Shown here in pieces: positions 1 to 64,000 of a stretch of DNA of 64,000 bases (positions are counted from its first letter, which is position 1; each line of letters begins with the position of its first letter). The stretch comes from an uncultured Verrucomicrobiae bacterium. Its GTDB lineage: Bacteria; Verrucomicrobiota; Verrucomicrobiia; Limisphaerales; JAFGQR01. Below the pieces are notes generated by a model that was not told the DNA's origin, made no database searches, and was given only the letters and a program-made list of their open reading frames with translations. A program made the position numbers and the translations under genes. The stretch covers positions 1 to 64,000 of the forward strand of contig CAWBHS010000043.1 of the NCBI GenBank assembly GCA_963788655.1, given 5' to 3'.

Positions 1-39
1 TTTTGTTTCCTGCAGCCTCTTGGTTCGGTTGGTCTTGCT

Positions 40-711
40 TCCACATTCACGTGGCGGAAGACCGCAGCGATCAGGACTACTCGGTTAAGAAGCATCGCAT
101 GCGGGTGGTGGAGAGGTTGAACAAGTTCGGTATCCTCGGGCCCCGTAGCATCGCCGCACATTGCGTGCACGTGAATCGCCGGGAGATGGACTTGCTGGCG
201 GAGACGCAAACCGCGGTGGTCCATAATCCCCAATCCAACATGAACAACGCCGTCGGCGTGGCGGATGTCGTCGGCATGATCAAGACGAGGGAGTGCTGGT
301 GGGGCTCGGGACAGACGCGATGACGACCAACATGCTGGAAGAATTGCGCGTTGCCCTGTGGGCCCAGCATCTGTCCGCCCGGAATCCCTCCGTGGGATTC
401 GGCGAGGTGGTCACGGCGCTCTTCGTTAACAACCCCATCATCGCCGGCCGATGTTTGGCCTGCCTCTGGGCGAACTGCGCGAGGGGTGTGTGGGAGACGT
501 GGTCGTCATTGACTACGATCCCCCCACACCGCTGGACGCCGGCAACAGCTTCGGTCACATCGTCTTTGGAATGTCCCAGGCCGCTGTGGATACGACCATC
601 GTCGGCGGCCGGGTGTTGATGGAGAACAAGCGCCTGACCCTGGACCTGGATGAAGCCCGCATCAACGCCCGCGCGCGCGAATTCGCGAAGAAGCTATGGA
701 AACGACTCTAA
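40..711 (+). CDS. ssnA: SsnA-like amidohydrolase (chlorohydrolase family), 5'-partial, frameshifted
   Basis: Joined ORFs 3..323, 293..619 and 451..711 give [35 protein letters not shown] and DYDPPTPL; adjacent to ygeY. Confidence 0.8.
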
Positions 712-723
712 CCGGGAAAAAAT

Positions 724-1935
724 ATGAACACCACCTACCAAGCCATTCAGAAACGCGCCAAGGCGCTGGAAAAAGAGACCGTCCGCTTCCTGGCGGACAT
801 CGATCCGCACCCCATCCTTTTCCTCGAAGGAGAAGAAGGTCATTGCCGTCATCAGGAAGGAAATGAAGAAGGTCGGCTTCGACGAGATCCGCGTTGACGG
901 CTTGGGCAACATCATCGGGCGGATCGGCAACGGACGCGCGTGATCGCCTTCGACGCCCAATGGACACCGTCTATCCCGGCGACCTCGAGCAGTGGGACTT
1001 CGACCCGTTCAAGCCGAGCGTCAAGGACGGCAAGATCTGGGGCCGCGGCACGGTGGACCAGAAGGGCGGCATGGCCGCGATGGTCTATGCGGCGAAGATC
1101 ATCAAGGAGCTGGCGCTCAACGACCAGTTCACCATCTATTTCACCGGCACGGTCATGGAGGAGGACTGCGACGGCCTCTGCTGGCAGTACCTGCTCAATG
1201 AGGAGAAGCTCAAGCCGGAGTTCGTCGTCATCACCGAGCCGACCAACCTGAACATCTACCGCGGCCATCGCGGCCGGATGGAGATTCGCGTCGAGGTCAA
1301 AGGGCGGAGCTGCCACGGCTCGGCGCCCGAGCGCGGGGACAACGCCATCTACAAGATCGCCCGCATCGCGCTGGAGATCGAGAAGCTAAACGAGCGGCTT
1401 GCGCGACGATCCGTTCCTGGGCAAAGGCACCGTCACCGTCAGCGAGGTGCGCTCCTCGTCGCCGTCGCTCTGCGCGGTGGCCGACGGGGCCGGCATTCAT
1501 CTCGACCGCCGGCTGACCGCTGGCGAGACAAAGGCGAGCGCCCTGACCGAGGTGCGGGACGCGGCGAAGCGGGCCGGGCTATCCCGACGCGAAGGTTTAC
1601 GTGCTCAACTACGCCGAGGCGGCCTACACCGGCAAGGTGTATCCCACGGAGAAGTATTACCCAACCTGGGTATTGGAAGCAGAAGTCGCCCTACCTAAAA
1701 GACGCCGTGGCGGCTTACAAGGGCGTGCTGGGCAAAGACCCACTGGTGGACAAATGGACGTTCAGCACGAACGGCATCGCAATCGCGGGCATGGAAGGCA
1801 TCCCTGCCTCGGCCTCGGCCCGGGCAATGAAGTCTATGCCCACGCCCCGAACGAAGCGTGCCCGGTGCATCATCTCAGCGCCGCGGCTGCCTTCTACGCC
1901 GCATTGGTGGCAAGCCTTAATGGAAAGGTTCATGA
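724..1935 (+). CDS. ygeY: YgeY-family M20 (ArgE/DapE-like) hydrolase, frameshifted
   Basis: ATG at 724 (MNTTYQAIQ); [87 protein letters not shown]. Confidence 0.85.
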
Positions 1936-3163
1936 CCCCATTCCTCTATTACTGCACCACCTGCGGGAAGCGTATCGGCGCGACGAGGTGCGTTACCTCT
2001 GCCCAACCTGCGCGCCGATTACCGGCCCGGCATGCCGCTCCTCGGTGTGCTCTCCGTCCAATTTGACTACGCAGCCATCAGGCGGCAATTCCGAAAGCAA
2101 AGCCCGGACTGGAGTCTCTTCTCCGCGGTTGAGCCGAAGCACTATCCGCCCTTCCCGGCGGGCAACACGCCATTCTTCCCGGTGGCTGCCCTGGGCAAAG
2201 CGCTCGGCTTCGACAATGTCTGGCTCAAGAATGACGGCCTGAACCCCAGCGCCTCGCTCAAAGACCGCGCTTCGTTCCTCGTCGTGGCCGAGGCCAACCG
2301 GCTCAAGGAGCCCTCCATCGTCACCGCCTCGACCGGTAATGCCGCCAGCGCCCTGGCGGCCGTCTGCGCCGCCGCGGGCAAGCAGGCGATCATCTTCGTC
2401 CCGGCAACCGCGCCCAAGGCCAAGCTCGTGCAGATGGTGCTCTATGGCGCGCACGATGATTCCCGTGCGCGGCACCTACGACGATGCATTCCGGCTATCC
2501 CTCGAATACACCGCGCGCAAGGGCGGCCTCAACCGCAACACCGCCTACCATCCCCTGACCATCGAAGGGAAGAAGACCGTCGGCCTGGAAATCTACCAGC
2601 AGAACGGGTTGAAGGCGCCGGATGCGATCGTCGTGCCCGTCGGCGACGGCGTGATCATCAGCGGCGTGCACAAAGCTTTCCACGACCTGAAAGCGGCAGG
2701 GTTGATCTCCAAACTGCCGCGGCTGGTCTGCGTCCAGGCGGAGCGCTCCGCCGCCATCCATCATTACCTGCGCACCGGCAAGTATCAGAATGCCCGGCGC
2801 CCCGCCACCATCGCCGACTCGATTTCCGTCTCGACCCCTTCGAACGCGCACATGGCCCGGCGAGCAGTCATGGAAAGCCGGGGATTCTCCATCACCGTCT
2901 CCGACAGAGAGATACTGCGTGGTCAGAGACTGCTCGCGGAAAAGACGGGCGTGTTCGCGGAACCGGCGGCGGCCGCAACCGTGGCGGCTTTGCGGAAGCT
3001 GCAAGGGTCGAACTTGCTGGGCCGCAAAGAACAGATCGTGCTCCTCATCACCGGCCACGGTCTCAAGGACGTTGACGCCGCCCTGAACAGCATCCGCATT
3101 CCGCCCTCGATCGAGCCAACCTTGGAAGCACTGGATTCCTTACGTGCCTGCGCCCGACAATAG
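1932..3163 (+). CDS. thrC: Threonine synthase-like PLP-dependent enzyme (fold type II), frameshifted
   Basis: N-terminal CTTC...CPTC zinc ribbon; KNDGLNPSASLKDR (PLP lysine), ASTGNAA, VPVGDG, FAEPAAA, ITGHGLKD. Confidence 0.75.
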
Positions 3164-3177
3164 TCACCAGATTACTT

Positions 3178-4563
3178 ATGAACAGAAGAACCAAACGATC
3201 GTATTGGCCAGCCCTCGTGGGCCTGGCCGGTTCCCTCGCCTTTACTGCGGCGACCGCCCCTGTGCCGAACCAGAACTGGCCCGAGTGGCGCGGCCCGCTC
3301 CAGAATGGCGTTGCGCCCGACGCCAACCCTCCCACCACCTGGAGCGAGACCAGCAACGTCAAATGGAAGGCAAAGCTGCCCGGCAGCGGCTACGCCACCC
3401 CCATTATCTGGGAGGATCGGGTCTTCATCCAGACTGCGATTCCGACGGGCAAGAAGATCGAGGCGAAGGCCGCCGAGACGGGCGAGCAGCCGCCTCGCAA
3501 GGACAACAGCCCCGGCGGCAGAAAGGGCCGGGGCGGCTTCGGCGGCGGCGCCAAGCCGACGGAAGTCTATCAATTCGCCGTGCTCTGCCTGGACCGTCAG
3601 ACCGGCAAAGTGCTTTGGCAGCGGGTCGCCCGCGAGGAGGTCCCGCACGAGGGCTATCGCCAGGGCGAGGGCAGCTTCGCCTCGTCTTCGGGCCTTACCG
3701 ACGGCAAACACTACTACGCCTACTTCGGCTCGCGCGGCATCCATTGCTATGCTCTCGACGGCAAACCGCTCTGGAGCCAGGACCTGGGCAAGATGCGCAT
3801 GGCCATGAGCTTTGGCGAGGGCAACTCGCCCGCGATTTACCGCGACACCCTCATCATCAATCGGGACAACGAGGATGACTCGTTCATCGTCGCGCTGGAC
3901 AAGAACAACGGCAAGACGCTCTGGAAGATGCCACGCGAGGAAGGCACCTCGTGGTCCACCCCGCTGATCATCGAGCGCGACGGCAAAGCTCAGGCGGTGG
4001 TCGCCGCGACCACCAAGATCCGCAGCTACGACGTGGCCTCCGGTGAAGTGCTCTGGGAATGCGGCGGGCTGACTCGCAACGTAATCCCGTCCCCGGTCGC
4101 CGACGCCAACACGGTCTATTGCATGAGCGGCTTTCGGGGCAACGCCTTGCTGGCCATCCGCCTCGGCCGCACCGGTGACCTTACCGGCACCGACGCCATC
4201 GCCTGGACCCACAACAAGAGCACCCCGTATGTGCCCTCGCCGTTGCTCTACGACGGCAAGCTCTACTTCTTCGCGAACAACAATGGGGTGCTCACCTGCC
4301 TGGACACCAAGGCCGGGACTCCCCTGTTCGAGGCGCAGAAGCTAGACGACCTGTCGGGCGTCTATGCCTCGCCGCTCGGCGCCGCCGGGAGAGTCTATCT
4401 TGTGGGCCGAAACGGCGCTGTCGTTGTGCTCAAGCAGTCCGACAAGCTCGAAGTCCTGGCCGTCAACCGCCTCGAAGAGAAGTTCGACGCCTCGCCCGCC
4501 GCTGTCGGCAAGGACCTCCTCCTGCGCGGACGCGAGCACCTCTATTGCCTGTCCGAGAAGTAG
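3178..4563 (+). CDS. Secreted PQQ-binding-like beta-propeller repeat protein
   Basis: Intact 461-aa ORF; signal peptide, WPEWRGP, SWSTP, PYVPSPL, YASP and FDASPA motifs typical of PVC PQQ-like propellers. Confidence 0.85.
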   Translation: MNRRTKRSYWPALVGLAGSLAFTAATAPVPNQNWPEWRGPLQNGVAPDANPPTTWSETSNVKWKAKLPGSGYATPIIWEDRVFIQTAIPTGKKIEAKAAETGEQPPRKDNSPGGRKGRGGFGGGAKPTEVYQFAVLCLDRQTGKVLWQRVAREEVPHEGYRQGEGSFASSSGLTDGKHYYAYFGSRGIHCYALDGKPLWSQDLGKMRMAMSFGEGNSPAIYRDTLIINRDNEDDSFIVALDKNNGKTLWKMPREEGTSWSTPLIIERDGKAQAVVAATTKIRSYDVASGEVLWECGGLTRNVIPSPVADANTVYCMSGFRGNALLAIRLGRTGDLTGTDAIAWTHNKSTPYVPSPLLYDGKLYFFANNNGVLTCLDTKAGTPLFEAQKLDDLSGVYASPLGAAGRVYLVGRNGAVVVLKQSDKLEVLAVNRLEEKFDASPAAVGKDLLLRGREHLYCLSEK

Positions 4564-5028
4564 CTGCACGAGCCCACCGACCGGGTAGGGCCGGCAGTCC
4601 CCTGCGAGCCGCAGCGGTCAGCGCGGCCCCCGCCGCTCAACCGCTGCCAGCGGTTTGGAAACCGTCCGCGGTCTGAAGAGCAGGCGTGAACATCGCCGCC
4701 CTGAACTCCGTCAAACCCTTGTAACCTTGGCAACGGCTGGGGCGTCTATACGCGAGACCGGCTCTCTTCCGGTCGCCCACGCGCTGGCAGGCTGCGGGCG
4801 CCGGGCGCCAGCCTCCGCGACCGGGTGCAGATGGGGCGGCAGAAGGAGGGAGGGACCTTGAACCCACCTTGAAACGAGCTTGAAACTGGCTTGTTGCTAC
4901 GGCTCCACCGGCGACCCGCACCACCCCACCTTGACCACCAGCCGACCCGGGTTATGGTGCACATGTATCTGCGCCCGCTGGCGGCAGGGTTCACCCCCGC
5001 CAATCCCGGGACGCAGGCTGTGAAGTTT

Positions 5029-5883
5029 ATGTGTGCAGCAGAGTGTTTGCGAGTGCGGCCGGTTGACTGGCTCTTGGCCGGCAGCTTGATGGTTGCCACC
5101 TCGTTGGCCGCTCCGCCGCCCTCAGGCCCGCACAACGGCACTCCGACCAACCGGCCCACGCATTCCGTCAAGGGTGCGCCACGCGACCACGCTACCGGCA
5201 CGAACGGCCTGGCCTTGCCGCCGCTGCCTCGACCCGCTCCGGCCCGCCGCGCGGACTTGGCTGCTGCCTTCGCCAAGACCGTGCCAATCTCGGTCGGCGA
5301 TCTCAGGGCCATCGAGCGGCACATTAAAGCACTCGCAGCCCGTGTGTCGCCGGCGGTTGTGGCGGTCGAGATCGGCAGCGGCAGCGGCAGCGGAGTTGTC
5401 GTCTCCGCGGACGGCCTGGTGCTGACCGCCGGGCACGTCTGCGGGCGGCTGGGTCGCAGCGTGCGCTTCACCTTCCCGACTGGCAAGACCGCGCGGGGCA
5501 AGACGGTGGGCGTTGACTTCGAGAGCGACACCGGCTTCATGAAGATCACCGATCGGGGCTCGTGGCCTCATGCGGCCATGGGCGACCTGGAGCAGGCGCG
5601 CATCGGCGACTGGGTGCTCGCGCTGGGCCATCCCGGCGGCTTTGATCAGCGGCGGTCACTGGTCGTGCGATCCGGGCGCATCATCCAACTGGCGGACGAC
5701 GCTCTCCAAACCGACTGCACCATCGCTCCGGGCGACTCCGGCGGACCGCTCTTCGACATGCATGGCCGCGTCATCGGCATCCACAGCGCCATCAGCTATT
5801 CGGTGTCGGATAACTTCCATGTTGCAATCACCGAGTTCTACCACACCTGGGAAGTGCTGGCGAAGGGGGCTGACTGGAGGTGA
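5029..5883 (+). CDS. S1C trypsin-like serine protease
   Basis: GSGVVVSADGLVLTAGH, DTG and PGDSGGPLFD give an intact triad; start codon uncertain. Confidence 0.85.
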   Translation: MCAAECLRVRPVDWLLAGSLMVATSLAAPPPSGPHNGTPTNRPTHSVKGAPRDHATGTNGLALPPLPRPAPARRADLAAAFAKTVPISVGDLRAIERHIKALAARVSPAVVAVEIGSGSGSGVVVSADGLVLTAGHVCGRLGRSVRFTFPTGKTARGKTVGVDFESDTGFMKITDRGSWPHAAMGDLEQARIGDWVLALGHPGGFDQRRSLVVRSGRIIQLADDALQTDCTIAPGDSGGPLFDMHGRVIGIHSAISYSVSDNFHVAITEFYHTWEVLAKGADWR

Positions 5884-5908
5884 TGGTCAGGGCTGCCTCC
5901 CGATAGCC

Positions 5909-6963
5909 ATGAATCCGCGTTTCATCTCCAACCGCGCCGCGCCGGTCTTGGCGCTTGTGCTGCTCTGCCTGACACAGCATGCGGGGGCGCAGGATTACCG
6001 CATTTCTCCCGAGCTGCCGCGCGATCGCTACCGGAACGGGGAAGAGACCTTGCGCGCCTTCGCCCCGATCTCGGCCGCGACCCGGCACTCAATCGTGAAG
6101 CTCAATGTGGACGGCGCAACCGTCGCGCTGGGGGCCGTCATGGATGCCAATGGGCTGGCCCTGACCAAGGCCAGCGAGCTCAAGAAGGGCAAACTGACCT
6201 GCTGGCTCGCCACCGACAAGGAAGTGCCAGCGGAGGTGATTGCCATTGATGAAGACGAGGATGTGGCGCTCGTGCGCGTGCACGCCCGGGGCTTGAAGCC
6301 GATCGCGTGGGCTACGGACGCAGTTGCCGTGGGGCAATGGGCCATCACGCCCGGCATCGCCAACACCCCTCATGCCGTCGGCATCATCAGCGCCCTGCCC
6401 CGCCGGATACGCCCCGCGCGCGCCCTCATCGGAGTCCAGTTCGACTACGGCACTACCACGCCGAGAATTGACCAGATCCTTCCCGGTCTCGGCGCCGAGA
6501 AGGCCGGGCTGAAGCCTGGCGATTTGATCGTGGCCGTCAACGGCGCGGGGGTGACGAATCGCGAGCAGGTCGTCGAAACGCTGCGCGAGTTCCGCGAAGG
6601 TCAGAGTGTCAAGTTGCGCCTGCAACGCGCGGAGAAACCGTTTGAGGTGCAGATCCGCCTGATGGTGCCGCGGTCCGGCGAGCCGGGCTCGGAATTGTAT
6701 TATCAGCGGGAGGCCGCCGCCTGAGTGGTGCAGTCAGCGAGCGGGCGGCAGGGTTTGAGCAGGCCATCGAGCACGACTCCGTCCTGCGCCCCTGGCTCTG
6801 CGGCGGCCCGCTGGTAAACCTCGAGGGCAAGGCCATCGGCCTGAACATCGCTCGCGCCAGCCGCGTGACCACCTACGCCCTGCCGGCCAGCCTAGTGCAG
6901 ACGGTGTTTGATCACCTCAAATCCATCCCCAAAGCCCGCGCTGTCGGGAGACAAATAGCGTAA
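5909..6963 (+). CDS. Secreted trypsin-like pseudoprotease with internal PDZ domain (indel near 6720)
   Basis: Signal peptide; LTKASE in place of the His motif; PDZ (GAEKAGLKPGDLIVAVNG); after the frameshift EHDSVLRPWLCGGPLVNLEGKAIGLNIARA, stop TAA at 6961-6963. Confidence 0.75.
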
Positions 6964-6977
6964 CTTCCCGAGCCCGA

Positions 6978-7500
6978 TCACACCAACGTTTCGAGCGCCG
7001 TGCGGACACGGCCCACAATGCCGGGCAACGCCTCCTGCAACGCCGGCGTCAGGGTCGTGCCGACCGTAAACGGGTCTTCCACTTCGATCGCGAGGATCTT
7101 CACCTGCTCCGGCATCGGCAGTCCCAACTGCCGGCCCAGCGCCAGCGTTTCGCTCACGCCCAGAAAGTGCGGCGTGCGGCCGGTCAGTTGCCTCAATGCA
7201 CCCGGCATCGAGCTCATGAATAAAGCCCGGCTCCGCCCTGCCGTCTGGATCGAGTCCACGATGAGCACCGTGCGGTAGCCGGTGATGAAATCCAGCAGCG
7301 CCAGGCCCATCTCCGTCGTCTCGCGCAGGTCAATGGCCGGATCGCCGGCCAGCTCGCGCTGGAGTTCGTGGACAACGCGCAGGCCGATGGCATCGTCGGT
7401 GAGGATGTCGTTTCCCAGGCCGAGGAGAAGGACGCGCGCAGCCGGAGCGGGCGAAGTTTCGCGGCGCGGCGGTGGTTTCGAGCGCAGGGCCGGAGCATGG
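6978..7500 (-). CDS. Hydrogenase maturation endopeptidase (HycI/HybD family)
   Basis: VLLLGLGNDILTDDAIG...MGLALLD...LIVDS...PH; directly downstream of the hydrogenase large subunit; start approximate. Confidence 0.85.
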
Positions 7501-7539
7501 GCATAAAGCCGAAATCCGAAATCCGAAGCTGAGGCCGGT

Positions 7540-9116
7540 TCAGTCCTGCACGAGTTGCTGCACCAGGTCCCGCTGGCGGTCGTAGATGTTGACCTTCAGC
7601 GGCAGATGGCCGGGGAGCGAATGCGTGGCGCAGCCGAGGCAGGGGTCGTAGGCGCGGAAGGCCATCTCGACCTTGTTGAGCAGGCCGTCGGTGACCTTGC
7701 CGCCTTTGATCAGGCCCTTGGCGGCCTTCTCGACGCTCATGGCGATGCGGGCGGCGTTGTTCTGCGTGGCGACGATCAGGTTGGCCATCGTGATCAGGCC
7801 GCGCTCGTCGGTCTCGTAATGATGGAACAGCGTGCCGCGCGGCGCCTCGACCACGCCGATGCCGACCGTGGGCGTCGCGGTCGGAATGTTGCGGATGTCG
7901 GTGCTGGTGATCTCCGGATCGTTGACCAGTTCGCACCATGCGCTCGGCGGCCTGGATCATCTCGACCACGCGCGCCCAGTGGTTGGCCAGCGTGTGATGC
8001 ACGGGCTTGCCGCCGAGCGTCTTGAAGAACTCCTCGTAGGCCTCCTGCGCCTTGGGCGTGGCCATGCCGTCGGCGGCGTTCAGGCGCGCCAGCGGAGCCA
8101 CGGCGTAGATGCTGCTCTCCGGGCCTTCGTCGAAGCCATTCCAGCCGCGCGGCTTCAGGTAAGCAGAACTTCATGTAGCTCCACGGCTCGACATGCTCGG
8201 CCACGTAAGTCGCGATACTGCTGCGCCGGCGAACTTGCAGATTCCTTGCCGTCGCAGTCCACCACGCGCAGCTTGCCGTCGTAGAAGTTGACTTTGTTCT
8301 GCTCGTCCACCATGCCCATGTAATAGGTCCGGTGGGTGTAGGCGTCGCGAGGTGATCAGCTTCACGTAGTCGGGGTTCTTGAGCACGATGTCTTTGAACA
8401 CCTGCGAGCGTGAACTGGGCGAACTCGACGCGCGTCCTTGGCCAGTTCCTTGAACTTCGGCAGGTCCTCCGGCCTTGAGCGCCTTGCTGACGCCGCCGGG
8501 CAGGCCGAGCACGGGATGGATCACCTTGCCGCCGAAGTAGGCGATCAGCTCGCGCAGGCGGCGGCGCATGGCGATGACCTTCTTGCCGACCTCGACGCCG
8601 ACCTTGCCGATCACGCCGACGATGTTGCGCTCGCGCGGCGGGCGCTTCCGGGCCGACAATGAAGTCCGGTCCGCCCAGCACGAAGAAGTGCAGCGCGTGG
8701 TCCTCGAGCATGAAGGTGTTATAGACCAGCTCGCGAATCTTCCGCGCCGGCGAGCGTGGGCTCGACCTGGTAGAGGTCGTCCAGCGCCTTGGTCGCGGCC
8801 ATGTGGTGCGCCGTGGGGCAGACGCCGCAGATGCGGCTGGTGATCTGCGGCATGTCCTCGGCCGGCCGGCCGAGGCTGAACACCTCGAAGCCGCGCAGCT
8901 CGGGCACTTGCATGTAGGCGCGCTCGACGTCGCCGCTGTCGTCGAGGAAGATGTCGATCTTGCCGTGGCCTTCCAGCCGGGTGATCGGGTCGATGGTGAC
9001 ACGCGGCGTGCGCTGCCGGCATCGTCCGCGTTGGCCTGGCAGGTTGAGCGCGGGTTCGGAAGTCTGGTTCGAGAGCTGTCGTCCATGAGCTGCTTGTTCG
9101 CGATGTTGCGAGCCAT
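7540..9116 (-). CDS. mvhA: [NiFe]-hydrogenase large subunit, group 3c (MvhA-like), frameshifted
   Basis: IDPITRLEGHGKI; L1 RGFE...ITSRICGVCPTAHH; VEAPRGTLFHHY; L2 RAYDPCLGCATH followed by a cleavable C-terminal extension. Confidence 0.9.
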
Positions 9117-9134
9117 GCCTCATTGCAGTGTCGG

Positions 9135-10118
9135 TTACGTAGGATCGGGCAGGTCCACTTTGCGCCGCAGCAGGCTTTTGGCGAGGCCGTAGCGGTAGAA
9201 CGTGCCGACCGGATCGGGGATGCCGGCCAGCACGCTGTTAATCTCCTGTCTCGTCTTTCGGCGCCGACATTGGCGCAGAGCGACGACAGGATCTTCAGCG
9301 CCCTGGTCGCGCACCCGCGAGGTCGGGCCCGAAGCAGCCGGTGCAGGGCATGTTGCCGCACGATGCAGGCCGCCTCGCAGCCGCCGCGCGTGGCCGGCCC
9401 CATGCACACGATGCCCTGGGCGAGGAAGCAGAGCTCCGGGTCGATCAGCGTCTGGTGCGGACGCTTGAATTCCGTGAAGCTGACGTTCGTGGGCTTGGTG
9501 GCCTTGCGCGGGCACTCGTCGCACAGCGCGATGTCCGGCGCGAGCACGCTGCCCTTGGGCGGCAGCTTGCCTTCGAGCAGCGCGCCATGGCCGCCTTGGT
9601 GATCTTCGGCGTCGGCGGGCAGCCGGGGATGTAATAGTCCACCTCCACCACCTGGTCGAGCGCGCGCACGACATTGCGAAGCTCCGGCAGCGTGACCGTC
9701 GTGGCCGTTGTCGCTGAACGTCAACTGCGGCCGGGTCTTCGGCTTCGTTCACCACCGTCGGCGTCGTCTTCATAGACGAACGCAGAATCTGCTCGCGCGA
9801 GAACTGGTTGGCCAGACCGGGAATGCCGCCGAGATGCGCGCACGCGCCGTAGGCGATGATGAACTGGCTCTTGCGGCGCAGCAGATGCGCCATCTCCTCC
9901 TGTTCGCTGGTGCGGATGGCGCCGTTGAGCAGCGTGGCGACGATGGACTTGTCCGGCATCGCCTCGATGTCCTTGCTTCTTGAAGTCCATGGCCACCGGC
10001 CAGAGGACGATGTCCACCGCCTCCACGACGCCGAGGATGTCCTCGGCCAGGTCCACGACCGCTTCCTCGCAGCCGCCGCACGAGGCGCACCAGTAGAAGG
10101 CAACTTTGGTTTAGGCAT
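9135..10118 (-). CDS. mvhG: [NiFe]-hydrogenase small subunit (MvhG-like), frameshifted
   Basis: YWCASCGGCEE, AYGACAHLGGIPGLAN, YIPGCPP, CDECPR, CFLAQGIVCMGPATRGGC. Confidence 0.88.
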   Translation of the reverse strand: MPKPKLPSTGAPRAAAARKRSWTWPRTSSASWRRWTSSSGRWPWTSRSKDIEAMPDKSIVATLLNGAIRTSEQEEMAHLLRRKSQFIIAYGACAHLGGIPGLANQFSREQILRSSMKTTPTVVNEAEDPAAVDVQRQRPRRSRCRSFAMSCARSTRWWRWTITSPAARRRRRSPRRPWRAARRQAAAQGQRARAGHRAVRRVPAQGHQAHERQLHGIQASAPDADRPGALLPRPGHRVHGAGHARRLRGGLHRAATCPAPAASGPTSRVRDQGAEDPVVALRQCRRRKTRQEINSVLAGIPDPVGTFYRYGLAKSLLRRKVDLPDPT

Positions 10119-10658
10119 GAGCAGTCTACCATCGTGCTGGTCGGCTCTCGTGTTCGGCGCAGCCGCAGCCGCTGGCGTGCTCTTCGCGGCGACCTGTTCG
10201 GCGAAATGCTCCATCTCCCGGTCCCAATCGGCGAAGCGTTCTGCGGCAGGCCCAGCGGGCCGAGCGCGTTTGACCTGCTCGACCATCTCGTTGATGACGC
10301 GTCTTCACCTTCTCGCCTTCGGCGGCGGAGATCCATTCCAGCCGCAGGCGCTCCGGTCCTCGATGCCCATGTCGCGAGCAAGCGCTTGAGCATCTGAAAC
10401 CGGCGCAGGCATCTTGTAGTTGCCCTCGACGTAGTGGCAGTCGCCGGGTGGCAGCCGCCGATCAGCACGCCGTCGGCGCCCTTGCGCCAGCGCGTCCAGC
10501 ATGAACTGCGGATCCACCCGGCCGGAGCACATCAGCCGGATGACGCGCGACGTTGGGCGCGTACTTAGCCGCGACACGCCCGCGAGGTCCGCGGCCGTGT
10601 AGGTGCACCAGTTGCAGAAGAAGGCCACGATGCGCGGTTGCCAGTGTGGCTCAGACAT
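10119..10658 (-). CDS. mvhD: MvhD [2Fe-2S] subunit, frameshifted
   Basis: RIVAFFCNWCTYTAADLAG, RLMCSGRVDP, GCH..DCHYVEGNY; 3' end approximate. Confidence 0.88.
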
Positions 10659-12685
10659 AAGCCAAGCACTCCTTCGATCTCGCTGAAGATCTCTTCGTCC
10701 TCGAACAGGTTCTGTACGATCGAGCCGGTCGGGCACGACGCCACGCAGGTGCCGCAGCCTTTGCACAGGGCCTCGTTGATGATCGGCCTTCTGCTTCGCT
10801 CTCGTCGAACGTGATGGCGGTGTAGGGACACAGCGGGATGCACGATTTGCAGCCGGAGCAATCGTCTTCGACGATGTAGGCCGTGTTCGGCTCCTGCTCG
10901 ATGTAGCCCTTGTCGATCAGCGCCAGCGCCTCCGCGGCGGCCGCGCCGGCCTGCGCGATGCTGTCGGGAATGTCCTTCGGCCCCTGGCAGCAGCCGGCGA
11001 TGAAGATGCCGTCGGTGAAGGTGCTGACCGGCGCGAGCTTCGGATGCCGCTCCAGGAACCAGCCTTCGCGAGCCGCAGCTCATGTTGAACATCCGCCGCA
11101 CGTCCTGCGCGTCCGCCTGCGGCTCCATGCCCGATCGCCAGCACGACCATGTCCACCGGAATGCGGCGCACGAAGCCGGCCAGCGTGTCCTCGACGCGGA
11201 TGACCAGCTTGCCCTCCTCCTCCGGCGTCGAGCGCCCAATCGGTCACCTCGGCCACGCGGCCGCGGATCGAACTGGACGCCTTCCTTCAGCGACTTGTCG
11301 TAGAACTCCTCGCAGCCTTTGCCCGGCGTCGCGGATGTCGATGTAGAAGTTGTACACATCGGCGTCGGTGTGCTCGCTGGATGAGGTGGGCGAGCTTCAG
11401 CGAGTAGCATGCAGCAGACGCGCGAACACCAGCGGTTGGTGTTTTCGTCGCGCGAGCCGACGCAGAGGACGATAGCCGACCGACTTCGGGCTGCTGCCCG
11501 TCGCGCAGCACAATCTCGCCCGCCGTCGGGCCGGAAGCGTTCACCAGCCGTTCGAGTTCCAGCGAGGTGAAGACGTTCGGATAACGCCGTAGCCGTATTG
11601 CGGCATGCGGCTGGCGTCGAAGAGTCTGAAGCCCGGTGGCCACGATGATCGTTGCCCACCTTGATTTCCTCGAGCTCCTCCTTCTGCGTGAAGTCGATCG
11701 CGTGGCGGTCGGCGCAGGCCTCGACGCAGGTCTTGCTTGCACTTGCCGGTCTTCGACCGCTTGAATGCAGGCAGCTCCGGATCAATCACCACGACCTGCG
11801 GCACGGCCTGCGGGAACGGGATGTAGATCGGTTTGCGCTTGCCCAGGCCCACGTTGAATTCGTCCGGGAACTTCGGCTCCTTGAACACACACGCCTCGAT
11901 GCATTCCTGGCAGCCGACGCACAGGTCCTCGTTGATGTAGCGCGGCTTGCGCTTCACGGTGACCGTGAAGTTGCCCACGTAGCCGTCCACCTTCGCCACT
12001 TCCGAGTAGGTCCACAGCGTGATGTTGGGTGCGAGCGCGACGGCGGACATCTTGGGCGTGAGGATGCAGGCGGCGCAGTCCAGCGTGGGGAAGGTCTTGT
12101 CGAATTGCGCCATGTGCCCGCCGATGGTCGGCTCGCGCTCGACCAGGAAAACCTTCTTGCCCGGCGTTGGCCAGCGTCAGCGCGGCGTGAATGCCCGCAG
12201 ATGCCGCCGCCCACCACGAGCACGTCCGGATTGATGTCCGACACGCTTCGCGTCTCGAGCGCCTTGTGGTGCGGCACCCGCCGGATCGCCGCGTGCGCCA
12301 GGGCCTTGGCCTTGTCGCGTGGCCTCCGCGCGGTCCGTGTGCACCCACGAGTCGTGCTCGCGGATGTTCACCATCTGGAAGTAGAACGGATTCAGTCCCG
12401 CCGGCCTCGGCGGCGTTGCGGAACGTGTGCTCGTGCAGCAGCGGCGAGCAGGAGCGACCACCACGCGGTTCAGCTTGTGCTCGCGGATGTCCTGCTGGAT
12501 CAGCTCCTGGCCCGGATCGGAGCACATGTACTTGTAGTCGCGCGACACGACCACGCCGGGCAGCTTCGCCGACGTACTCGGCCACCGCCGGGCAATCCAC
12601 CATCGCCGGCGATGTTGCTGCCGCAGTGGCAGACGTAGAAGCCGATGCGAATGGGTTCGTGTTTCTTGGGTAGAATCGGTTTCAT
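10651..12685 (-). CDS. hdrA: Heterodisulfide reductase subunit A (FAD, Fe-S), frameshifted
   Basis: [77 protein letters not shown]-terminal [12 protein letters not shown]. Confidence 0.92.
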
Positions 12686-12693
12686 AAATCTTC

Positions 12694-13917
12694 TCAGTCC
12701 AGGGATTCGGCGAGCAGTTCCACCACATCCCGCACCACCATGGGTTTGTCGTGCGGAATGACTTTCAACGCGTCTTCAAACCGCGAGACTTCGTAAGGGC
12801 AACTCACCGCCAGGACGTCCGCGCCGGTAGCAATCGCCTCCTTCACCCGTCGCTCCGACAACCGTTCCATCCCCTTCTGTTTGTAGTAGGTGTCCAGCCA
12901 CATGCCCCCTCCGCCGCCACCGCAGCAGATCGAATTAACCCGGTTGTGCTCCATCTCCACGAGCTTCACGCCTGGAATGGCCTGCAGCAGCGCGCGCGGC
13001 TCGTCGTAGGCCTGCATCGCGCGCCCTAAGCAACAAGGGTCGTGAAAGGTGACCGTTAGGTTCAGCGGTTTCTTGAGCCTGGGCTTCAACTGTTCCAAAT
13101 GGCGGGCGAAGAACTGGGTCGTATGTTCAGCCGGCTGGGTCATACCGTACATCGGGTAGCGGAAATGAAACGCATTGTAGGCGTGGGCATCGCCCGTCAC
13201 CAGGCGCCGAAACTTGTACTTCTTGAAAAGCTTGACGTTGTATTCGGCCAGGGACTCAAACAGTCCGGACTCCCAGGTCATCTGCCCGCAATCCCCGGCG
13301 CACTTCTCTTCATTGCCCAGGATGGCAAAATCCACGCCCAGCGCGTTGAACAGCTTGGCCGTCGCCCGGCTGTTGTCCTGGCCCCGCGCATAGAAAGAGG
13401 TGTAACACTCGACAAACCACAACACATCCACCTCTCGCTTCACCTCTGCCATGACTGGGATCTCGTACCGGCCGTCGTGGTCCAGGCGGCTCGCTTGCGC
13501 GGCGACTCCCCCATCGGGTTGCCGTAGCGGTGCATGTTCTCCAGCGACTTCTGGAATTCCGCCGGTATCTCGGTACCGAGTCACCAGCACTTGTTCCTTG
13601 ACCAGCGGCAGCAGCACGTCAGTCAGCCGGATGCCCCGTGGGCACTTCGCCGTGCAGGCATAGCAGGCCACACACCGCAGCAGGCTGTCCGACTTTATCA
13701 CCTCATCAATGAACCCGCGTCGCAGCATGTTGATCACCAGCCGCGGCGAGAAGTCCATGTGCTCCCCGTAGGGACAGGTGCCGCCGCACGTGCCGCATTG
13801 GATGCACGTCATCATCCGCCTGCCGGCAGGCGTCTGGAATAGCGTCTCCAACGTCGTCGTTCGGTCAACAACTCCAGGCTCTAACAAAGCAACCATTTGA
13901 TTCCTTTCGGGCTTCAA
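12694..13917 (-). CDS. HdrD/GlpC-like Fe-S oxidoreductase (2x[4Fe-4S] plus CCG domains)
   Basis: [40 protein letters not shown]; probable compensating indels near 13470-13570. Confidence 0.85.
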
Positions 13918-15958
13918 CTTACGGGCTTCGGGCTTCCCTCAGTCTTAGGATTCTGGACTTCGGATTTCACCTCGCCCAGGGCTTCCGCCACCAGTTCCGC
14001 GAGATCCTTCACAGCAATCTTGTCTTCCTGGCCGGTGGTTTTGACGGCGTCACGGAACATGGCAATGTCCTTCGGGCAGGCCACTACGAAGGTTTTTACG
14101 CCTTCCAGCGCGACCGCTTCACGGATGCGGTTCTCGGCCGGCCGTTCGGCGATCTTGTCGGTGTCCTCCATCCAGATGCGGCCGCCGCCTGCTCCGCAGC
14201 AATAGCTCCGGTCGCGGCAGCGCGGCATTTCCACCACCTCCAGGCCCAGCGCCTGCAACACCCGCCGCGGCGCATCATATACCCCGTTGTAACGGCCCAG
14301 GTAGCACGGGTCGTGGTAGGTTACGCGACCGCTGAGTTTGTTGGTCAGCGGCAGCTTCCCGGCCTGCACGAGCCCATCGAGCACCTCGGTGTAATGCCGC
14401 ACCTCCGGCCGGTTGCCGTTCCACGGATATTCGTTCTTGAGCGTGTGATACGTGTGCGGGTCGGTGGTAACGATCTTCTGGTACTTCGCCTTGCCGAGGG
14501 CCTGGAGATTTTTGTCCCGCAGCATCTCGTACAACCCTTCCTCGCCAATGCGGCGCACATCGTTGCCTGCGTTGCGCTCCCCCTCGTAGAGCAACCCGAA
14601 GTCCACGCCGGCCCGCGCGAAGACATTGGCAGTCTTCCTGGTAATATCCTCACAGCGCGGATCGTAGCTCGCATAATCGCCCACGAACCAGACATACTCG
14701 ACGGGTTCCTTGCGGGCGTCCTTGATCTTCAAGCCCGAGGTCTGGGTCCATTTCGCCCGCATCCGGTCGGACTTGCCGAAGGAGTTGCCGTAGCGCTGCA
14801 GGTTGCCTAGCATGTCCTGCACCGTGCGCTCGACCTGCCCCTGGCTGACCAGGTGACGGCGGAGGGCGACAATGAGCGGCACTTGCTCGTTCCAAACGGC
14901 ACAGCGGTTCATACACGCCATACAGGTGGTGCAGGCCCAGATTTCCTTCTCGCTGATGACGTCACCGATGAGCTTGGGCGCGCCATTGCCGTTCTTGTGC
15001 TTGAGCCCCAGATGGACCATGTGCTCCTTGATCTTGTGGATGATCTGCTGCGGCTCGATGGGTACCCGGAAGCGGTGGCGGGGCAGGACCGGTCACACCG
15101 CCCGCACTCGGCGCAGGAGAAACCGCTCAACAACTGTTTCCAGGTCAGTTCCTCCCAGCGGGAGGCGCCGGCGGTCAGGTCTTCCTTGGCGCCGACCACG
15201 CCCAGGTCGCCCACCGGGCGCGTGGCGCTTTGACTGAAGAACACGTTGAAGGGCGCGGCCAGCAGATGCAGGTGTTTCGAGTAGGGCAGATACACCAGGA
15301 AGAACAGCACCACAATCATGTGCGACCACCACATGGCGTTAGACAGAGAGCGGGCAGTTTCCGGCGGTGTTGCAGCAAAGGCCTTGGACAGAAGGCTGCC
15401 AAACGGCGCCCAGGCGGTGACCTGTTCACCCTCGCCGACGATCCGGAAGGCCGAACCGAACAGCGTGGTCAACATCAACAAGCCGATGAGCAGTAGAATG
15501 AGATTCGCGTCCAGGCTCAGGTGCAGATACTTCGGCGGATAGAAAAGCCTCCTGGCCAGGGCGGCGCCGAGCGCGATCAGAACCACCACCGAGAAGACTT
15601 CCAGGAACAGGCCGACAGGCTTGACGTGGTCGGGGTAGGGAATCGGCAGGAAGGGGAACAACCCGCGCACGAGCGCCCAGTTGAAGCAGGCGGCGTAAAT
15701 GACGAAGCCCCAAAAGGTGAGGAAGTGGGAGAGACCGATGCTTCGCTCGTTAAAGATGCGCGGCTGCAACAACACGTGTTTGATGAGGTGTTGGAAGCGC
15801 CGGCCCAAATGGTCGAAGCGGTCTTCATAACGTCCCTGCCGCAACAATCCGATAAGCTGCCAGGTCCGATAGCCAAAGACGCCAAAGGCGATGGCGCTCA
15901 ACACCCACAGCACCGGCAGGCCGGGCAGCCCGAAGATGGAAACGTTAACCGGATTCAT
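13914..15958 (-). CDS. Membrane-bound Fe-S oxidoreductase (NarI/HdrE-like membrane domain plus HdrD-like; HdrF/FadF/EMO type)
   Basis: Multi-TM N-terminus with His residues (SHFLTFWGF, WSHMI, YSKHLH); CAECGRCDRSCP, CTTCMACMNRC, HDPCYLGR, YCCGAGGG; one indel near 15060; adjacent to etfAB. Confidence 0.85.
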
Positions 15959-15964
15959 AGCGTC

Positions 15965-16937
15965 TCATCCCTTCCGTGCTTTGATCTTATCAGTCAGGGC
16001 GGGCAGCAATTCCAGAGCGTCGCCCACCACCCCGTAATGCGCCCCATCGAAGATGGGGGCTTTCGGATCGGTGTTGACCGCGACGATGCACTGCGAGTTC
16101 TGCATCCCCTCCCAGTGCTCCGGCGCTCCGCTGATGCCGAAGGCCAGATAAACCCGCGGTTTCACGTTCATGCCGGACTTGCCGACCTGGCGGCTTAACG
16201 GCAGCCAGCTCTGGTCGATCACCGGCCGCGACGCGCACACCGCGCCGCCCAGGACCTGCGCGAGGTCTTCGGCCAGTTGCACGTTGTCCTGGGTCTGAAT
16301 CCCGCGCCCCACGCCCACCAGGATGTTCTGTTTCGTGATGTCCACATCTCCGGTTTCCGGCTCCAGATACTGCTTGAAGGTCACCTTTGGCGCTTCCACG
16401 GGCACGTCCACCTTTTCCACCGCCGGCGTCTTGTCACTCTTGCCGGCGTCCGGCGAAAACGCCCCCGGGTAGATGCTGATGATGCCGCGGCCGTCCGCCA
16501 GCTTCACGTCGGACAGGATCTTGCCGCCAAACAACTGGCTCGTGCACACCACCGCCCCGCCGTCGGCCTTCGCGCCGCGGCAGAAATTCACCAGTGGCAG
16601 ACCGCTCTTTGCGGCGAGCACCGAGCCGATGCCCAGCGAGACGTTAGTGCAGCCCAGCAGCAGCAAGCCCGCCTGTGTCTGGTCCATCAGCCCCTTCAGG
16701 GCGGCTCGCCAGGGTCCCGGCCGGCGCCAGGTTCAGTTGCGGGTTGTCCACCACGAAGACCTTGTCCGCCGCGCCCAGCTTGTCCGCGAGTGGTGCGGCC
16801 TCGCTGCCGAGCAGCGCGGCATAGAGCGGCGCGCCGGTCGCGCCCGCAAGCGCGCGCCCCGCGCCCAGCATTTCGTAAGTGATGTCGGAGACCTGCCCCC
16901 GAAGCTGCTCCGCCAGAATCAGAATTGCGTTTGCCAT
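15965..16937 (-). CDS. etfA: Electron transfer flavoprotein alpha subunit
   Basis: GVGRGI, ASRPVID, RQVGKSG, GISGAPEH, AVNTDPKAPIF; indel near 16705. Confidence 0.92.
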
Positions 16938-16950
16938 ATTGTCTGTCTCC

Positions 16951-17724
16951 TTAGATCACACCGTTCTTTGCCAGCACTTCCACGACCTTGTCCGCCACCT
17001 CCTCCGGAGCGCCTTCGAACATCTCCGCGCGCCCGCCTGCCTCTGGTTTGTACATCCGCTCGATGTCAAGCTGGACCGGCCGTTCAGGCGGCGTCACCGC
17101 CGCCTCCTCGATCTTGGCGGACTTCATCGCGGCCCGCACCTTGGCCACCGGCACATAGCGTGGCGGTTTCTCCGCCGACTGAATCCCCAGCACCGCCGGC
17201 AGCGTCACCTCGAACTCGCCGCGCAGTCCGCCGGCGAATTCCTTTAGCACGGTCACCTTGCCGTCTGCCGGCTGCACGCCGCAAACCACCCCGACATAGG
17301 GCAGGTTCAAAGCTGCGGCAAGCAATGGCGCGGCCTCGCCTTCCAGGTCGTCAATCGCCTGGGAGCCGGGCAGTATCAGCGTGTCGGGCGTGATTGCGCC
17401 CGAAGCGGCGAGGAAGTCAGTCAGCACCTTGGCCGTCGCTGCGGTGCCCAGATCTGCCTGGTTGATGGGAATCTTCACCGCGCGATCGGCTCCCTTGGCC
17501 AGCGCCGTGAAGAGCACATCGTCCACCTCCGGCGCGTCCAGCGCGACCACTGTCACCTTGCCGCCTTGCTTCTCCTTGAGGATGAGCGCCTGTTCCAGCG
17601 CGTGGTCGTCTGGTTCGCTCAGCTTGAACCGGAGGAATTCCGAGTCCAGTGACTTGCCGTCGGCGGCAACGTTGAGCTCTTCCACCGTATCCGGCACCAT
17701 TTTGAGTAGCACGTAGAGGTTCAT
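16951..17724 (-). CDS. etfB: Electron transfer flavoprotein beta subunit
   Basis: LKMVPDT, DDHALEQAL, ALAKGADRA, GSQAIDD, PRY motifs. Confidence 0.92.
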   Translation of the reverse strand: MNLYVLLKMVPDTVEELNVAADGKSLDSEFLRFKLSEPDDHALEQALILKEKQGGKVTVVALDAPEVDDVLFTALAKGADRAVKIPINQADLGTAATAKVLTDFLAASGAITPDTLILPGSQAIDDLEGEAAPLLAAALNLPYVGVVCGVQPADGKVTVLKEFAGGLRGEFEVTLPAVLGIQSAEKPPRYVPVAKVRAAMKSAKIEEAAVTPPERPVQLDIERMYKPEAGGRAEMFEGAPEEVADKVVEVLAKNGVI

Positions 17725-17738
17725 AGATTGTCAGACAT

Positions 17739-18638
17739 TCACTTTGCCGCCGGGGCCGCTTCGGCCTCCTGCGCTTCTTTGATCGCCGGCATCACCGCCA
17801 CCAGCTCCGAACCGATGCCCAGCCGCTGGGCGGCAGGCCCAGCGCCAGGCCCATCAGTTGCGTGAAATACATCACCGGCATGTTGAATTCGGTCCCGAAT
17901 TCGGTGTTCACCTGCTTTTGGTAACACTCGAGGTTCACCTGGCAGAGCGGGCAGGCCGTGACGATCACCGCCGCTCCCGACCGGACCGCGCTCTCGAGGA
18001 GATTGCGCACCATGCTCAGCGCGGCCGCGCGGTTCATAATGATCAGCGCCCCGCCGCAACAGGTCAGCCGCAACGGGTAAGGCATCGGCTCGGCGCCGCA
18101 CGCGGCCACGAGTTCCTCGAAATACTTCGGCTCCTCGACGTTCTCCTTGGCGTGCTTCCGGGGACGTAGAATCTGGCAGCCGTAATACGCCGCGACGCGC
18201 AGCCCCTGGAGCGGATTTCTGACCTTGGCTTTGACCTCCGCCAGCCCCACGTCATTCACAAACACCTCGATCAGGTGATGCACCGCCGACTCGCCCGAGA
18301 ACTTGAGGTTGTCTTCGGCCAGCGCCGCGTTGATGTGCTCCGCCAGGTCCGCGTCGTGCCGCAGGGCGTCCCGCGTGAAGGTACATGTTCTTGTAACATC
18401 CGCTGCACGGCGACACGAGCGGCAGTTGCTGCTTCTCGGCCATCGCCAGGTTCCGCGCGCAGAGCGTGTAGGCCAGCAACTGGTCCACGTGGAAGTAGGC
18501 CGTCGCGCCGCAGCAGTTCCAATCCTCCAGCTCCTGAAGTTCCACCCCCAGCGCGCGCGAGGTCTCCAGCGTCGATTCATGATAGCTGTGCGCCATCTTC
18601 TCCAGCGAGCAGCCCGGGAAATATGCGTAGCTCTTCAT
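17739..18638 (-). CDS. hdrB: Heterodisulfide reductase subunit B, frameshifted
   Basis: YAYFPGCSL, WNCCGA, SPCSGCY, YYGCQ, LTCCGG, TACPLCQVNL, YFTQLMGLALG. Confidence 0.9.
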
Positions 18639-19252
18639 TCCTTGTCTCCCAACGGGATGATGTGCCGGATCATGCGCTTGAAGTTGTCCAGCCGCTTGAT
18701 CCGCGCCGGCAGCAACGGGAGCCGGCCTTTGAGCATCAGCGAGGTGGCGGTCTGGGCCTCCTGGATCATTTCCGGCAGGCCGTAGGTGAACAGGTAGGTC
18801 GTCGCCAGGACCGGTTCGTAGGACCTGCCGCTGCGCAGGATCATTTTCACAAACGTCTCGGAGAACACCGGGCCGATCAGGCCGTCCTGCGTCTGGGTCT
18901 TCCACACCGTGTAGCGCTTCAGCCCGTACATCAACTCCGCGATGTCGATGTTCCGCGGGCACCGCACCGTGCATTGGTAGCACGAGGCGCAGTACCAGTA
19001 GGTGTTGGCCTTGAGCACTTGCTCTTTGAAGCCCGAGCGGATCAGCGCGATGATTCGCCGCGGCGAATTGTCCATGAAGCCCCCGGAGGCCACCGGGCAG
19101 GTCGCCGAGCAGGTGCCGCACTGGATGCAACTGTTGATCGGGTTGCCCTTGGCGGCGTAAAGCAGGTGGCCGATTTCCTCGACAAAGGACACCCCGTTGT
19201 CTGGGGGCGGAGTCGCGGTAGCCGTGGTGGTCTCTGCAACGGCCGGGCTCAT
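18635..19252 (-). CDS. hdrC: Heterodisulfide reductase subunit C
   Basis: CIQCGTCSATCP and WYCASCYQCTVRCP; ATGA overlap with hdrB. Confidence 0.9.
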   Translation of the reverse strand: MSPAVAETTTATATPPPDNGVSFVEEIGHLLYAAKGNPINSCIQCGTCSATCPVASGGFMDNSPRRIIALIRSGFKEQVLKANTYWYCASCYQCTVRCPRNIDIAELMYGLKRYTVWKTQTQDGLIGPVFSETFVKMILRSGRSYEPVLATTYLFTYGLPEMIQEAQTATSLMLKGRLPLLPARIKRLDNFKRMIRHIIPLGDKE

Positions 19253-19671
19253 TTGCTCATGGCCTTTCGCGCTCCGGCGGTCTTGAGCAGGGCCGCCACC
19301 TTCTCGAGCAGGAGTTTGGGCGGGACCGGCTTCTCCACCAGCTCATCCACCGCCACGAAGTTGGGGTGCACGGCCTGGCCGGGGAACAGGAACGCCATCT
19401 GTTCGCGAATGCCGGTGATGATCAGCACGGGCAGGTCGCGCAGCTTCGGATCCTTGCCCAGCTTGCGGGCAATCATGATCCCTTCGGCCCCGCGTCCCAT
19501 CATCACGTCCAGCAACAGCAGGTCGTAAGTCTTCGATTTGAGGGCTTGCAGACCGTCCTTGGGGTTGTGGGCCACGTCCACCGCGTACTTGGCCTTCAGC
19601 AGAATGGACTTGATGCCCGCCACAAAGTCGGGGTCGTCGTCAATGATCAGCAGTTGTTTTGGCTCGCTCAT
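19249..19671 (-). CDS. Stand-alone response regulator receiver protein
   Basis: LIIDDD, LLLDVMM, IITG and EKP receiver motifs; 140 aa. Confidence 0.88.
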   Translation of the reverse strand: MSEPKQLLIIDDDPDFVAGIKSILLKAKYAVDVAHNPKDGLQALKSKTYDLLLLDVMMGRGAEGIMIARKLGKDPKLRDLPVLIITGIREQMAFLFPGQAVHPNFVAVDELVEKPVPPKLLLEKVAALLKTAGARKAMSK

Positions 19672-20806
19672 ATTGAATCTTTCGTTCAGGAATTGGACTC
19701 GATTGCGCCGCGCCCTGCCCCACTGGCAGGTGAATCGTAAAAGTGCTGCCCTTGCCGGACTCGCTCTCCACCGTAATGCTGCCGCCGTGCACCTCGACGA
19801 TCCGGTGGCTGATGGCCAGGCCCAGGCCGCATCCGGTCACGCCTTCAGGTTGGGACTGACCCCGCGCGAAGTCCTGGAACAGGTGCGGCAGATCCTCTTT
19901 GGCGATGCCCACGCCTGTGTCCGCCACGGACACCAGCACCTCCGAGTTCCGGGCTTCGGCCCCGCACCTGGATCTTCTTGTTCGGAAAGCTGTATTTCAC
20001 GGCATTGCCCATCAGGTTCACCAGCACTTCCGTCAGGCTGCCTTCGTCGCCGTTGATGGGCGGCAGCGCATTCGCAACGGCAGCCTGGATCTCGATGGCT
20101 TTGCGCGTCGCGTGCGGCTGAACCGACTCCACCGCCTTGGCCACAACCTCGCCCACGCCGAGGGGCCGGAAGGTGTCCTTTAACTTGTTGATGTCCACGG
20201 TGAACACCCGCAGCCAGGAGTGGATCAGCTTGAGCAGGTCGTCCAGGCGCGACTGCAGGCGCGTGAACCGCTGCTGTTGCTCCTCCGAAAGTTTGTCTTC
20301 CAGCTCGCCCGCCAGCCCGTAAAGGCTCTGCTGGAGGGCGCCCAGGGGGGACTTCAGCTCGTGCGACACAATGGCCGCGAAATTCTCCCGCAGCATTTCC
20401 TTTTCCCGACGCAGGGCCACGGTTTGCTGCACCAGCCGGCTGTGTTCGAGTCCGCGTTTGGCGATGAGCCGCAGTTCCTCGGGTGTGAACGGCTTGGGCA
20501 GGAAATCAAACGCCCCTTTCTTCATCGCCTCCACCGCCGAGCTCACCGTGGCGTAGCCGGTGATCACAATGACCACTATCAGCGGTTGCCTGGCGCGGAT
20601 GCGTTCCAGCACTTCCAGGCCCGAGAGCCCGGCATCTTCAGATCCAGGAAGACCAGGTCAGGCTGCAGGTTCTCCAGCGCCTGCAAACCCTCGGCTCCAT
20701 TGCCGGCCGTCGTGACCCGGCAATCGCTGCCGTCGAGCACCGAGATGCAGGAATCCAGCACCACTTCCTCGTCGTCTATTACCAGGATTTTACGCTTGGG
20801 CTTCAT
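19640..20806 (-). CDS. Hybrid receiver-histidine kinase, frameshifted
   Basis: LVIDDEE...DLKMPG...KPF; SHELKSPL; NLMGNAVKYS; DTGVGI; GLGLAI. Confidence 0.87.
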
Positions 20807-22814
20807 GCGTAGTGGTTTCCTGCTCGCTGCGGACCGGCAGCCGGATGGTGAAGGTGGCGCCTTTGCCCTCCTCGCTCTCCACGGTGATGGTGCCCCGGTG
20901 CTCCTTGACAATCCCGTAGCTGATCGCCAGGCCGAGGCCCGTTCCGTGGCCGACCTCTTTCGTGGTGAAAAACGGGCTGAAGAGGCGGTCCAGGTCCTCT
21001 TCCTTGATGCCGTGGCCCGAATCGGTGAACTCGGCTTCGACCGCGCCGTCCGCCGGCACCTGCCGCGTGGTGACCGTAAGTTTGCCCCCGCCGTTCATGG
21101 CCTCCGCGGCGTTGAGAATCATGTTCATGAAGACCTGCTGGATTTGGGACGGGTCGATGAACACCTGCGGCAGGTTCGGGCTGAGGTGTTTGATGACCTG
21201 GATGTTGTGAAACAGCGCCTGGTCTTCGACCAGCGACACACATTCCTCCAGCACCCGGTTCACGTTGGATAGCCGCTTCTCCGGCTTGCGCTGCCGGGAG
21301 AAATCCAGCAGCCCGCGGATGATGTCCCGGCAGCGGTTGGCCTGCTTCACGATCTTCTCCAGCGACTGCCGCGCGCCGTTGTCCGCGGAAGCCCGCTCCA
21401 GCAGCAGGTGCGAGTAGGTGACGATGCCCGTCAGGGGGTTGTTGATCTCGTGCGCCACCCCGGCGGCCAGTTGCCCGATGTGCGCCAGCCGCTCCGATTC
21501 CATGATGCGCCGCGTTGTGAATTCCCGCACTTTTTCGTCGCGCTTCTTGAGGGCCGCCGCCATGAAGTTGAAGGCGTCCGCCAGCTCGCGCAGCTCGTCA
21601 TGCGACCGGATCGCCACCCGCGCGTCGAGGTTGCCGTGCGCCACCTGGTCCGAGGCCGCCGCCAGCTTCTTGATGGAGATCGAGATCTTGCCCGAGATGA
21701 ATGAGGCCAGCCCAAAGGCGACCAGCGCTCCCACCACCGTCACCGCCAGGAACACCATCACCGCCCGATGCCGCAGGTCCACGTACTTCTGCTCCAGCAC
21801 CCCCACGTAGAGCATCCCGATAATGGTCCCGGCCAGATCCCGAATCGGCTCATAGGCCGTGATGTACCAGTGGTTTACCACAAACGCCCGCCCGAACCAG
21901 GGCTTCCCCTGCCGCACGACCTGGTCATAGACATCGTCCGCCACCCGCGTCCCGATAGCGCGGGTGCCATCGGCGTTCCGGACGTTGGTCGAGATCCGGA
22001 GATCGTCCTGGAAGATGGTCGCCGTCCCCATGTCCTTGCCCTTGTACTGGAGATTCTGAAACACTGTCTGCTTGATCCGGTCCACCAGCTCGAAGTTGCG
22101 GTTCAACAGCACGCCCCCGTAGACAATCCCCAGGAGCTTTTGCCCCGGGTCCAACACCGGCGCCGCCGCCTTCAGCATGAGGCCCGACGCCTCTTCCTTC
22201 TCGGTCCGCGGCCGCGCCTTGGGCGTATCAATGAACTTGAAATACGCCCGGTCCGCCAACTGCGGAGATTCACGCCGTAAGTTCTCCGCTGACACAATGC
22301 ACGCCGCCGCGACCGGTTCCCGGTGCTGCATCACCGCCCGCACCAGCTCGTCCCCGGACTGATCGTCTCCGACCTGCGCCGCATTGCCGGCGCGCAGCAA
22401 CACCCGCCCGCGCGCATCCGTGATCGCCAGCACGTCCAGGTGCTCCCGCTCCTTTGTCCGCGCCAGCGCCTCGGCGGCTTGCTTCGTGTCGCCCGAGAAC
22501 AGGGAATTCATCAGGAGCAGCCGGTCGGCGGTGAAACGCACCACGTCGTTCACGGCAGCCAGTTTGTTCAGGTAGATCTCTCGCGCGGCATTTAGGTCCG
22601 TCTCCACTTTGGCCTGTGCTTCCGCCACCACCCGGTTCCCGATCACCCACACCCCCACAATGCCGAATACCCCGCTCGTCAGCAGAATGATGAGCAGGAA
22701 GCTCAACACCAGCTTCGTCGCCATCCGCACCCTGAAGACGCAGGAACTGCCCGGCGCAGGCTGCCCCAGCCGTCCCCCGCTCAGGAAACCGATTATGTGC
22801 GACAGCTTCTTCAC
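20790..22814 (-). CDS. Membrane sensor histidine kinase (Cache plus HAMP, NtrB-like)
   Basis: Two TM helices; Cache signature TATIFQDDLRISTNV...RAIGTR...YITAYEPI; HAMP; AHEINNPL; PFFTTKEVGHGTGLGL. Confidence 0.9.
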   Translation of the reverse strand: MKKLSHIIGFLSGGRLGQPAPGSSCVFRVRMATKLVLSFLLIILLTSGVFGIVGVWVIGNRVVAEAQAKVETDLNAAREIYLNKLAAVNDVVRFTADRLLLMNSLFSGDTKQAAEALARTKEREHLDVLAITDARGRVLLRAGNAAQVGDDQSGDELVRAVMQHREPVAAACIVSAENLRRESPQLADRAYFKFIDTPKARPRTEKEEASGLMLKAAAPVLDPGQKLLGIVYGGVLLNRNFELVDRIKQTVFQNLQYKGKDMGTATIFQDDLRISTNVRNADGTRAIGTRVADDVYDQVVRQGKPWFGRAFVVNHWYITAYEPIRDLAGTIIGMLYVGVLEQKYVDLRHRAVMVFLAVTVVGALVAFGLASFISGKISISIKKLAAASDQVAHGNLDARVAIRSHDELRELADAFNFMAAALKKRDEKVREFTTRRIMESERLAHIGQLAAGVAHEINNPLTGIVTYSHLLLERASADNGARQSLEKIVKQANRCRDIIRGLLDFSRQRKPEKRLSNVNRVLEECVSLVEDQALFHNIQVIKHLSPNLPQVFIDPSQIQQVFMNMILNAAEAMNGGGKLTVTTRQVPADGAVEAEFTDSGHGIKEEDLDRLFSPFFTTKEVGHGTGLGLAISYGIVKEHRGTITVESEEGKGATFTIRLPVRSEQETTTHEAQA

Positions 22815-23428
22815 ACTCGGGTCATCGCCTGCTTCAAATCACGAAATGCCCTCGCTGCCACTGCGCCCGGCACCCCTGGGAGGCCCCGCGCCAATAGCTC
22901 GCGCCGCGGCAGGCTCTTCCCTGCTGTCCCTAAGCCTCTGCCGCTCCACCTCGCGCCCGATTGCACGTCGTGCTTCGATCATAAGTGTTCCTAAGCGTTG
23001 CGCCGGACCCCAATACCGCCCGCTCCCTCCTTCCCGCGTCCTTTCGGTCAGCCCGGCTGTTCTGCACCGCCGCCGCCAGCCCTCCCAGCGCGCGACGGCA
23101 TTCCAGCATGTCTGAATCCACTAAACGTCAATCCACCCCGGAAATCTCAACATGCCTTGCCAAACCCTCTCCATATTTTGTGCTCTCGACTACCTTTATA
23201 ATTCAGCAACACTAATGATATGGATGCTAATTGGTGAAGCCCCACCAAATCACTTTCCGCTCGGCAGCCCCGGCACCACCCGCCCGCATCCAGCCTCCTA
23301 CCGCGGCAATGCTCCATAGGAGTTCCCAAGGTCCTGCACAGGTCTTCCGCAGGACCTCCCATCGGAATTGCCTTCTTTTTTTGGGTTTCCCTCCCCCCGC
23401 TCCGCCCTCGATAGCCCAGCCTGCTCAC

Positions 23429-24738
23429 TTAGCTCATCCGGCTCATCCTCGCCACATAAGTCCCATCCACTCCCTCCACAAAGGGCAACAACTCCCGCCA
23501 CTCTTCCAGCCTCATCTCCGGATCTTTCCCTAAGAAACTCATCCACCACCTCGCTGTTCTCCTCGGGCTCGAGACTGCACGTGCTGTAAACCAGCGTGCC
23601 CCCCGGCTTGAGCAACGCTGCCGCCTGCCGCAACAAGCCACCTTGCATGGCGCGCAGCCGCCCGATTTCCTCCGGGCGAATCCGCCAGCGCAAATCCACC
23701 CGGCGCCGCATACGCCGGTATTCGAGCACGGGGCGTCAATCAGAATGCGGTCGAAACCTGCTGCCGGTTGAGGGGCGAGGGCTGAAGGATGGAAGGAGGC
23801 TGGACGCAGGACACGCCCAGGCGCGCGCAATTTTGCTCGACCAACTTCAGCCCGTTCGGCGCGGTATCGTACGCGACGATGCGCCCTTCGTTCCGCATGC
23901 GTTGGGCGATGTAGGTCAGCTTGCCGCCGGGCGCGGCGCAGAGATCCAGAACGTTCTCGCCGGGCTGCGGATCCAGCATCGCCCACGGCCAGCAGCGTGC
24001 TGGGGTCCTGAACGTAGAACAGGCCGTGCTGGAAACTGGCCAGCCAGGCCAGCGGCGGATGCGATTTCAGCTCGAACACCAGGTTCTCCTCAAGCCAGTC
24101 GCGCCGGAACAAAATCATACTCCACGTCTTCGTCGCGCCATTGGGCGAGCAATTTGCCGGCATCGGTTTTCAAGGTGTTGACGCGGGCGAAGGTTTCGGC
24201 GGCGTGTTGTTCCACTCCATCAATTCCGCGGCGCGTGCTCTCGGCCCCAGCGCTTTTGCCACCGCGCTCGACCAGCCATTCCGGGTGGGAATAGCCGAGG
24301 GCGGCTGTGTGCGTCTTCAGAGTTCGGCCAGCAGGCGCCTTTGTTGCATCGAACTCGCGCAAGTAGCCGCGCAGCACCGCATTCACGAATCCGGCCTGCG
24401 GGCCAAATCCGCTCTGCTTGGCCAGTTCGACGGTCTCATGCACGGCCGCATGGTCGGGATGCGGTCCAGCCAGAAAATCTGGTAGAGCCCGAGGCGCAGC
24501 AGATCCTGCAGCGCGGGCTTTTGCGCGCGGCCGGCTGGTCTTGCGGGCGATGAGCCAGTCGAGCGTCGCCTGCCAGCGCACGACGCCATAAACGAGTTCC
24601 TGGCACAGCCGCGGTCGGCGCGAGGAAAGCCGCGCCCCGGCCAGCGCCTCCTCCAGCAGGCTTTCCACGAAATCGCTGGCCGTTCGCCGCCGCCGCAGGA
24701 TACTGCGCCGCAATTTCTCTTGGTTTTTGCGCGCTCAC
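23429..24738 (-). CDS. rsmB: 16S rRNA m5C967 methyltransferase RsmB, frameshifted
   Basis: NusB-like N-terminus (ELVYGVVRW, LRLGLYQ), SHPEWL, YVQDPST, LDLCAAPGGK, DAPCSNTG, LVYSTCS. Confidence 0.9.
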
Positions 24739-24787
24739 AGCCTTTAATAAATGGTTCTGCTTCGGGACGCGAGCGTTAAGATACTTT

Positions 24788-26632
24788 ATGAGAGAAGAAT
24801 TTGAGAAAATGGTGGCGGCCGGAAAGATCGGAGCGGCACCATATCGAAGCGTTGGTGCAACTGACCAACAGCGGCTTCTGCATGCACCGCAGCTGGGGCT
24901 TTGGGCGCATCAGGACGGTGGACACGGTTTTTGCCCGGTTCACGATTGATTTTCCGAAACAAGCCCGGGCACACGATGGATCTGGCGTTCGCCGCGGAAT
25001 CGCTCAAGCCCATTCCCAAGGACCACATTCTCGCGCGCAAAGCCTCCGACCTCGAAGGCCTGCGCCAAATGGCCGCCACGCAATCACCTCGAGCTGGTCA
25101 AGCTGGTGCTCAACAGCTACGGCGGCAAGGCCACGGTGGACCAGATTCAGCAGTCGCTCGTGCCGGACGTCATCAGCGACGACTGGAAGAAATGGTGGGA
25201 GGCGGCCCGGCGCGAAATGAAGAAGGACGGTCACTTTCAGGTGCCGCTCAAAAAGACCGAGCCGATCGTTTATCAGGCACAGGAAATTTCCCTGCAGGAC
25301 CGGCTGATGGAGGAGTTTCGCGCGGCCAAAGGACTTGAAGGCGCGCGTCGCCGTCGCGGCCGAAATGCTCAAGAACGCCCCCGACCTGACCGACAAGGCC
25401 GCCGGCGGCAACGAAATCATCGCCGCGCTGAACACGGAAATCGCCAGCCACCAACGCACCCAGCCCGCCGTCGCGCTGGAAGCGATTTTCGCCCGCGACG
25501 ACCTTCGCGCCGCTGGCCGGCTTGCCGCCGACCGAGAGTGAAATCACCGCGCTGGCGATCTGGGCGCAGGACGTCGAAGTTCGGCCGCTGCTGGAAGCAG
25601 TTCCGGCCGCGCAAGCACCGCCGGGCGCTGGAATCGTTCAAGGCGGCCAATCCCGAGCACTGGCACGAACGGTGCTGCTGGATCGCCTGAATCCGGTTTC
25701 CGCGAGGCTGTGCCGCGAACTGGCCGCGCTGCTGATCAGGAAGGCAAGATGGAGCAGCTCAAGGAGACGCTGGCCCGGCTCATCAGCCAGCACACCGCCA
25801 GCAGCGAGCTGCTGCTCTGGCTGGCCAAGGACCGCAGCGATGCGTTCGCCGACATTCTCGGCCCGGAAGTTTTCCGCGCCATGCTCACCGCCATGGAGCG
25901 CGACCAGTTCAACGAGAAGCGCTCCAACCGCCTGCGCGAATTACATCCTGGACGACCAGGAGCTGCTGGCCGAACTGACCGCTGCCGCCGACCTCGAAGT
26001 GATCAAGGACCTGACCCGCGCCCTGCAGCTTTCGCCCGTGTTCGACGACATGGACAAGCGTTCGCTGCTCGCGCGCATCGTGAAGAGCCATCCCGTCAGT
26101 GCAGTCGCTGATCTCCGGCGAGCAGACCCGGCAGGAGAACGCGCTCGTGGTCTCGTGGGAAAGCCTGGAACGCCGCACGAACGAATACACGCGAACTGGT
26201 CGCAGAAGAAGATCCCGGCCAACTCCAAGGAAATCGCCATCGCCCGCAGCTACGGCGACTTGCGCGAGAACCACGAATACAAGGCCGCCAAGGAAATGCA
26301 GAAGCTGCTCATGCGCCGCAAGGACGAACTGGAAACCGCAACTGGTCCGCGCCCGCGGCACGGATTTCGCCGACGCCCGCACCGACGTGGTCAGCATCGG
26401 CACCGTCGTGCACGCCACCGATCTCGCGGCCAACCAGCCGGAGACGTTCACCATCCTCGGCGCGTGGGACTCCGATCCGGAAAAGGGCATCATCAGCTAC
26501 CTTTCGCCCGTCGCCCAGGCACTCCTCAACCACAAGGTCGGCGACGAGGTGGAATTTGAAGTCCACGGCGACCGCCACCGCCACCGCATCGACTCCATCG
26601 AGCCCTACAAGACGGTGCAGCAGCCGACGTAA
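24788..26632 (+). CDS. greA: Long-form GreA transcription elongation factor with N-terminal extension, frameshifted
   Basis: ATG at 24788; HRSWGFG, WKKWW; C-terminal IAIARSYGDLRENHEYKAAKE, TILGAWDSDPEKGIISYLSP. Confidence 0.88.
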
Positions 26633-26827
26633 GGCGCCTCTGGCCGGGCATCGAGCCTTACGCGGTTCTTGGCCATGACCGGCGAGACGCGCTCGCTGTG
26701 CGCGCCGCGGTTTCTCCACCGCGCCTCTGTTAACGCAAGACCAGGGGCGCCCTTACTCACCACCTGATCCTCTCCGCCGGGCAGGTGCGACGCCTGTCCT
26801 CTGGCCTGCCCTGCCTCAACCACCTCT

Positions 26828-26844
26828 TGTCCCAATGGTGGACA
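26828..26844. promoter_or_regulatory. Palindrome TGTCC-N7-GGACA, candidate enhancer-binding-protein site
   Basis: TGTCCcaatggtGGACA about 65 bp upstream of the sigma54 motif. Confidence 0.45.
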
Positions 26845-26906
26845 CTCATTTCGCCAAGTAGCCGCTTACCCCGCCTTTATCGCCGAACCCGCCCATATTT
26901 GGCCCC

Positions 26907-26923
26907 TTGGCACCCTGACTGCT
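26907..26923 (+). promoter_or_regulatory. sigma54 -24/-12 promoter of the secretin gene
   Basis: TTGGCACcctgaCTGCT matches TGGCAC-N5-TTGC with exact GG-N10-GC spacing, about 70 bp before the ATG. Confidence 0.65.
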
Positions 26924-26990
26924 AAGTCGTCTCCAAGTGAAACAGAGCATTCTGTCATGGTCCGGTCTAAATCAGCGCAAATTTAAGCAC

Positions 26991-29111
26991 ATGAAACGCA
27001 TACTAATCGCCCTAACGCTCGTTGCGACCATCGCCTGCAATCAGGCTGGCTTCGCGCAAACCGCCTCTCCCGCCGATGACGCCACGGCCCCGCCGGCTAC
27101 CGCCGCCCCGGCCGACGATCCCGCCCCGCCGGCGCTTGCGCCGGACACGGCAGCGGTGGCTCAAGCCCCCGCGCCAGCCGCCGACCCGGCAGCGGCTAAC
27201 GATGCTGCCCCGTCGGCTCCCGCCGCCGAGGCCCCCGCGCCGGATGCCGCCGCGATCGCGGCCAACGACGCGGCCCCAGCGGCCGCCGCAGCCGAGGCTC
27301 CGGCGCCCACCGTCCCCGAAGCCGCCACCAATGAGGCCGCCCCGGCGGCCGAGAAACCCCCTCCGACCGCTGAGCCGGCCCCTGAAGCCACCGATGCCCC
27401 CGCGGCCGACGCCCCGCCCGCCGCTCCGGACGCCGCCATGGCCGCCGACGCGCCCCAATCGGGCACTATTATCCCGCTGATCGTCATGGACGACGTGCCG
27501 CTCACCGACGCCATCCGCAACCTTGCGCGCCAGGCCGAAATCAATTATATGCTCGATCCCAGCATCGGCTACGGCCAGGTCGGGGCCGACGGCAAAGTAA
27601 CGCCCCAACCCTCCGTCTCGATTCGCTGGGAAAACATCACCGCCGGGCAGGCCCTCACCGCCCTGCTCAATAACTACAGCCTTCAGTTGGTCGAGGATCC
27701 CAAGAGCAAGATCGCCCGTATCACCGTCAAAGACCCCGCCGCCCCCGACCCGCTCGTCACCAAGATCATTCAGCTCAAATGGGCCCCTCCCTCGAACGTA
27801 CTCGCCAGTGTCCAAGCCATCCTTGACCCCAAACGCAGCAAAGTCATACCCGACGTCCGCACCAGCCAGTTGGTCGTCCTCGCCACCGAAAAAGAGATGG
27901 TGACTGTGGACGAACTGATTGAGTCCCTCGACACCCAGACCAAGCAAGTCCTTATCGAAACCCGCCTGATTGAAGTTCGCACCAACCCCAAGACCAAGAA
28001 GGGTGTGGATTGGAGCGGCACCCTGGCCAACCAGCACGTGACCTTCGGCAACGGCTTCATGACCGGCCAGAGCACGACCACCCTGCCGGGTGAGACCACA
28101 ACCTCGACCACTACCCTGCCGGGCGGCCGTCAGATCACCACCTCTTCCACCGACCACTCCAGCACCAAGACCATCCTCGACTCTATCATCGGCGGCGGCG
28201 GTTTTTCGCTTAACACCGCCAGCGGTATCACCCCCAACATCGGCTTCCTCAACGCCGATGGCGTCAGCGCCACCCTGTCCTTCCTCAACACCTACTCCGA
28301 ATCCAAGGTGCTCTCCGCTCCGCGCACCGTCACGCTCGACAATGAAGAGGCGAAGATCGAAGTCGGGACCATGTATCCCATCGTCAACACCACCGCCGGC
28401 ACCGCCAATACCACCGGCGGTTCCCAGATTACCTACTCGAACCTGACCGTTTTGCTCAAGGTCACCCCCCGTATTTCCGCCAACGACTACGTCAATCTGA
28501 AAGTTTCCCCGAGCGTTACCCGGCTCGGCCCGCCGGTTGCCAGCAGGGTCAACGGCGAGGACAACGTGGTGGATTCGTTCCTGACCCGCCAAATTGATAC
28601 CCGCGTCATGATCCCCAGCGGCAACACCCTCGTCATGGGCGGCCTCATCCAGGACGAAGTCAACAACGGCAACACCAAGGTCCCGATCCTGGGCGACATC
28701 CCGGTCCTGGGCTACCTGTTCCGGGTTGACTCCAAGCAGCGCGACAAAGGCAACCTGGTTGTCTTCATCACCCCCACCATCGTCCAGGAAGAGGATTTTC
28801 AGCCCACCAAGACCACCTTCCTCAAGCAAAAACTCCCGCCCAAGGACGAGATGGAAGGAGACTGGTCCGCGTGGGATAGCGGCAAACCCAAGGACTGGAG
28901 CAAGAAGAAGGTAATGCCCCAGGAGCCAGCGTTTGAGGAAGACACCGGCGCCTCGCCTTCGGCCAGTAACAAGGTAATGCCCCAAGAGCCAGTGTTTGAG
29001 GAAAGCCTCGACGCCTCGCCTTCGGCCAGTAAGAAGGCAGCGCCCCAAGAGCCAGTGTTTGACGAAAACCTCGGCGCCTCGCCTGCAGCGAATACTCAGG
29101 CCAGCCGTTGA
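26991..29111 (+). CDS. Secretin (GspD/PilQ family) with Ala/Pro-rich N-terminal linker
   Basis: Signal peptide; DDVPLTDAIRNLARQA; DTQTKQVLIETRLIEV; LSAPRTVTLDNEEA; GGLIQD; KVPILGDIPVLGYLFR; LVVFITPTIV. Confidence 0.92.
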   Translation: MKRILIALTLVATIACNQAGFAQTASPADDATAPPATAAPADDPAPPALAPDTAAVAQAPAPAADPAAANDAAPSAPAAEAPAPDAAAIAANDAAPAAAAAEAPAPTVPEAATNEAAPAAEKPPPTAEPAPEATDAPAADAPPAAPDAAMAADAPQSGTIIPLIVMDDVPLTDAIRNLARQAEINYMLDPSIGYGQVGADGKVTPQPSVSIRWENITAGQALTALLNNYSLQLVEDPKSKIARITVKDPAAPDPLVTKIIQLKWAPPSNVLASVQAILDPKRSKVIPDVRTSQLVVLATEKEMVTVDELIESLDTQTKQVLIETRLIEVRTNPKTKKGVDWSGTLANQHVTFGNGFMTGQSTTTLPGETTTSTTTLPGGRQITTSSTDHSSTKTILDSIIGGGGFSLNTASGITPNIGFLNADGVSATLSFLNTYSESKVLSAPRTVTLDNEEAKIEVGTMYPIVNTTAGTANTTGGSQITYSNLTVLLKVTPRISANDYVNLKVSPSVTRLGPPVASRVNGEDNVVDSFLTRQIDTRVMIPSGNTLVMGGLIQDEVNNGNTKVPILGDIPVLGYLFRVDSKQRDKGNLVVFITPTIVQEEDFQPTKTTFLKQKLPPKDEMEGDWSAWDSGKPKDWSKKKVMPQEPAFEEDTGASPSASNKVMPQEPVFEESLDASPSASKKAAPQEPVFDENLGASPAANTQASR
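28908..29096 (+). repeat. 3 x 63-bp in-frame tandem repeat at the secretin C-terminus
   Basis: Units start at 28908, 28971 and 29034: KVMPQEPAFEEDTGASPSASN / KVMPQEPVFEESLDASPSASK / KAAPQEPVFDENLGASPAANT. Confidence 0.9.
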
Positions 29112-29158
29112 AACTGTCGTGCTCTTGGTCACCCTATGACTCCTTTTATTCCTGTCCT

Positions 29159-32100
29159 ATGAAAACCTCCATCTTTAACCGCCTCAGGCGGGCTGTGGGA
29201 CAAGTCTCCCCTGCCTTGGCCCTTGCCGGAACACTCGTGTGCGCAGCGTCACTGCTGCTGGCCCCCGCTAACCTGAGGGCACAGTCAACCCCCAACGGCG
29301 TGGAAGTGGATACGTTGTCGGGCGGAGGTCTTTTCCCCTATTACGGCTCGGGTAATGGCAATACAACCGCCGAAGCCCAATTCCACACCCCCATCGGCCT
29401 GGCGTTGGACAGCACGGGCGAATTCCTCTTCGTCGCCGACCGTGACAATAACGCCGTCCGAATGCTCGACCTTTTCTTCGATCAGACCTACACCATCGTG
29501 CCCAACGAGTTCACTCCAGCGGGCACAATCAACAACCCCGTGGGTGTGGCCTTGGACGGAGGCGATAACCTTTATGTCCTCAATTACGGCGACGGCAGCA
29601 ATGGCTCGGTCCAGGCGTTCGACTACTACGGCGATCTCATTCCCATCACGTTTGCCACGAATTTGACCAATGTCAGCTCCATTGCGCTCGATGAAGTGGC
29701 CAATATCTATGTAACGGCGGGCAACTCTCTCCTCCAGGTTGTCCCTGGCGGACCCCCGATCATCGTCGCCACGGTCACCAACACAGGCGCCGTCCTCCAG
29801 GGCCTCGTTGTGATGGACGACGGCCAGGTTGCGGTTTGCGACTCCGGTCGCCATGGCATCTACCTCATCAACCCCGCTACGGGTATCATCTCTACCAACA
29901 CCGGCTTCCATGGCCCTGGCGATAACACCTTCGGCGACAATGTGCACTTCGTCAGCAAACAAAACGTCAGATTCAACCAACCCTATGGTCTGGCCAAGGC
30001 AGGCAACGGTTTCCTCGTCGTCACCGACTACGGCAACCACCGCGTCAAGGTGGTCAATTCGGTCGGGGGCGTCACCAACCTCTACGGCGTTAACCCCAGT
30101 CTCTGGCTTACGAACGTCCCGGGGGTCTACCCCGGCTGGTACGACGGCGAAGTCACGGTGCCCGACCAGGTCGGCGATGTCGAAGCCCGCGAACCGCGTG
30201 GTGTGGTGCTCGCCGCGGGTGGCACAGTTTATGTCACGGAAGACTATTACCACCTGATTCGCAAGGTCACGGGCGCCACCTTGCCTGAAATTCCGCCCCC
30301 GCCCCCGCCCCCGCCGCCAGTCCCCGCTCCCGACATCGGCTGGGTGGAGTTCCCTCCCCCTTCCCCTTATCTGTCAGTCCTCAGGACCAATCAGCCGTTT
30401 GTGTTCCACAACGACGTGACCATTGCCATCCGCGGCACGCCTGGCGCTCAGACCCATTTCACCTACGGCGAAACCGGCAGCGTCATTCCCAATCCCAGCG
30501 CCACTGTCGGCAGCACCCCGCCAGACTATCCCGGTGACGGCTCGTACGCCAGCCAGGTGCCGCCCACCTTGGTGCCACCCCAGCCGGACTTGACCATCAA
30601 AGCCATTGGCTATGCCCCCCTGCGGGAAAGCAGCTACGTGGTCTCCGCCCGCTTCCAGTTCAAGACCGCCAACCCGCTCATCGTCGGTAACAATGCCGCG
30701 ATGTTCAGCATCACCAACCAAACCATTGGCGCGGAGATGTGTATACCCTGGACGGCTCCGACCCCATCGCTGACGGCACCAACAGCGTGGGGCCGATCAC
30801 GAGCGGGGCTAGCCTGTCGCTCGACGCCACCTCGGGTTTGACCTTCAAGATCCGCGCCTTCCGCACCGATTACCAGCCCAGTGATATTGTCACCGCCTTC
30901 TTTTCCTTGACCAATTTCACTCCCAACAGCATTAGCTTCGGCTTTGCCTCCGGTGAAGCCTCCAGCGAGTTCATCGCTTCCGCTGGTCAGCTCTTCTATG
31001 CCCCGGTCACCCTCAACCCGCTGGCTGACACGCTCATCTACAGCCTCCAGTTCAACTTGACCGTCACCAATGCCGGCTGGAACCCCGGTCCGGCTGTGAC
31101 ACCGGGGGCCTACTCCTTCGAATCCATGCTGGTGAAACCGGACCCGAACAATCCGAATTACTACCTCGACATACCGCCCTATATGTTTATTGGTAACGCC
31201 AATAACCCTCCTCCGCCGGGCCAGATTGTCCCCTATAACAACACCAATTTCATCAACATGGTATTTACTAACACCAGCCTCAACCTGCTCGGGGTAGGCT
31301 GGCTCGAGCGCCAAGGCCAGACAAACCTCTACGACACCACTGCCCAAACCCTCATCGACTTCTCCATGGCCCATGATACGGTGTTCACTCCCGCTATCGG
31401 CAAAGTCGTTGTCGGCGGCTACGCCTTCTCGGTTCCCCCCGCCGCCACCGCCGGCCAAACGTATCAAATCAACATCGGCCGGCCCTCGGCGACCTCTGAC
31501 GGCATCGGCACCCCGGGTTCCGATATCTATATTGCCACCCCCACGGATGGCTCGCTCACTAATGGCGCCATTAACTCCGTCAAAGTGGTCACCGTCGGCC
31601 AAGTCAAATACACTGCGGGAGACTGCGCTCCCTTCCGCTGGTTCAACGCCGGTGATTTCGGCAACACCCCCACCAACAAGCTCGACAACAGCGACGTCGA
31701 ACAGGTATTCCAGTCGGCCATCTACCGCCTGAACAACCCGCCAGCTGGGAGCGACTTCTTTGACAGCATGGATTCCTGCGGCTACACCTACGTTGACAAC
31801 GGCAATGGCTATCTGGAGAAGAATGTCCTTGCAGGTACAAGTGTGTTATTCGACGGCAACGACACCACCATCAATGATATTGCCTTTGGCGACGCCAACC
31901 TGGACGTGTGCGACGTGTATGTCACCTTCCGCCGGTCATTGGACCCGAGCTTGTCCTGGTTCCGCCGCTTCTGGACCAATGGCATTCTTGCGGCTGAACT
32001 AATCGCCCAGCCGAGTTACTTCTACCAGCCTCAGGCCAAAGAATCCAGCGGCACGACAGAGTTGAAGGGCAGTTCCCTGAGCTCCACTAATCCTGCCTCC

Positions 32101-32907
32101 GTCAACTTCGCCGCCGGCGATGCCCTCGCCACCGCCGGACAGGTCCTCTATATCCCCATCACCGCCAAGATCTTCGGCGACTACCCGCTGCGCGTGTTGA
32201 TGCTCAACCTGAGCGTCCAGCCGCTCGACGGCTCCCCTGCCCTTACCAGCCCCGTGCAGTTCACGCCCAACGTGGCCCTGGGCTCGCCCACCATGTCTTC
32301 CTCGACCGGCAACGGCAATTACGCCGGCACCTGGCTCAACAGCGGCATCGGCGGCCTCACCGGCAACGCCACTCTCGGCACCCTGCGGGTGATCATACCT
32401 GCTGCGGCCCCGAGCAGCGCTGCTTACGCCATCCACTTCGACCATGCCTCGGGTTCGCCCAATGGCATCGGTTCGTTCCCCAAACAGACCCTCACCGGCC
32501 TGATCCTGCTCTCCGACCGCTCGGGCTCGAGCTTCAACGACGGCATCCCCGACTCCTGGCGCCTGCGCTACTTCGGCTCCGTCAACAACATGCTCTCGCA
32601 GGCTGCCGCCGATGCCGACGGCGACCGCGCCAATAGCTGGCAGGAATACATCGCCGGCACCGACCCCACCGATGCCAAGTCCTTGCTCAGCGTCGCGACC
32701 GCCCAAGCCAACGCCCAGCAGAGTCAGGACTGTGTCATCCGCTGGCCTAGCGTCAGTGGCAAGCAATACACCATTGAGCGCGCCGCCAGCCTCTTCGGCG
32801 CCCCCTGGTCTCCGGTCGGCAACACCACCGGCACCGGCGGCACCATGGAATTTCACGACCTGAACAGCGGCAACCTCCGGTTCTACCGCGTCCAGGTGAC
32901 GCCGTAA
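29159..32907 (+). CDS. Large secreted protein: NHL propeller, poly-Pro linker, Fn3-like, cohesin-like and dockerin-like segments, C-terminal FYRV domain (indel near 30740)
   Basis: Signal peptide; FHTPIGLALD, FNQPYGLA, EPRGV NHL repeats; YTLDGSDP; DGIPDSWR..YFG, DADGD..EYIAGTDP; ends RFYRVQVTP. Confidence 0.8.
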
Positions 32908-32934
32908 CTCTGTCCCGGGCTAACGGCCTTTCTT

Positions 32935-32972
32935 CAGCGGCGCATTCCTCCGGAATGCGCCGCTGTCTTCTT
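32935..32972 (+). terminator. Intrinsic terminator-like hairpin
   Basis: CAGCGGCGCATTCC-tcc-GGAATGCGCCGCTG, a perfect 14-bp stem followed by TCTTCTT, 28 bp after the stop. Confidence 0.7.
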
Positions 32973-33001
32973 CCACCGGATAGCCACGCCGAGATATCTG
33001 A

Positions 33002-33050
33002 GGCTTACCGGTGGCTTACCGGTGGCTTGGCGGTGGCTTGGCGGTGGCTA
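33002..33050. repeat. 11-bp tandem repeat (GGTGGCTTACC / GGTGGCTTGGC), about 4.5 units
   Basis: ggcttaccggtggcttaccggtggcttggcggtggcttggcggtggcta. Confidence 0.85.
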
Positions 33051-33261
33051 CCCTGTGAGGGGGAGGCGCGGTGTCCATATTCTGGACACTTACACACTCT
33101 CCTCCCCTCCGGCGAACCCCCGGTCCGGAGTGTCCTTGACACTTCCGGGGTCATAAGTGGGGCCGATGCAACCACGGGTGCCGGAGGGGGGAGCTGGGCG
33201 TGCCGTGGATGCACCGCGGTGGCAGGAAACGTTCCCCGCCTGTGCCTGGTTGAGGATACCC

Positions 33262-33559
33262 CTACCCTGCCGCCTGCCGGAGGTATTCGAAGGAATAGAG
33301 GCCGGTCGCGTGCCCATCCGCCCAGACGGGTTGCAGGGCGTAGCGTTCCCACCCGTTCGAGGCGCACCAACCGAAATGCTGCTGCCGTCAGCGGACGTTC
33401 CGGGTTCTTGTACAGGTTGCCCATCACGTCCATCTCGCCTTTGCAATCCGCGCAAGGGCAGGCCCGCCGCAGCTTCTCCAGGGTGATGAAGCTCTCGCTG
33501 CCGTCATCCCACTTGATGGCCAGCTCCTCGCCAATCTGTTGCACATCCACCGGCGGCAT
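33262..33559 (-). CDS. DUF971 / GBBH-like N-terminal domain protein
   Basis: LAIKWDDG, LRRACPCADC; after an indel GYALQPVWADGHATGLYSFEYL. Confidence 0.85.
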
Positions 33560-33564
33560 ACGCG

Positions 33565-34723
33565 TCACATCAGTTCGATAACCCGCCCCAGCTCCGCGTC
33601 TGTGTTGTAAAAGTGAGGCGACACCCGGATATACTTCTGCCCCGTCCGATCCCCCCGCAATGACGTCACCACTCCTGCGTCCGTCAGCTTCTGGTGCAGC
33701 GCCGCCAGGTCCGATCCGGGCCGGTGAAACGAGACGATGCCGCTGGCGGCCTCAGGCGGCGCGTCCGGCTGCAGGACCGTGCAGCCCTTGGCCTGCAAGG
33801 CCGGCACCAGCCACGCCCGCTTGCGCAACAGCTCGCGCGCGATGTTCTCCACGCCCAGTTCCAGGAGCAGCTCCATCGCGCCACCAGCCCGACGATGCCC
33901 GGCAGGTTAAAGCTGCCGGCTTCGTAGCGCCGTGCGTCCGGGCGGATGGACGATCTGGTCCTGCGCGACGAAGTTCGGGCAACGCACGTTGTGCCAGCCG
34001 TAACATCGGCGGATTGAGCAGCTCCTGCGATTCCTGGCGCACGTAGAGCATCCCCGCCGCGCACGGACCGAGCAGCCATTTGTGCGCGTCGGCGGCCAGA
34101 AAATCGACGTACTCGACGTTCATCGGAAACGCACCCAGCGTCTGGATGGCGTCGAGGCAGAAGAGAATCCCCCGCTCGCGCAAGTGCCTTGCCGATCGCC
34201 TCGACAGTCGATCCGCCAGCCGCTGATGAAATGGCACGAAGCCAGCGCCACCAGCGCGGTGTTCTCGTCCACTTGCCCGAGCACATCGATTTCGCGGATG
34301 CCACCCAGCTGCTCGATGTTGATCAGCCGGACCTCCACGCCTTTCTCCGCCAGCGCCATCCACGGATAAACGTTGGACGGGTAATCATCGTAAGTAGATG
34401 AGCACGTTTCGCCTGCCGGCGGAACGTCAGACCGCCGGCGATGAAACTCAACGCCAGCGACGTCGGCCCGACAAGCGCCACTTCGTTCATTTCGGCCGAT
34501 TCAGCAATTGCGCCGCCGAGCTTGCGCCCCGCTCCTTCATCTGCCGGATAGACAAAGCTTCTCCTGGTCATCGGTGGCGGCCTGCGGCGTGGTCCGCGAT
34601 CGCGTCGGAAACACGTCGGGGCAACGGGCAAACCGCCGCATGGGCAAGGAAGATCTTGTCCCGGGTCACGGGAAATTCGTGCCGGCGCAGCTCTTCGTTG
34701 CTGAGAATCTCGGCTAAGGTCAT
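33565..34723 (-). CDS. Class V PLP aminotransferase / cysteine desulfurase-like protein, frameshifted
   Basis: RHEFPV..KIFLAHAA, DYPSNVYPW, LDAIQTLGAFP, AADAHKWLLGP, RYEAGS, IRVSPHFYN. Confidence 0.87.
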
Positions 34724-34860
34724 CCCTCGAAGCTATGCATTTATGCCCGCGCTGCAAGGTCGGAAAACTGTGCGGGGTGCAGGCGTCTTAGCCTTGTCTT
34801 GGACGCCGGCAAGTGCGAAGCTAGAACGCTTAACCCAGAGTAACGAAAGGAATAGACACA

Positions 34861-36020
34861 ATGAGCGGCCAAAGCTTCATGGATGCAATACAGGAATGGA
34901 TGCGCCACCACGCGCTGAGCGTGACGGTGATAGTGGTGGTTACCATCGTGGCCCTCAAGGTGGCCGCGGTGCTGAACCGGAAACTGTTTGCCAAGGTGTT
35001 CAAGGACAAACCGGACGAGGATTCGCAGAAGCTGGCGCACACGGTCACGACCGCCGTGCATTGGGTGGTAACGATTGCCATCCTGGCAGTGGCCGGGAGC
35101 GTCCTGCTCAACGAGATCGGCGTGAGCATGCAGCGGGTGTTCAACCGGGCGCTGGACTGGCTGGTGAGCAACGGCCTGGGCATCGCGATTATCGTGGCCA
35201 TCATGTTCGTCGCCTTGAAAGCCGCCACCCTGCTGGCCGCCAAGCTGGGGACCTTCCTGAACCGCGACAAGCTGGACAACGAGTCGCAGAAGCGCGCCGA
35301 CACGCTCAGTTCGGTGATCCGCTGGGTCATGCGCACAGGGATCCTGCTCGTGGCCGCCGTGATGCTTCTGGGCAAACTCGGCGTCCAAATCGGGCCGATC
35401 ATTGCCGCCGCCGGCATCGTGGGCTTGGCCGTCGGCTTTGGCGCGCAGAACCTGGTGCAGGACGTGATCAGCGGCTTCTTCATGCTGCTGGAAGACCAGG
35501 TGCGCGTGGGCGACGTGGTCAGTCTGAATGACAAGGGCGGTCTGGTGGAACAAGATCACCCTGCGGATGATCATCCTGCGCGATCTGGCCGGCAACGTTC
35601 ACTACGTCCGCAACGGCCAGATCGACCGTCGTGACCAACATGACCAAGGAATACTCCCGCTACGTCTTCGAAATCGGCGTGGCTTACCGCGAAGACACGG
35701 ACGAGGTCATCAAGGTGGTCGAGGCGGTGGACAAGGAATCCGTGCAGGACGATGCCAACTTCAAGGACGATATCCTGGCGCCGATCGAGAGTCGTCGGCG
35801 TGGACAAGTTCGCCGACTCGGCGGTCGTGATCAAGGCCCGCATCATGACCAAGCCGATTCAGCAATGGCGCATGGGCCGGGAGTTCAACCGTCGCCTCAA
35901 GAACAAGTTCGACGAGCTGGGCATCGAAATCCCGTTCCCGCACATCACGCTCTATCCGGGCAAGGACAAGAAGAACGATTCCCCACGCTCAAGGTCGAGG
36001 TCCAGGGCGACGGGCGCTAA
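34861..36020 (+). CDS. mscS: MscS-family mechanosensitive channel, frameshifted
   Basis: AAAGIVGLAVGFGAQNLVQDVISGFF, EDQVRVGD, GVAYRED, FADSAV, GIEIPFP. Confidence 0.9.
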
Positions 36021-36082
36021 GCGATCCGCCTAGGCGGCCATGCGGGCATACTGAGCAGACCGCAGGATGCGCGACAAAACCG

Positions 36083-37996
36083 ATAGGGGTAGGGACAAGG
36101 GGTTGAACCTTGCCCCTCCCTCCGAACCGGACAGGCGGGTCTCCCGCATCCGGCTCTCCGGTCAGTGGGTTCGCATCGCTGCGATTGTCCGCGTCCACTC
36201 GTGTTCTGCCGCCAAACTCAGCAGCCCACGGTGGGCAAACCATTCATTGGGCCAGCGGTGATGGGCCGCCCCAATCCCTTTGCCCCGCCCATCGCGCCGC
36301 CATTGCAGCAGGCTGCTGCAGCCTCCGCCGCACATAGCCGTCCACCCCGTGAACGTGTTCGCCTGGCTGTGCTGGAAATATCCATACCAGCCCCGCAGGG
36401 TCCGGTTCAGCGTCGGCCAATGATGGCCTGGAGGTTCCGCCCTTCCAACCGCGAGGTCTGCTCCCGCACCCGGTCTTTGAGCTTCTGGAGGCTCTTGGAG
36501 CGCGGCCATTTCATGCCCCGCTCGAAGTGATACCCCAGGAAGTCAAACCCTCCGGGCTGCGTCGCGTCCACGATCCGCGTCTTCTCGGGATGCAAGCGTC
36601 AGTCCTGCCTCGCTCACCCATGCCTTCACCGCCGCTAAGGCGGCATGCGCCTCGGCGGCGCTGCGACACAGGATCACGAAGTCGTCCGCATAGCGCACCA
36701 GCTCCCATCCCTGCCCGGCCATCTGGTGGTCCAGCGGGTTAAGATACAGGTTGGCCAGCAGCGGACTGATCACGCCCGCCTTGCGGCGTGCCTCGCTCGG
36801 TGGGCTGCCAGCCTTTGGCTCTCCTCCAGCACCCCGGCGCGCAGGAAACTTTCCACCAGCGCCAGCACCCGCCCGTCGGCCACGCGCTGTTTTACCAGCG
36901 CCAGTCAGCCGTTCGTGCGGGATGGTGTCGAAGTAGCTTTTCAGGTCGGCATCCACCACCCAGTCCTGACCCGCTCCGGAGCAGCGTGTCCACCCGCCGC
37001 AGCGCGTCCTTGGCCCCGCGTCCCCGGTCGGAAGCCGTAGCTCTGCTCGGCAAAGTCCGTCTCGAAGATCGGTTCCAATACGTGCCGCAGCGCCCCTTGC
37101 ACCGTGCGGTCGCGCACCGCCGGTATGCCCAGCGGTCGCTGCTCGGCTGCTGCCGGGCTTGGCCATCCAAGCCCGCCGTACCGGTTGCGGCCGATACGTC
37201 CCCTCCCGCAGTTGTTCGTGCAGTCGCTGGAGCTCTGCCTCCGCGTGCCGCGCGAAATGTCCCACGGTTTGGGCGTCCGCCCCCGCGCTCCCGCCGTTGC
37301 GCCACACCTTGTGAAAGGCGCTTTGCAGATTGGCGGGCGCATAGATCTTGTCCACCAGCGCGAACCAGACCCGGTTTGCTGGCTCACCACTCGTGAGCCG
37401 CCTCAACATGCGCTCCGTCCAGACACTCCGTTCCACCCATCCCCATCGGTCCAGGGCTTCTCCGGCTTGCGTAGGCGGCCTTGCTGCCGCCACTGGCGCC
37501 AGTTTGTCTTCGTCGTTCTGTTGCTTCACGCATCCACTTTCCTGCGTCCCTTCGCTCCACGGTCGTTACCCGCTTCCTCGCTACTACGGACGCTCTGACT
37601 CCCGCCGGGCGGTTCTTCGGGCCACTGCGGCCATGAACGCCGCTTTGGCCCCGGCGGGCCTCCCTGATTACGGTCGCAGGGACTTCCGGCCATTCCGTCT
37701 CCAACCATCGGCGCGTCGTCCGGGGGCTCGCCCGGATGTCCGGCGTTTCGGCTCCTCGCCTATCGCCCGCGCTACAGGCTTCGCCACTCACTCGAAGGCT
37801 CGCCCGCCCACGCCGACCGAATCGAGTTCACGGCGGACTGCCCTCCCGGAGCCGTCTGTGTTACGGACTGGTCGTTCTCGTTCCGTTGCTCTCCACCCCG
37901 CCTCGCGGCGACGCAGTTACGGTTCGATACCTCACGGCTCTTCGCCGCAAGGGAACGGACTCTCACCGTTCTGTCTCCACGCCCTCTCAGGCGCAC
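36083..37996 (-). mobile_element. Group II intron, complete, with RT/maturase ORF
   Basis: 5' end GTGCG at 37996; domain V GAGCCGGATGCGGGAGACCCGCCTGTCCGGTTC (AGC triad); domain VI ending CCCCTAT at 36083. Confidence 0.92.
36162..37529 (-). CDS. ltrA: Group II intron reverse transcriptase/maturase, no endonuclease domain, frameshifted
   Basis: [68 protein letters not shown]. Confidence 0.92.
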
Positions 37997-38063
37997 GAGC
38001 GCGGACATTCTTGTCCGCTTCGGGGGCAACGGGCGGCTGGGCGGACAGGAATGTCCGCGCTCC
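37997..38063. repeat. REP-like inverted repeat forming the 5' exon of the intron
   Basis: GAGCGCGGACATTCTTGTCCGC-N22-GCGGACAGGAATGTCCGCGCTCC; each arm is itself palindromic. Confidence 0.85.
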
Positions 38064-38240
38064 TGCAAGAAACTGAGATGCCCCCTTGATGGAAGCGGAG
38101 TGCAGTTTCTGCTTGGTTGCTTTCTGGTGCGGCATTACCCTGAACACGAGACAAAGCTAAGTCGTGCAACCTCGAACCCACCTTTGGACTAGTGTGCGGG
38201 GGGAGGTGAGACGCGTCTCGTCGTAACTGGAACAAGGATC

Positions 38241-40918
38241 ATGAAGCAGAAATCGAGAGCGGAACGCGGGCCGAGCGGCTGCGGCCACGATGCTCGCCAA
38301 CAAACACGCCCTCCGCGGGCGAGCGGTTCCATGGCCATCGTCGGCATCGGCGCCTCCGCCGGCGGGCTGGAGGCGCTGGAGCATTTCCTGGGGCACGTGC
38401 CGGCGGGCAGCGGCATGGCGTTCGTCATCGTCCAGCATCTGGACCCGACGCACAAGGGCATCATGCCCGAACTGCTCCAGCGCACCACCGGCATGAAGGT
38501 GATCCAGGTCAAGGATCGCACCCGGGTGCAGCCGGACTGCGTCTATGTGATCCCGCCGAACAAGGACATGTCGATCCTGCACGGCGTGCTGCACCTGCTC
38601 GAACCGGCGGCGCCGCGCGGACTGCGCCTGCCGATCGATTTCTTCCTCCGCTCGCTGGCGCAGGACCAGCAGGAGCAGAGCATCGGCGTGATCCTCTCGG
38701 GCATGGGCTCCGACGGCACGCTGGGCCTGCGGGCCATCAAGGAGAAGGCGGGCGTGGTGCTGGTGCAGGAGCCGGCGTCGGCCAAGTTCGACGGCATGCC
38801 GCGCAGCGCCATTGACGCCGGGCTGGCGGACATCGTGGCCCCGGCGGAGGAGCTGCCCGGCAAGATCCTCGCCTATCTGCAGCGCACTCCGCTGGTCGCC
38901 CAGCCCGAACCGGCCGCTGGAAGACAAGGCGCAGAGCGCCCTGGAAAAGGTCGTCATCCTGCTGCGCGCCCAGACGGGCCACGACTTTTCGCTCTACAAG
39001 AAGAACACCCTCTACCGCCGGATCGAGCGGCGCATGGGCATCCACCAGATTGACAAGATCGCCGCCTACGTCCGGTACCTGCAGGAGAACTCCGCAGGAG
39101 CTGGATCTGCTGTTCAAGGAGCTGTTGATCGGCGTGACGAGCTTCTTCCGCGATCCCGGCGGCGTGGGAGCAGTTGACGAGACGAGGTCATCCCGGCGCT
39201 GCTGGCGAGCCGGCCGGCCGGCCAGGCGCTGCGGGCCTGGGTGCCCGGCTGCTCGACCGGGCGAGGAGGCCTATTCCCTGGCCATGGTGTTCAAGGAGGC
39301 GATGGAGCAAGCTCAAGCCCGCGGAAGAGTCTACGCTGCAGATCTTCGCCACCGACCTGGACCGGGACGCCATCGACAAGGCCCGCCAGGGCGTCTTCCC
39401 GGCCAACATCGCCGCCGACGTGTCGCCGGAGCGGCTGAGCCGGTTCTTCGTCAAGGAGGAGCGACGGCTACCGGGTGCGCAAGGAGATCCGGGAGATGGT
39501 GATCTTTGCCCCGCAGAACCTCATCATGGACCCGCCCTTCACCAAGCTGGACATCCTGAGCTGCCGCAACCTGCTGATCTACCTGACGCCGGAGATGCAG
39601 AAGAAGCTCATCCCGCTGTTCCACTACAGCCTGAATCCCGGCGGCATCCTGTTTCTGGGCAGCGCGGAGACCATCGGCGGCTTCACCGACCTGTTCGCCC
39701 CGCTGGACGGCAAGGCGCGGCTCTTCCGGCGGACGCGAGTCCGCGCTGCCGGCCGGAGCCGGTCGAGTTTCCCTCCTCGTTTGCCGCCGGCTCCGCCGGA
39801 CGTGCCGGAGCGCCGCACGGCGCCGAAACCGCCGGCCAGCCTCCAGTCGCTGGCGGACCAGTTGGTCCTGCAGCACTACTGCCCCGCCGGCCGTGCTGGT
39901 CAACGACAAGGGCGACATCCTCTACATCAGCGGCCGGACGGGCAAGTACCTGGAGCCGGCCGCCGGCAAGGCCAACTGGAACATTTTTGCCATGGCCCGC
40001 GAGGGGCTGCGCTACGAACTGACCGGCGCCTTCCAGAAGGCGCTCCGGCAGAAGGGCACGGTGACGCTGCAAGAACGTGAAGGTCGGGACCAACGGCGGC
40101 GACGCAGTCCGTGGACCTCACCGTCCAGCGCGCTCGACGAGCCGGAGCCGCTGCGGGGCATGGTGATGATCGTCTTTACCGACGTGGCCGCGCCTCCGGA
40201 CACCAAGACGCCGGGCCGACGCCGAACAGGCGCCTGCGCACAGCCGCGCGGCTGGCGGAACTGGAGCGGAACTCCAGCAGGCCCGCGAGGAGTTGCAGAC
40301 CACCCGCGAAGAGATGCAGACCTCGCAGGAGGAACTCAAGTCCACCAACGAGGAACTGCAGTCCACCAACGAGGAACTCCAGTCCACCAACGAGGAACTG
40401 ACCACCTCCAAGGAGGAGATGCAGTCGCTGAACGAGGAACTGCAGACGGTCAACCACGAGCTGCAGGCCAAGGTGGACGAGCTGTCGCCGGCCAACAACG
40501 ACATGAAGAACCTGCTCAACAGCACGGACATCGCCACCGTTGTTCCTGGACAACGACCTCCAGCGTGCGCCGGTTCACCACCCAGGCGACCAAGATCATC
40601 AAGCTGATCCCGGGCGACGTGGGCCGGCCGATCACCGATCTCGCCTCCGACCTGCTCTACCCGGAACTGGCCGACGACGCGCGCGAGGTGCTGCGGACGC
40701 TGGTCTCTGTCGAAAAACAGGTCACCGCGCGCGACGGGCGCTGGTTCACGGTGCGCATCATGCCCTACCGCACGCTGGACGACCGGATCGACGGCGTGGT
40801 GATCACCTTCGCGGATATCACCGCCGCCAAGACGCTGGAAGCGGAGTTGCGGGAGAAGCAAGCCAGTTTGGAAGAGCGCGTGGCAACCCAAGCCGTGAAA
40901 CTGAGCCGGCGAAAATGA
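38241..40918 (+). CDS. CheB-CheR-PAS fusion protein, frameshifted
   Basis: [63 protein letters not shown] coiled coil, PAS (RIMPYRT). Confidence 0.9.
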
Positions 40919-42349
40919 AACGCGGCGCAGCGCATGCCGACCCCGCCAGGCGGAAGAAGCCGATTGCTACCGGCACTGCGGCCGACCTGCGCCGACGCGC
41001 CGAAGCCCGGCTGCAGAAGCAGCGTCGGCACCCTGGCACATTCCGGAAAGGCGCCGACGCCGAGCGACTCCTCCATGAGTTGCAGGTCCACCAAATCGAA
41101 CTGGAGATGCAGAACGCAGAGCTGAGCCGCGCGCACGGGGAAGCCGCCGCGAGCGCCGAGAAGCTTTCCGATCTCTACGACTTTGCCCCACTGGGGTATG
41201 TGACCTTGGACGACGCGGCCAGGATCGGGGAACTTAACCTCACCGCTGCCAGGCTGCTGGGCAAGCCGCGGGCGCAACTGGTCGGCACACCATTTGTGAA
41301 CTGGGTAGCGCGGCGGGACCGGGACGCCCTTCGGCGGCATTTACAGGCTGCCTTCGCGACGGAGAGTGAAGCTACGGGAGAAGTGGACCTCTGTGTGGGA
41401 GGGGGGCGCGTTGTGCCGGTCCAGCTTTGCACGGTTTATCGCCGACCGGAGTCAGGCCAGAAGCCACATTATCGGACTGCGCTCACCGATATAACCGAGC
41501 TCAAACGTTCGGGGGAGGAAATCCGCAAACTCAACGCGCAGCTGGAAGAGCGGGTCGCCGCGCGCACGGCGGAGATTGCGGCTTTGCTGGAGCAGTCGCG
41601 GCAGATGCAGGAACAGTTGCGGCATCTGTCCCACCTGGTGCTGCGGGCGCAGGAGGAGGAGCGAAAGCGCATCAGCCGCGAGCTCCATGATCAAGTGGCC
41701 CAAACCCTGATTTGTATTAATCTCGATCTCCTGGCCCTGGCCCGGGAGCCGGGGGTTCAGCCCGGGACCCTCAAGCAGCGAATCGCGCGGACACGACGGC
41801 TCGTGGAAGAATCGGTGAACTCTCTGCATCGGTTCACCCGCGAATTGCGCCCGGCAATGCTCGACGATCTCGGCTTGATTCCCGCCCTTCATGCCTACCT
41901 GAAAGACCTGGCGAGACGGACGGGCCTCCGGGTTCGCTTCACAGGCTTTCGCGGGGGTGGAACAATTGAACAACACCGACCGTACGGTGCTCTATCGAGT
42001 CGCGCAGGCCGCGCTCACCAATGTCGCCCGCCACGCGAAGGCCAGCCGGGCCGAAGTGCGAATTCAGAAATGCCCGGAGCGGTCCGCCTCGAAATCGAGG
42101 ACAACGGCAACGGTTTCAGCGTGGAACCGGCTTGCTCGCCAAAAGCACAAACACCTGGGGCTCCTGGGAATGAAAGAGCGGGTGGAGATGGCTGGCGGCG
42201 TTTTCAGCCTTCAATCCGCGCCCCGCGAGGGCACGACTATCCGCGCGGAGATCCCTCTCGACAAAGGCGATGAGGGGGGGCGCCCCACGGGACCTCCTGA
42301 AGCCGTTCGCCGAAGTCGCCATGAAGCCAATCACCGTCCTGCTGGTTGA
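40915..42349 (+). CDS. PAS domain NarX-type (HisKA_3) histidine kinase
   Basis: HELQVHQIELEMQN, DLYDFAPLGY, QEEERKRISRELHD, LRPAMLDDLGL, EDNGNGF, LGLLGMKER. Confidence 0.88.
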
Positions 42350-42999
42350 GGACCACATGATCGTTCGCGAGGGTCTCCGGGCCTTGTTGGAGGCCGAAGG
42401 CGACCTCAAGATCGTTGCCGAAGCGGAAACCGGCCGCCGAGGCGGTCGAGCTGACCCGGAAACTGCGTCCCGCGGTGGTGGTCATGGACATCGCGATGCC
42501 GGTGCTCAATGGGTTGGAGGCTACGCGGCAAATCCTCAAAGATGTCCCTGCCACCAGGTGCTCATCCTCTCCGCGCACAGGGATGACGCCTACATCGAAC
42601 AGGTGACGGCGCTGGGCGCGGCTGGATACTTGCTCAAGCAAAGCTCCTGGCCGATCTTGCCGCGCGCCATTCGGCAAGTCCAGGAAAGGAAGAGAATTTT
42701 TCAGCCCCTCCATTCCAAGCGCATGCGCAGACCGGACCAGAAGTCGCATGCACGCCGAGGAAACTTGCAACGGGACATCGGCGGCTGAGTTCCCGCGAGC
42801 TGGAGGTGCTGCAACTGGTCGCCGAAGGCGAGCCCAACAAGCAAGTCGCCGCCGAACTGGGCGTCAGCGATCAAGACGGTCGACAAACACCGCGCAGCAT
42901 ATCATGGCGAAGCTGAACATCCACGACATCGCCGGCCTCACCCGCTACGCCATCGCCGCGGGCCTTATTGAAAGCAGGTCCACGGTAACCGTCCTCTAG
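42321..42999 (+). CDS. NarL/LuxR-family response regulator, frameshifted
   Basis: LVEDHMIVREGL, MDIAMP, GYLLK, LSSRELEVLQLVAEG, KLNIHDIAGLTRYAI. Confidence 0.88.
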
Positions 43000-43056
43000 C
43001 CGCGCCGGCCAGGCCGTAGGTGCTAACCAGGAGGATGAGCGGGAAGAAGAACCGGA

Positions 43057-43089
43057 TGGCGGAGCCAAGGGGTTCGAACCCCTGACCTC
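43057..43089 (-). other. 3' fragment of a tRNA (Ala-like), putative att site
   Basis: GAGGTCAGGGGTTCGAACCCCTTGGCTCCGCCA is a T-arm plus acceptor strand plus CCA; no D or anticodon arm upstream. Confidence 0.7.
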
Positions 43090-43220
43090 ATAAATCCCAA
43101 ACAGAGACACACGCGATCTCAAACCGAGCGGTAGCCTTTCACGCCCTGGCGATCTTATTTGAGTCGCGCCGGCGCAGAGCGTGGCAATCTGTTCTAGATT
43201 CACTGAATTGCATGCATGCG

Positions 43221-45180
<1,960 letters not shown>

Positions 45181-45279
45181 CCGCCGGTAAGCCACAGCCC
45201 CTCCCACCGTCCGGGGGCGCTGAAGGGGTCCCGGACGATAAGTCAGGCTGTTGCAACCGGGGGGTGCAGGCGGGGAATG

Positions 45280-46735
45280 TCAGAACCTGGGGAGGACGTT
45301 GATGATGCCGCCGTCAAGGGGCATGTGGTCGGGAACCGCTTTTGCTTTGCGCATCAGCCGGGCGTGTTCCTTCTTCAGCTCGGCCAGCTTGCCGGCGGCG
45401 GCGGGTCGTTGATGAGGTTGTGCATCTCCAGCGGGTCGGCGCGCGAGGTTGTAAAGCTCGGCGCAGTAGCGGTCGGGGCTGCCGTCGCCGTGCGGGTAGT
45501 AGATATACTTCCAATCGGCGGTGCGGATGCCGCGGACGTTGGGGGTGTAGGGGAATTCTTTTTCGTAGTTGTAGAAGTAGAGAAGGCGTCGCGCCAGCCC
45601 TGGGTCTTGCCGGCCAGCAGGGGCTTCCAGGACAGGCCGTCGATGTCTCGGCAGAGGCTTGACGCCGCAGATGTCGAGGATGCTTGGGGCGATATCGAGG
45701 TTGAGGACCATCTGGTCGATGACAACGGGCTTGGGGATCAGCGGGGGTAACGAACGAGCAGCGGGACGCGGAGGCTTTCCTCGTACATCGTGCGCTTGTC
45801 CACGCGGCCGTGCTCGCCGAGGGCAAAGCCGTTGTCGGAGGTGTAGATGATGAGCGTGTTGTCGAGCTGGCCCAGTCTCCTTGAGCGGTCTCGTAGATGA
45901 GGCCTACGGCTGTCGTCCACGGAGAGCAGCGTGCCAGGTAGGCGCGGACGAACTTGTCGTAGTCGTCGGTAGTTGTAGAGCGGGCCGCCCGCGCCGTGCC
46001 AGGTGGGGAAGCTTTCGGCGAGCCAGGCGGGCTTGCCGTCTTTGTAGGCGTCGAAGTTGGCGGGCTTGGTAATGGTGGCGTGATCAAAGACGTGCTGGTA
46101 TTTGGGCTCCGGCTCGATCGGACCGCCGTGCGGGGCCTTTTGGCCGAGGGCGAGCAGGAAAGGCTTGTCGTGCTTGCGCTTCAGCCATTCGACGGCGTGT
46201 TCGGTGACGACCGTCGTGTAGTAGCCTTTGAGGAACTGGGTCGTCGCCGTTGATGTTCCACTCGTTGCCGAAGTAGTTGCCCTGGCCGCGGTGGCTCATC
46301 CAGAAGTCGAAGCCGGTGCGCGGGCTGCCGTTGGTCTCGCCCATGTGCCACTTGCCGAAGTAGGCCGTCTCGTAGCCCGCCTCGTGCAGGCGCTTGGGGT
46401 AGCTCGGGAGAGAGTCGGGGTATTCGGTGAAGTTGTTGAGCGACGCCGTGGCGGTGCGCGTAGAGGCCGCTGAGGAACGAGGCCCGGCTGGGCGAGCAGA
46501 GCGAGGTGGTGACAAACATGTTGGCGAAGCGCGCCCCTTCGGCGGCCAGGCGGTCCATGTTGGGCGTCTTGAGCAGCGGATGGCCGGCGCAGCTCATGGC
46601 GTCCCAGCGCTGGTCGTCGGTGAGGATCAGCAGAACGTTGGGCCGCTGGGGCGGCTTGGCGGAGAGGGGCAGGGTATGGGCAAGCGACAGGACAGATGCC
46701 AGGACGAGGGTGTCAGAGAGCAATGAGGATCTCAT
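45280..46735 (-). CDS. Sulfatase (formylglycine-dependent, S1), frameshifted
   Basis: [53 protein letters not shown]. Confidence 0.9.
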
Positions 46736-46927
46736 GGTGACTGAGGTTAAGACGAGGCCGTCCGCGCACAAGCCGAAAGAAGCTGGGGCCTCGTCTTTTG
46801 ATTCTCTCCAGTCCCATTTTGCCCTACATATTCATATGGGGGAACGTAAGGCCCGGGCGACTGCTGTGGGCTTGTGTGCCCTCACACTGCGGGCCCTGTA
46901 TCGCTTATTTGTGCAGCAAGACGGCTC

Positions 46928-48223
46928 CTATCGCTTGAAATGCCGGTCCGCGAAGTCCAGATACTGGGCCCAATCGTAGGCGGTCAGATCGTGCTTGCCG
47001 GGGCGGATGTGGTAGCCGATGAAATCCCCGACCGGGTGGTTCAGCGGGGGTTGTTTGGCAACGCCCACCCCGGCTTCTTGATACAGTCTGTAAACCGGCT
47101 CCGCGCCTTTAGCGGCGAGAAACTGGCCGAGCGGATCGCACCAGCGATCCTCCTCCGCGCTAGCAATGTACACCGGCCGCGGCGCCATCAACGCGATCAA
47201 CTCGTGCTGATCCACCGGCAGCAGCTCCTCGTGGTCGGAGTATTGCTTGAAGTTGCCGCAGAACCAGTGCGGGCAAATGCGGTTCAAATTTGCCGTCCGC
47301 TCGCCGAAACAGCGCCGGGCCAGGGCCGCGCCACCTTCGCCGGATTCGTTGGCGATGATGAGGGAAAAACGCTCATCGCTCGCGCCCGCCCACAGCGCCG
47401 TCTTGCCAAGCCGCGAATGCCCAATGACGGCAACGCGCTTTGCGTCAATCGCCTTGTCCGTCTCCAGGTAATCCATCGCCCGGCTCAAGCCCCAGGCCCA
47501 CGCGCCAATGGCGCCCCATTGGTCGGGCTGGAAAACCGTGTTTGTTCCTAAAGGGCTCAATGCGGCGCGCACGCCCAGCTTCCAACCGTCCGGGAAATCC
47601 GGCTCGAGGTCGCCATAATAGACGGTGGCCAGCGCGAAGCCGCGCGCGAGGATGGTCTCCACCGGCCAGCGTGTGGCAAGGCTGCCGCGGGAGGCTTCGG
47701 TGGCCCGATTACTGACCACGCCGCTGAATCTCTTGGCCACCCAACGGTCTGACAGATGAATGCCGGGGTCACCAATGATGGCGTGATTACCGCCGAAGTT
47801 CATGCCCAGAAATGCAGGCGCGGGCTGTTTCGCGCGGTTCGGCAGATAAAGCAGCAGGTTCATGCTCGGCCCCTTGGTCGCGCCTGTGAGCCAGACGGTG
47901 ATTTCCTTCCGCGTCGCCTTGCCATCCAACGCGTTCGTCGCGATGGAAGTCACCTCAAACTTCGCCCTGCCGCGGCCCTGCTGCGGGGCGTGACCGTAAA
48001 TCTGGTCAGCAAACAGTTGCAACAGTTCCGGCCGGCGCTTTTGCTCCCACGTCTCCACGTCCGTAACCTTCTTGCCATCGGCGCACACCAGCGGGTCGGG
48101 CAACGTGTAGGCGCGAACTTTTGCTTCGTCGTAGTTCGGCTTGGGCAATTGCGCGCTGCTGGCGACGGTACTGGTCATCAGCACGGCGCAACTGAGCGTG
48201 GGCAGGAACTTTTTCATCATCAT
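46928..48223 (-). CDS. CE15 glucuronoyl esterase-like protein, copy 1
   Basis: Signal peptide; NYDEAKV..YTLPDPL, WAWGLSR, GHSRLGKTALW, ESGEGG, LPVDQH, GKHD. Confidence 0.88.
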   Translation of the reverse strand: MMMKKFLPTLSCAVLMTSTVASSAQLPKPNYDEAKVRAYTLPDPLVCADGKKVTDVETWEQKRRPELLQLFADQIYGHAPQQGRGRAKFEVTSIATNALDGKATRKEITVWLTGATKGPSMNLLLYLPNRAKQPAPAFLGMNFGGNHAIIGDPGIHLSDRWVAKRFSGVVSNRATEASRGSLATRWPVETILARGFALATVYYGDLEPDFPDGWKLGVRAALSPLGTNTVFQPDQWGAIGAWAWGLSRAMDYLETDKAIDAKRVAVIGHSRLGKTALWAGASDERFSLIIANESGEGGAALARRCFGERTANLNRICPHWFCGNFKQYSDHEELLPVDQHELIALMAPRPVYIASAEEDRWCDPLGQFLAAKGAEPVYRLYQEAGVGVAKQPPLNHPVGDFIGYHIRPGKHDLTAYDWAQYLDFADRHFKR

Positions 48224-48341
48224 TCTTCCGTTTGGAACGTGACCGTCAAATGTTGCGCCGGATCCCTGCCAGTCTTGTCGAGCAGCGCGGCCATGTCGGG
48301 TGTCACTTCAACGGCGAAATAGCGGCTGGCTGCCGCGCTCC

Positions 48342-49064
48342 TCAATCCTGTTTCATCAGGGCAGCAAGGGTTGGCTCCATGGCCTCGGCCCAGAGTTGGT
48401 AGCCTTTCGCGCTCGGATGAACGCGGTCGGGCATGATGGTTTTTGGAATCGAACCATCCTCCTCGAGGAAGACTTTTCCGATGTCGAGATACTTGATCAT
48501 TTTGCCGTCGTCGAGCTTGGCGATCGCCTGATTGATCTCCTTGATCTGGAGGCGGTAGGGGGAGTCCGCGGTCGCACGGGGAAAGATGCCCAGGAGCAAC
48601 AGCTTGGTCTCGGGAAGTCTGGCGCGGATTTCCTTCACGATGGCCGTCACCCCCTCGATCACTTCGGGGATCGAGTTGCGCGGGGAGCCATCCTTCTCCT
48701 TGCCAAGGTTGTTGGTGCCGATCATCAGCACGACAACCTTCGGTTTCACCTGGTCCAATTCGCCATTTTCGATGCGCCAAAGGACGTATTGGGTGCGATC
48801 ACCGCCGATGCCGAGGTTCAACGCGTGACGCGGGGCGTAGAACTTTTTCCAGACCTCCAGCCCCCGGGTGCGCCACCAATCCGTGATGGAATCGCCAAGG
48901 AACACCAGGTCGCACGGCCCCTGCTTCGCCTCGGCGAGGAACGCTTCATGCCGTGAAACCCAATTGGTCTTCGTCAATCGGGGAGCGGGAACGACCGCGG
49001 TGTTTTCAGCAAGCGCCAGGGTAGTCAGGAGGACCCCAATAACAAGCAGCAATGATTTCTTCAT
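48342..49064 (-). CDS. SGNH/GDSL esterase (PAF-acetylhydrolase-like)
   Basis: FLGDSIT, GIGGDRT, MIGTNN, DRVHP; signal peptide. Confidence 0.9.
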   Translation of the reverse strand: MKKSLLLVIGVLLTTLALAENTAVVPAPRLTKTNWVSRHEAFLAEAKQGPCDLVFLGDSITDWWRTRGLEVWKKFYAPRHALNLGIGGDRTQYVLWRIENGELDQVKPKVVVLMIGTNNLGKEKDGSPRNSIPEVIEGVTAIVKEIRARLPETKLLLLGIFPRATADSPYRLQIKEINQAIAKLDDGKMIKYLDIGKVFLEEDGSIPKTIMPDRVHPSAKGYQLWAEAMEPTLAALMKQD

Positions 49065-49232
49065 GTGAACAGTAACCAGCAATATGTTGCGTTAACCCGG
49101 TCTCCAGCGACAGGCCCGCGCGAGCTTCGCTCTGGAGGCCGAGAACCGGCGCCCGTTCAAGCTACCGAAGCTGCCCTGCTTTCCGGGTCGCGGAGCGGCT
49201 TCAAGTGTTACAGCAAACCGAAGCAACACGCC

Positions 49233-51516
49233 TCACTTCACCAACCGATAGAACTTCATGCCTCCAACTTGATTGGTCAGCACGTAATCCTCACCCTGAA
49301 CCGTCCCCGCCCCCTCCGATGTCCACGTCGAGGACGAGATATCCGTGGTTGATTCGACAGTGAAGCCGACAGCATTTGTCGGCCAGGACAGGATCACGTC
49401 TGCGCCGGACGGCGAGATGCTGAGCGTTGGCCGGTAAGGCAGGATCGAGAAAGCCGCCAGCCCGTTGTTAGCGGAGATGGCAAACACCTTGTCCTCCGCC
49501 CAGATAATCTTGCCGATCAGGTAACCGTTGTTCCAATGGTTCGTGGGGAAATTGTACTCTGCCAAAAGCAGGGGCAGGTTGAGGTCCGAGATTTCATAGA
49601 GCCGCACAGGGTCAGGGATGGTGTCCGTCCTCGGGTTCTCGATCCCCAAACCGAGATTCCTTTGGAAATCCAACGCCACCGGGACCACATTCGGATTCCA
49701 GTCGGGATAAGAGGCCAGGATCGTGCTGTCGAACGTATTGACGTCATACTGTGCCAGAACGATAGGCCCGCCTTCACGATGAGCCCAGTAGGTGTTGTTA
49801 GTGCCAAACGCAAGTGACCGACCGATGCTGCTGTTGGCATAGTGATTGGCGAAGGCAACGGTGTTCAGCCAGAAACTGTCGAGGTCGGCGCTCGCCGGAC
49901 GGAACAGAGCCGCCCAATTGCCTTCATACGAATCGGCGATGATTTCCGTGTTGGTTCCCGATCCGCGGGCATCCAGCGCGTCCCCCAGCCGCTCGCTGGC
50001 CATGCTGGGAGGAATCCCTCCCCAGATGGCGACCGGCACGGTATTGGAATCATCGTTGGCCCATCGGTAAAGGCGAAATGACTCTGCCACATCGGTGTTG
50101 CAGGCGTAAATCGCGCCATCATCGGCCACCGCGATGGAATTCAAGGTCAGATTATTCGCTCCGCCGAAGATGATACTTGTGTCGGTGTTCATTTGGTAAA
50201 GCTCCTCGCCGGTGGTCCCGTCCAGCACCCAAATGGCCGGATCGCCCGAACCAGTCACGATGTTGGTCCGGCTGACCAGGTACAGGTGATTCGAGGGTGC
50301 GTAGTAGGCGATGCACCTTTGTTCCGGGCGGGAGCCGATGTCCGACGTGAGGTACGGGCGGTTGGTGACGACGTCCATGATGGACGGAGCGATGCCCCAC
50401 AGCGGAGCGAGCCGGGGATACACATCGCGGAGCACAGTGACAACGGCCGGCCGAACTAACCAGGGAAAGAGGGGGATTTGACACAATCACGGTGTAATTT
50501 CCAGAATCGGCAACCTGCGCGTTCGGAAATGACGAGACTCGAGTCGGTGGCTCCCGCAATGGGGTTGCCGTTCCATTGCCACTGGTAACTGGTGGCGTCG
50601 GGGCTGTTCACCTCGAGTTGAATGGCTTGCCCAACCAACAAACGTTGGGACGCGGGCTGGGTGTACAGATTGAGAGTGGGCCCTGCCCCCATGGTCACAT
50701 CTGCCCACTCCGTGCCAAAGTTCAACTCGTCGAAGAGGATGGTCTTGGCCATGCTGGAATGGCGGTTGCAGAGCATGAAACTCACGATGCTGGAAATGTC
50801 AGTTCCAACACTGTTGGTCAATGTGGCGGGCGGCTCGCTGACGCCTCCCAAGGTCCCGGGGTCAGGATTTATCCACGCCCGCACCACATCGTCCGAGGTG
50901 GTGCCGGAGTTGAACTCGTAGCTGATGACCATGAGGATGGGGACGCCAGCGCTGAAGGCGTTCGTATCCCAACTGTAGTTGGATGTCGAAGAGCTGTTCT
51001 TGACGACGCCCACGTTGAATTTCGTGGAGTCGTTGCGCGTCCACCCGGGCCGCAAACCGGGCGTATGCTGCGCTTGAGGGGAAGGTGTTGGTCGTGCCGC
51101 TGTCGTTGTTCAGCGCCACAAAGTAGTATCCGCCACCCAGCCGGTGGGGTCATCGATTTGAAAGATGAAGGAAGCATACAAGGTCCCACTGCCGACAGCA
51201 CTGGGCAAAACGTAGCGCGCGGCGAGCCCTCCCGGGAGCGTGCGCCCCCCCAGTTGCACCTTGTTTCCGGTGGCGTTTGTCAATCCAGGATAGGTGATGT
51301 TGCCGGCAACACCACGGGCTGGTTTGTCAGGGTCGCGTCGTCGCCAGCCTGTTCCCAATAGCCTCCATCGGAATTGCTCTGCCCGATCAAATTCTCGCCG
51401 GGGGTGTAGTTGAAGTGTTCACTGGAGATGACTCCAGCGAAGGTCGAGGTTGAGAAGATCGCTGCGGCCGTCGAGAGGGCCAACGCTTTTTCAATGATGT
51501 TGGTGTGAGTTTTCAT
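49233..51516 (-). CDS. Secreted protein with lectin-like region, Ig domain, DUF4623-like propeller and C-terminal FYRL domain, frameshifted
   Basis: MKTHTN... signal peptide; FDELNFGTEWADV; TQPASQ...YQWQWNG..I.GAT; VADDGAIY, FRLYRW, ERLGDALDARGSG; ends KFYRLVK. Confidence 0.72.
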
Positions 51517-51583
51517 GGTTTTTCGATTCACGCTAACCGGAGTGGCTCTTGAGTGGTGGCGATTTGCCAGGATGGTTGGTTGT

Positions 51584-52399
51584 TCAGTTGTAAGGTGTAA
51601 GTTGTATCCCGTGATCCTCCGATAACTCATAGCGGTAGTTCCACTTGGCTCTTCCGATCCATTCGCTATGGCCATCGGCAAAAACCACGTTGCCACCGTC
51701 CTTGCCATGGCCGTAATAGGGATTGGGATAGTTTTGCCACGGCCAATCGGGTTTGTGCGGCTCCATGCCGTCCATGATGACGAACGTGCCGCTGGGTCCG
51801 GCAATGTTGCCTTTCATCGGGTCGGAGTGTTTTGCGTAACTTGGAACCGAGCGGGTGGTTTTGCGCGGGTAGTTCGCCGACTTGTTGAACCAACAACCGA
51901 AGACTTCGTAACTGTGTCCGTTGGTGGCAGTTCTGCCGGTCGCCTTCTTCTCCAAATCCACCAGTTTTTCGAGAAGTTGGCCCTGATAGAACGCCTGGTA
52001 CTTCTTGTTGGGGTCCACTGCGTTGCGGGTTGTCGGGCAAACGAAGGTGCCCACGTTCTTGATGTAGCCGGTGGATCCAAAGCCATACAGCCAGTTCATG
52101 TCATCGTCTGCCTGTTGGTCTACCGGCGTAGTCTTCAGCGTGCCCGTCAACCGGCCCTTGGAGTCGTCGTCCGCATACATCTGGCTGCCCAACCCCATCT
52201 GGCGGGTGTTGTTCAAACAACTGATCCGCCGGGCTTTGTCCTGGGCCCTGCTCAAAGCCGGAAGCAGCAGGGCCGCCAGAATGGCGATGATCGCGATGAC
52301 GACAAGCAGTTCAATTAACGTGAACCCACGGGCTGCCGTTCGTCGCAGGTAACAACGTCCTTGTGAATCGTTTCCATGGATTGGAGACGCCTGGCTCAT
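51584..52399 (-). CDS. Prepilin-type N-methylation / H-X9-DG domain protein (DUF1559-like)
   Basis: [46 protein letters not shown]. Confidence 0.92.
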
Positions 52400-52439
52400 A
52401 TATACCTTGGGACCTTAGCGAAACCGGGTCTTGCCGGGT

Positions 52440-52457
52440 ATCCTCATTATTAGGGAT
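52440..52457. promoter_or_regulatory. Operator-like palindrome, copy 1 (ATCCTCATTATTAGGGAT)
   Basis: About 40 bp upstream of the prepilin ATG; matches the sites at 63024 and 63787. Confidence 0.6.
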
Positions 52458-52468
52458 GCTCCCCGCTC

Positions 52469-53466
52469 AGCGCCCGTCCATGCTCACCTCCACCCCCGCC
52501 GATTCCACCGCGTCGATAAACATCGGCGAGGTGAACTGCGAGCCTTGATCGGTGTTGGAGACCAGCGGCGCCTGCCGTCCGGCCCGCAGCGCCGCCTCCC
52601 AGGCATCCACACAAAAGGCCGCCTCCAGCGTGTTGCTCAACCGCCAGCCCAGCACATAACGGCTCCACCAATCCATCACCGCCACCAAATACATGAACCC
52701 GCGGGCCATCGGCACATACGTAATATCCGCACACCAGACTTGGTCCGGCCCCGTCACCGCCAAATCCCGCAACAGATACGGATAAATCTGGTGCCCCGGC
52801 GCGGGCACGCTCGTCTTGGGCTTGGCGTAGATCGCCTCGATCCCCATCAGCCGCAGCAGGCGCACCACCCGCTTGCGATTGATGGCCACTCCTTCCCGGC
52901 GCAAGCTCGCCGCCAGCTTGCGACTGCCGTAAACCGGATGCTCCAGGTGCAACTCGTCCAACCGCCGCATCAGCGCCAGGTTCTCCTCCGTCTCCGGAGC
53001 GCACTGGTAATAGTAACGTGCTGCGGCACAGGTCCAACAGCTCGCACTGGTGCCGCACACTGACTTGTGGGTCCGGACCGATCAGTTCTTGCAGGCATGT
53101 TACAATCCCAGTTGCTTGGACTTTTTTTTAAGCCAGTCCAGGTCCACCGTCAGTTGGCCGATCTTCTGATGCAATTGCGCGATCAACTGCTCCTGGTCCT
53201 CCGTCCCCGGCTTGTCCGGGCTCGAACAACTCGGGCAGGTGATCCCGAATCGTCGCCCGCCATTGCGTCACCTGCGTCGGATGCACCGCATACTCTCTCG
53301 CCAATTGCGAGACCGTCTTAAGCCCCACCAGGGCTTCGAATCCCACTTTGGCCTTGAAGGCCGCACTATGCCGTTTGCGTTTTGCTTTCATAGTCTGCTT
53401 TCTCTTCTCCAGCAGACCAGCGAAAGTCCATCTTAACTGGTGGTCCAGTTTTTGGGGTCCACCTCA
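52469..53466 (-). mobile_element. IS3-family element, truncated (left IR, orfA and partial orfB)
   Basis: End TGAGGTGGACCCCAAAAACTGGACCACC at 53466; orfA MKAKRKRHSAAFKAKV from 53391; A8G slippery site at 53121-53129; orfB YGSRK, WCADITY, DWWSR, NTDQGSQFT stops at MDGR before the third DDE residue; no right IR. Confidence 0.9.
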
Positions 53467-53672
53467 CCGAGGCTCTTTTGGAAATCCAATGCCAGAGGGA
53501 CAACGTCCGGACTCCAGTCCGGATAGGAGGCCAGGATCGTGCTGTCAAACGTATTAACTTCATACTGTGCCAGAACGATAGGTCCGCCTTCACGATGAGC
53601 CCAGTAGGTGTTATTAGTCCCAAATGCGAGCGACCGGCCGATGCTGCTGTTGGCATAGTGATTGGCGAAGGC
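53467..53672 (-). pseudogene. Internal fragment of a paralog of the 49233-51516 gene
   Basis: AFANHYANSSIGRSLAFGTNNTYWAHREGGPIVLAQY.VNTFDSTILASYPDW matches about 49660-49855 with many third-position changes. Confidence 0.88.
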
Positions 53673-53704
53673 GCAGCGGATTGCCCAGGAGGAACTGGAC
53701 GCGC

Positions 53705-54997
53705 TCAGTTGAAATGCCGGTCTGCGAAGTCCAGATACTGGGCCCAATCGTAGGCGGTCAGATCGTGCTTGCCGGAGCGGATGTGGTAGCCGATGAAATC
53801 CCCGACCGGGTGGTTCAGCGGGGGTTGTTTGGCAACGCCCACCCCGGCTTCCCGATACAGTTTGTAAACCGGCTCCGCGCCTTTAGCGGCGAGAAACTGG
53901 CCGAGCGGATCGCACGAGCGATCCTCCTCCGCGCTAGCAATGTAGACCGGCCGCGGCGCCATCAACGCGATCAACTCGTGCTGATCCACCGGCAGCAGCT
54001 CCTCGTGGTTGGAGTATTGCTTGAAGTTGCCGCAGAACCAGTACGGGCGAATGCGGTTCAAATCTGCCGTCCGCTCGCCGAAACAGCGCCGGGCCAGGGC
54101 CGCGCCACCTTCGCCGGATTCGTTGGCGATGATGAGGGAAAAACGCTCATCGCTCGCGCCCGCCCAGAGCGCCGTCTTGCCAAGGCGAGAATGCCCAATG
54201 ACGGCAACGCGCTTTGCGTCAATCGCCTTGTCCGTCTCCAGGTAATCCATCGCCCGGCTCAAGCCCCAGGCCCACGCTCCAATGGCGCCCCATTGGTCGG
54301 GCTGGAAAACCGTGTTTGTTCCTGAAGGGCTCAATGCGGCGCGCACGCCCAGCTTCCAACCGTCCGGGAAATCCGGCTCGAGGTCGCCATAATAGACGGT
54401 GGCCAGCGCGAAGCCGCGCGCGAGGATGGTCTCCACCGGCCAGCGGGTGGCAAGGCTGCCGCGGGAGGCTTCGGTGGCCCGATTGCTGACCACGCCGCTG
54501 AATCTCCCGGCCACCCAACGGTCGGACAGATGAATGCCGGGGTCGCCCATGACGGCGTGATTACCACCGAAGTTCATGCCCAGAAATGCGGGCGCGGGCT
54601 GTTTCGCTCGGTTCGGCAGATAAAGCAGCAGGTTCAGGCTCGGCCCCTTGGTCGCGCCTGTGAGCCAGACGGTGACTTCCTTCCGCGTCGCCTTGCCATC
54701 CAACGCGTTCGTCGCGATGGACGTCACCTCAAACTTCGCCCTGCCGCGGCCCGGCTGCGGGGCGTGACCGTAAATCTGGTCAGCAAACAGTTGCAACAGT
54801 TCCGGCCGGCGCTTTTGCTCCCACGTCTCCACGTCCGTGACCTTCTTGCCATCGGCGCACACCAGCGGGTCGGGCAACGTGTAGGCGGGAACTTTTGCTT
54901 CGTCGTAGTTCCGCTTGGGCAATTGCGCGCTGCTGGCGACAGTGCTGGTCATCAGCACGGCGCAACTGAGCGTGGGCAGGAGCTTCTTCATCATCAT
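53705..54997 (-). CDS. CE15 glucuronoyl esterase-like protein, copy 2
   Basis: About 19 substitutions against copy 1 over about 430 aa (counted by eye); GHSRLGK intact. Confidence 0.88.
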   Translation of the reverse strand: MMMKKLLPTLSCAVLMTSTVASSAQLPKRNYDEAKVPAYTLPDPLVCADGKKVTDVETWEQKRRPELLQLFADQIYGHAPQPGRGRAKFEVTSIATNALDGKATRKEVTVWLTGATKGPSLNLLLYLPNRAKQPAPAFLGMNFGGNHAVMGDPGIHLSDRWVAGRFSGVVSNRATEASRGSLATRWPVETILARGFALATVYYGDLEPDFPDGWKLGVRAALSPSGTNTVFQPDQWGAIGAWAWGLSRAMDYLETDKAIDAKRVAVIGHSRLGKTALWAGASDERFSLIIANESGEGGAALARRCFGERTADLNRIRPYWFCGNFKQYSNHEELLPVDQHELIALMAPRPVYIASAEEDRSCDPLGQFLAAKGAEPVYKLYREAGVGVAKQPPLNHPVGDFIGYHIRSGKHDLTAYDWAQYLDFADRHFN

Positions 54998-55035
54998 TTT
55001 TCCCTTTGGAACATGACCGTCAAATGTTGCGCAAC

Positions 55036-56014
55036 TCAATGGTTCAAGATGTATAAAAAGTTGGGCCTCAATCTCTCCAGCGTGCCGTGCCCGTCTACTT
55101 TTTTAACGATCAATCTATCGCCAACTACGGTGGAAACACTGCCGCCGCCGTCGAGGTTGAATGCAAACCGTCACGTCCAACGCGTTCAGAACTCTTATCA
55201 GTTCCTTTGCCGTCATCCCATCGCCGTCATAACCGCGTCCCCCGCAGCTTAGAAACAGTATATCCAGGTTATCAAACTGAGCGATTACCTGCCGGGGATT
55301 CTTCGCAATGAGATTTCCGGCTATCTTAAAGAGTTCCTCGGAGACTGGCTGGTGGTCCTCAATTAAAGGGATAAAGCCCGTAAGGGCGGTTTTCACCCCG
55401 TCATCCAGTATGAATTGCGCTCTTTGTCCGGGCTTGTAGGCGAGCAATTCGTTGTTATCTCTGATTCCGAGCGAATAACACCTTGTGGTCAGGTCCTGAA
55501 CGATCACCCCATTCACAATTTGAATTCCCACTGGCTGTCGGATGTCAGGCGGCAGGTTTTTCAAGCCCATGGAGGCGTTGAAAGCCAACGTGGTGTTCTT
55601 TCTAATGGCAAAATTCCTCACTGCCTCTCCCTCCGGCTTGTCCGAGAGGGCGAGCCTGAGTTTTATCAGCTTCCCATTTTTGTCTTTATGGAAGATCCGG
55701 GTCAGGAAGTAGTAGGTATTTGATTCCTTGTCGAAGTGCCTGCTGATATCGCAAATCCCCTCAGTGCGCAACCGGTGGAACTCCTGTTCCAACGCCGGAT
55801 TAATCGTGAGGTCCAGATTGGAAACCAGTTCCGAGCCAGCGGGGGCTGACACCTGGGCATGGATGGAAGATGCGAGGAACAGGGAGAGCAACACCTTGAG
55901 AACACGCCCCGGGAGTGCACGACCGGCACCGGCAAAAAGGCTCATGGGCCATTTGGTGAAGACAAGCCCCTTGATCGATGCGCAACCAAAACTTCTCCCT
56001 GGATTTAACTTCAT
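55036..56014 (-). CDS. Phosphodiester glycosidase (NAGPA) family protein
   Basis: FNAS, NPRQVIA, GRG..GDGMT; after an indel near 55170 AFNLDGGGS...RPNFLYI. Confidence 0.8.
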
Positions 56015-56068
56015 GGTGTTAATTCTGCCAGCCTTTCCCTGGTTTCAATACAACGTACGCCCGCCGCG

Positions 56069-57097
56069 CTACCGTTTATCCGCCCTCTCCGTGACCGACA
56101 TTTTTTCCCCGTCGGCGGGCCCCTTTAGCCGCTCTATGAGATAATCCGCAACCGTCGGGTGCCGGACGTCCCGCGCTCCCGGATACACCAATTCATACTT
56201 CAACCCGGCTTTGCGAAGCGCGCCGCTGAGCCCCACGCCGAAATTGGCACTGTGAGTGGGATCTTTCTCCGGCGTCCCGAATGTGGGAGGTCTGCGGTAC
56301 CAAAGATAAACCGGAGGATCGTCCGGACTGACGAGATTGTATGGCGAGTATTCCGCCAGCCATGGGAGGATTTGCTCACGCTTTTCAAAGAATTCTTCGA
56401 ACTGGGTCTGGTTCTTCTCCTTGTTGCCGGTGAAACCAAAGGCGTGCCCTCCGTAAATGGAGTTGGGTATCCACTCTCGCATTTGTTTTGGGTCGAGCGT
56501 CGTCTGCGCGACCCGAACGGCAGCGCACCAGACACGCGTGGATTCCCTGGAAACAGGGTCGGCGCTGGAGGGGTCTGCCATATCATTGTGAAAGGCCAGC
56601 CAAAGGCTGGAGCAGGCTCCGGCGGAACCGCCCGAGGCAGCGATTCTCCTTTTGTCCAAATTCCATGGGCCAGCCATGGACCGCACGAATTGCAAAGCGC
56701 GCGCGGCGTCCTCCAAGGGACATTTCACGGGCGGCTTTACGTTTGCCGCGTCGGTGACGAGGCGGTAGTTGATCGAGGCCACCGAGATGCCAGCCTCCAG
56801 AAATCTTTCGACATCCGTTACAGTGCCTTTGTTACCACCCCTCCAACCTCCGCCATGGATAAAGAAAACCAAGGGGGTGGGGCGATCCGACTTGGCCTTC
56901 CAAAAATCCAACACCTGCCTTGGATGTGGCCCGTAGGCCACATTCGTGAGAGTCTGGGCAACAGGGGGAGCCGTCATCGCGCTCAGCGCACTCGTCACGA
57001 GAACGAAAGGCGCGGAAAGGGCCGCCCCAGCGGCTAATACCCGGGCAAACCGGCGCGGAAGCCGGGAAGTCTCACGAATTAAGCGTTTGATTCGCAT
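56069..57097 (-). CDS. Alpha/beta hydrolase (HSL-like / BD-FAE-like esterase)
   Basis: YGPHPRQVLD, IHGGGW, INYR, GGSAG, DPTH. Confidence 0.88.
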   Translation of the reverse strand: MRIKRLIRETSRLPRRFARVLAAGAALSAPFVLVTSALSAMTAPPVAQTLTNVAYGPHPRQVLDFWKAKSDRPTPLVFFIHGGGWRGGNKGTVTDVERFLEAGISVASINYRLVTDAANVKPPVKCPLEDAARALQFVRSMAGPWNLDKRRIAASGGSAGACSSLWLAFHNDMADPSSADPVSRESTRVWCAAVRVAQTTLDPKQMREWIPNSIYGGHAFGFTGNKEKNQTQFEEFFEKREQILPWLAEYSPYNLVSPDDPPVYLWYRRPPTFGTPEKDPTHSANFGVGLSGALRKAGLKYELVYPGARDVRHPTVADYLIERLKGPADGEKMSVTERADKR

Positions 57098-57249
57098 GTT
57101 GGCATCGTAGATTCCGGCCGCCTGCTGGCAAGGGCAATGACTCATAGCGGAACAAATGTTGTATGGGTGATTTCGGTTGGTTTTCGTCTCCGTGACAAAG
57201 CGACGGCACGGATGCCTTGCGGACATCCGTGCCGTCATATTTCTATGTG

Positions 57250-57279
57250 AAGGGCTCGCATCGCACGGGCGCGAGCCTT
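57250..57279 (-). terminator. Hairpin downstream of the autotransporter-repeat gene
   Basis: GGCTCGC-N12-GCGAGCC stem immediately after the stop; weak U-tract. Confidence 0.45.
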
Positions 57280-57285
57280 GTCTGG

Positions 57286-60200
57286 TTAAGGTTTCCGCAA
57301 GCGGTAAAACACGTTCCCCATCGACTTGTCGATTGCGATGACCAGGTTGGTGGCCGAATCGGAGCCGGGGATGTCAAACCACTGCCCGGCGTCAGCCAGG
57401 CTCACGGCGTTGGATTGCGCCAGCCAACCGCTGTGGGAACCGGGCCAGGTGAGAAGACAATTCCGTTCCCGCCGAATTGATCGTGAAGGATATATTGGTC
57501 GGGGTGGTTGCCATGGTCGAGAGCACCGTGGCTATACCAGTAGCCGGGTCGAAGGACCATGTGGCGCCGCCGCCGGCTGATTGGATTGTCGTGAACGTTC
57601 CGGAATGGGACGCCGCGCTGAACAGTTGGAATGTCTGGCCGTTAGCGAGAGTCCCCGCTGTATTGGTCAGGATCAGCGTTCCATCGTAGTTAGCGGTTGT
57701 GATTCCCTGCACGAGGTCCGCGCCGGACGTATCCGCGTTCACGCTCACCAGGGCCTGCCCCGTTGCCGCGAAGGTCAGGATGTTATTGATTGTCAGCGTG
57801 CCCGCCGGAGCCAGCATGCCCGAGGTCACGTTGACCGGTCCGTTCACCACGCCATTGCCACCGAGCGCCCCGCCCGCCACGGTTACCGCGGCCGAAGCAA
57901 GGGAGCCATCCACCCGCAGCGCACCGTCGTTCACAATGGTGGCTCCGGCATAGGTGTTCGCGCCTTGCAGCGTCAGGATACCCGGGCCATTCTTGGTCAG
58001 GCCTCCCGAGGTATTGGGAGCCGTGCTCACCGCGCCGGGCGTCGCCGCCACCGCCGGCGATCCGCCGACAAAGGTGAAATAGGTGCCCCCCGCAGTGTAA
58101 TTCACACCAGGATTGCACACTGTCACGCTGCCGACCTGGAGCCCACCCGCGCCATCGGAGACCATGTTTGCAATGGCGTTAGCGCCGGTGCCGTCCCCGA
58201 CAATGGAAACATAAGGTGCACCGATGTAGCCTGACCCCCCGTTAGCCACCGCAAGTGCGCTAACGCCCTCACCCGTGGGAGCGAGGAGATCGGCTTCCAC
58301 GAGACAATCCTGTCCGGCAGTGTCAATCACCGCCCCGCCCGCGAATGAGCCGAACGGGCCGTTGACATAGACCGCCGTAAGGGGCGGCAGGAAGCTGCTG
58401 CTAAAGGTCTGACTCGGGGAGGTCAGGGTGCTCAGCGTCGCCGTGAGCGTGCCGCCGTTGAGGTTAAGGTAACTGATGCCCGTGGTTCCCGTGGTTCCCG
58501 CCTTCTTGTTCACGAAGCGGTTGAGCCTCAAATTTCCTCCGTTGATATTCACGATGCCCGAGCCGTTGCCGGTGCCCCCGTTGTAACCATACCCGACGCC
58601 ACCTCCCGTGTTGTCAATCTCACCGCCCAGCAGGTTGAGTTCGCCACGCCCGTCCCCGTTATTATTTACGGAGATCAGCCGGTTTGCGTACGCATGGCTC
58701 AAGAGTCCTCCTGTGACCGTAAGCGAGCCTGTGCCGTCTCTCACGCCTACAAGGAGATAATCTGTCCCGGTTCCGCAGTAAAACTCGCCCCCACCGATGG
58801 TCGCTACTCCCAAGCCGGTATAAGAGCCTGGCACCCAAAGCTGATTAGCACGAACGATTCCGCCGGACATGCGCATCGCGCCGTATCCCGAGTGACCGAT
58901 CTCGAAGTTGCCCGACGCGGTTGCCTGCAGGTTCGTTAGCGTTCCACCCGAGATGTTCACCGCCCCGCTATCGCCAGCCACGTAGCCCGGCTGGAACGTA
59001 TTCGCAAGGAGAACCTCTGCGCCGGGGAGAATATTGATAACGCCTTTTCCGGAGTTCGCTCCCGCTTTCCATGCTCCGGTGCCGGTGTTGACCGAGCCGC
59101 TGATGGACAGAGACCCGTTGTCGATCGAGACGGCGCCCGCGCTGTTGGACAGCGAGCCGGAAATCGTCACTGAGCCTCCGTTCACCAAGGTTGCCCCTTC
59201 ATAGAAGCTCGCGTTGGTCATGGTGAGCGAGCCGGTGCCGGTTTTGGTGAGCCCTGTCGCGCCAGATAAGGAGCCCGTGCCGCCAAAAGTGTAGTTCTTC
59301 CCATTATTATCCACCGTAAGCGAGCCGGGGGCCAGATCTCCGACCAGACTGACGATACTGGCGCCGGGGGCCGAATCATCAAATGTCACGTCCGCTCCCT
59401 GGATGAAAACCTTGGGAGTCCCATTATTCACCCAGTTGGCCGTGATCAGCTCGTCCCATATTCCCACGCCGGCCGTGCTGATTGTTCCCCGCCACTTCAG
59501 CGCACCGGATATGAGGGTGGCATTAAAATCGAAGGAGGAGTTCGCGGCATTATGTACGATGTAGCCCGACACACCGTCCGGAGCACTCAAGATGCTGTTG
59601 GTGATTAAAGCCGGGTCCCCCACGAGAGTCGTGTACTGATCAAGGGAAACTGGCCCAGAACAAAATCCGCGCCGGAAACCGCTATGGCGGTCGCCCCGTT
59701 CAGATTCAGAGTTCCCACCGTAACGACTTCCGAACTCGTGTTGCCAGCCGGCAGGACAAACGCAAGCTCCCCGCCCGCCGCTGTGGTGATGCTTCCCAAA
59801 GGCATGGAGGGTGTCACCGGGTCCCGTAAGACGCCGAAGCTGCCGCCGTCGTTCACGATCACGTTGCCGCCTCCGGCGTGGACCGTGGAGAGCACAAGAC
59901 GGCCGCCGTTGACGACCGTATCTCCTGTGTAGGTGTTCGTGCCCATCAGGGTCAATGTGCCCAAGCCACTCTTGGTCAGACCACCGGAGGTGTTCGGGGC
60001 CGTGACAACCGGAGCCGTGGAGTCGGGCACTGCTGGAGATGGGGCTCCTCCGCCAATCAGGCTGAAACTTGTTCCGATTGCAGTGTAATCCACTCCTGGG
60101 TTGCACACTGTGATGCTGCCGACCTTGAATGTGCCTTTGCCCGTTCCGTCATCCACCATGTTGGCAATAGCCGTTGCGCCCTTGCCGTCGCCGCTGACGG

Positions 60201-61573
60201 ACACGTAGGGCGCACCGATGTAGCCAGAACCGCCGTCGGCGATTTTCAGTTCACGAATGCCCTCGCCGGTCGGCGCGAGGAACGGCGATTCCGCCAAGCA
60301 ATCCTGGCCGGCACTGTCGATGATGGCCCCGCCGGGGAATTCTCCAAACGCGCCGTTGATGTAAATGTTCACGTAAGCAGGAATGAAGTTGCTGCTGAAG
60401 TCCAGCGACGAGGTCAATGTGCTTGCGGAGGCGACGAGCGTGCCGCCATTGAAGTTTACGTAAGCAACGCTGTTGTAGTCCTGCGGAGTTCCGTTCTGAC
60501 TCGCACTGATGAACCGGTTCAAAAGCAGGTTGCCACCGTTGATGTTCACGATACCAGACCCGGTGCCGACGGTCGCGAGTCCCGTGTTCAAACCGAAGCT
60601 GATAGCACTACCGGAGTTATCCAGCGTGCCGCCAAGCATATTGATCTCGCCGCGACCGAGAGAGTTGTTGTCAAGCGAGATGACCCTGGTTTCGCTGGAA
60701 TGGCTCACCAAGCCGGATTTCACGGTCAAAACGCCGGTGCCCGTGCTGTAGCCGAGCACCATGTAGTCCCCGCCGTTGGCATATAAGGAACCGCCATCGA
60801 TTAGGGCTGTGCCATAGCCGCCCGTATAGCCGATGTAAACCCGGTTTGCCTGGACCGTGCCGGCAGTCAAATCCACAGAGCCGTTCCCGTAGCGACCGAC
60901 AAGAAAGTTATAAACGCTGGCTCGCCTGCGAGTTCGTGACGGAGCCGCCCTTAACGTAAAGCGCGCCGTTGTGACCGGCGTTCTGTCCCATGATGAAGTT
61001 ACCTGCGTTGTTGATGGCGGCGCCCTCGGGAAGGACCAGCATGCCGCCATTCACATAAGTGTAACCGTCATAGGTGTTGCGGGCGGTTAGAGTCGTTTTG
61101 CCGGAGCCGACGATGTGCAGGCCGCCGCTTCCGGAGATCACGCCTCCGAGCGTCAGATTTCCGTCCATGGTTGCCACATAGCGGGTTGATGTGACGGAAA
61201 GGGGCAGGTCCAGGGTTTGCAAGATGCCGCTGTTATTGGTGATACCGCTGGCCAAAACAATGCTGTTTCCCAGCAGCGTGAATGCTCCCGCTCCCGGATT
61301 GAAGGTGATGTCGCGAAACGCGCTGGAGGCCGGGAAGTCATTCTCTGGGGTCAGCCGGGTGGTTCCCTGGAACTCCAGGCTGTTCGTCGTGGCTGGTACC
61401 GGAAGATTGCCGCCCCAGTTGTCCGCGTTGTTCCAATAGTTGTCGGCTCCTCCGCCATTCCAAATGTAGGGGGAGTCCGCGTGGGCCGCGAGTGCGGCAC
61501 CGAGTGAGAGGATGCACAGCAGGACCTGCATGCCGCGGGTCTGCGGTCGGGTTACGATGAGTTTTTTTTGCAT
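57286..61573 (-). CDS. Large secreted protein with autotransporter-associated beta-strand repeats, no beta-barrel, C-terminal FYRL domain (indels near 60920, 59635, 57455)
   Basis: Signal peptide; WNGGGADNYW; repeats GLTKSGLGTLTLMGTNTYTGDTVVNGG, GLTKTGTGSLTM, GLTKNGPGILTLQGANTY; ends NVFYRLRKP. Confidence 0.85.
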
Positions 61574-61625
61574 AAGACGTGGATTTGATTTTTGAGGGGC
61601 CGGTGAAAAGAACTTAACTTAGCTA

Positions 61626-62440
61626 TTACTGCTGCGGGGGTTTTCGGTTGCCGTCAGTCATGGTGTTGAGCACGTCGAGCCACCGGGAGCGCTTTACGAA
61701 TTCACTGTGGCCGTCGCAGAAGGTGACCGTAAATCCATCCACACCGTGATTGTCTCCGGGGTCAGGATACTGCGCGTCCGGGGTTGCCGGGCTTGTTGGC
61801 ATTGCCGTCATCACCATCAACCAAGAGGAAAATTTTGGAAGGGCCTGGGACGGTGCCCGGGGCGGCGCCGGTGTAATTTTTAAGGGTAAAAGTATTCACG
61901 GTCCGTTCCGTTTTCTTGAGGTGGCTCCGGGAGGGGAAAGTTGCCAAAGCACTCGTAACTGAGCCCGTTCTTGGTCTTGTCCTTGGACATGAATCCGAGG
62001 TCGATTACCACGGTTTCACTTGGGTTTGTCGGTTTAGCAATGGTATCCGGGCGAATGTAGTTTTGCGTGCTTGGACAGACGTAGCTGCCAAAGCTCTTCA
62101 CATAGGCCGGGTAGAGCCAATTCTGGTCGTCATCGGCTGAAGAGCGGTCGGAGAGGTAATTGGCAGCTTTCGTGTCTTTTACGAATTTGGGGTACCAACT
62201 GGCACCGCTCAGGTTTCCATCATTGTCTCCGGCATACAGCATGCTGCCGAGTCCCAGTTGGCGTAGGTTGTTAAGGCATCCTATCTTCTTCGCCCGGTCC
62301 TTGGCTTTCGCGAGCGCAGGGAGCAGCAGGGCTGCCAGTATTGCAATGATCGCGATGACGACAAGCAGTTCGATGAGAGTGAACCCTGGTGCAACCTTTG
62401 AGCAACAGCCATGGGAAAACCGTTTGTTAATCCTGATCAT
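61626..62440 (-). CDS. Prepilin-type N-methylation / H-X9-DG domain protein, frameshifted
   Basis: [52 protein letters not shown]. Confidence 0.88.
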
Positions 62441-62980
62441 AAGCAACTTTCCATTGTAGGTCCTTCACGCCAACATCGGGAACATCGGGAATCCAAATCC
62501 GTTCCGGGTTTCCGACTCGCCTGCATTTGTCATATAGTAGCAATGGCCCTTCGGGATTACTATGCAAACTGATAAGAAATTGCTTTTTGCGCGCCCACGT
62601 GTACCTCAGCGCTGCGCGGGTGAAGGTGCGCACGCTCTTGATGTAACCCTGGCCGCCGAACCCATACAGCCAGTTCATGTCGTCATCGGCCTGCTGGTCA
62701 ACCGGCGTGGTCTTGAGCGTGCCCGTCAGACGCCCCCGCGAGTCGTCCTCCGCATACATCTGGCTGCCCAGCCCCAACTGGCGGGTGTTGTTCAAACAAC
62801 TGATCCGCCGGGCTTTGTCCTGGGCGCGGCTCAGAGCCGGAAGCAGCAGGGCCGCCAGGATGGCGATGATGGCAATCACGACCAGCAGTTCAATCAGCGT
62901 GAACCCCCGGCTTGCCGTTCGTTGCAAGTCAGTAGCTTCCCGTGAGGATCGTTTCCTCGAATTGGAGACGGCTGGCTCAT
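62427..62980 (-). pseudogene. Truncated/chimeric paralog of the prepilin gene at 51584-52399
   Basis: Near-identical N-terminus up to GYIKSVRTF (about 62625), then an unrelated tail with no H-X9-DG. Confidence 0.8.
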
Positions 62981-63023
62981 ATATAATACCTTCGAACCGT
63001 AATCACACCGGGCCAAGCCGGAT

Positions 63024-63041
63024 ATCCTCATTAATGAGGAT
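63024..63041. promoter_or_regulatory. Perfect 18-bp palindrome ATCCTCATTAATGAGGAT
   Basis: Between the response regulator and the prepilin gene, 44 bp upstream of the ATG. Confidence 0.7.
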
Positions 63042-63080
63042 GCTCCCCGGCCGGCCTCCGGCCTGCCCTCACCCGGGTTT

Positions 63081-63738
63081 CTACTCATCGAGCCCCACCC
63101 CCGCCGATTGAGGCAACTGCACGAAGCGGGTCGCCGCTTCCACCCGGGAGCGCACATGCAGCTTGTCGAAGATATGGGCCACATGACTGCGCACGGTGGT
63201 GAAGCTGATCTGCAAACGGTCGGCGATCTCTTTGTCGAGGTATCCCTGGGCGAGCAGTTCGAGCACTTCGTATTCCCGGCGGCTCAGGTTGCAGTCGGCG
63301 TGCGGCTTGGCCACCGGTCGGCAGAACGACTCGATGACCCGGCGCGCGATTTCTCCGGTCATCGGGGCGCCTCCCTGCGTGACCTCGTGGATCGCGGCCA
63401 CCAGTTCCACCGGCGTGGTGCGCTTGAGCAGATAGCCACTGGCTCCCGCCTGGAGTGCTTGAAACAAGCGATCGTTGTCCGAATGGACCGTCACCATCAG
63501 AATGCGGGTGCGGGGCAGGAGCGGTTTCAAGCAGGCAACACACTCGATCCCGGACATTCCCGGCAAGCTGATGTCCATCAGCACGACATCCGGCTTCAGT
63601 CCCGGCATCCGTTGCAGCGCTTCCTCTCCCGGTACGGAATGTCCCCACGCACTCCAAACCCGGCTGCGCCCCCAACATCCGGATCCAATTCCTGGAAATA
63701 GGGGCGCTGTCTTCGACGATTCCGATTCTGGTATTCAT
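63081..63738 (-). CDS. NarL/LuxR-family response regulator
   Basis: IGIVEDS, LMDISLPGMSG, AGASGYLLK, LSRREYEVLELLAQGYLDKEIA, KLHVRSR; indel near 63630. Confidence 0.9.
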
Positions 63739-63786
63739 CCGATGCGAACTGTTCCGAATCATGGATTACTTCCCCTGCTTTCAGCT

Positions 63787-63804
63787 ATCCTCATTATTGA
63801 GGAG
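63787..63804. promoter_or_regulatory. Operator-like palindrome, copy 3 (ATCCTCATTATTGAGGAG)
   Basis: About 49 bp upstream of the response regulator ATG, overlapping the kinase stop codon. Confidence 0.6.
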
Positions 63805-64000
63805 ACTCGGCGGGACTGGGAACCGCGCCTCCCACTGCAAGGGTAAACACAACTTGTGTTCCCCCGCCGGGCCGCGGCAAAAGCTCCGCCTTTCCGTTCG
63901 AGCGCCCGCAGACGTTCCTGCATGTTCCTGAGGCCCTCGCCCCGGGCCACCCTCTCCGCGTCAAAGCCGGCGCCATTATCTTCGACACGACACCTTCAAT
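63794..64000 (-). CDS. Histidine kinase C-terminal HATPase, partial
   Basis: EDNGAGFD...GEGLRNMQERL...PGGGTQV. Confidence 0.8.
   Translation of the reverse strand: MEGVVSKIMAPALTRRGWPGARASGTCRNVCGRSNGKAELLPRPGGGTQVVFTLAVGGAVPSPAESPQ

Follow-up and report, generated by a model that had tools for sequence, protein, structure and literature searches.

An endonuclease-less group II intron in a REP-like palindrome, and its probable class-C-like choice of DNA sites outside class C

How does a group II intron come to lie at the very last base pair of a palindromic repeat? Such an intron is found in the window analysed here, a stretch of 64,000 nt from an uncultured Verrucomicrobiae bacterium (Table 1), and the initial annotation had read it as a member of a lineage outside class C that homes to a family of REP-like hairpins. 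The explanation we favour, at a probability of about 0.8, is that the window holds one probably inactive copy of a lineage without an endonuclease (En) domain, which chooses its DNA sites in the manner of class C (IIC) introns and is not itself class C.

The intron and its palindromic insertion site

A group II intron on the minus strand had been proposed on sequence grounds, and both of its ends can be fixed to the base with profiles and alignment of homologous introns. The expected ends are present (GUGCG at the start, CUAU at the end), the ending CCUACCCCUAU is conserved across the lineage, and the region 36158-36083 is recognised as domains V/VI by Rfam Intron_gpII (RF00029), at 52.1 bits (E 2e-8; gathering score 40). 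The AGC triad and full-length domain V described earlier were confirmed, the 5-bp distal stem being GCGGG/CCCGC. Flanked by the 3′ end of an MscS-like gene and the start of cheB (CheB_methylest match, E 1e-58), which are both on the plus strand, the intron is antisense to the two genes. No second copy of it was found in its own genome, a metagenome-assembled genome (MAG) of 8.96 Mb in 115 contigs that is 86% complete.

Table 1. Features of the intron and of its insertion site in the window
Feature	Position	Strand	Description	Basis
Group II intron	36083..37996	minus	1914 nt; 5′ GUGCGC ... CCCUAU 3′	sequence, Rfam, homologue alignment
RT/maturase frame	36162..37529	minus	in domain IV; without endonuclease domain	frameshift-aware alignment to L055 RT
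Domain V	36124..36156	minus	33 nt; AGC triad 36155-36153, 5-bp distal stem, AGA loop	
Domain VI and 3′ end	36083..36122	minus	presumed bulged branch-point A at 36090	position (branch point)
First 3′ exon base, C	36082	minus	completes long REP stem; IBS3 candidate	
EBS1, GAGUG	37789..37793	minus	in 11-nt terminal loop of domain I, GCC-UUCGAGUGAGU-GGC	
IBS1, CGCTC	37997..38001	minus	last five 5′ exon bases; pairs with EBS1	covariation in 34 introns
REP 3′ arm to splice site, GCGGACAAGAATGTCCGCGCTC	37997..38018	minus	22 nt	
Spacer/loop between REP arms	38019..38040	minus	22 nt	
REP 5′ arm, GGAGCGCGGACATTCCTGTCCGC	38041..38063	minus	23 nt; contains small hairpin GCGGACA-TTCC-TGTCCGC	sequence, genome family, fold

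Frameshift-aware alignment to the intact RT of a relative (L055) was used to follow the RT/maturase frame. Ten frame corrections are needed, eight of which skip one base and two of which skip two (near 37148, 37024, 36975, 36905, 36814, 36777, 36596, 36414, 36346 and 36315), and there are no in-frame stops. The corrected protein is identical to the L055 RT at 379 of 463 residues (82%) and retains YADD and the other RT motifs. That the RT lacks an endonuclease domain, as first noted, was upheld by an intact relative of 447 aa (P0001) carrying the domains RVT_1 and GIIM only.

The window copy is probably inactive. Because flanking host genes are frame-split as well, with the domains of the MscS-like gene spread over two frames and that of cheR over three, local assembly error is a live alternative to decay as the cause of the breaks; intact long ORFs of 918, 738 and 730 aa occur elsewhere in the window. 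Among public sequencing runs the best contains 0.23 of the words of the stretch. The four runs examined contain relatives only, some without the extra base beside the frame breaks at 36774, 36821 and 37021, and some reads of relatives skip 1389 or 1404 nt, corresponding to ORF-less forms.

When the exons are rejoined, the first 3′ exon base completes the stem of the palindrome, just as the initial annotation had described: positions 36082 (C) and 38063 (G) form a pair, and the site folded as DNA forms a stem of 15 bp, a C/A mismatch and 7 bp at -27.7 kcal/mol. This long hairpin buries IBS1. The two small hairpins that the arms can form instead amount together to -16.5 kcal/mol and are less stable. 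In the 3′ arm, a 4-nt tail (GCTC) follows the small hairpin GCGGACA-AGAA-TGTCCGC (38018-38001), a geometry that is common to the targets of the lineage.

The palindrome proved to be multicopy, as had been supposed. A genome-wide count returned 53 GCGGACA-N3-6-TGTCCGC units, grouped into 33 clusters of which 20 are complete inverted pairs, and the spacer sequence is variable among the 20 complete copies compared. Units with the GCTC tail number 43, against none for the reversed control pattern, and one of the 43 is occupied by an intron. Searched for in 61 genomes of the order, the same family (unit plus GCTC tail) was detected in 9, at 11-73 units each (reversed control, 0), and was not found in the one genome of the same genus. 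The unit has no GTAG head, hence the designation REP-like only; the genome has 12 matches to Y1_Tnp, the transposase type of RAYTs.

Exon pairing and hairpins across the lineage

Relatives of the intron were sought in 60 genomes of the same order, and matches were obtained in 15 of 61 genomes when its own is included. When species genomes were scanned with P0001, the intact RT, 40 loci were obtained, and more than 120 protein clusters share at least 80% identity with that RT. The lineage also includes ORF-less mini-introns of 693-777 nt.

To find the exon-binding sites, 35 domain I sequences were aligned with MAFFT, and pairing was tabulated for 34 introns. One alignment position is complementary to the last 5 exon nucleotides in 19 of the 24 non-redundant introns compared, against 7 of 24 at the second-best position, and it falls in a terminal loop that is visible in the RNAalifold consensus fold. 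In the window, EBS1 (37793-37789) and IBS1 (38001-37997) form five pairs, one of them G-U. All five positions pair in 26 of the 34 introns and four of five in another 5; the remaining three comprise two truncated exons, in which every known base pairs, and one misfit. About 18 distinct EBS1/IBS1 sequence combinations are represented, for example CGCTC/GAGCG, CCCTA/TAGGG, CCCTG/CAGGG, CCTAC/GTAGG, CGGCA/TGCCG and CGTTA/TAACG.

This placement replaces the EBS1 proposed initially, a loop at 37719-37736 pairing with four exon bases, which is ruled out since that region does not covary with the exon. The other exon-binding sites could not be located in the same way. For EBS2, the best column complementary to exon positions -6 to -18 reached 7 of 24 introns, and permuted exons gave 8-10 of 24. 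For EBS3, no column convincingly tracks the first 3′ exon base, which is C in 17 of 21 relatives and thus leaves EBS3 without a signal by which to be located.

Nearly every 5′ exon in the lineage closes with a GC-rich stem-loop and, after it, 3-4 single-stranded bases. Sites were scored by a strict rule that asked for a perfectly paired stem of 6 bp or more, a loop of 3-5 nt and a tail of 2-5 nt, counting 28 non-redundant sites from which four near-identical copies (L058-L061) and three sites with fewer than 22 exon bases on the contig had been left out. Such a hairpin was present at 20 of the 28, as compared with 1027 of 200000 random positions in the intron's own genome (0.51%), an enrichment of about 140-fold; the idea of hairpin-guided insertion, for which the tabulation of homologous 5′ exons had been suggested as a check, thus found support. 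Eight sites fall outside the rule, and most of these still fold imperfect stems. The tail is 3 or 4 nt long in 18 of 26 folded exons (MFE folds). The hairpin sequences are mutually unrelated across the 28 sites, so that structure and register are the conserved features. Copies on Burkholderiaceae plasmids obey the same rule, with ACCGC-GTCA-GCGGT followed by TTAGT and then the intron, whose EBS1 is ACTAA.

Relationship to class C and to published introns

Toor 2006 (PMC1702495, as available in part) characterises IIC introns by a CGC triad, a distal domain V stem shorter by 2 bp, AGGAA in the epsilon-prime bulge, an IBS1 limited to 3-4 bp and the lack of an EBS2. Class C references from plasmids (L092-L094, the latter two inside class 1 integron cassette arrays) show the CGC triad and a 3-bp distal stem, where the window intron has AGC and 5 bp. 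The hairpin followed by a short IBS1, with no EBS2, is found in the window as in IIC introns, the window IBS1 being 5 nt rather than 3-4. In Rfam searches at E up to 10 the window intron gave no match to any D1D4 family, RF02001 and RF01998 included, and three of its relatives (L043, L055 and L057) likewise gave no group-II-D1D4 match. Four IIC introns (L089, L092-L094) scored 134-141 bits with RF02001 and 58-67 bits with RF01998; a relative on a Cupriavidus plasmid (L082) has a weak RF02001 match of 34 bits.

The protein was placed in an IQ-TREE phylogeny of 37 RTs, 22 rows of which belong to the lineage, including the Cupriavidus plasmid intron. Lineage RTs group in a clade with 100/100 support. 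A 100/99 branch separates them from the five IIC-type RTs (L080, L089, L092-L094) that make up the whole class C sample. Support at the deep nodes is weak (50-67), and the drawn root is meaningless because the outgroup, L089, is an IIC intron. Labelled references were one class D, one g1 and one g3/F RT from Toro and Martinez-Abarca 2013 (Tables S1 and S2; the pSymA record is NC_003037.1), and the tree is without classes A, B, E, CL, ML, g2 and g4-g6. Against solved IIC RTs in the PDB, P0001 scored 190-229 bits, its best solved relative being an IIC RT. The corresponding values were 376-419 bits for a class C RT (L093), 164-180 for a g3/F RT (Ni.ha.I1) and 145-149 for a class D RT.

By its RNA, the lineage is not class C: the triad is AGC, domain V is unshortened and the window intron has no RF02001 match. 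The RT sequences likewise appear to place it outside class C, as far as that class is sampled, and the original assignment to a non-class-C lineage stands on both counts. Its likeness to class C as represented by B.h.I1 and the attC-type integron introns (PMC1702495 and PMC4424553, in the text available) is nonetheless extensive, with no endonuclease domain, a stem-loop 5′ exon before a short IBS1, no EBS2-IBS2 pairing, intergenic sites and a length of about 1.9 kb. The differences are the triad, the distal stem, the longer IBS1, a domain I unmatched by RF02001 or RF01998 and the separate RT clade.

Hairpin or terminator targeting is presented as a peculiarity of class C by Zimmerly and Semper 2015 (PMC4424553), Waldern 2020 (PMC7306698) and the introduction of Gomes 2025 (PMC12584367), each as represented by its accessible passages, and the initial annotation had accordingly called it the hallmark of that class. 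This view agrees with the reviews and is dated by Miura et al. 2022 (PMC8919778), whose available text places introns of g6 and of the unclassified IEP types U1 and U2 directly after predicted rho-independent terminators, with U1/U2 near class C on the tree. Table_3 of that paper lists four introns of the Paraburkholderia aromaticivorans plasmid pBN3 as ‘Unclassified’, with no U1-U3 subtype stated in the part available. The pBN3 RT is 96% identical to the Cupriavidus RT (L082) in the 100/100 clade. Judged by this protein identity, the lineage corresponds to IEPs that Miura et al. labelled ‘Unclassified’, and since the site rule is also the same, both the lineage and its tendency to lie at terminator-like sites are in part already in print. 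What the available text of Miura et al. offers is a distance statistic; it sets out no EBS1-IBS1 rule, is silent on EBS2 and on the type of domain V, and mentions neither REP targets nor ORF-less derivatives.

Two other precedents are more distant, again according to the passages available. In halophiles, IIB introns (CL1 and class E) occur beside structures resembling attC (Sonbol and Siam 2021, PMC7923331). These too are non-IIC introns adjoining folded DNA; they are few and mostly truncated, belong to other IEP classes and come with no covariation evidence. REP elements serve as landing sites for IS elements and for a group II intron in the work of Tobes and Pareja 2006 (PMC1525189), in which 2 of 9 intron copies in P. 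putida KT2440 are REP-associated; the organism, REP family and intron are different, and no mechanism for the intron is given. A search of the literature for non-class-C lineages of group II introns that target hairpins returned only Sonbol and Siam 2021 and Miura 2022. The literature searched, which did not include Simon 2008, Dai and Zimmerly 2002 or the supplementary figures of Miura et al., yielded for this lineage no base-pairing rule, no report that EBS2 is absent, no non-IIC domain V, no REP landing sites, no ORF-less minis of 693-777 nt and no account of its abundance in Verrucomicrobiota and Acidobacteriota MAGs.

Choice of target sites

Could the intron nevertheless be a divergent member of class C? 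A hairpin with a short IBS1, the lack of EBS2, the small size and the missing En domain would all fit, as would the IIC RTs that are the best solved relatives, the 34-bit RF02001 match of L082 and the position of U1/U2 next to class C in the tree of Miura et al., as given in the available text. The catalytic core speaks against it, with its AGC triad and unshortened distal stem, and so do the missing RF02001/RF01998 matches where four IIC introns score highly, the 100/99 branch and PDB scores far under within-class values. We consider membership in class C a slim prospect. A closer kinship is another matter: with U1/U2 near class C and an IIC RT as the best solved relative of P0001, the lineage may share this strategy with class C as its sister group instead of having invented it independently.

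The initial annotation had the intron homing specifically to the REP family, recognising the long palindrome and inserting at its last base pair. Three of the 28 sites (the window, L043 and L067) do fall in one REP motif and at exactly the same place in it, in two RT subclades, the family is multicopy, and five copies in one Acidobacteriaceae MAG (L057-L061) all occupy another repeated palindrome. The other 25 sites lie outside the REP family, most sites of the lineage being single hairpins of other, unrelated sequence. One genome has 47 REP units and a relative of the intron at a different hairpin (G004, L014), three have relatives and no such REP (G019, G041 and G053), and another has 73 units and no intron match (G031). 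In the long-hairpin form, moreover, IBS1 is paired and inaccessible. Specific homing to REPs is largely refuted by this table of sites and is very unlikely to be the explanation. The location at the last base pair was described correctly; what does not hold is the targeting of the REP stem, as the location follows from an outer stem, GGAGC/GCTCC, that happens to contain IBS1 and then C. Least probable of all is that hairpins are not recognised, the introns being targeted by the 5-nt IBS1 alone and surviving best at intergenic terminator-like or REP sites, so that the pattern would reflect selection after insertion. Intergenic hairpins are indeed neutral places, and the 5-bp EBS1-IBS1 pairing is the only interaction demonstrated by covariation. 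Against this, 18 of 26 sites have the base of the stem 3 or 4 nt away from the junction, too exact a register for survival bias alone, and the strict rule is enriched about 140-fold over random positions. Any word of 5 nt, moreover, turns up in a genome thousands of times, for the most part away from hairpins.

Under the preferred reading, that of an En-less lineage with class-C-like site choice, the target is a short GC-rich stem-loop (stem of 6-9 bp, loop of 3-4 nt) that has its base 3-4 nt upstream of the site of insertion. IBS1 pairs with the 5-nt EBS1 in the domain I terminal loop, and the hairpin sits at the position of IBS2, there being no detectable EBS2-IBS2 pairing. By analogy with En-less and IIC introns, a particle of lariat RNA and RT might reverse-splice into DNA that is transiently single-stranded and folded at replication forks, with the nascent strand perhaps serving as primer afterwards. 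That the particle recognises the hairpin is what we infer from the site statistics.

REP units are then convenient, harmless and multicopy suppliers of hairpins rather than a specific target. In the window, the hairpin is the 3′ half of the REP-like inverted repeat, and the outer stem supplies IBS1 and the C that follows. As the long hairpin is favoured and buries IBS1, this site would be usable only if the outer 5 bp frayed or if the small 3′ hairpin folded locally or kinetically. In either fold, the stem abutting IBS1 keeps the same 3′ strand.

The chances are about even that recognition of a hairpin with a very short IBS1 is a strategy shared with class C by this second abundant En-less lineage, having either arisen twice or been ancestral to a wider set of En-less introns, with the reduction of the IIC ribozyme coming later. 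So understood, the lineage extends over Verrucomicrobiota, Acidobacteriota, other soil and sediment MAGs and Burkholderiaceae plasmids, with many ORF-less mini-introns and REP-type landing pads. If this is true, a second lineage with a different catalytic core would provide an independent system for the reading of DNA hairpins by an RNP, and would show the trait to be ancestral or convergent among En-less introns; Paraburkholderia and Cupriavidus plasmids offer cultured sources for mobility assays. Targeting of this kind would explain the build-up of retroelements at REP-type intergenic palindromes. The EBS1/IBS1 rule, together with the conserved ends (GUGCG ... CCUACCCCUAU), gives exact boundaries for annotation where Rfam domain I models miss the family.

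The palindrome in the window also offers a second, unoccupied target-like site, formed by the unit of the 5′ arm read on the plus strand and followed by GCTCC.

Distribution of the REP-like element

The REP-like palindrome family, whose units are multicopy in the window's own genome (G000), is patchily distributed within the order. It was present in 9 of 61 genomes, at 11-73 units each; the genome from the same genus, G001 (93% complete), yielded none, and the count peaks in G031, a genome without any relative of the window intron. This pattern suggests that the repeat is itself mobile or short-lived. In one G000 subfamily the flanks are conserved too, for about 25 nt to either side of the palindrome (GTTGAGACTAATGCGGAA... 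on one side, ...GATTGAAGTCTCATCTTGAA on the other; copies listed in the table), which gives the appearance of a larger, MITE-like unit with the palindrome at its core. Matches to Y1 transposases number 12 in G000, none of them so far tied to the repeat.

ORF-less derivatives and a second intron family

ORF-less forms of the window intron lineage are frequent in related genomes and environmental contigs. They measure 693-777 nt, with a reduced domain IV, and their insertion sites are of the same hairpin plus IBS1 type as those of the lineage. In the public sequencing run X1, joints at which reads skip sequence (36158/37548 and 36168/37573, window coordinates) likewise correspond to ORF-less forms.

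A further family, unrelated to the window intron, is represented in G000 by five near-identical copies with intact 492-aa RTs. The 8-10 bases directly after GTG at their 5′ ends vary from copy to copy (GTGCGATCC, GTGCAATCC, GTGTCAATTC, GTGCTCTCT, GTGTGCATTC), and the copies become identical downstream, from GGAAAGCGCC on.

Locations of ORF-less introns, second-family introns and flank-conserved REP-like copies
Feature	Location	Loci
ORF-less lineage introns	genomes G004, G005, G041, G053, G006	L014, L015, L018, L017, L032
Second-family copy	G000 C107:~1436-3300	set L002-L013
Second-family copy	G000 C68:~5260-7180	set L002-L013
Second-family copy	G000 C60:~18516-20440	set L002-L013
Second-family copy	G000 C60:~345943-347870	set L002-L013
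Second-family copy	G000 C39:~88430-90357	set L002-L013
REP-like copies	G000 C9:98029, C50:9710, C60:20801, C60:229157, C68:3377	
REP-like copies	G000 C72:259362, C76:38582, C87:29589, C87:36409	

Host genes around the window intron

The genes flanking the window intron (34861-36033 and 39050-40918, both plus strand) are broken over several reading frames. Domains of the adjacent MscS-like gene are spread over two frames and a nearby CheR domain over three, and the PAS/histidine-kinase ORFs overlap. Either the 34.8-42 kb interval is a series of pseudogenes, or the assembly is error-prone there.

Tandem and clustered introns on plasmids

Paraburkholderia aromaticivorans plasmid pBN3 carries, at 104914-108630 of its record (L097), a pair of identical introns joined head to tail without an intervening base. 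The upstream copy's 3′ end (domain VI) serves as 5′ exon to the downstream copy. Because this 5′ exon does not match the downstream copy's EBS1, the tandem probably arose otherwise than by ordinary retrohoming. Around the class D reference intron on Alkalihalophilus pseudofirmus plasmid pBpOF4-01 (L091, 49000-53200), 4.2 kb holds three RT genes and two domain V/VI matches; the intron copies are nested or adjacent.

What the first reader, a model, noticed from the sequence alone, without database searches (positions are those of the whole stretch)
46928..64000. Repeated module of regulator, operator, H-X9-DG pseudopilin, C-terminally tagged secreted protein and esterases: a candidate pseudopilin-based glycan utilisation/export system
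Seen: the same minus-strand architecture occurs twice. Unit A is kinase, NarL regulator, palindrome, two prepilins, a roughly 1400-aa secreted repeat protein, esterase, NAGPA, CE15. Unit B is palindrome, prepilin, a roughly 760-aa secreted Ig/propeller protein, SGNH, CE15, then a sulfatase. In both, the prepilin gene sits directly upstream of a protein ending in the same FYRL domain, and no TonB/SusCD or ABC transporter is present. Known: prepilin-like H-X9-DG proteins are greatly expanded in PVC bacteria and have no established function. Inference: each pseudopilin is a dedicated adaptor or substrate sensor on a shared type II/IV-like machine, making these loci an analogue of Bacteroidetes PULs.
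Basis: partly seen in the sequence, partly recalled or inferred. Interest (0 to 1): 0.8.

Follow-up and report, generated by a model that had tools for sequence, protein, structure and literature searches.

The report
Pilin gene paired with tailed exoprotein
Next to a set of sugar-ester-cleaving enzymes, this bacterium carries two related copies of a gene pair, a pilus-subunit-like protein and a large exported protein with a shared end-piece. The pair recurs in its relatives and may explain what some of the many unexplained pilin-like genes of these bacteria are for.

Summary
The CE15 genes are 96.9% identical in DNA. The palindrome plus prepilin 5' end is a diverged copy (83.5%). One of the two prepilins of unit A is a truncated remnant, and a cut IS3 element and a gene fragment lie between the units. 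The many frame breaks are assembly errors, because rpoB is broken too.

What holds up is the gene pair: a pilin-fold prepilin next to a large exported protein ending in an FN3-like RFYR[LV] tail.
- In this genome 14 of 42 prepilin loci have such a neighbour on the same strand, against 4.6% of control genes.
- In 11 genomes of the same order, 13 of 26 loci of this prepilin subfamily do.
- Prepilins with the same kind of partner form one clade.

The link to glycan enzymes is weaker. Most pairs lie outside such contexts, and sulfatases are not enriched within 10 kb. Two broad samples of distant prepilins showed no clear enrichment.

The likeliest mechanism, which is inferred and not shown, is a cargo-specific minor pseudopilin that exports or displays its partner on a shared type II or type IV machine. 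The co-fold test could not be run.

The parts
63794..64000 (-). 3' end of a sensor histidine kinase. The gene runs on beyond the window to the contig end at C43:65255.
   Evidence: Translation read. Pfam HisKA_3 E 8.7e-5, Y_Y_Y 9e-4 and Reg_prop 1.3e-3, all below the curated cut-offs.
63787..63804 (.). Third copy of the palindrome (3 mismatches). It overlaps the kinase stop codon, about 25 nt upstream of the regulator's start codon.
63081..63762 (-). NarL/LuxR-type response regulator (REC + GerE), read in two frames.
   Evidence: Pfam Response_reg 1.7e-17 and GerE 7.3e-19. NCBIfam NarL 6.8e-35, below its cut-off.
63024..63041 (.). Perfect 18-nt palindrome ATCCTCATTAATGAGGAT, a candidate operator of the NarL-type regulator.
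   Evidence: It is the only exact copy in 8.96 Mb. Three of the 4 matches with at most 3 mismatches lie in this locus.
62427..62927 (-). Prepilin A1: a truncated remnant of a prepilin-B-type gene.
   Evidence: 81% aa identity to prepilin-B over residues 18-134, with likeness lost from about residue 120 and nothing further in any frame. N_methyl 6.5e-9.
61640..62446 (-). Prepilin A2: a full-length gene of the H-X9-DG type, read in three frames. It is 45% identical to prepilin-B.
   Evidence: tblastn pieces cover residues 7-168, 174-211 and 203-253. Independent contigs have a 1-nt indel at 61936.
57289..61573 (-). Exported protein of about 1437 aa with autotransporter-associated beta-strand (PATR) repeats, an internal repeat of about 2 kb, no autotransporter barrel, and an FN3-like tail ending FYRLRKP. 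Read in at least four frames.
   Evidence: PATR and TIGR02601 hits. Internal repeats D4 and D6. Tail i-E 7e-5. Indels at 60919 and 59636 in independent contigs.
56069..57238 (-). BD-FAE-type alpha/beta-hydrolase esterase.
   Evidence: Pfam BD-FAE 4.4e-21.
55115..56014 (-). NAGPA-type phosphodiester glycosidase.
   Evidence: Pfam NAGPA 2.4e-8.
53705..55039 (-). CE15 glucuronoyl esterase, copy A.
   Evidence: Pfam GCE_fung 2.8e-33. 96.9% nt identity to copy B.
53463..53726 (-). Fragment of a second copy of the 762-aa gene, starting at the 3' end of CE15-A.
   Evidence: 79% aa identity to residues 195-280 of the 417-aa piece. 89% nt identity over 207 nt.
52467..53400 (-). IS3-family element remnant. 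OrfA and OrfB are present, and OrfB is cut at profile position 306 of 369.
   Evidence: transpos_IS3 5.4e-50. Translation read. It is the only copy in the assembly. Contigs of 3 runs go on differently at 52474.
52440..52457 (.). Palindrome copy B (2 mismatches), 41 nt upstream of the start codon of prepilin-B.
51584..52399 (-). Prepilin-B: an intact 271-aa protein with a class III signal (G-FTLIE), a pilin fold and a C-terminal H-x10-DG motif.
   Evidence: N_methyl 3.6e-8 and a partial DUF1559 match. TIGR04294 scores 16.7 bits, under its cut-off of 19. AF2 model pLDDT 86.8. Ranks 1-19 of the VIA-align list are all pilins or pseudopilins, Z 5.2-3.0.
49233..51519 (-). Exported protein of about 762 aa: a signal peptide, an unassigned N-terminal part, an Ig_3 domain in homologues, an unassigned C-terminal body and an FN3-like tail ending FYRLVK. 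Read in four frame pieces.
   Evidence: tblastn of the intact 760-aa homologue P0121 covers residues 1-760. Family listing. Tail i-E 2.9e-12.
48342..49082 (-). SGNH/GDSL esterase.
   Evidence: Pfam Lipase_GDSL_2 7e-30.
46928..48223 (-). CE15 glucuronoyl esterase, copy B.
   Evidence: Pfam GCE_fung 7.1e-34.
45280..46831 (-). Sulfatase, read in at least three frames.
   Evidence: Pfam Sulfatase 1e-19 and 3.7e-18, and SGSH_C.

Best explanation
The region is an island of exported esterases (two CE15, BD-FAE, SGNH), a NAGPA glycosidase and a sulfatase. A Reg_prop/Y_Y_Y-type kinase and a NarL-type regulator probably control it through an 18-nt palindrome found upstream of the regulator gene and of both prepilin genes.

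The island holds two paralogous copies of a conserved two-gene module:
1. a type IV pilin-fold prepilin of the H-X9-DG kind;
2. a large Sec-exported protein, directly beside it on the same strand, with a variable body and a shared FN3-like C-terminal tail ending in RFYR[LV].

SHOWN: the module, not the esterase set, is what recurs across the genome and across the order. Pilin and partner diversify together.

INFERRED: the single prepilin peptidase cuts the prepilin. The prepilin then joins one of the cell's type II secretion or type IV pilus-like machines as a cargo-specific minor (pseudo)pilin. There it carries its partner through a secretin or holds it at the tip of a short fibre, as TcpB does for TcpF and CofB for CofJ. 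In this locus the partners would be binding or scaffold proteins for the glycan whose ester and sulfate decorations the neighbouring enzymes remove.
For: THE PILIN.
- G-FTLIE signal with Glu5.
- AF2 model with pLDDT 86.8. Ranks 1-19 of the VIA-align list are all type IV pilins or pseudopilins.
- The genome has one prepilin peptidase gene, 19 matches to the T2SSE ATPase family on 11 contigs and 7 secretin loci.

THE PAIRING IN THIS GENOME.
- 14 of 42 prepilin loci have a same-strand tail end at most 1.5 kb upstream or 0.8-7 kb downstream, against 4.6% of 971 control gene proxies (binomial p 3e-9).
- Within 7 kb downstream there are 11 same-strand tails against 3 on the other strand.

THE PAIRING IN RELATIVES.
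- 13 of 26 full-length prepilin-B-subfamily loci from 11 genomes of the same order meet the same criterion (17 same-strand tails, 1 on the other strand).
- Two more loci have tail-like ends that the HMM missed, and five are cut by contig ends or masked sequence.
- Gaps between the two genes are 31-200 nt.

CO-DIVERSIFICATION.
- The five prepilins beside PD40/TSP3 tail proteins are each other's best hits and form one clade (SH-aLRT 99; 0 of 500 shuffles as low).
- 13 of the top 120 prepilin-B homologues share an exact contig length with one of the top 120 homologues of the 762-aa protein. I infer that they lie on the same contigs.

A LINK BETWEEN THE TAIL AND SECRETINS. Three of 7 secretin genes have a same-strand tail protein ending 4.2-4.6 kb downstream. 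One of these follows an ATPase-secretin operon directly.

REGULATION. Three of the genome's 4 palindrome matches lie upstream of the regulator and of the two prepilin genes.

LITERATURE. In Verruconatronum alginivorum a pulG-like pseudopilin with 67 paralogues lies in an alginate-induced gene cluster, and another pseudopilin is over-expressed on alginate (PMC13274419, passages read).
Against: - No binding was tested, because the co-fold tool never ran.
- 28 of 42 prepilin loci have no tailed neighbour, and only 15 of 184 tailed proteins have a prepilin neighbour. The tail therefore cannot be a signal that always needs a private pilin.
- Broad samples of distant prepilins showed little. The same-strand neighbour carried a tail at 4 of 76 (position -1) and 1 of 69 (position +1), against an overall tail frequency of 16 of 788 genes. 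Three of 45 metagenome loci were positive.
- The gene order varies (tail protein then pilin, or pilin then tail protein). In arrays it is unclear which neighbour is the partner.
- No machine genes lie in the locus.
- The tail HMM was built from this genome. The control genes are rough proxies in an error-rich assembly. Related genomes are not independent.
- The tree is the quick one; the careful search did not finish.
- The palindrome is not found upstream of the prepilin in relatives.
- The kinase domains score below the Pfam cut-offs.
Confidence: 0.45

Rival explanations
1. The loci are the verrucomicrobial counterpart of Bacteroidetes PULs: each pseudopilin senses or hands over a glycan substrate, and the locus serves capture, breakdown and uptake.
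For: - The window locus is rich in esterases and a sulfatase, with a GH2 gene beside it.
- Some relatives' pairs sit beside GH2 plus LacI, or GH123.
- The kinase resembles glycan-sensing Reg_prop/Y_Y_Y sensors (weak).
- A pseudopilin is induced by alginate in V. alginivorum (PMC13274419, passages).
- Sulfatases are about 2.4-fold enriched within 15 kb of prepilin loci (13 of 42 against 5.3 expected).
Against: - There is no transporter or SusC/D-like gene in the locus.
- There is no backbone-cleaving glycoside hydrolase among the genes of the two units.
- Most pairs in this genome lie beside non-glycan genes: PD40, cadherin-like, RHS, LTD and housekeeping genes.
- Sulfatases are not enriched within 5 or 10 kb.
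- The pilin head shows no match to a sugar-binding fold.
Confidence: 0.15
2. The prepilin is not a filament subunit. It is a membrane-tethered periplasmic or surface protein that uses the class III signal only as an anchor. It works as a private chaperone, dock or binding protein for its neighbour, as the pilin-signal sugar-binding proteins of the archaeal bindosome do (that system is recalled, not searched).
For: - There are 54 prepilin-type N-termini in one genome with one peptidase.
- 25 of the 45 N-termini in which the motif could be read have Ala, not Gly, at position -1. So do 26 of 36 family members (my count). That could impair cleavage.
- Pfam names the family SBP_bac_10.
- Earlier notes of this scan describe PVC pilin heads that have lost the pilin signal altogether.
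Against: - The three window prepilins have Gly at -1 and Glu5.
- The fold matches are pilins only. No solute-binding fold was seen, though weak matches exclude little.
- Glu5 and the hydrophobic helix are invariant across the family, as expected for filament assembly.
Confidence: 0.2
3. There is no physical partnership. Prepilin genes and tailed-protein genes are two abundant envelope families that share operons because they are co-regulated, and they duplicate together by hitch-hiking.
For: - The two window units are duplicates, as are the two C60 units (73% identical pilins).
- Both gene orders occur.
- Most members of each family are unpaired.
Against: - The pairing persists across 11 genomes from different families of the order.
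- The strand bias is 17 to 1.
- The five PD40-partnered pilins lie on four different contigs and still form one clade.
Confidence: 0.15

Closest known systems
Type IVb pilus minor pilin with its operon-encoded secreted protein: TcpB-TcpF of Vibrio cholerae and CofB-CofJ of ETEC (PMC9565799, PMC10120004, PMC6048534; I saw only the search listing and the starts of the abstracts)
   Same: A pilin-fold protein and a secreted non-pilin protein are encoded together. By the abstracts, the secreted protein interacts with the minor pilin and depends on the pilus machine for export.
   Different: Here the pilin is of the H-X9-DG kind. The machine genes are elsewhere. The partners are 760-1440 aa with a shared C-terminal FN3-like domain. 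There are many such pairs per genome. Binding is not shown.
Type II secretion pseudopilins GspG/H/I/J/K
   Same: A class III signal with Glu5 and a pilin fold. Canonical tandem pseudopilin clusters and GspE-type ATPases exist elsewhere in the genome, for example at C60:67-71 kb.
   Different: Only the N-terminal 40 residues match the GspG model (32 bits against a cut-off of 88.85). The head is about twice as large. The gene stands alone beside a cargo-like gene rather than in a gsp operon.
The pulG-like pseudopilin paralogues of Verruconatronum alginivorum (PMC13274419; passages read)
   Same: A Verrucomicrobiota genome with 67 paralogues. One lies inside a substrate-induced polysaccharide gene cluster, and another is over-expressed on the substrate. 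The authors suggest type II secretion of the enzymes.
   Different: That paper (the passages I read) does not describe pairing with a tailed partner protein or pilin-partner co-diversification. I did not compare the sequences.
Bacteroidetes PULs, and the T9SS C-terminal domain as a cargo tag
   Same: Enzyme genes are clustered with a dedicated sensor system. A small C-terminal beta-sandwich is shared by many exported proteins (184 in this genome).
   Different: No SusC/D pair. None of the 39 tails scanned hit Por_Secre_tail or any other Pfam family for the tail itself at E up to 1. The tail profile matches FN3 domains instead.
Verru_Chthon cassette proteins (TIGR02596, TIGR02599): prepilin-type proteins in cassettes with a very long protein. 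What the cassette is I recall, not from a call.
   Same: Prepilin-type genes stand beside a giant protein gene in Verrucomicrobia.
   Different: The matches here are weak and N-terminal only (E 1.8e-4 and 2.1e-3, far below the cut-offs). The module here has one pilin rather than three.

Membership tests
Type IV pilin / pseudopilin superfamily | Class III signal: a short leader, Gly or Ala at -1, Phe1, Glu5 and a hydrophobic helix | tested here: met
   N_methyl 3.6e-8 and TIGR02532 4.7e-8, both over their cut-offs. F26, E30 and the helix are invariant in 36 sequences.
Type IV pilin / pseudopilin superfamily | Pilin fold: a long N-terminal helix packed on a beta-sheet head | tested here: met
   AF2 pLDDT 86.8. 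VIA-align ranks 1-19 are all pilins or pseudopilins, but Z is only 5.2-3.0. Foldseek found nothing below E 1e-3.
Type IV pilin / pseudopilin superfamily | Cleavage by the prepilin peptidase and assembly into a filament | not testable with these tools
   One Peptidase_A24 gene is present in the genome.
H-X9-DG prepilin-associated domain (TIGR04294) | C-terminal H-x9-DG motif scoring over the model's cut-off | tested here: inconclusive
   16.7 bits against a cut-off of 19, E 0.0048. The conserved residues are H231, D242, G243 and H244, so the spacing is x10. Sources name homologues 'H-X9-DG protein'.
DUF1559 (PF07596, SBP_bac_10) | Match to the whole 268-position profile | tested here: inconclusive
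   26.6 bits, over the cut-off of 23.3, but only profile positions 3-28 are matched.
GspG major pseudopilin (TIGR01710) | Equivalog score over the cut-off | tested here: not met
   32.3 bits against 88.85, and only residues 24-64 match.
Bacteroidetes-type PUL | An adjacent SusC-like TonB-dependent transporter and SusD-like gene | tested here: not met
   No such Pfam family among the ORFs scanned in 43-64 kb.
T9SS C-terminal sorting domain | Sequence match to Por_Secre_tail | tested here: not met
   None of the 39 tails scanned against Pfam at E up to 1 hit it.
Fibronectin type III domain | Profile or fold match to FN3 | tested here: inconclusive
   The tail profile hits FN3 chains in the PDB (FN3con 4.5e-7, contactin-4 6.6e-5), but no tail hit a Pfam fn3 model. 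The structure job failed.
Type V autotransporter | C-terminal beta-barrel translocator | tested here: not met
   PATR repeats only. The C-terminus is the FN3-like tail.
CE15 glucuronoyl esterase | Match to the family model over its cut-off | tested here: met
   GCE_fung 118 and 116 bits against a cut-off of 27. A GHSRLG motif is seen in both copies. That this is the nucleophile motif is recalled.
Minor pilin plus secreted partner (TcpB-TcpF type) | Direct binding of the partner to the pilin, and pilus-dependent export | not testable with these tools

The most novel reading that the evidence does not exclude
The large H-X9-DG/DUF1559 prepilin expansions of Verrucomicrobiota, and perhaps of other PVC phyla, are a library of cargo-specific pseudopilins. 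Each co-evolves with one giant exoprotein. The unlisted FN3-like RFYR[LV] tail is the common handle by which secretin-based type II or type IV machines recognise these cargos. That would be a sorting logic for secretion or surface display in which the specificity lies in exchangeable pilins.
Probability: 0.2. Interest if true: 0.85.

Novelty: new variant of a known kind. Interest (0 to 1): 0.6.

Why it matters
- **An open question.** DUF1559/H-X9-DG prepilins are the largest paralogue family of some PVC genomes and have no known function. Planctopirus limnophila has 68 copies, two of them essential (PMC10632474, passages read).
- **What this gives.** A conserved, co-diversifying pairing with tailed exoproteins is a concrete hypothesis. 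It can be tested in cultured relatives such as Pedosphaera parvula, which a source names for a homologue of the 762-aa protein (P0144).
- **The tail.** The pairing also suggests a partner for the RFYR tail.
- **Wider point.** How type II secretion picks its substrates is poorly understood in general.
- **If the pairing is only co-regulation.** Then the locus is an ordinary esterase island under two-component control.

Tried and rejected
1. **Co-fold.** Complex prediction with the prepilin-B head (A1, residues 52-271) and the tail (A2) met a full queue and was closed. Nothing was folded, so there is no verdict.
2. **Structure of the 760-aa homologue (A3).** The fold of the body and of the tail is therefore unknown.
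3. **TIGR04294 over the genome.** The 22-position model gave only 3 hits, so I built my own HMM instead.
4. **Scans of genome contigs and metagenome contigs with A1.** They returned mostly distant prepilins and were used only as broad samples.
5. **Solute-binding fold idea (from the Pfam name SBP_bac_10).** No such match appeared.
6. **Promoter and terminator scan.** It was at chance level: 6 promoters against 5.2 expected, 17 terminators against 20.2.
7. **Palindrome in relatives' loci.** There were 4 matches with at most 4 mismatches in 472 kb, none seen at a prepilin start (I compared positions only, with no annotation).
8. **Protein atlas for P0121.** All scores were under 0.9.
9. **Laid contigs.** No contig bridged the junctions CE15-A/fragment/IS3/palindrome, so the duplication is neither confirmed nor contradicted by independent data. 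Two single-contig joints with short sides (62371 to 62951, and 52676 to 53469) are too weak to use.
10. **Literature.** 'H-X9-DG' gave 1 unrelated paper and 'DUF1559' gave 4 papers. Further combinations of terms were tried. None of the listings or passages I read describes the prepilin-tail pairing. Supplements were not opened.

Full report
**Where the window lies.** The window is contig C43 of an 8.96-Mb metagenome-assembled genome in 115 contigs, 86% complete and 5.6% contaminated. Sources name the homologues of its proteins Verrucomicrobiota, Pedosphaera or Limisphaerales.

**Assembly quality.**
- The assembly is full of single-base frame errors. rpoB is read in three frames.
- In the region of the finding the regulator, prepilin A2, the PATR protein, the 762-aa protein and the sulfatase all change frame.
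- An intact 760-aa homologue, 93% identical, covers the 762-aa gene from residue 1 to 760 across four frame pieces. One change lies beside a run of five C.
- Contigs of four public runs, laid at 93% likeness or more, carry 1-nt indels against the window at 61936, 60919 and 59636. Those are the places where I had put frame changes in prepilin A2 and the PATR gene.

**Gene content.** On the minus strand, in order:
1. a sensor kinase (weak HisKA_3, Y_Y_Y and Reg_prop hits, all below the cut-offs);
2. a NarL-type regulator;
3. a perfect 18-nt palindrome;
4. prepilin A1 and prepilin A2;
5. a protein of about 1437 aa with PATR repeats, no autotransporter barrel and an internal repeat of about 2 kb;
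6. a BD-FAE esterase, NAGPA and CE15-A;
7. a second, imperfect palindrome;
8. prepilin-B;
9. a protein of about 762 aa;
10. an SGNH esterase, CE15-B and a sulfatase.

A GH2 gene converges on the sulfatase. No transporter family was hit in 43-64 kb.

**The repeat is a duplication.**
- Self-comparison shows that CE15-A and CE15-B are 96.9% identical over 1324 nt. This is almost exactly the gene with 35 nt of upstream sequence. They differ in 18 synonymous and 21 non-synonymous codons of 431.
- The palindrome plus the first 350 nt of prepilin-B is 83.5% identical to the stretch in front of and inside A1.
- A1 is a remnant. Its likeness to prepilin-B ends at about residue 120, and no frame carries the rest.
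- Downstream of CE15-A lie a 264-nt fragment of a second copy of the 762-aa gene and an IS3 element. Its transposase is cut at profile position 306 of 369, right where the palindrome segment begins. In three runs contigs go on differently at 52474, as expected if the element is complete elsewhere.
- A2 is a whole gene, 45% identical to prepilin-B. A2, B and A1 form one clade among the genome's prepilins (SH-aLRT 95, quick tree).
- The two units therefore descend from one. Their likeness is no independent evidence for a functional architecture.

**The palindrome.**
- ATCCTCATTAATGAGGAT is unique in the genome.
- With up to 3 mismatches there are 4 matches. Three lie here: upstream of A1, upstream of prepilin-B, and across the kinase stop codon about 25 nt before the regulator's start.
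- A dimeric LuxR/NarL-type HTH regulator binding an inverted repeat is textbook knowledge. That this regulator binds this site is inference.
- The site is not found at prepilin starts in relatives.

**The pilin.**
- Prepilin-B has the class III signal and Glu5.
- In 36 family members F26, E30, the helix, an HSYE motif and H231-x10-D242-G243-H244 are conserved.
- The AF2 model (pLDDT 86.8) has a 50-residue N-terminal helix on a beta-sheet head. Foldseek found nothing below E 1e-3.
- In the VIA-align search ranks 1-19 are all type IV pilins or pseudopilins, but at Z of only 5.2-3.0.
- PDB sequence matches cover only the helix.
- The protein is under the TIGR04294 cut-off, and it matches only the start of the DUF1559 profile.

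**The tail.**
- An HMM grown from the end of the 762-aa protein finds 208 domains in the genome. Of these, 184 lie within 12 residues of a stop codon and typically end RFYR[VL]xxxP. The count was still rising at the fourth round, so the number is rough.
- No Pfam family covers the tail: 39 tails were scanned at E up to 1, and only TSP3 repeats in front of four of them were hit.
- The tail profile matches FN3 domains in the PDB (E 4.5e-7 to 1e-3).

**Is the pairing real?**
- *Own genome.* There are 54 prepilin N-termini in 42 loci. Fourteen loci have a same-strand tail end at most 1.5 kb upstream (7 loci) or 0.8-7 kb downstream (9 loci). The figure is 4.6% for 971 control gene proxies of similar length (p 3e-9). 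If the two C43 units and the two C60 units each count once, 12 of 40 remain.
- *Same order.* From the listing I took all 26 matches outside this genome that covered the prepilin-B profile to position 245 or beyond. They come from 11 genomes, each of a different family. Partial and N-terminal-only matches were left out. Thirteen of the 26 meet the same criterion, with 17 same-strand tails and 1 on the other strand in the fetched stretches. Two further loci have tail-like ends by eye, and five are cut by contig ends or masked sequence.
- *Broad samples.* Among 76 loci of distant prepilins from many phyla, the same-strand neighbour carried a tail at 4 of 76 (position -1) and 1 of 69 (position +1), against 16 of 788 genes overall. 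Three of 45 metagenome loci with enough flank were positive. Either the link is confined to this lineage or my HMM does not reach further.

**Specificity.**
- The partners are varied: PD40 propellers with TSP3 repeats (four loci), cadherin-like, Ig, lamin-tail, RHS and PATR proteins.
- The five prepilins in front of PD40 proteins lie on four contigs. They are each other's best hits (44-73% identity) and form one clade (SH-aLRT 99).
- Thirteen exact equalities of 'longest contig' length between the top 120 prepilin-B homologues and the top 120 homologues of the 762-aa protein suggest that these two families travel together on metagenomic contigs as short as 4.6 kb. This is inferred, because the contigs could not be fetched.
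- In relatives the same pilin subfamily also sits beside PATR proteins (L100, L105 and L107), so the match is not strictly one family to one family.

**Glycan context.**
- This locus is clearly about removing decorations: CE15, BD-FAE, SGNH and a sulfatase. By eye, CE15, SGNH and NAGPA begin with signal-peptide-like N-termini, and BD-FAE has a less typical hydrophobic N-terminal stretch.
- Some relatives' pairs lie beside GH2 with LacI, or GH123. Others lie beside housekeeping genes.
- In this genome sulfatases are not enriched within 5 kb (2 of 42 against 2.2 expected) or 10 kb (6 against 3.9). They are enriched only at 15 kb (13 against 5.3).
- In print, a pulG-like pseudopilin with 67 paralogues lies in the alginate-induced cluster of Verruconatronum alginivorum, and a further pseudopilin is over-expressed on alginate (PMC13274419, passages).
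- DUF1559 is otherwise called a family of unknown function (PMC10632474, passages).
- The searches turned up no description of the pilin-tail pairing.

**Machines.**
- The genome has one prepilin peptidase gene, 19 matches to the T2SSE family on 11 contigs, and 7 secretin loci.
- Three secretin genes have a same-strand tail protein ending 4.2-4.6 kb downstream (0.45 expected's random rate). One is in this window (secretin 26919-29108, NHL protein, tail protein 30691-32904). One stands directly behind an ATPase-secretin operon on C89.

**Verdict.**
The pilin-partner pair is a real, conserved module in this order. 'PUL analogue' is not supported.
- The adaptor mechanism is the best reading but is untested, since neither the co-fold nor the second structure could be run.

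Noticed in passing
G000:C45:51013-54792 (locus L011): rpoB is read in three frames: two frame changes within about 700 nt of an essential gene. The whole assembly therefore carries indel errors, and any 'pseudogene' call in this genome needs care.
   Followed up: partly
window 26919-32904 (+): A secretin gene is followed by an NHL-repeat protein and a 738-aa protein with the same RFYRV tail. Three of the genome's 7 secretin genes have a same-strand tail protein ending 4.2-4.6 kb downstream. On C89 a 1424-aa Ig-rich tail protein directly follows an ATPase-secretin operon and is itself followed by an alpha-galactosidase.
   Followed up: partly
G000 loci L088, L089, L090, L091 (C60:361-369 kb, C99:4-8 kb, C76:38-43 kb, C9:69-73 kb): A recurrent module on four contigs: a prepilin followed by a PD40 beta-propeller protein with TSP3 repeats and the RFYRVLLAP tail. 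On C60 it stands twice in tandem.
   Followed up: partly
alignment A1; G000 prepilins: Position -1 of the prepilin cleavage site is Ala in 26 of 36 family members (my count) and in 25 of the 45 N-termini of this genome in which the motif could be read. The three window genes have Gly.
   Followed up: no
window 36546-37565 (-): An ORF with a reverse-transcriptase domain (RVT_1, E 5.8e-15). It could be a group II intron or a retron; I did not examine it.
   Followed up: no
window 7000-19300 (-): A cluster of NiFe-hydrogenase pieces, a HycI-type maturation protease, several CCG/4Fe-4S (HdrD-like) proteins and the alpha and beta subunits of electron-transfer flavoprotein. Several of these genes are also split by frame changes.
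   Followed up: no
window 62371-62951: One contig of run X1 (depth 5.8, shorter side 32 letters) joins 62371 to 62951 and so skips the A1 remnant. This could be a related strain with a single prepilin behind the palindrome, or a mis-join through the shared N-terminal coding stretch.
   Followed up: no
window 48222-48249 and 54996-55023 (-): Both CE15 copies carry the same promoter-like TTGACG-16-AAxAAT site inside the duplicated segment just upstream of the start codon. The scan as a whole was at chance level.
   Followed up: no
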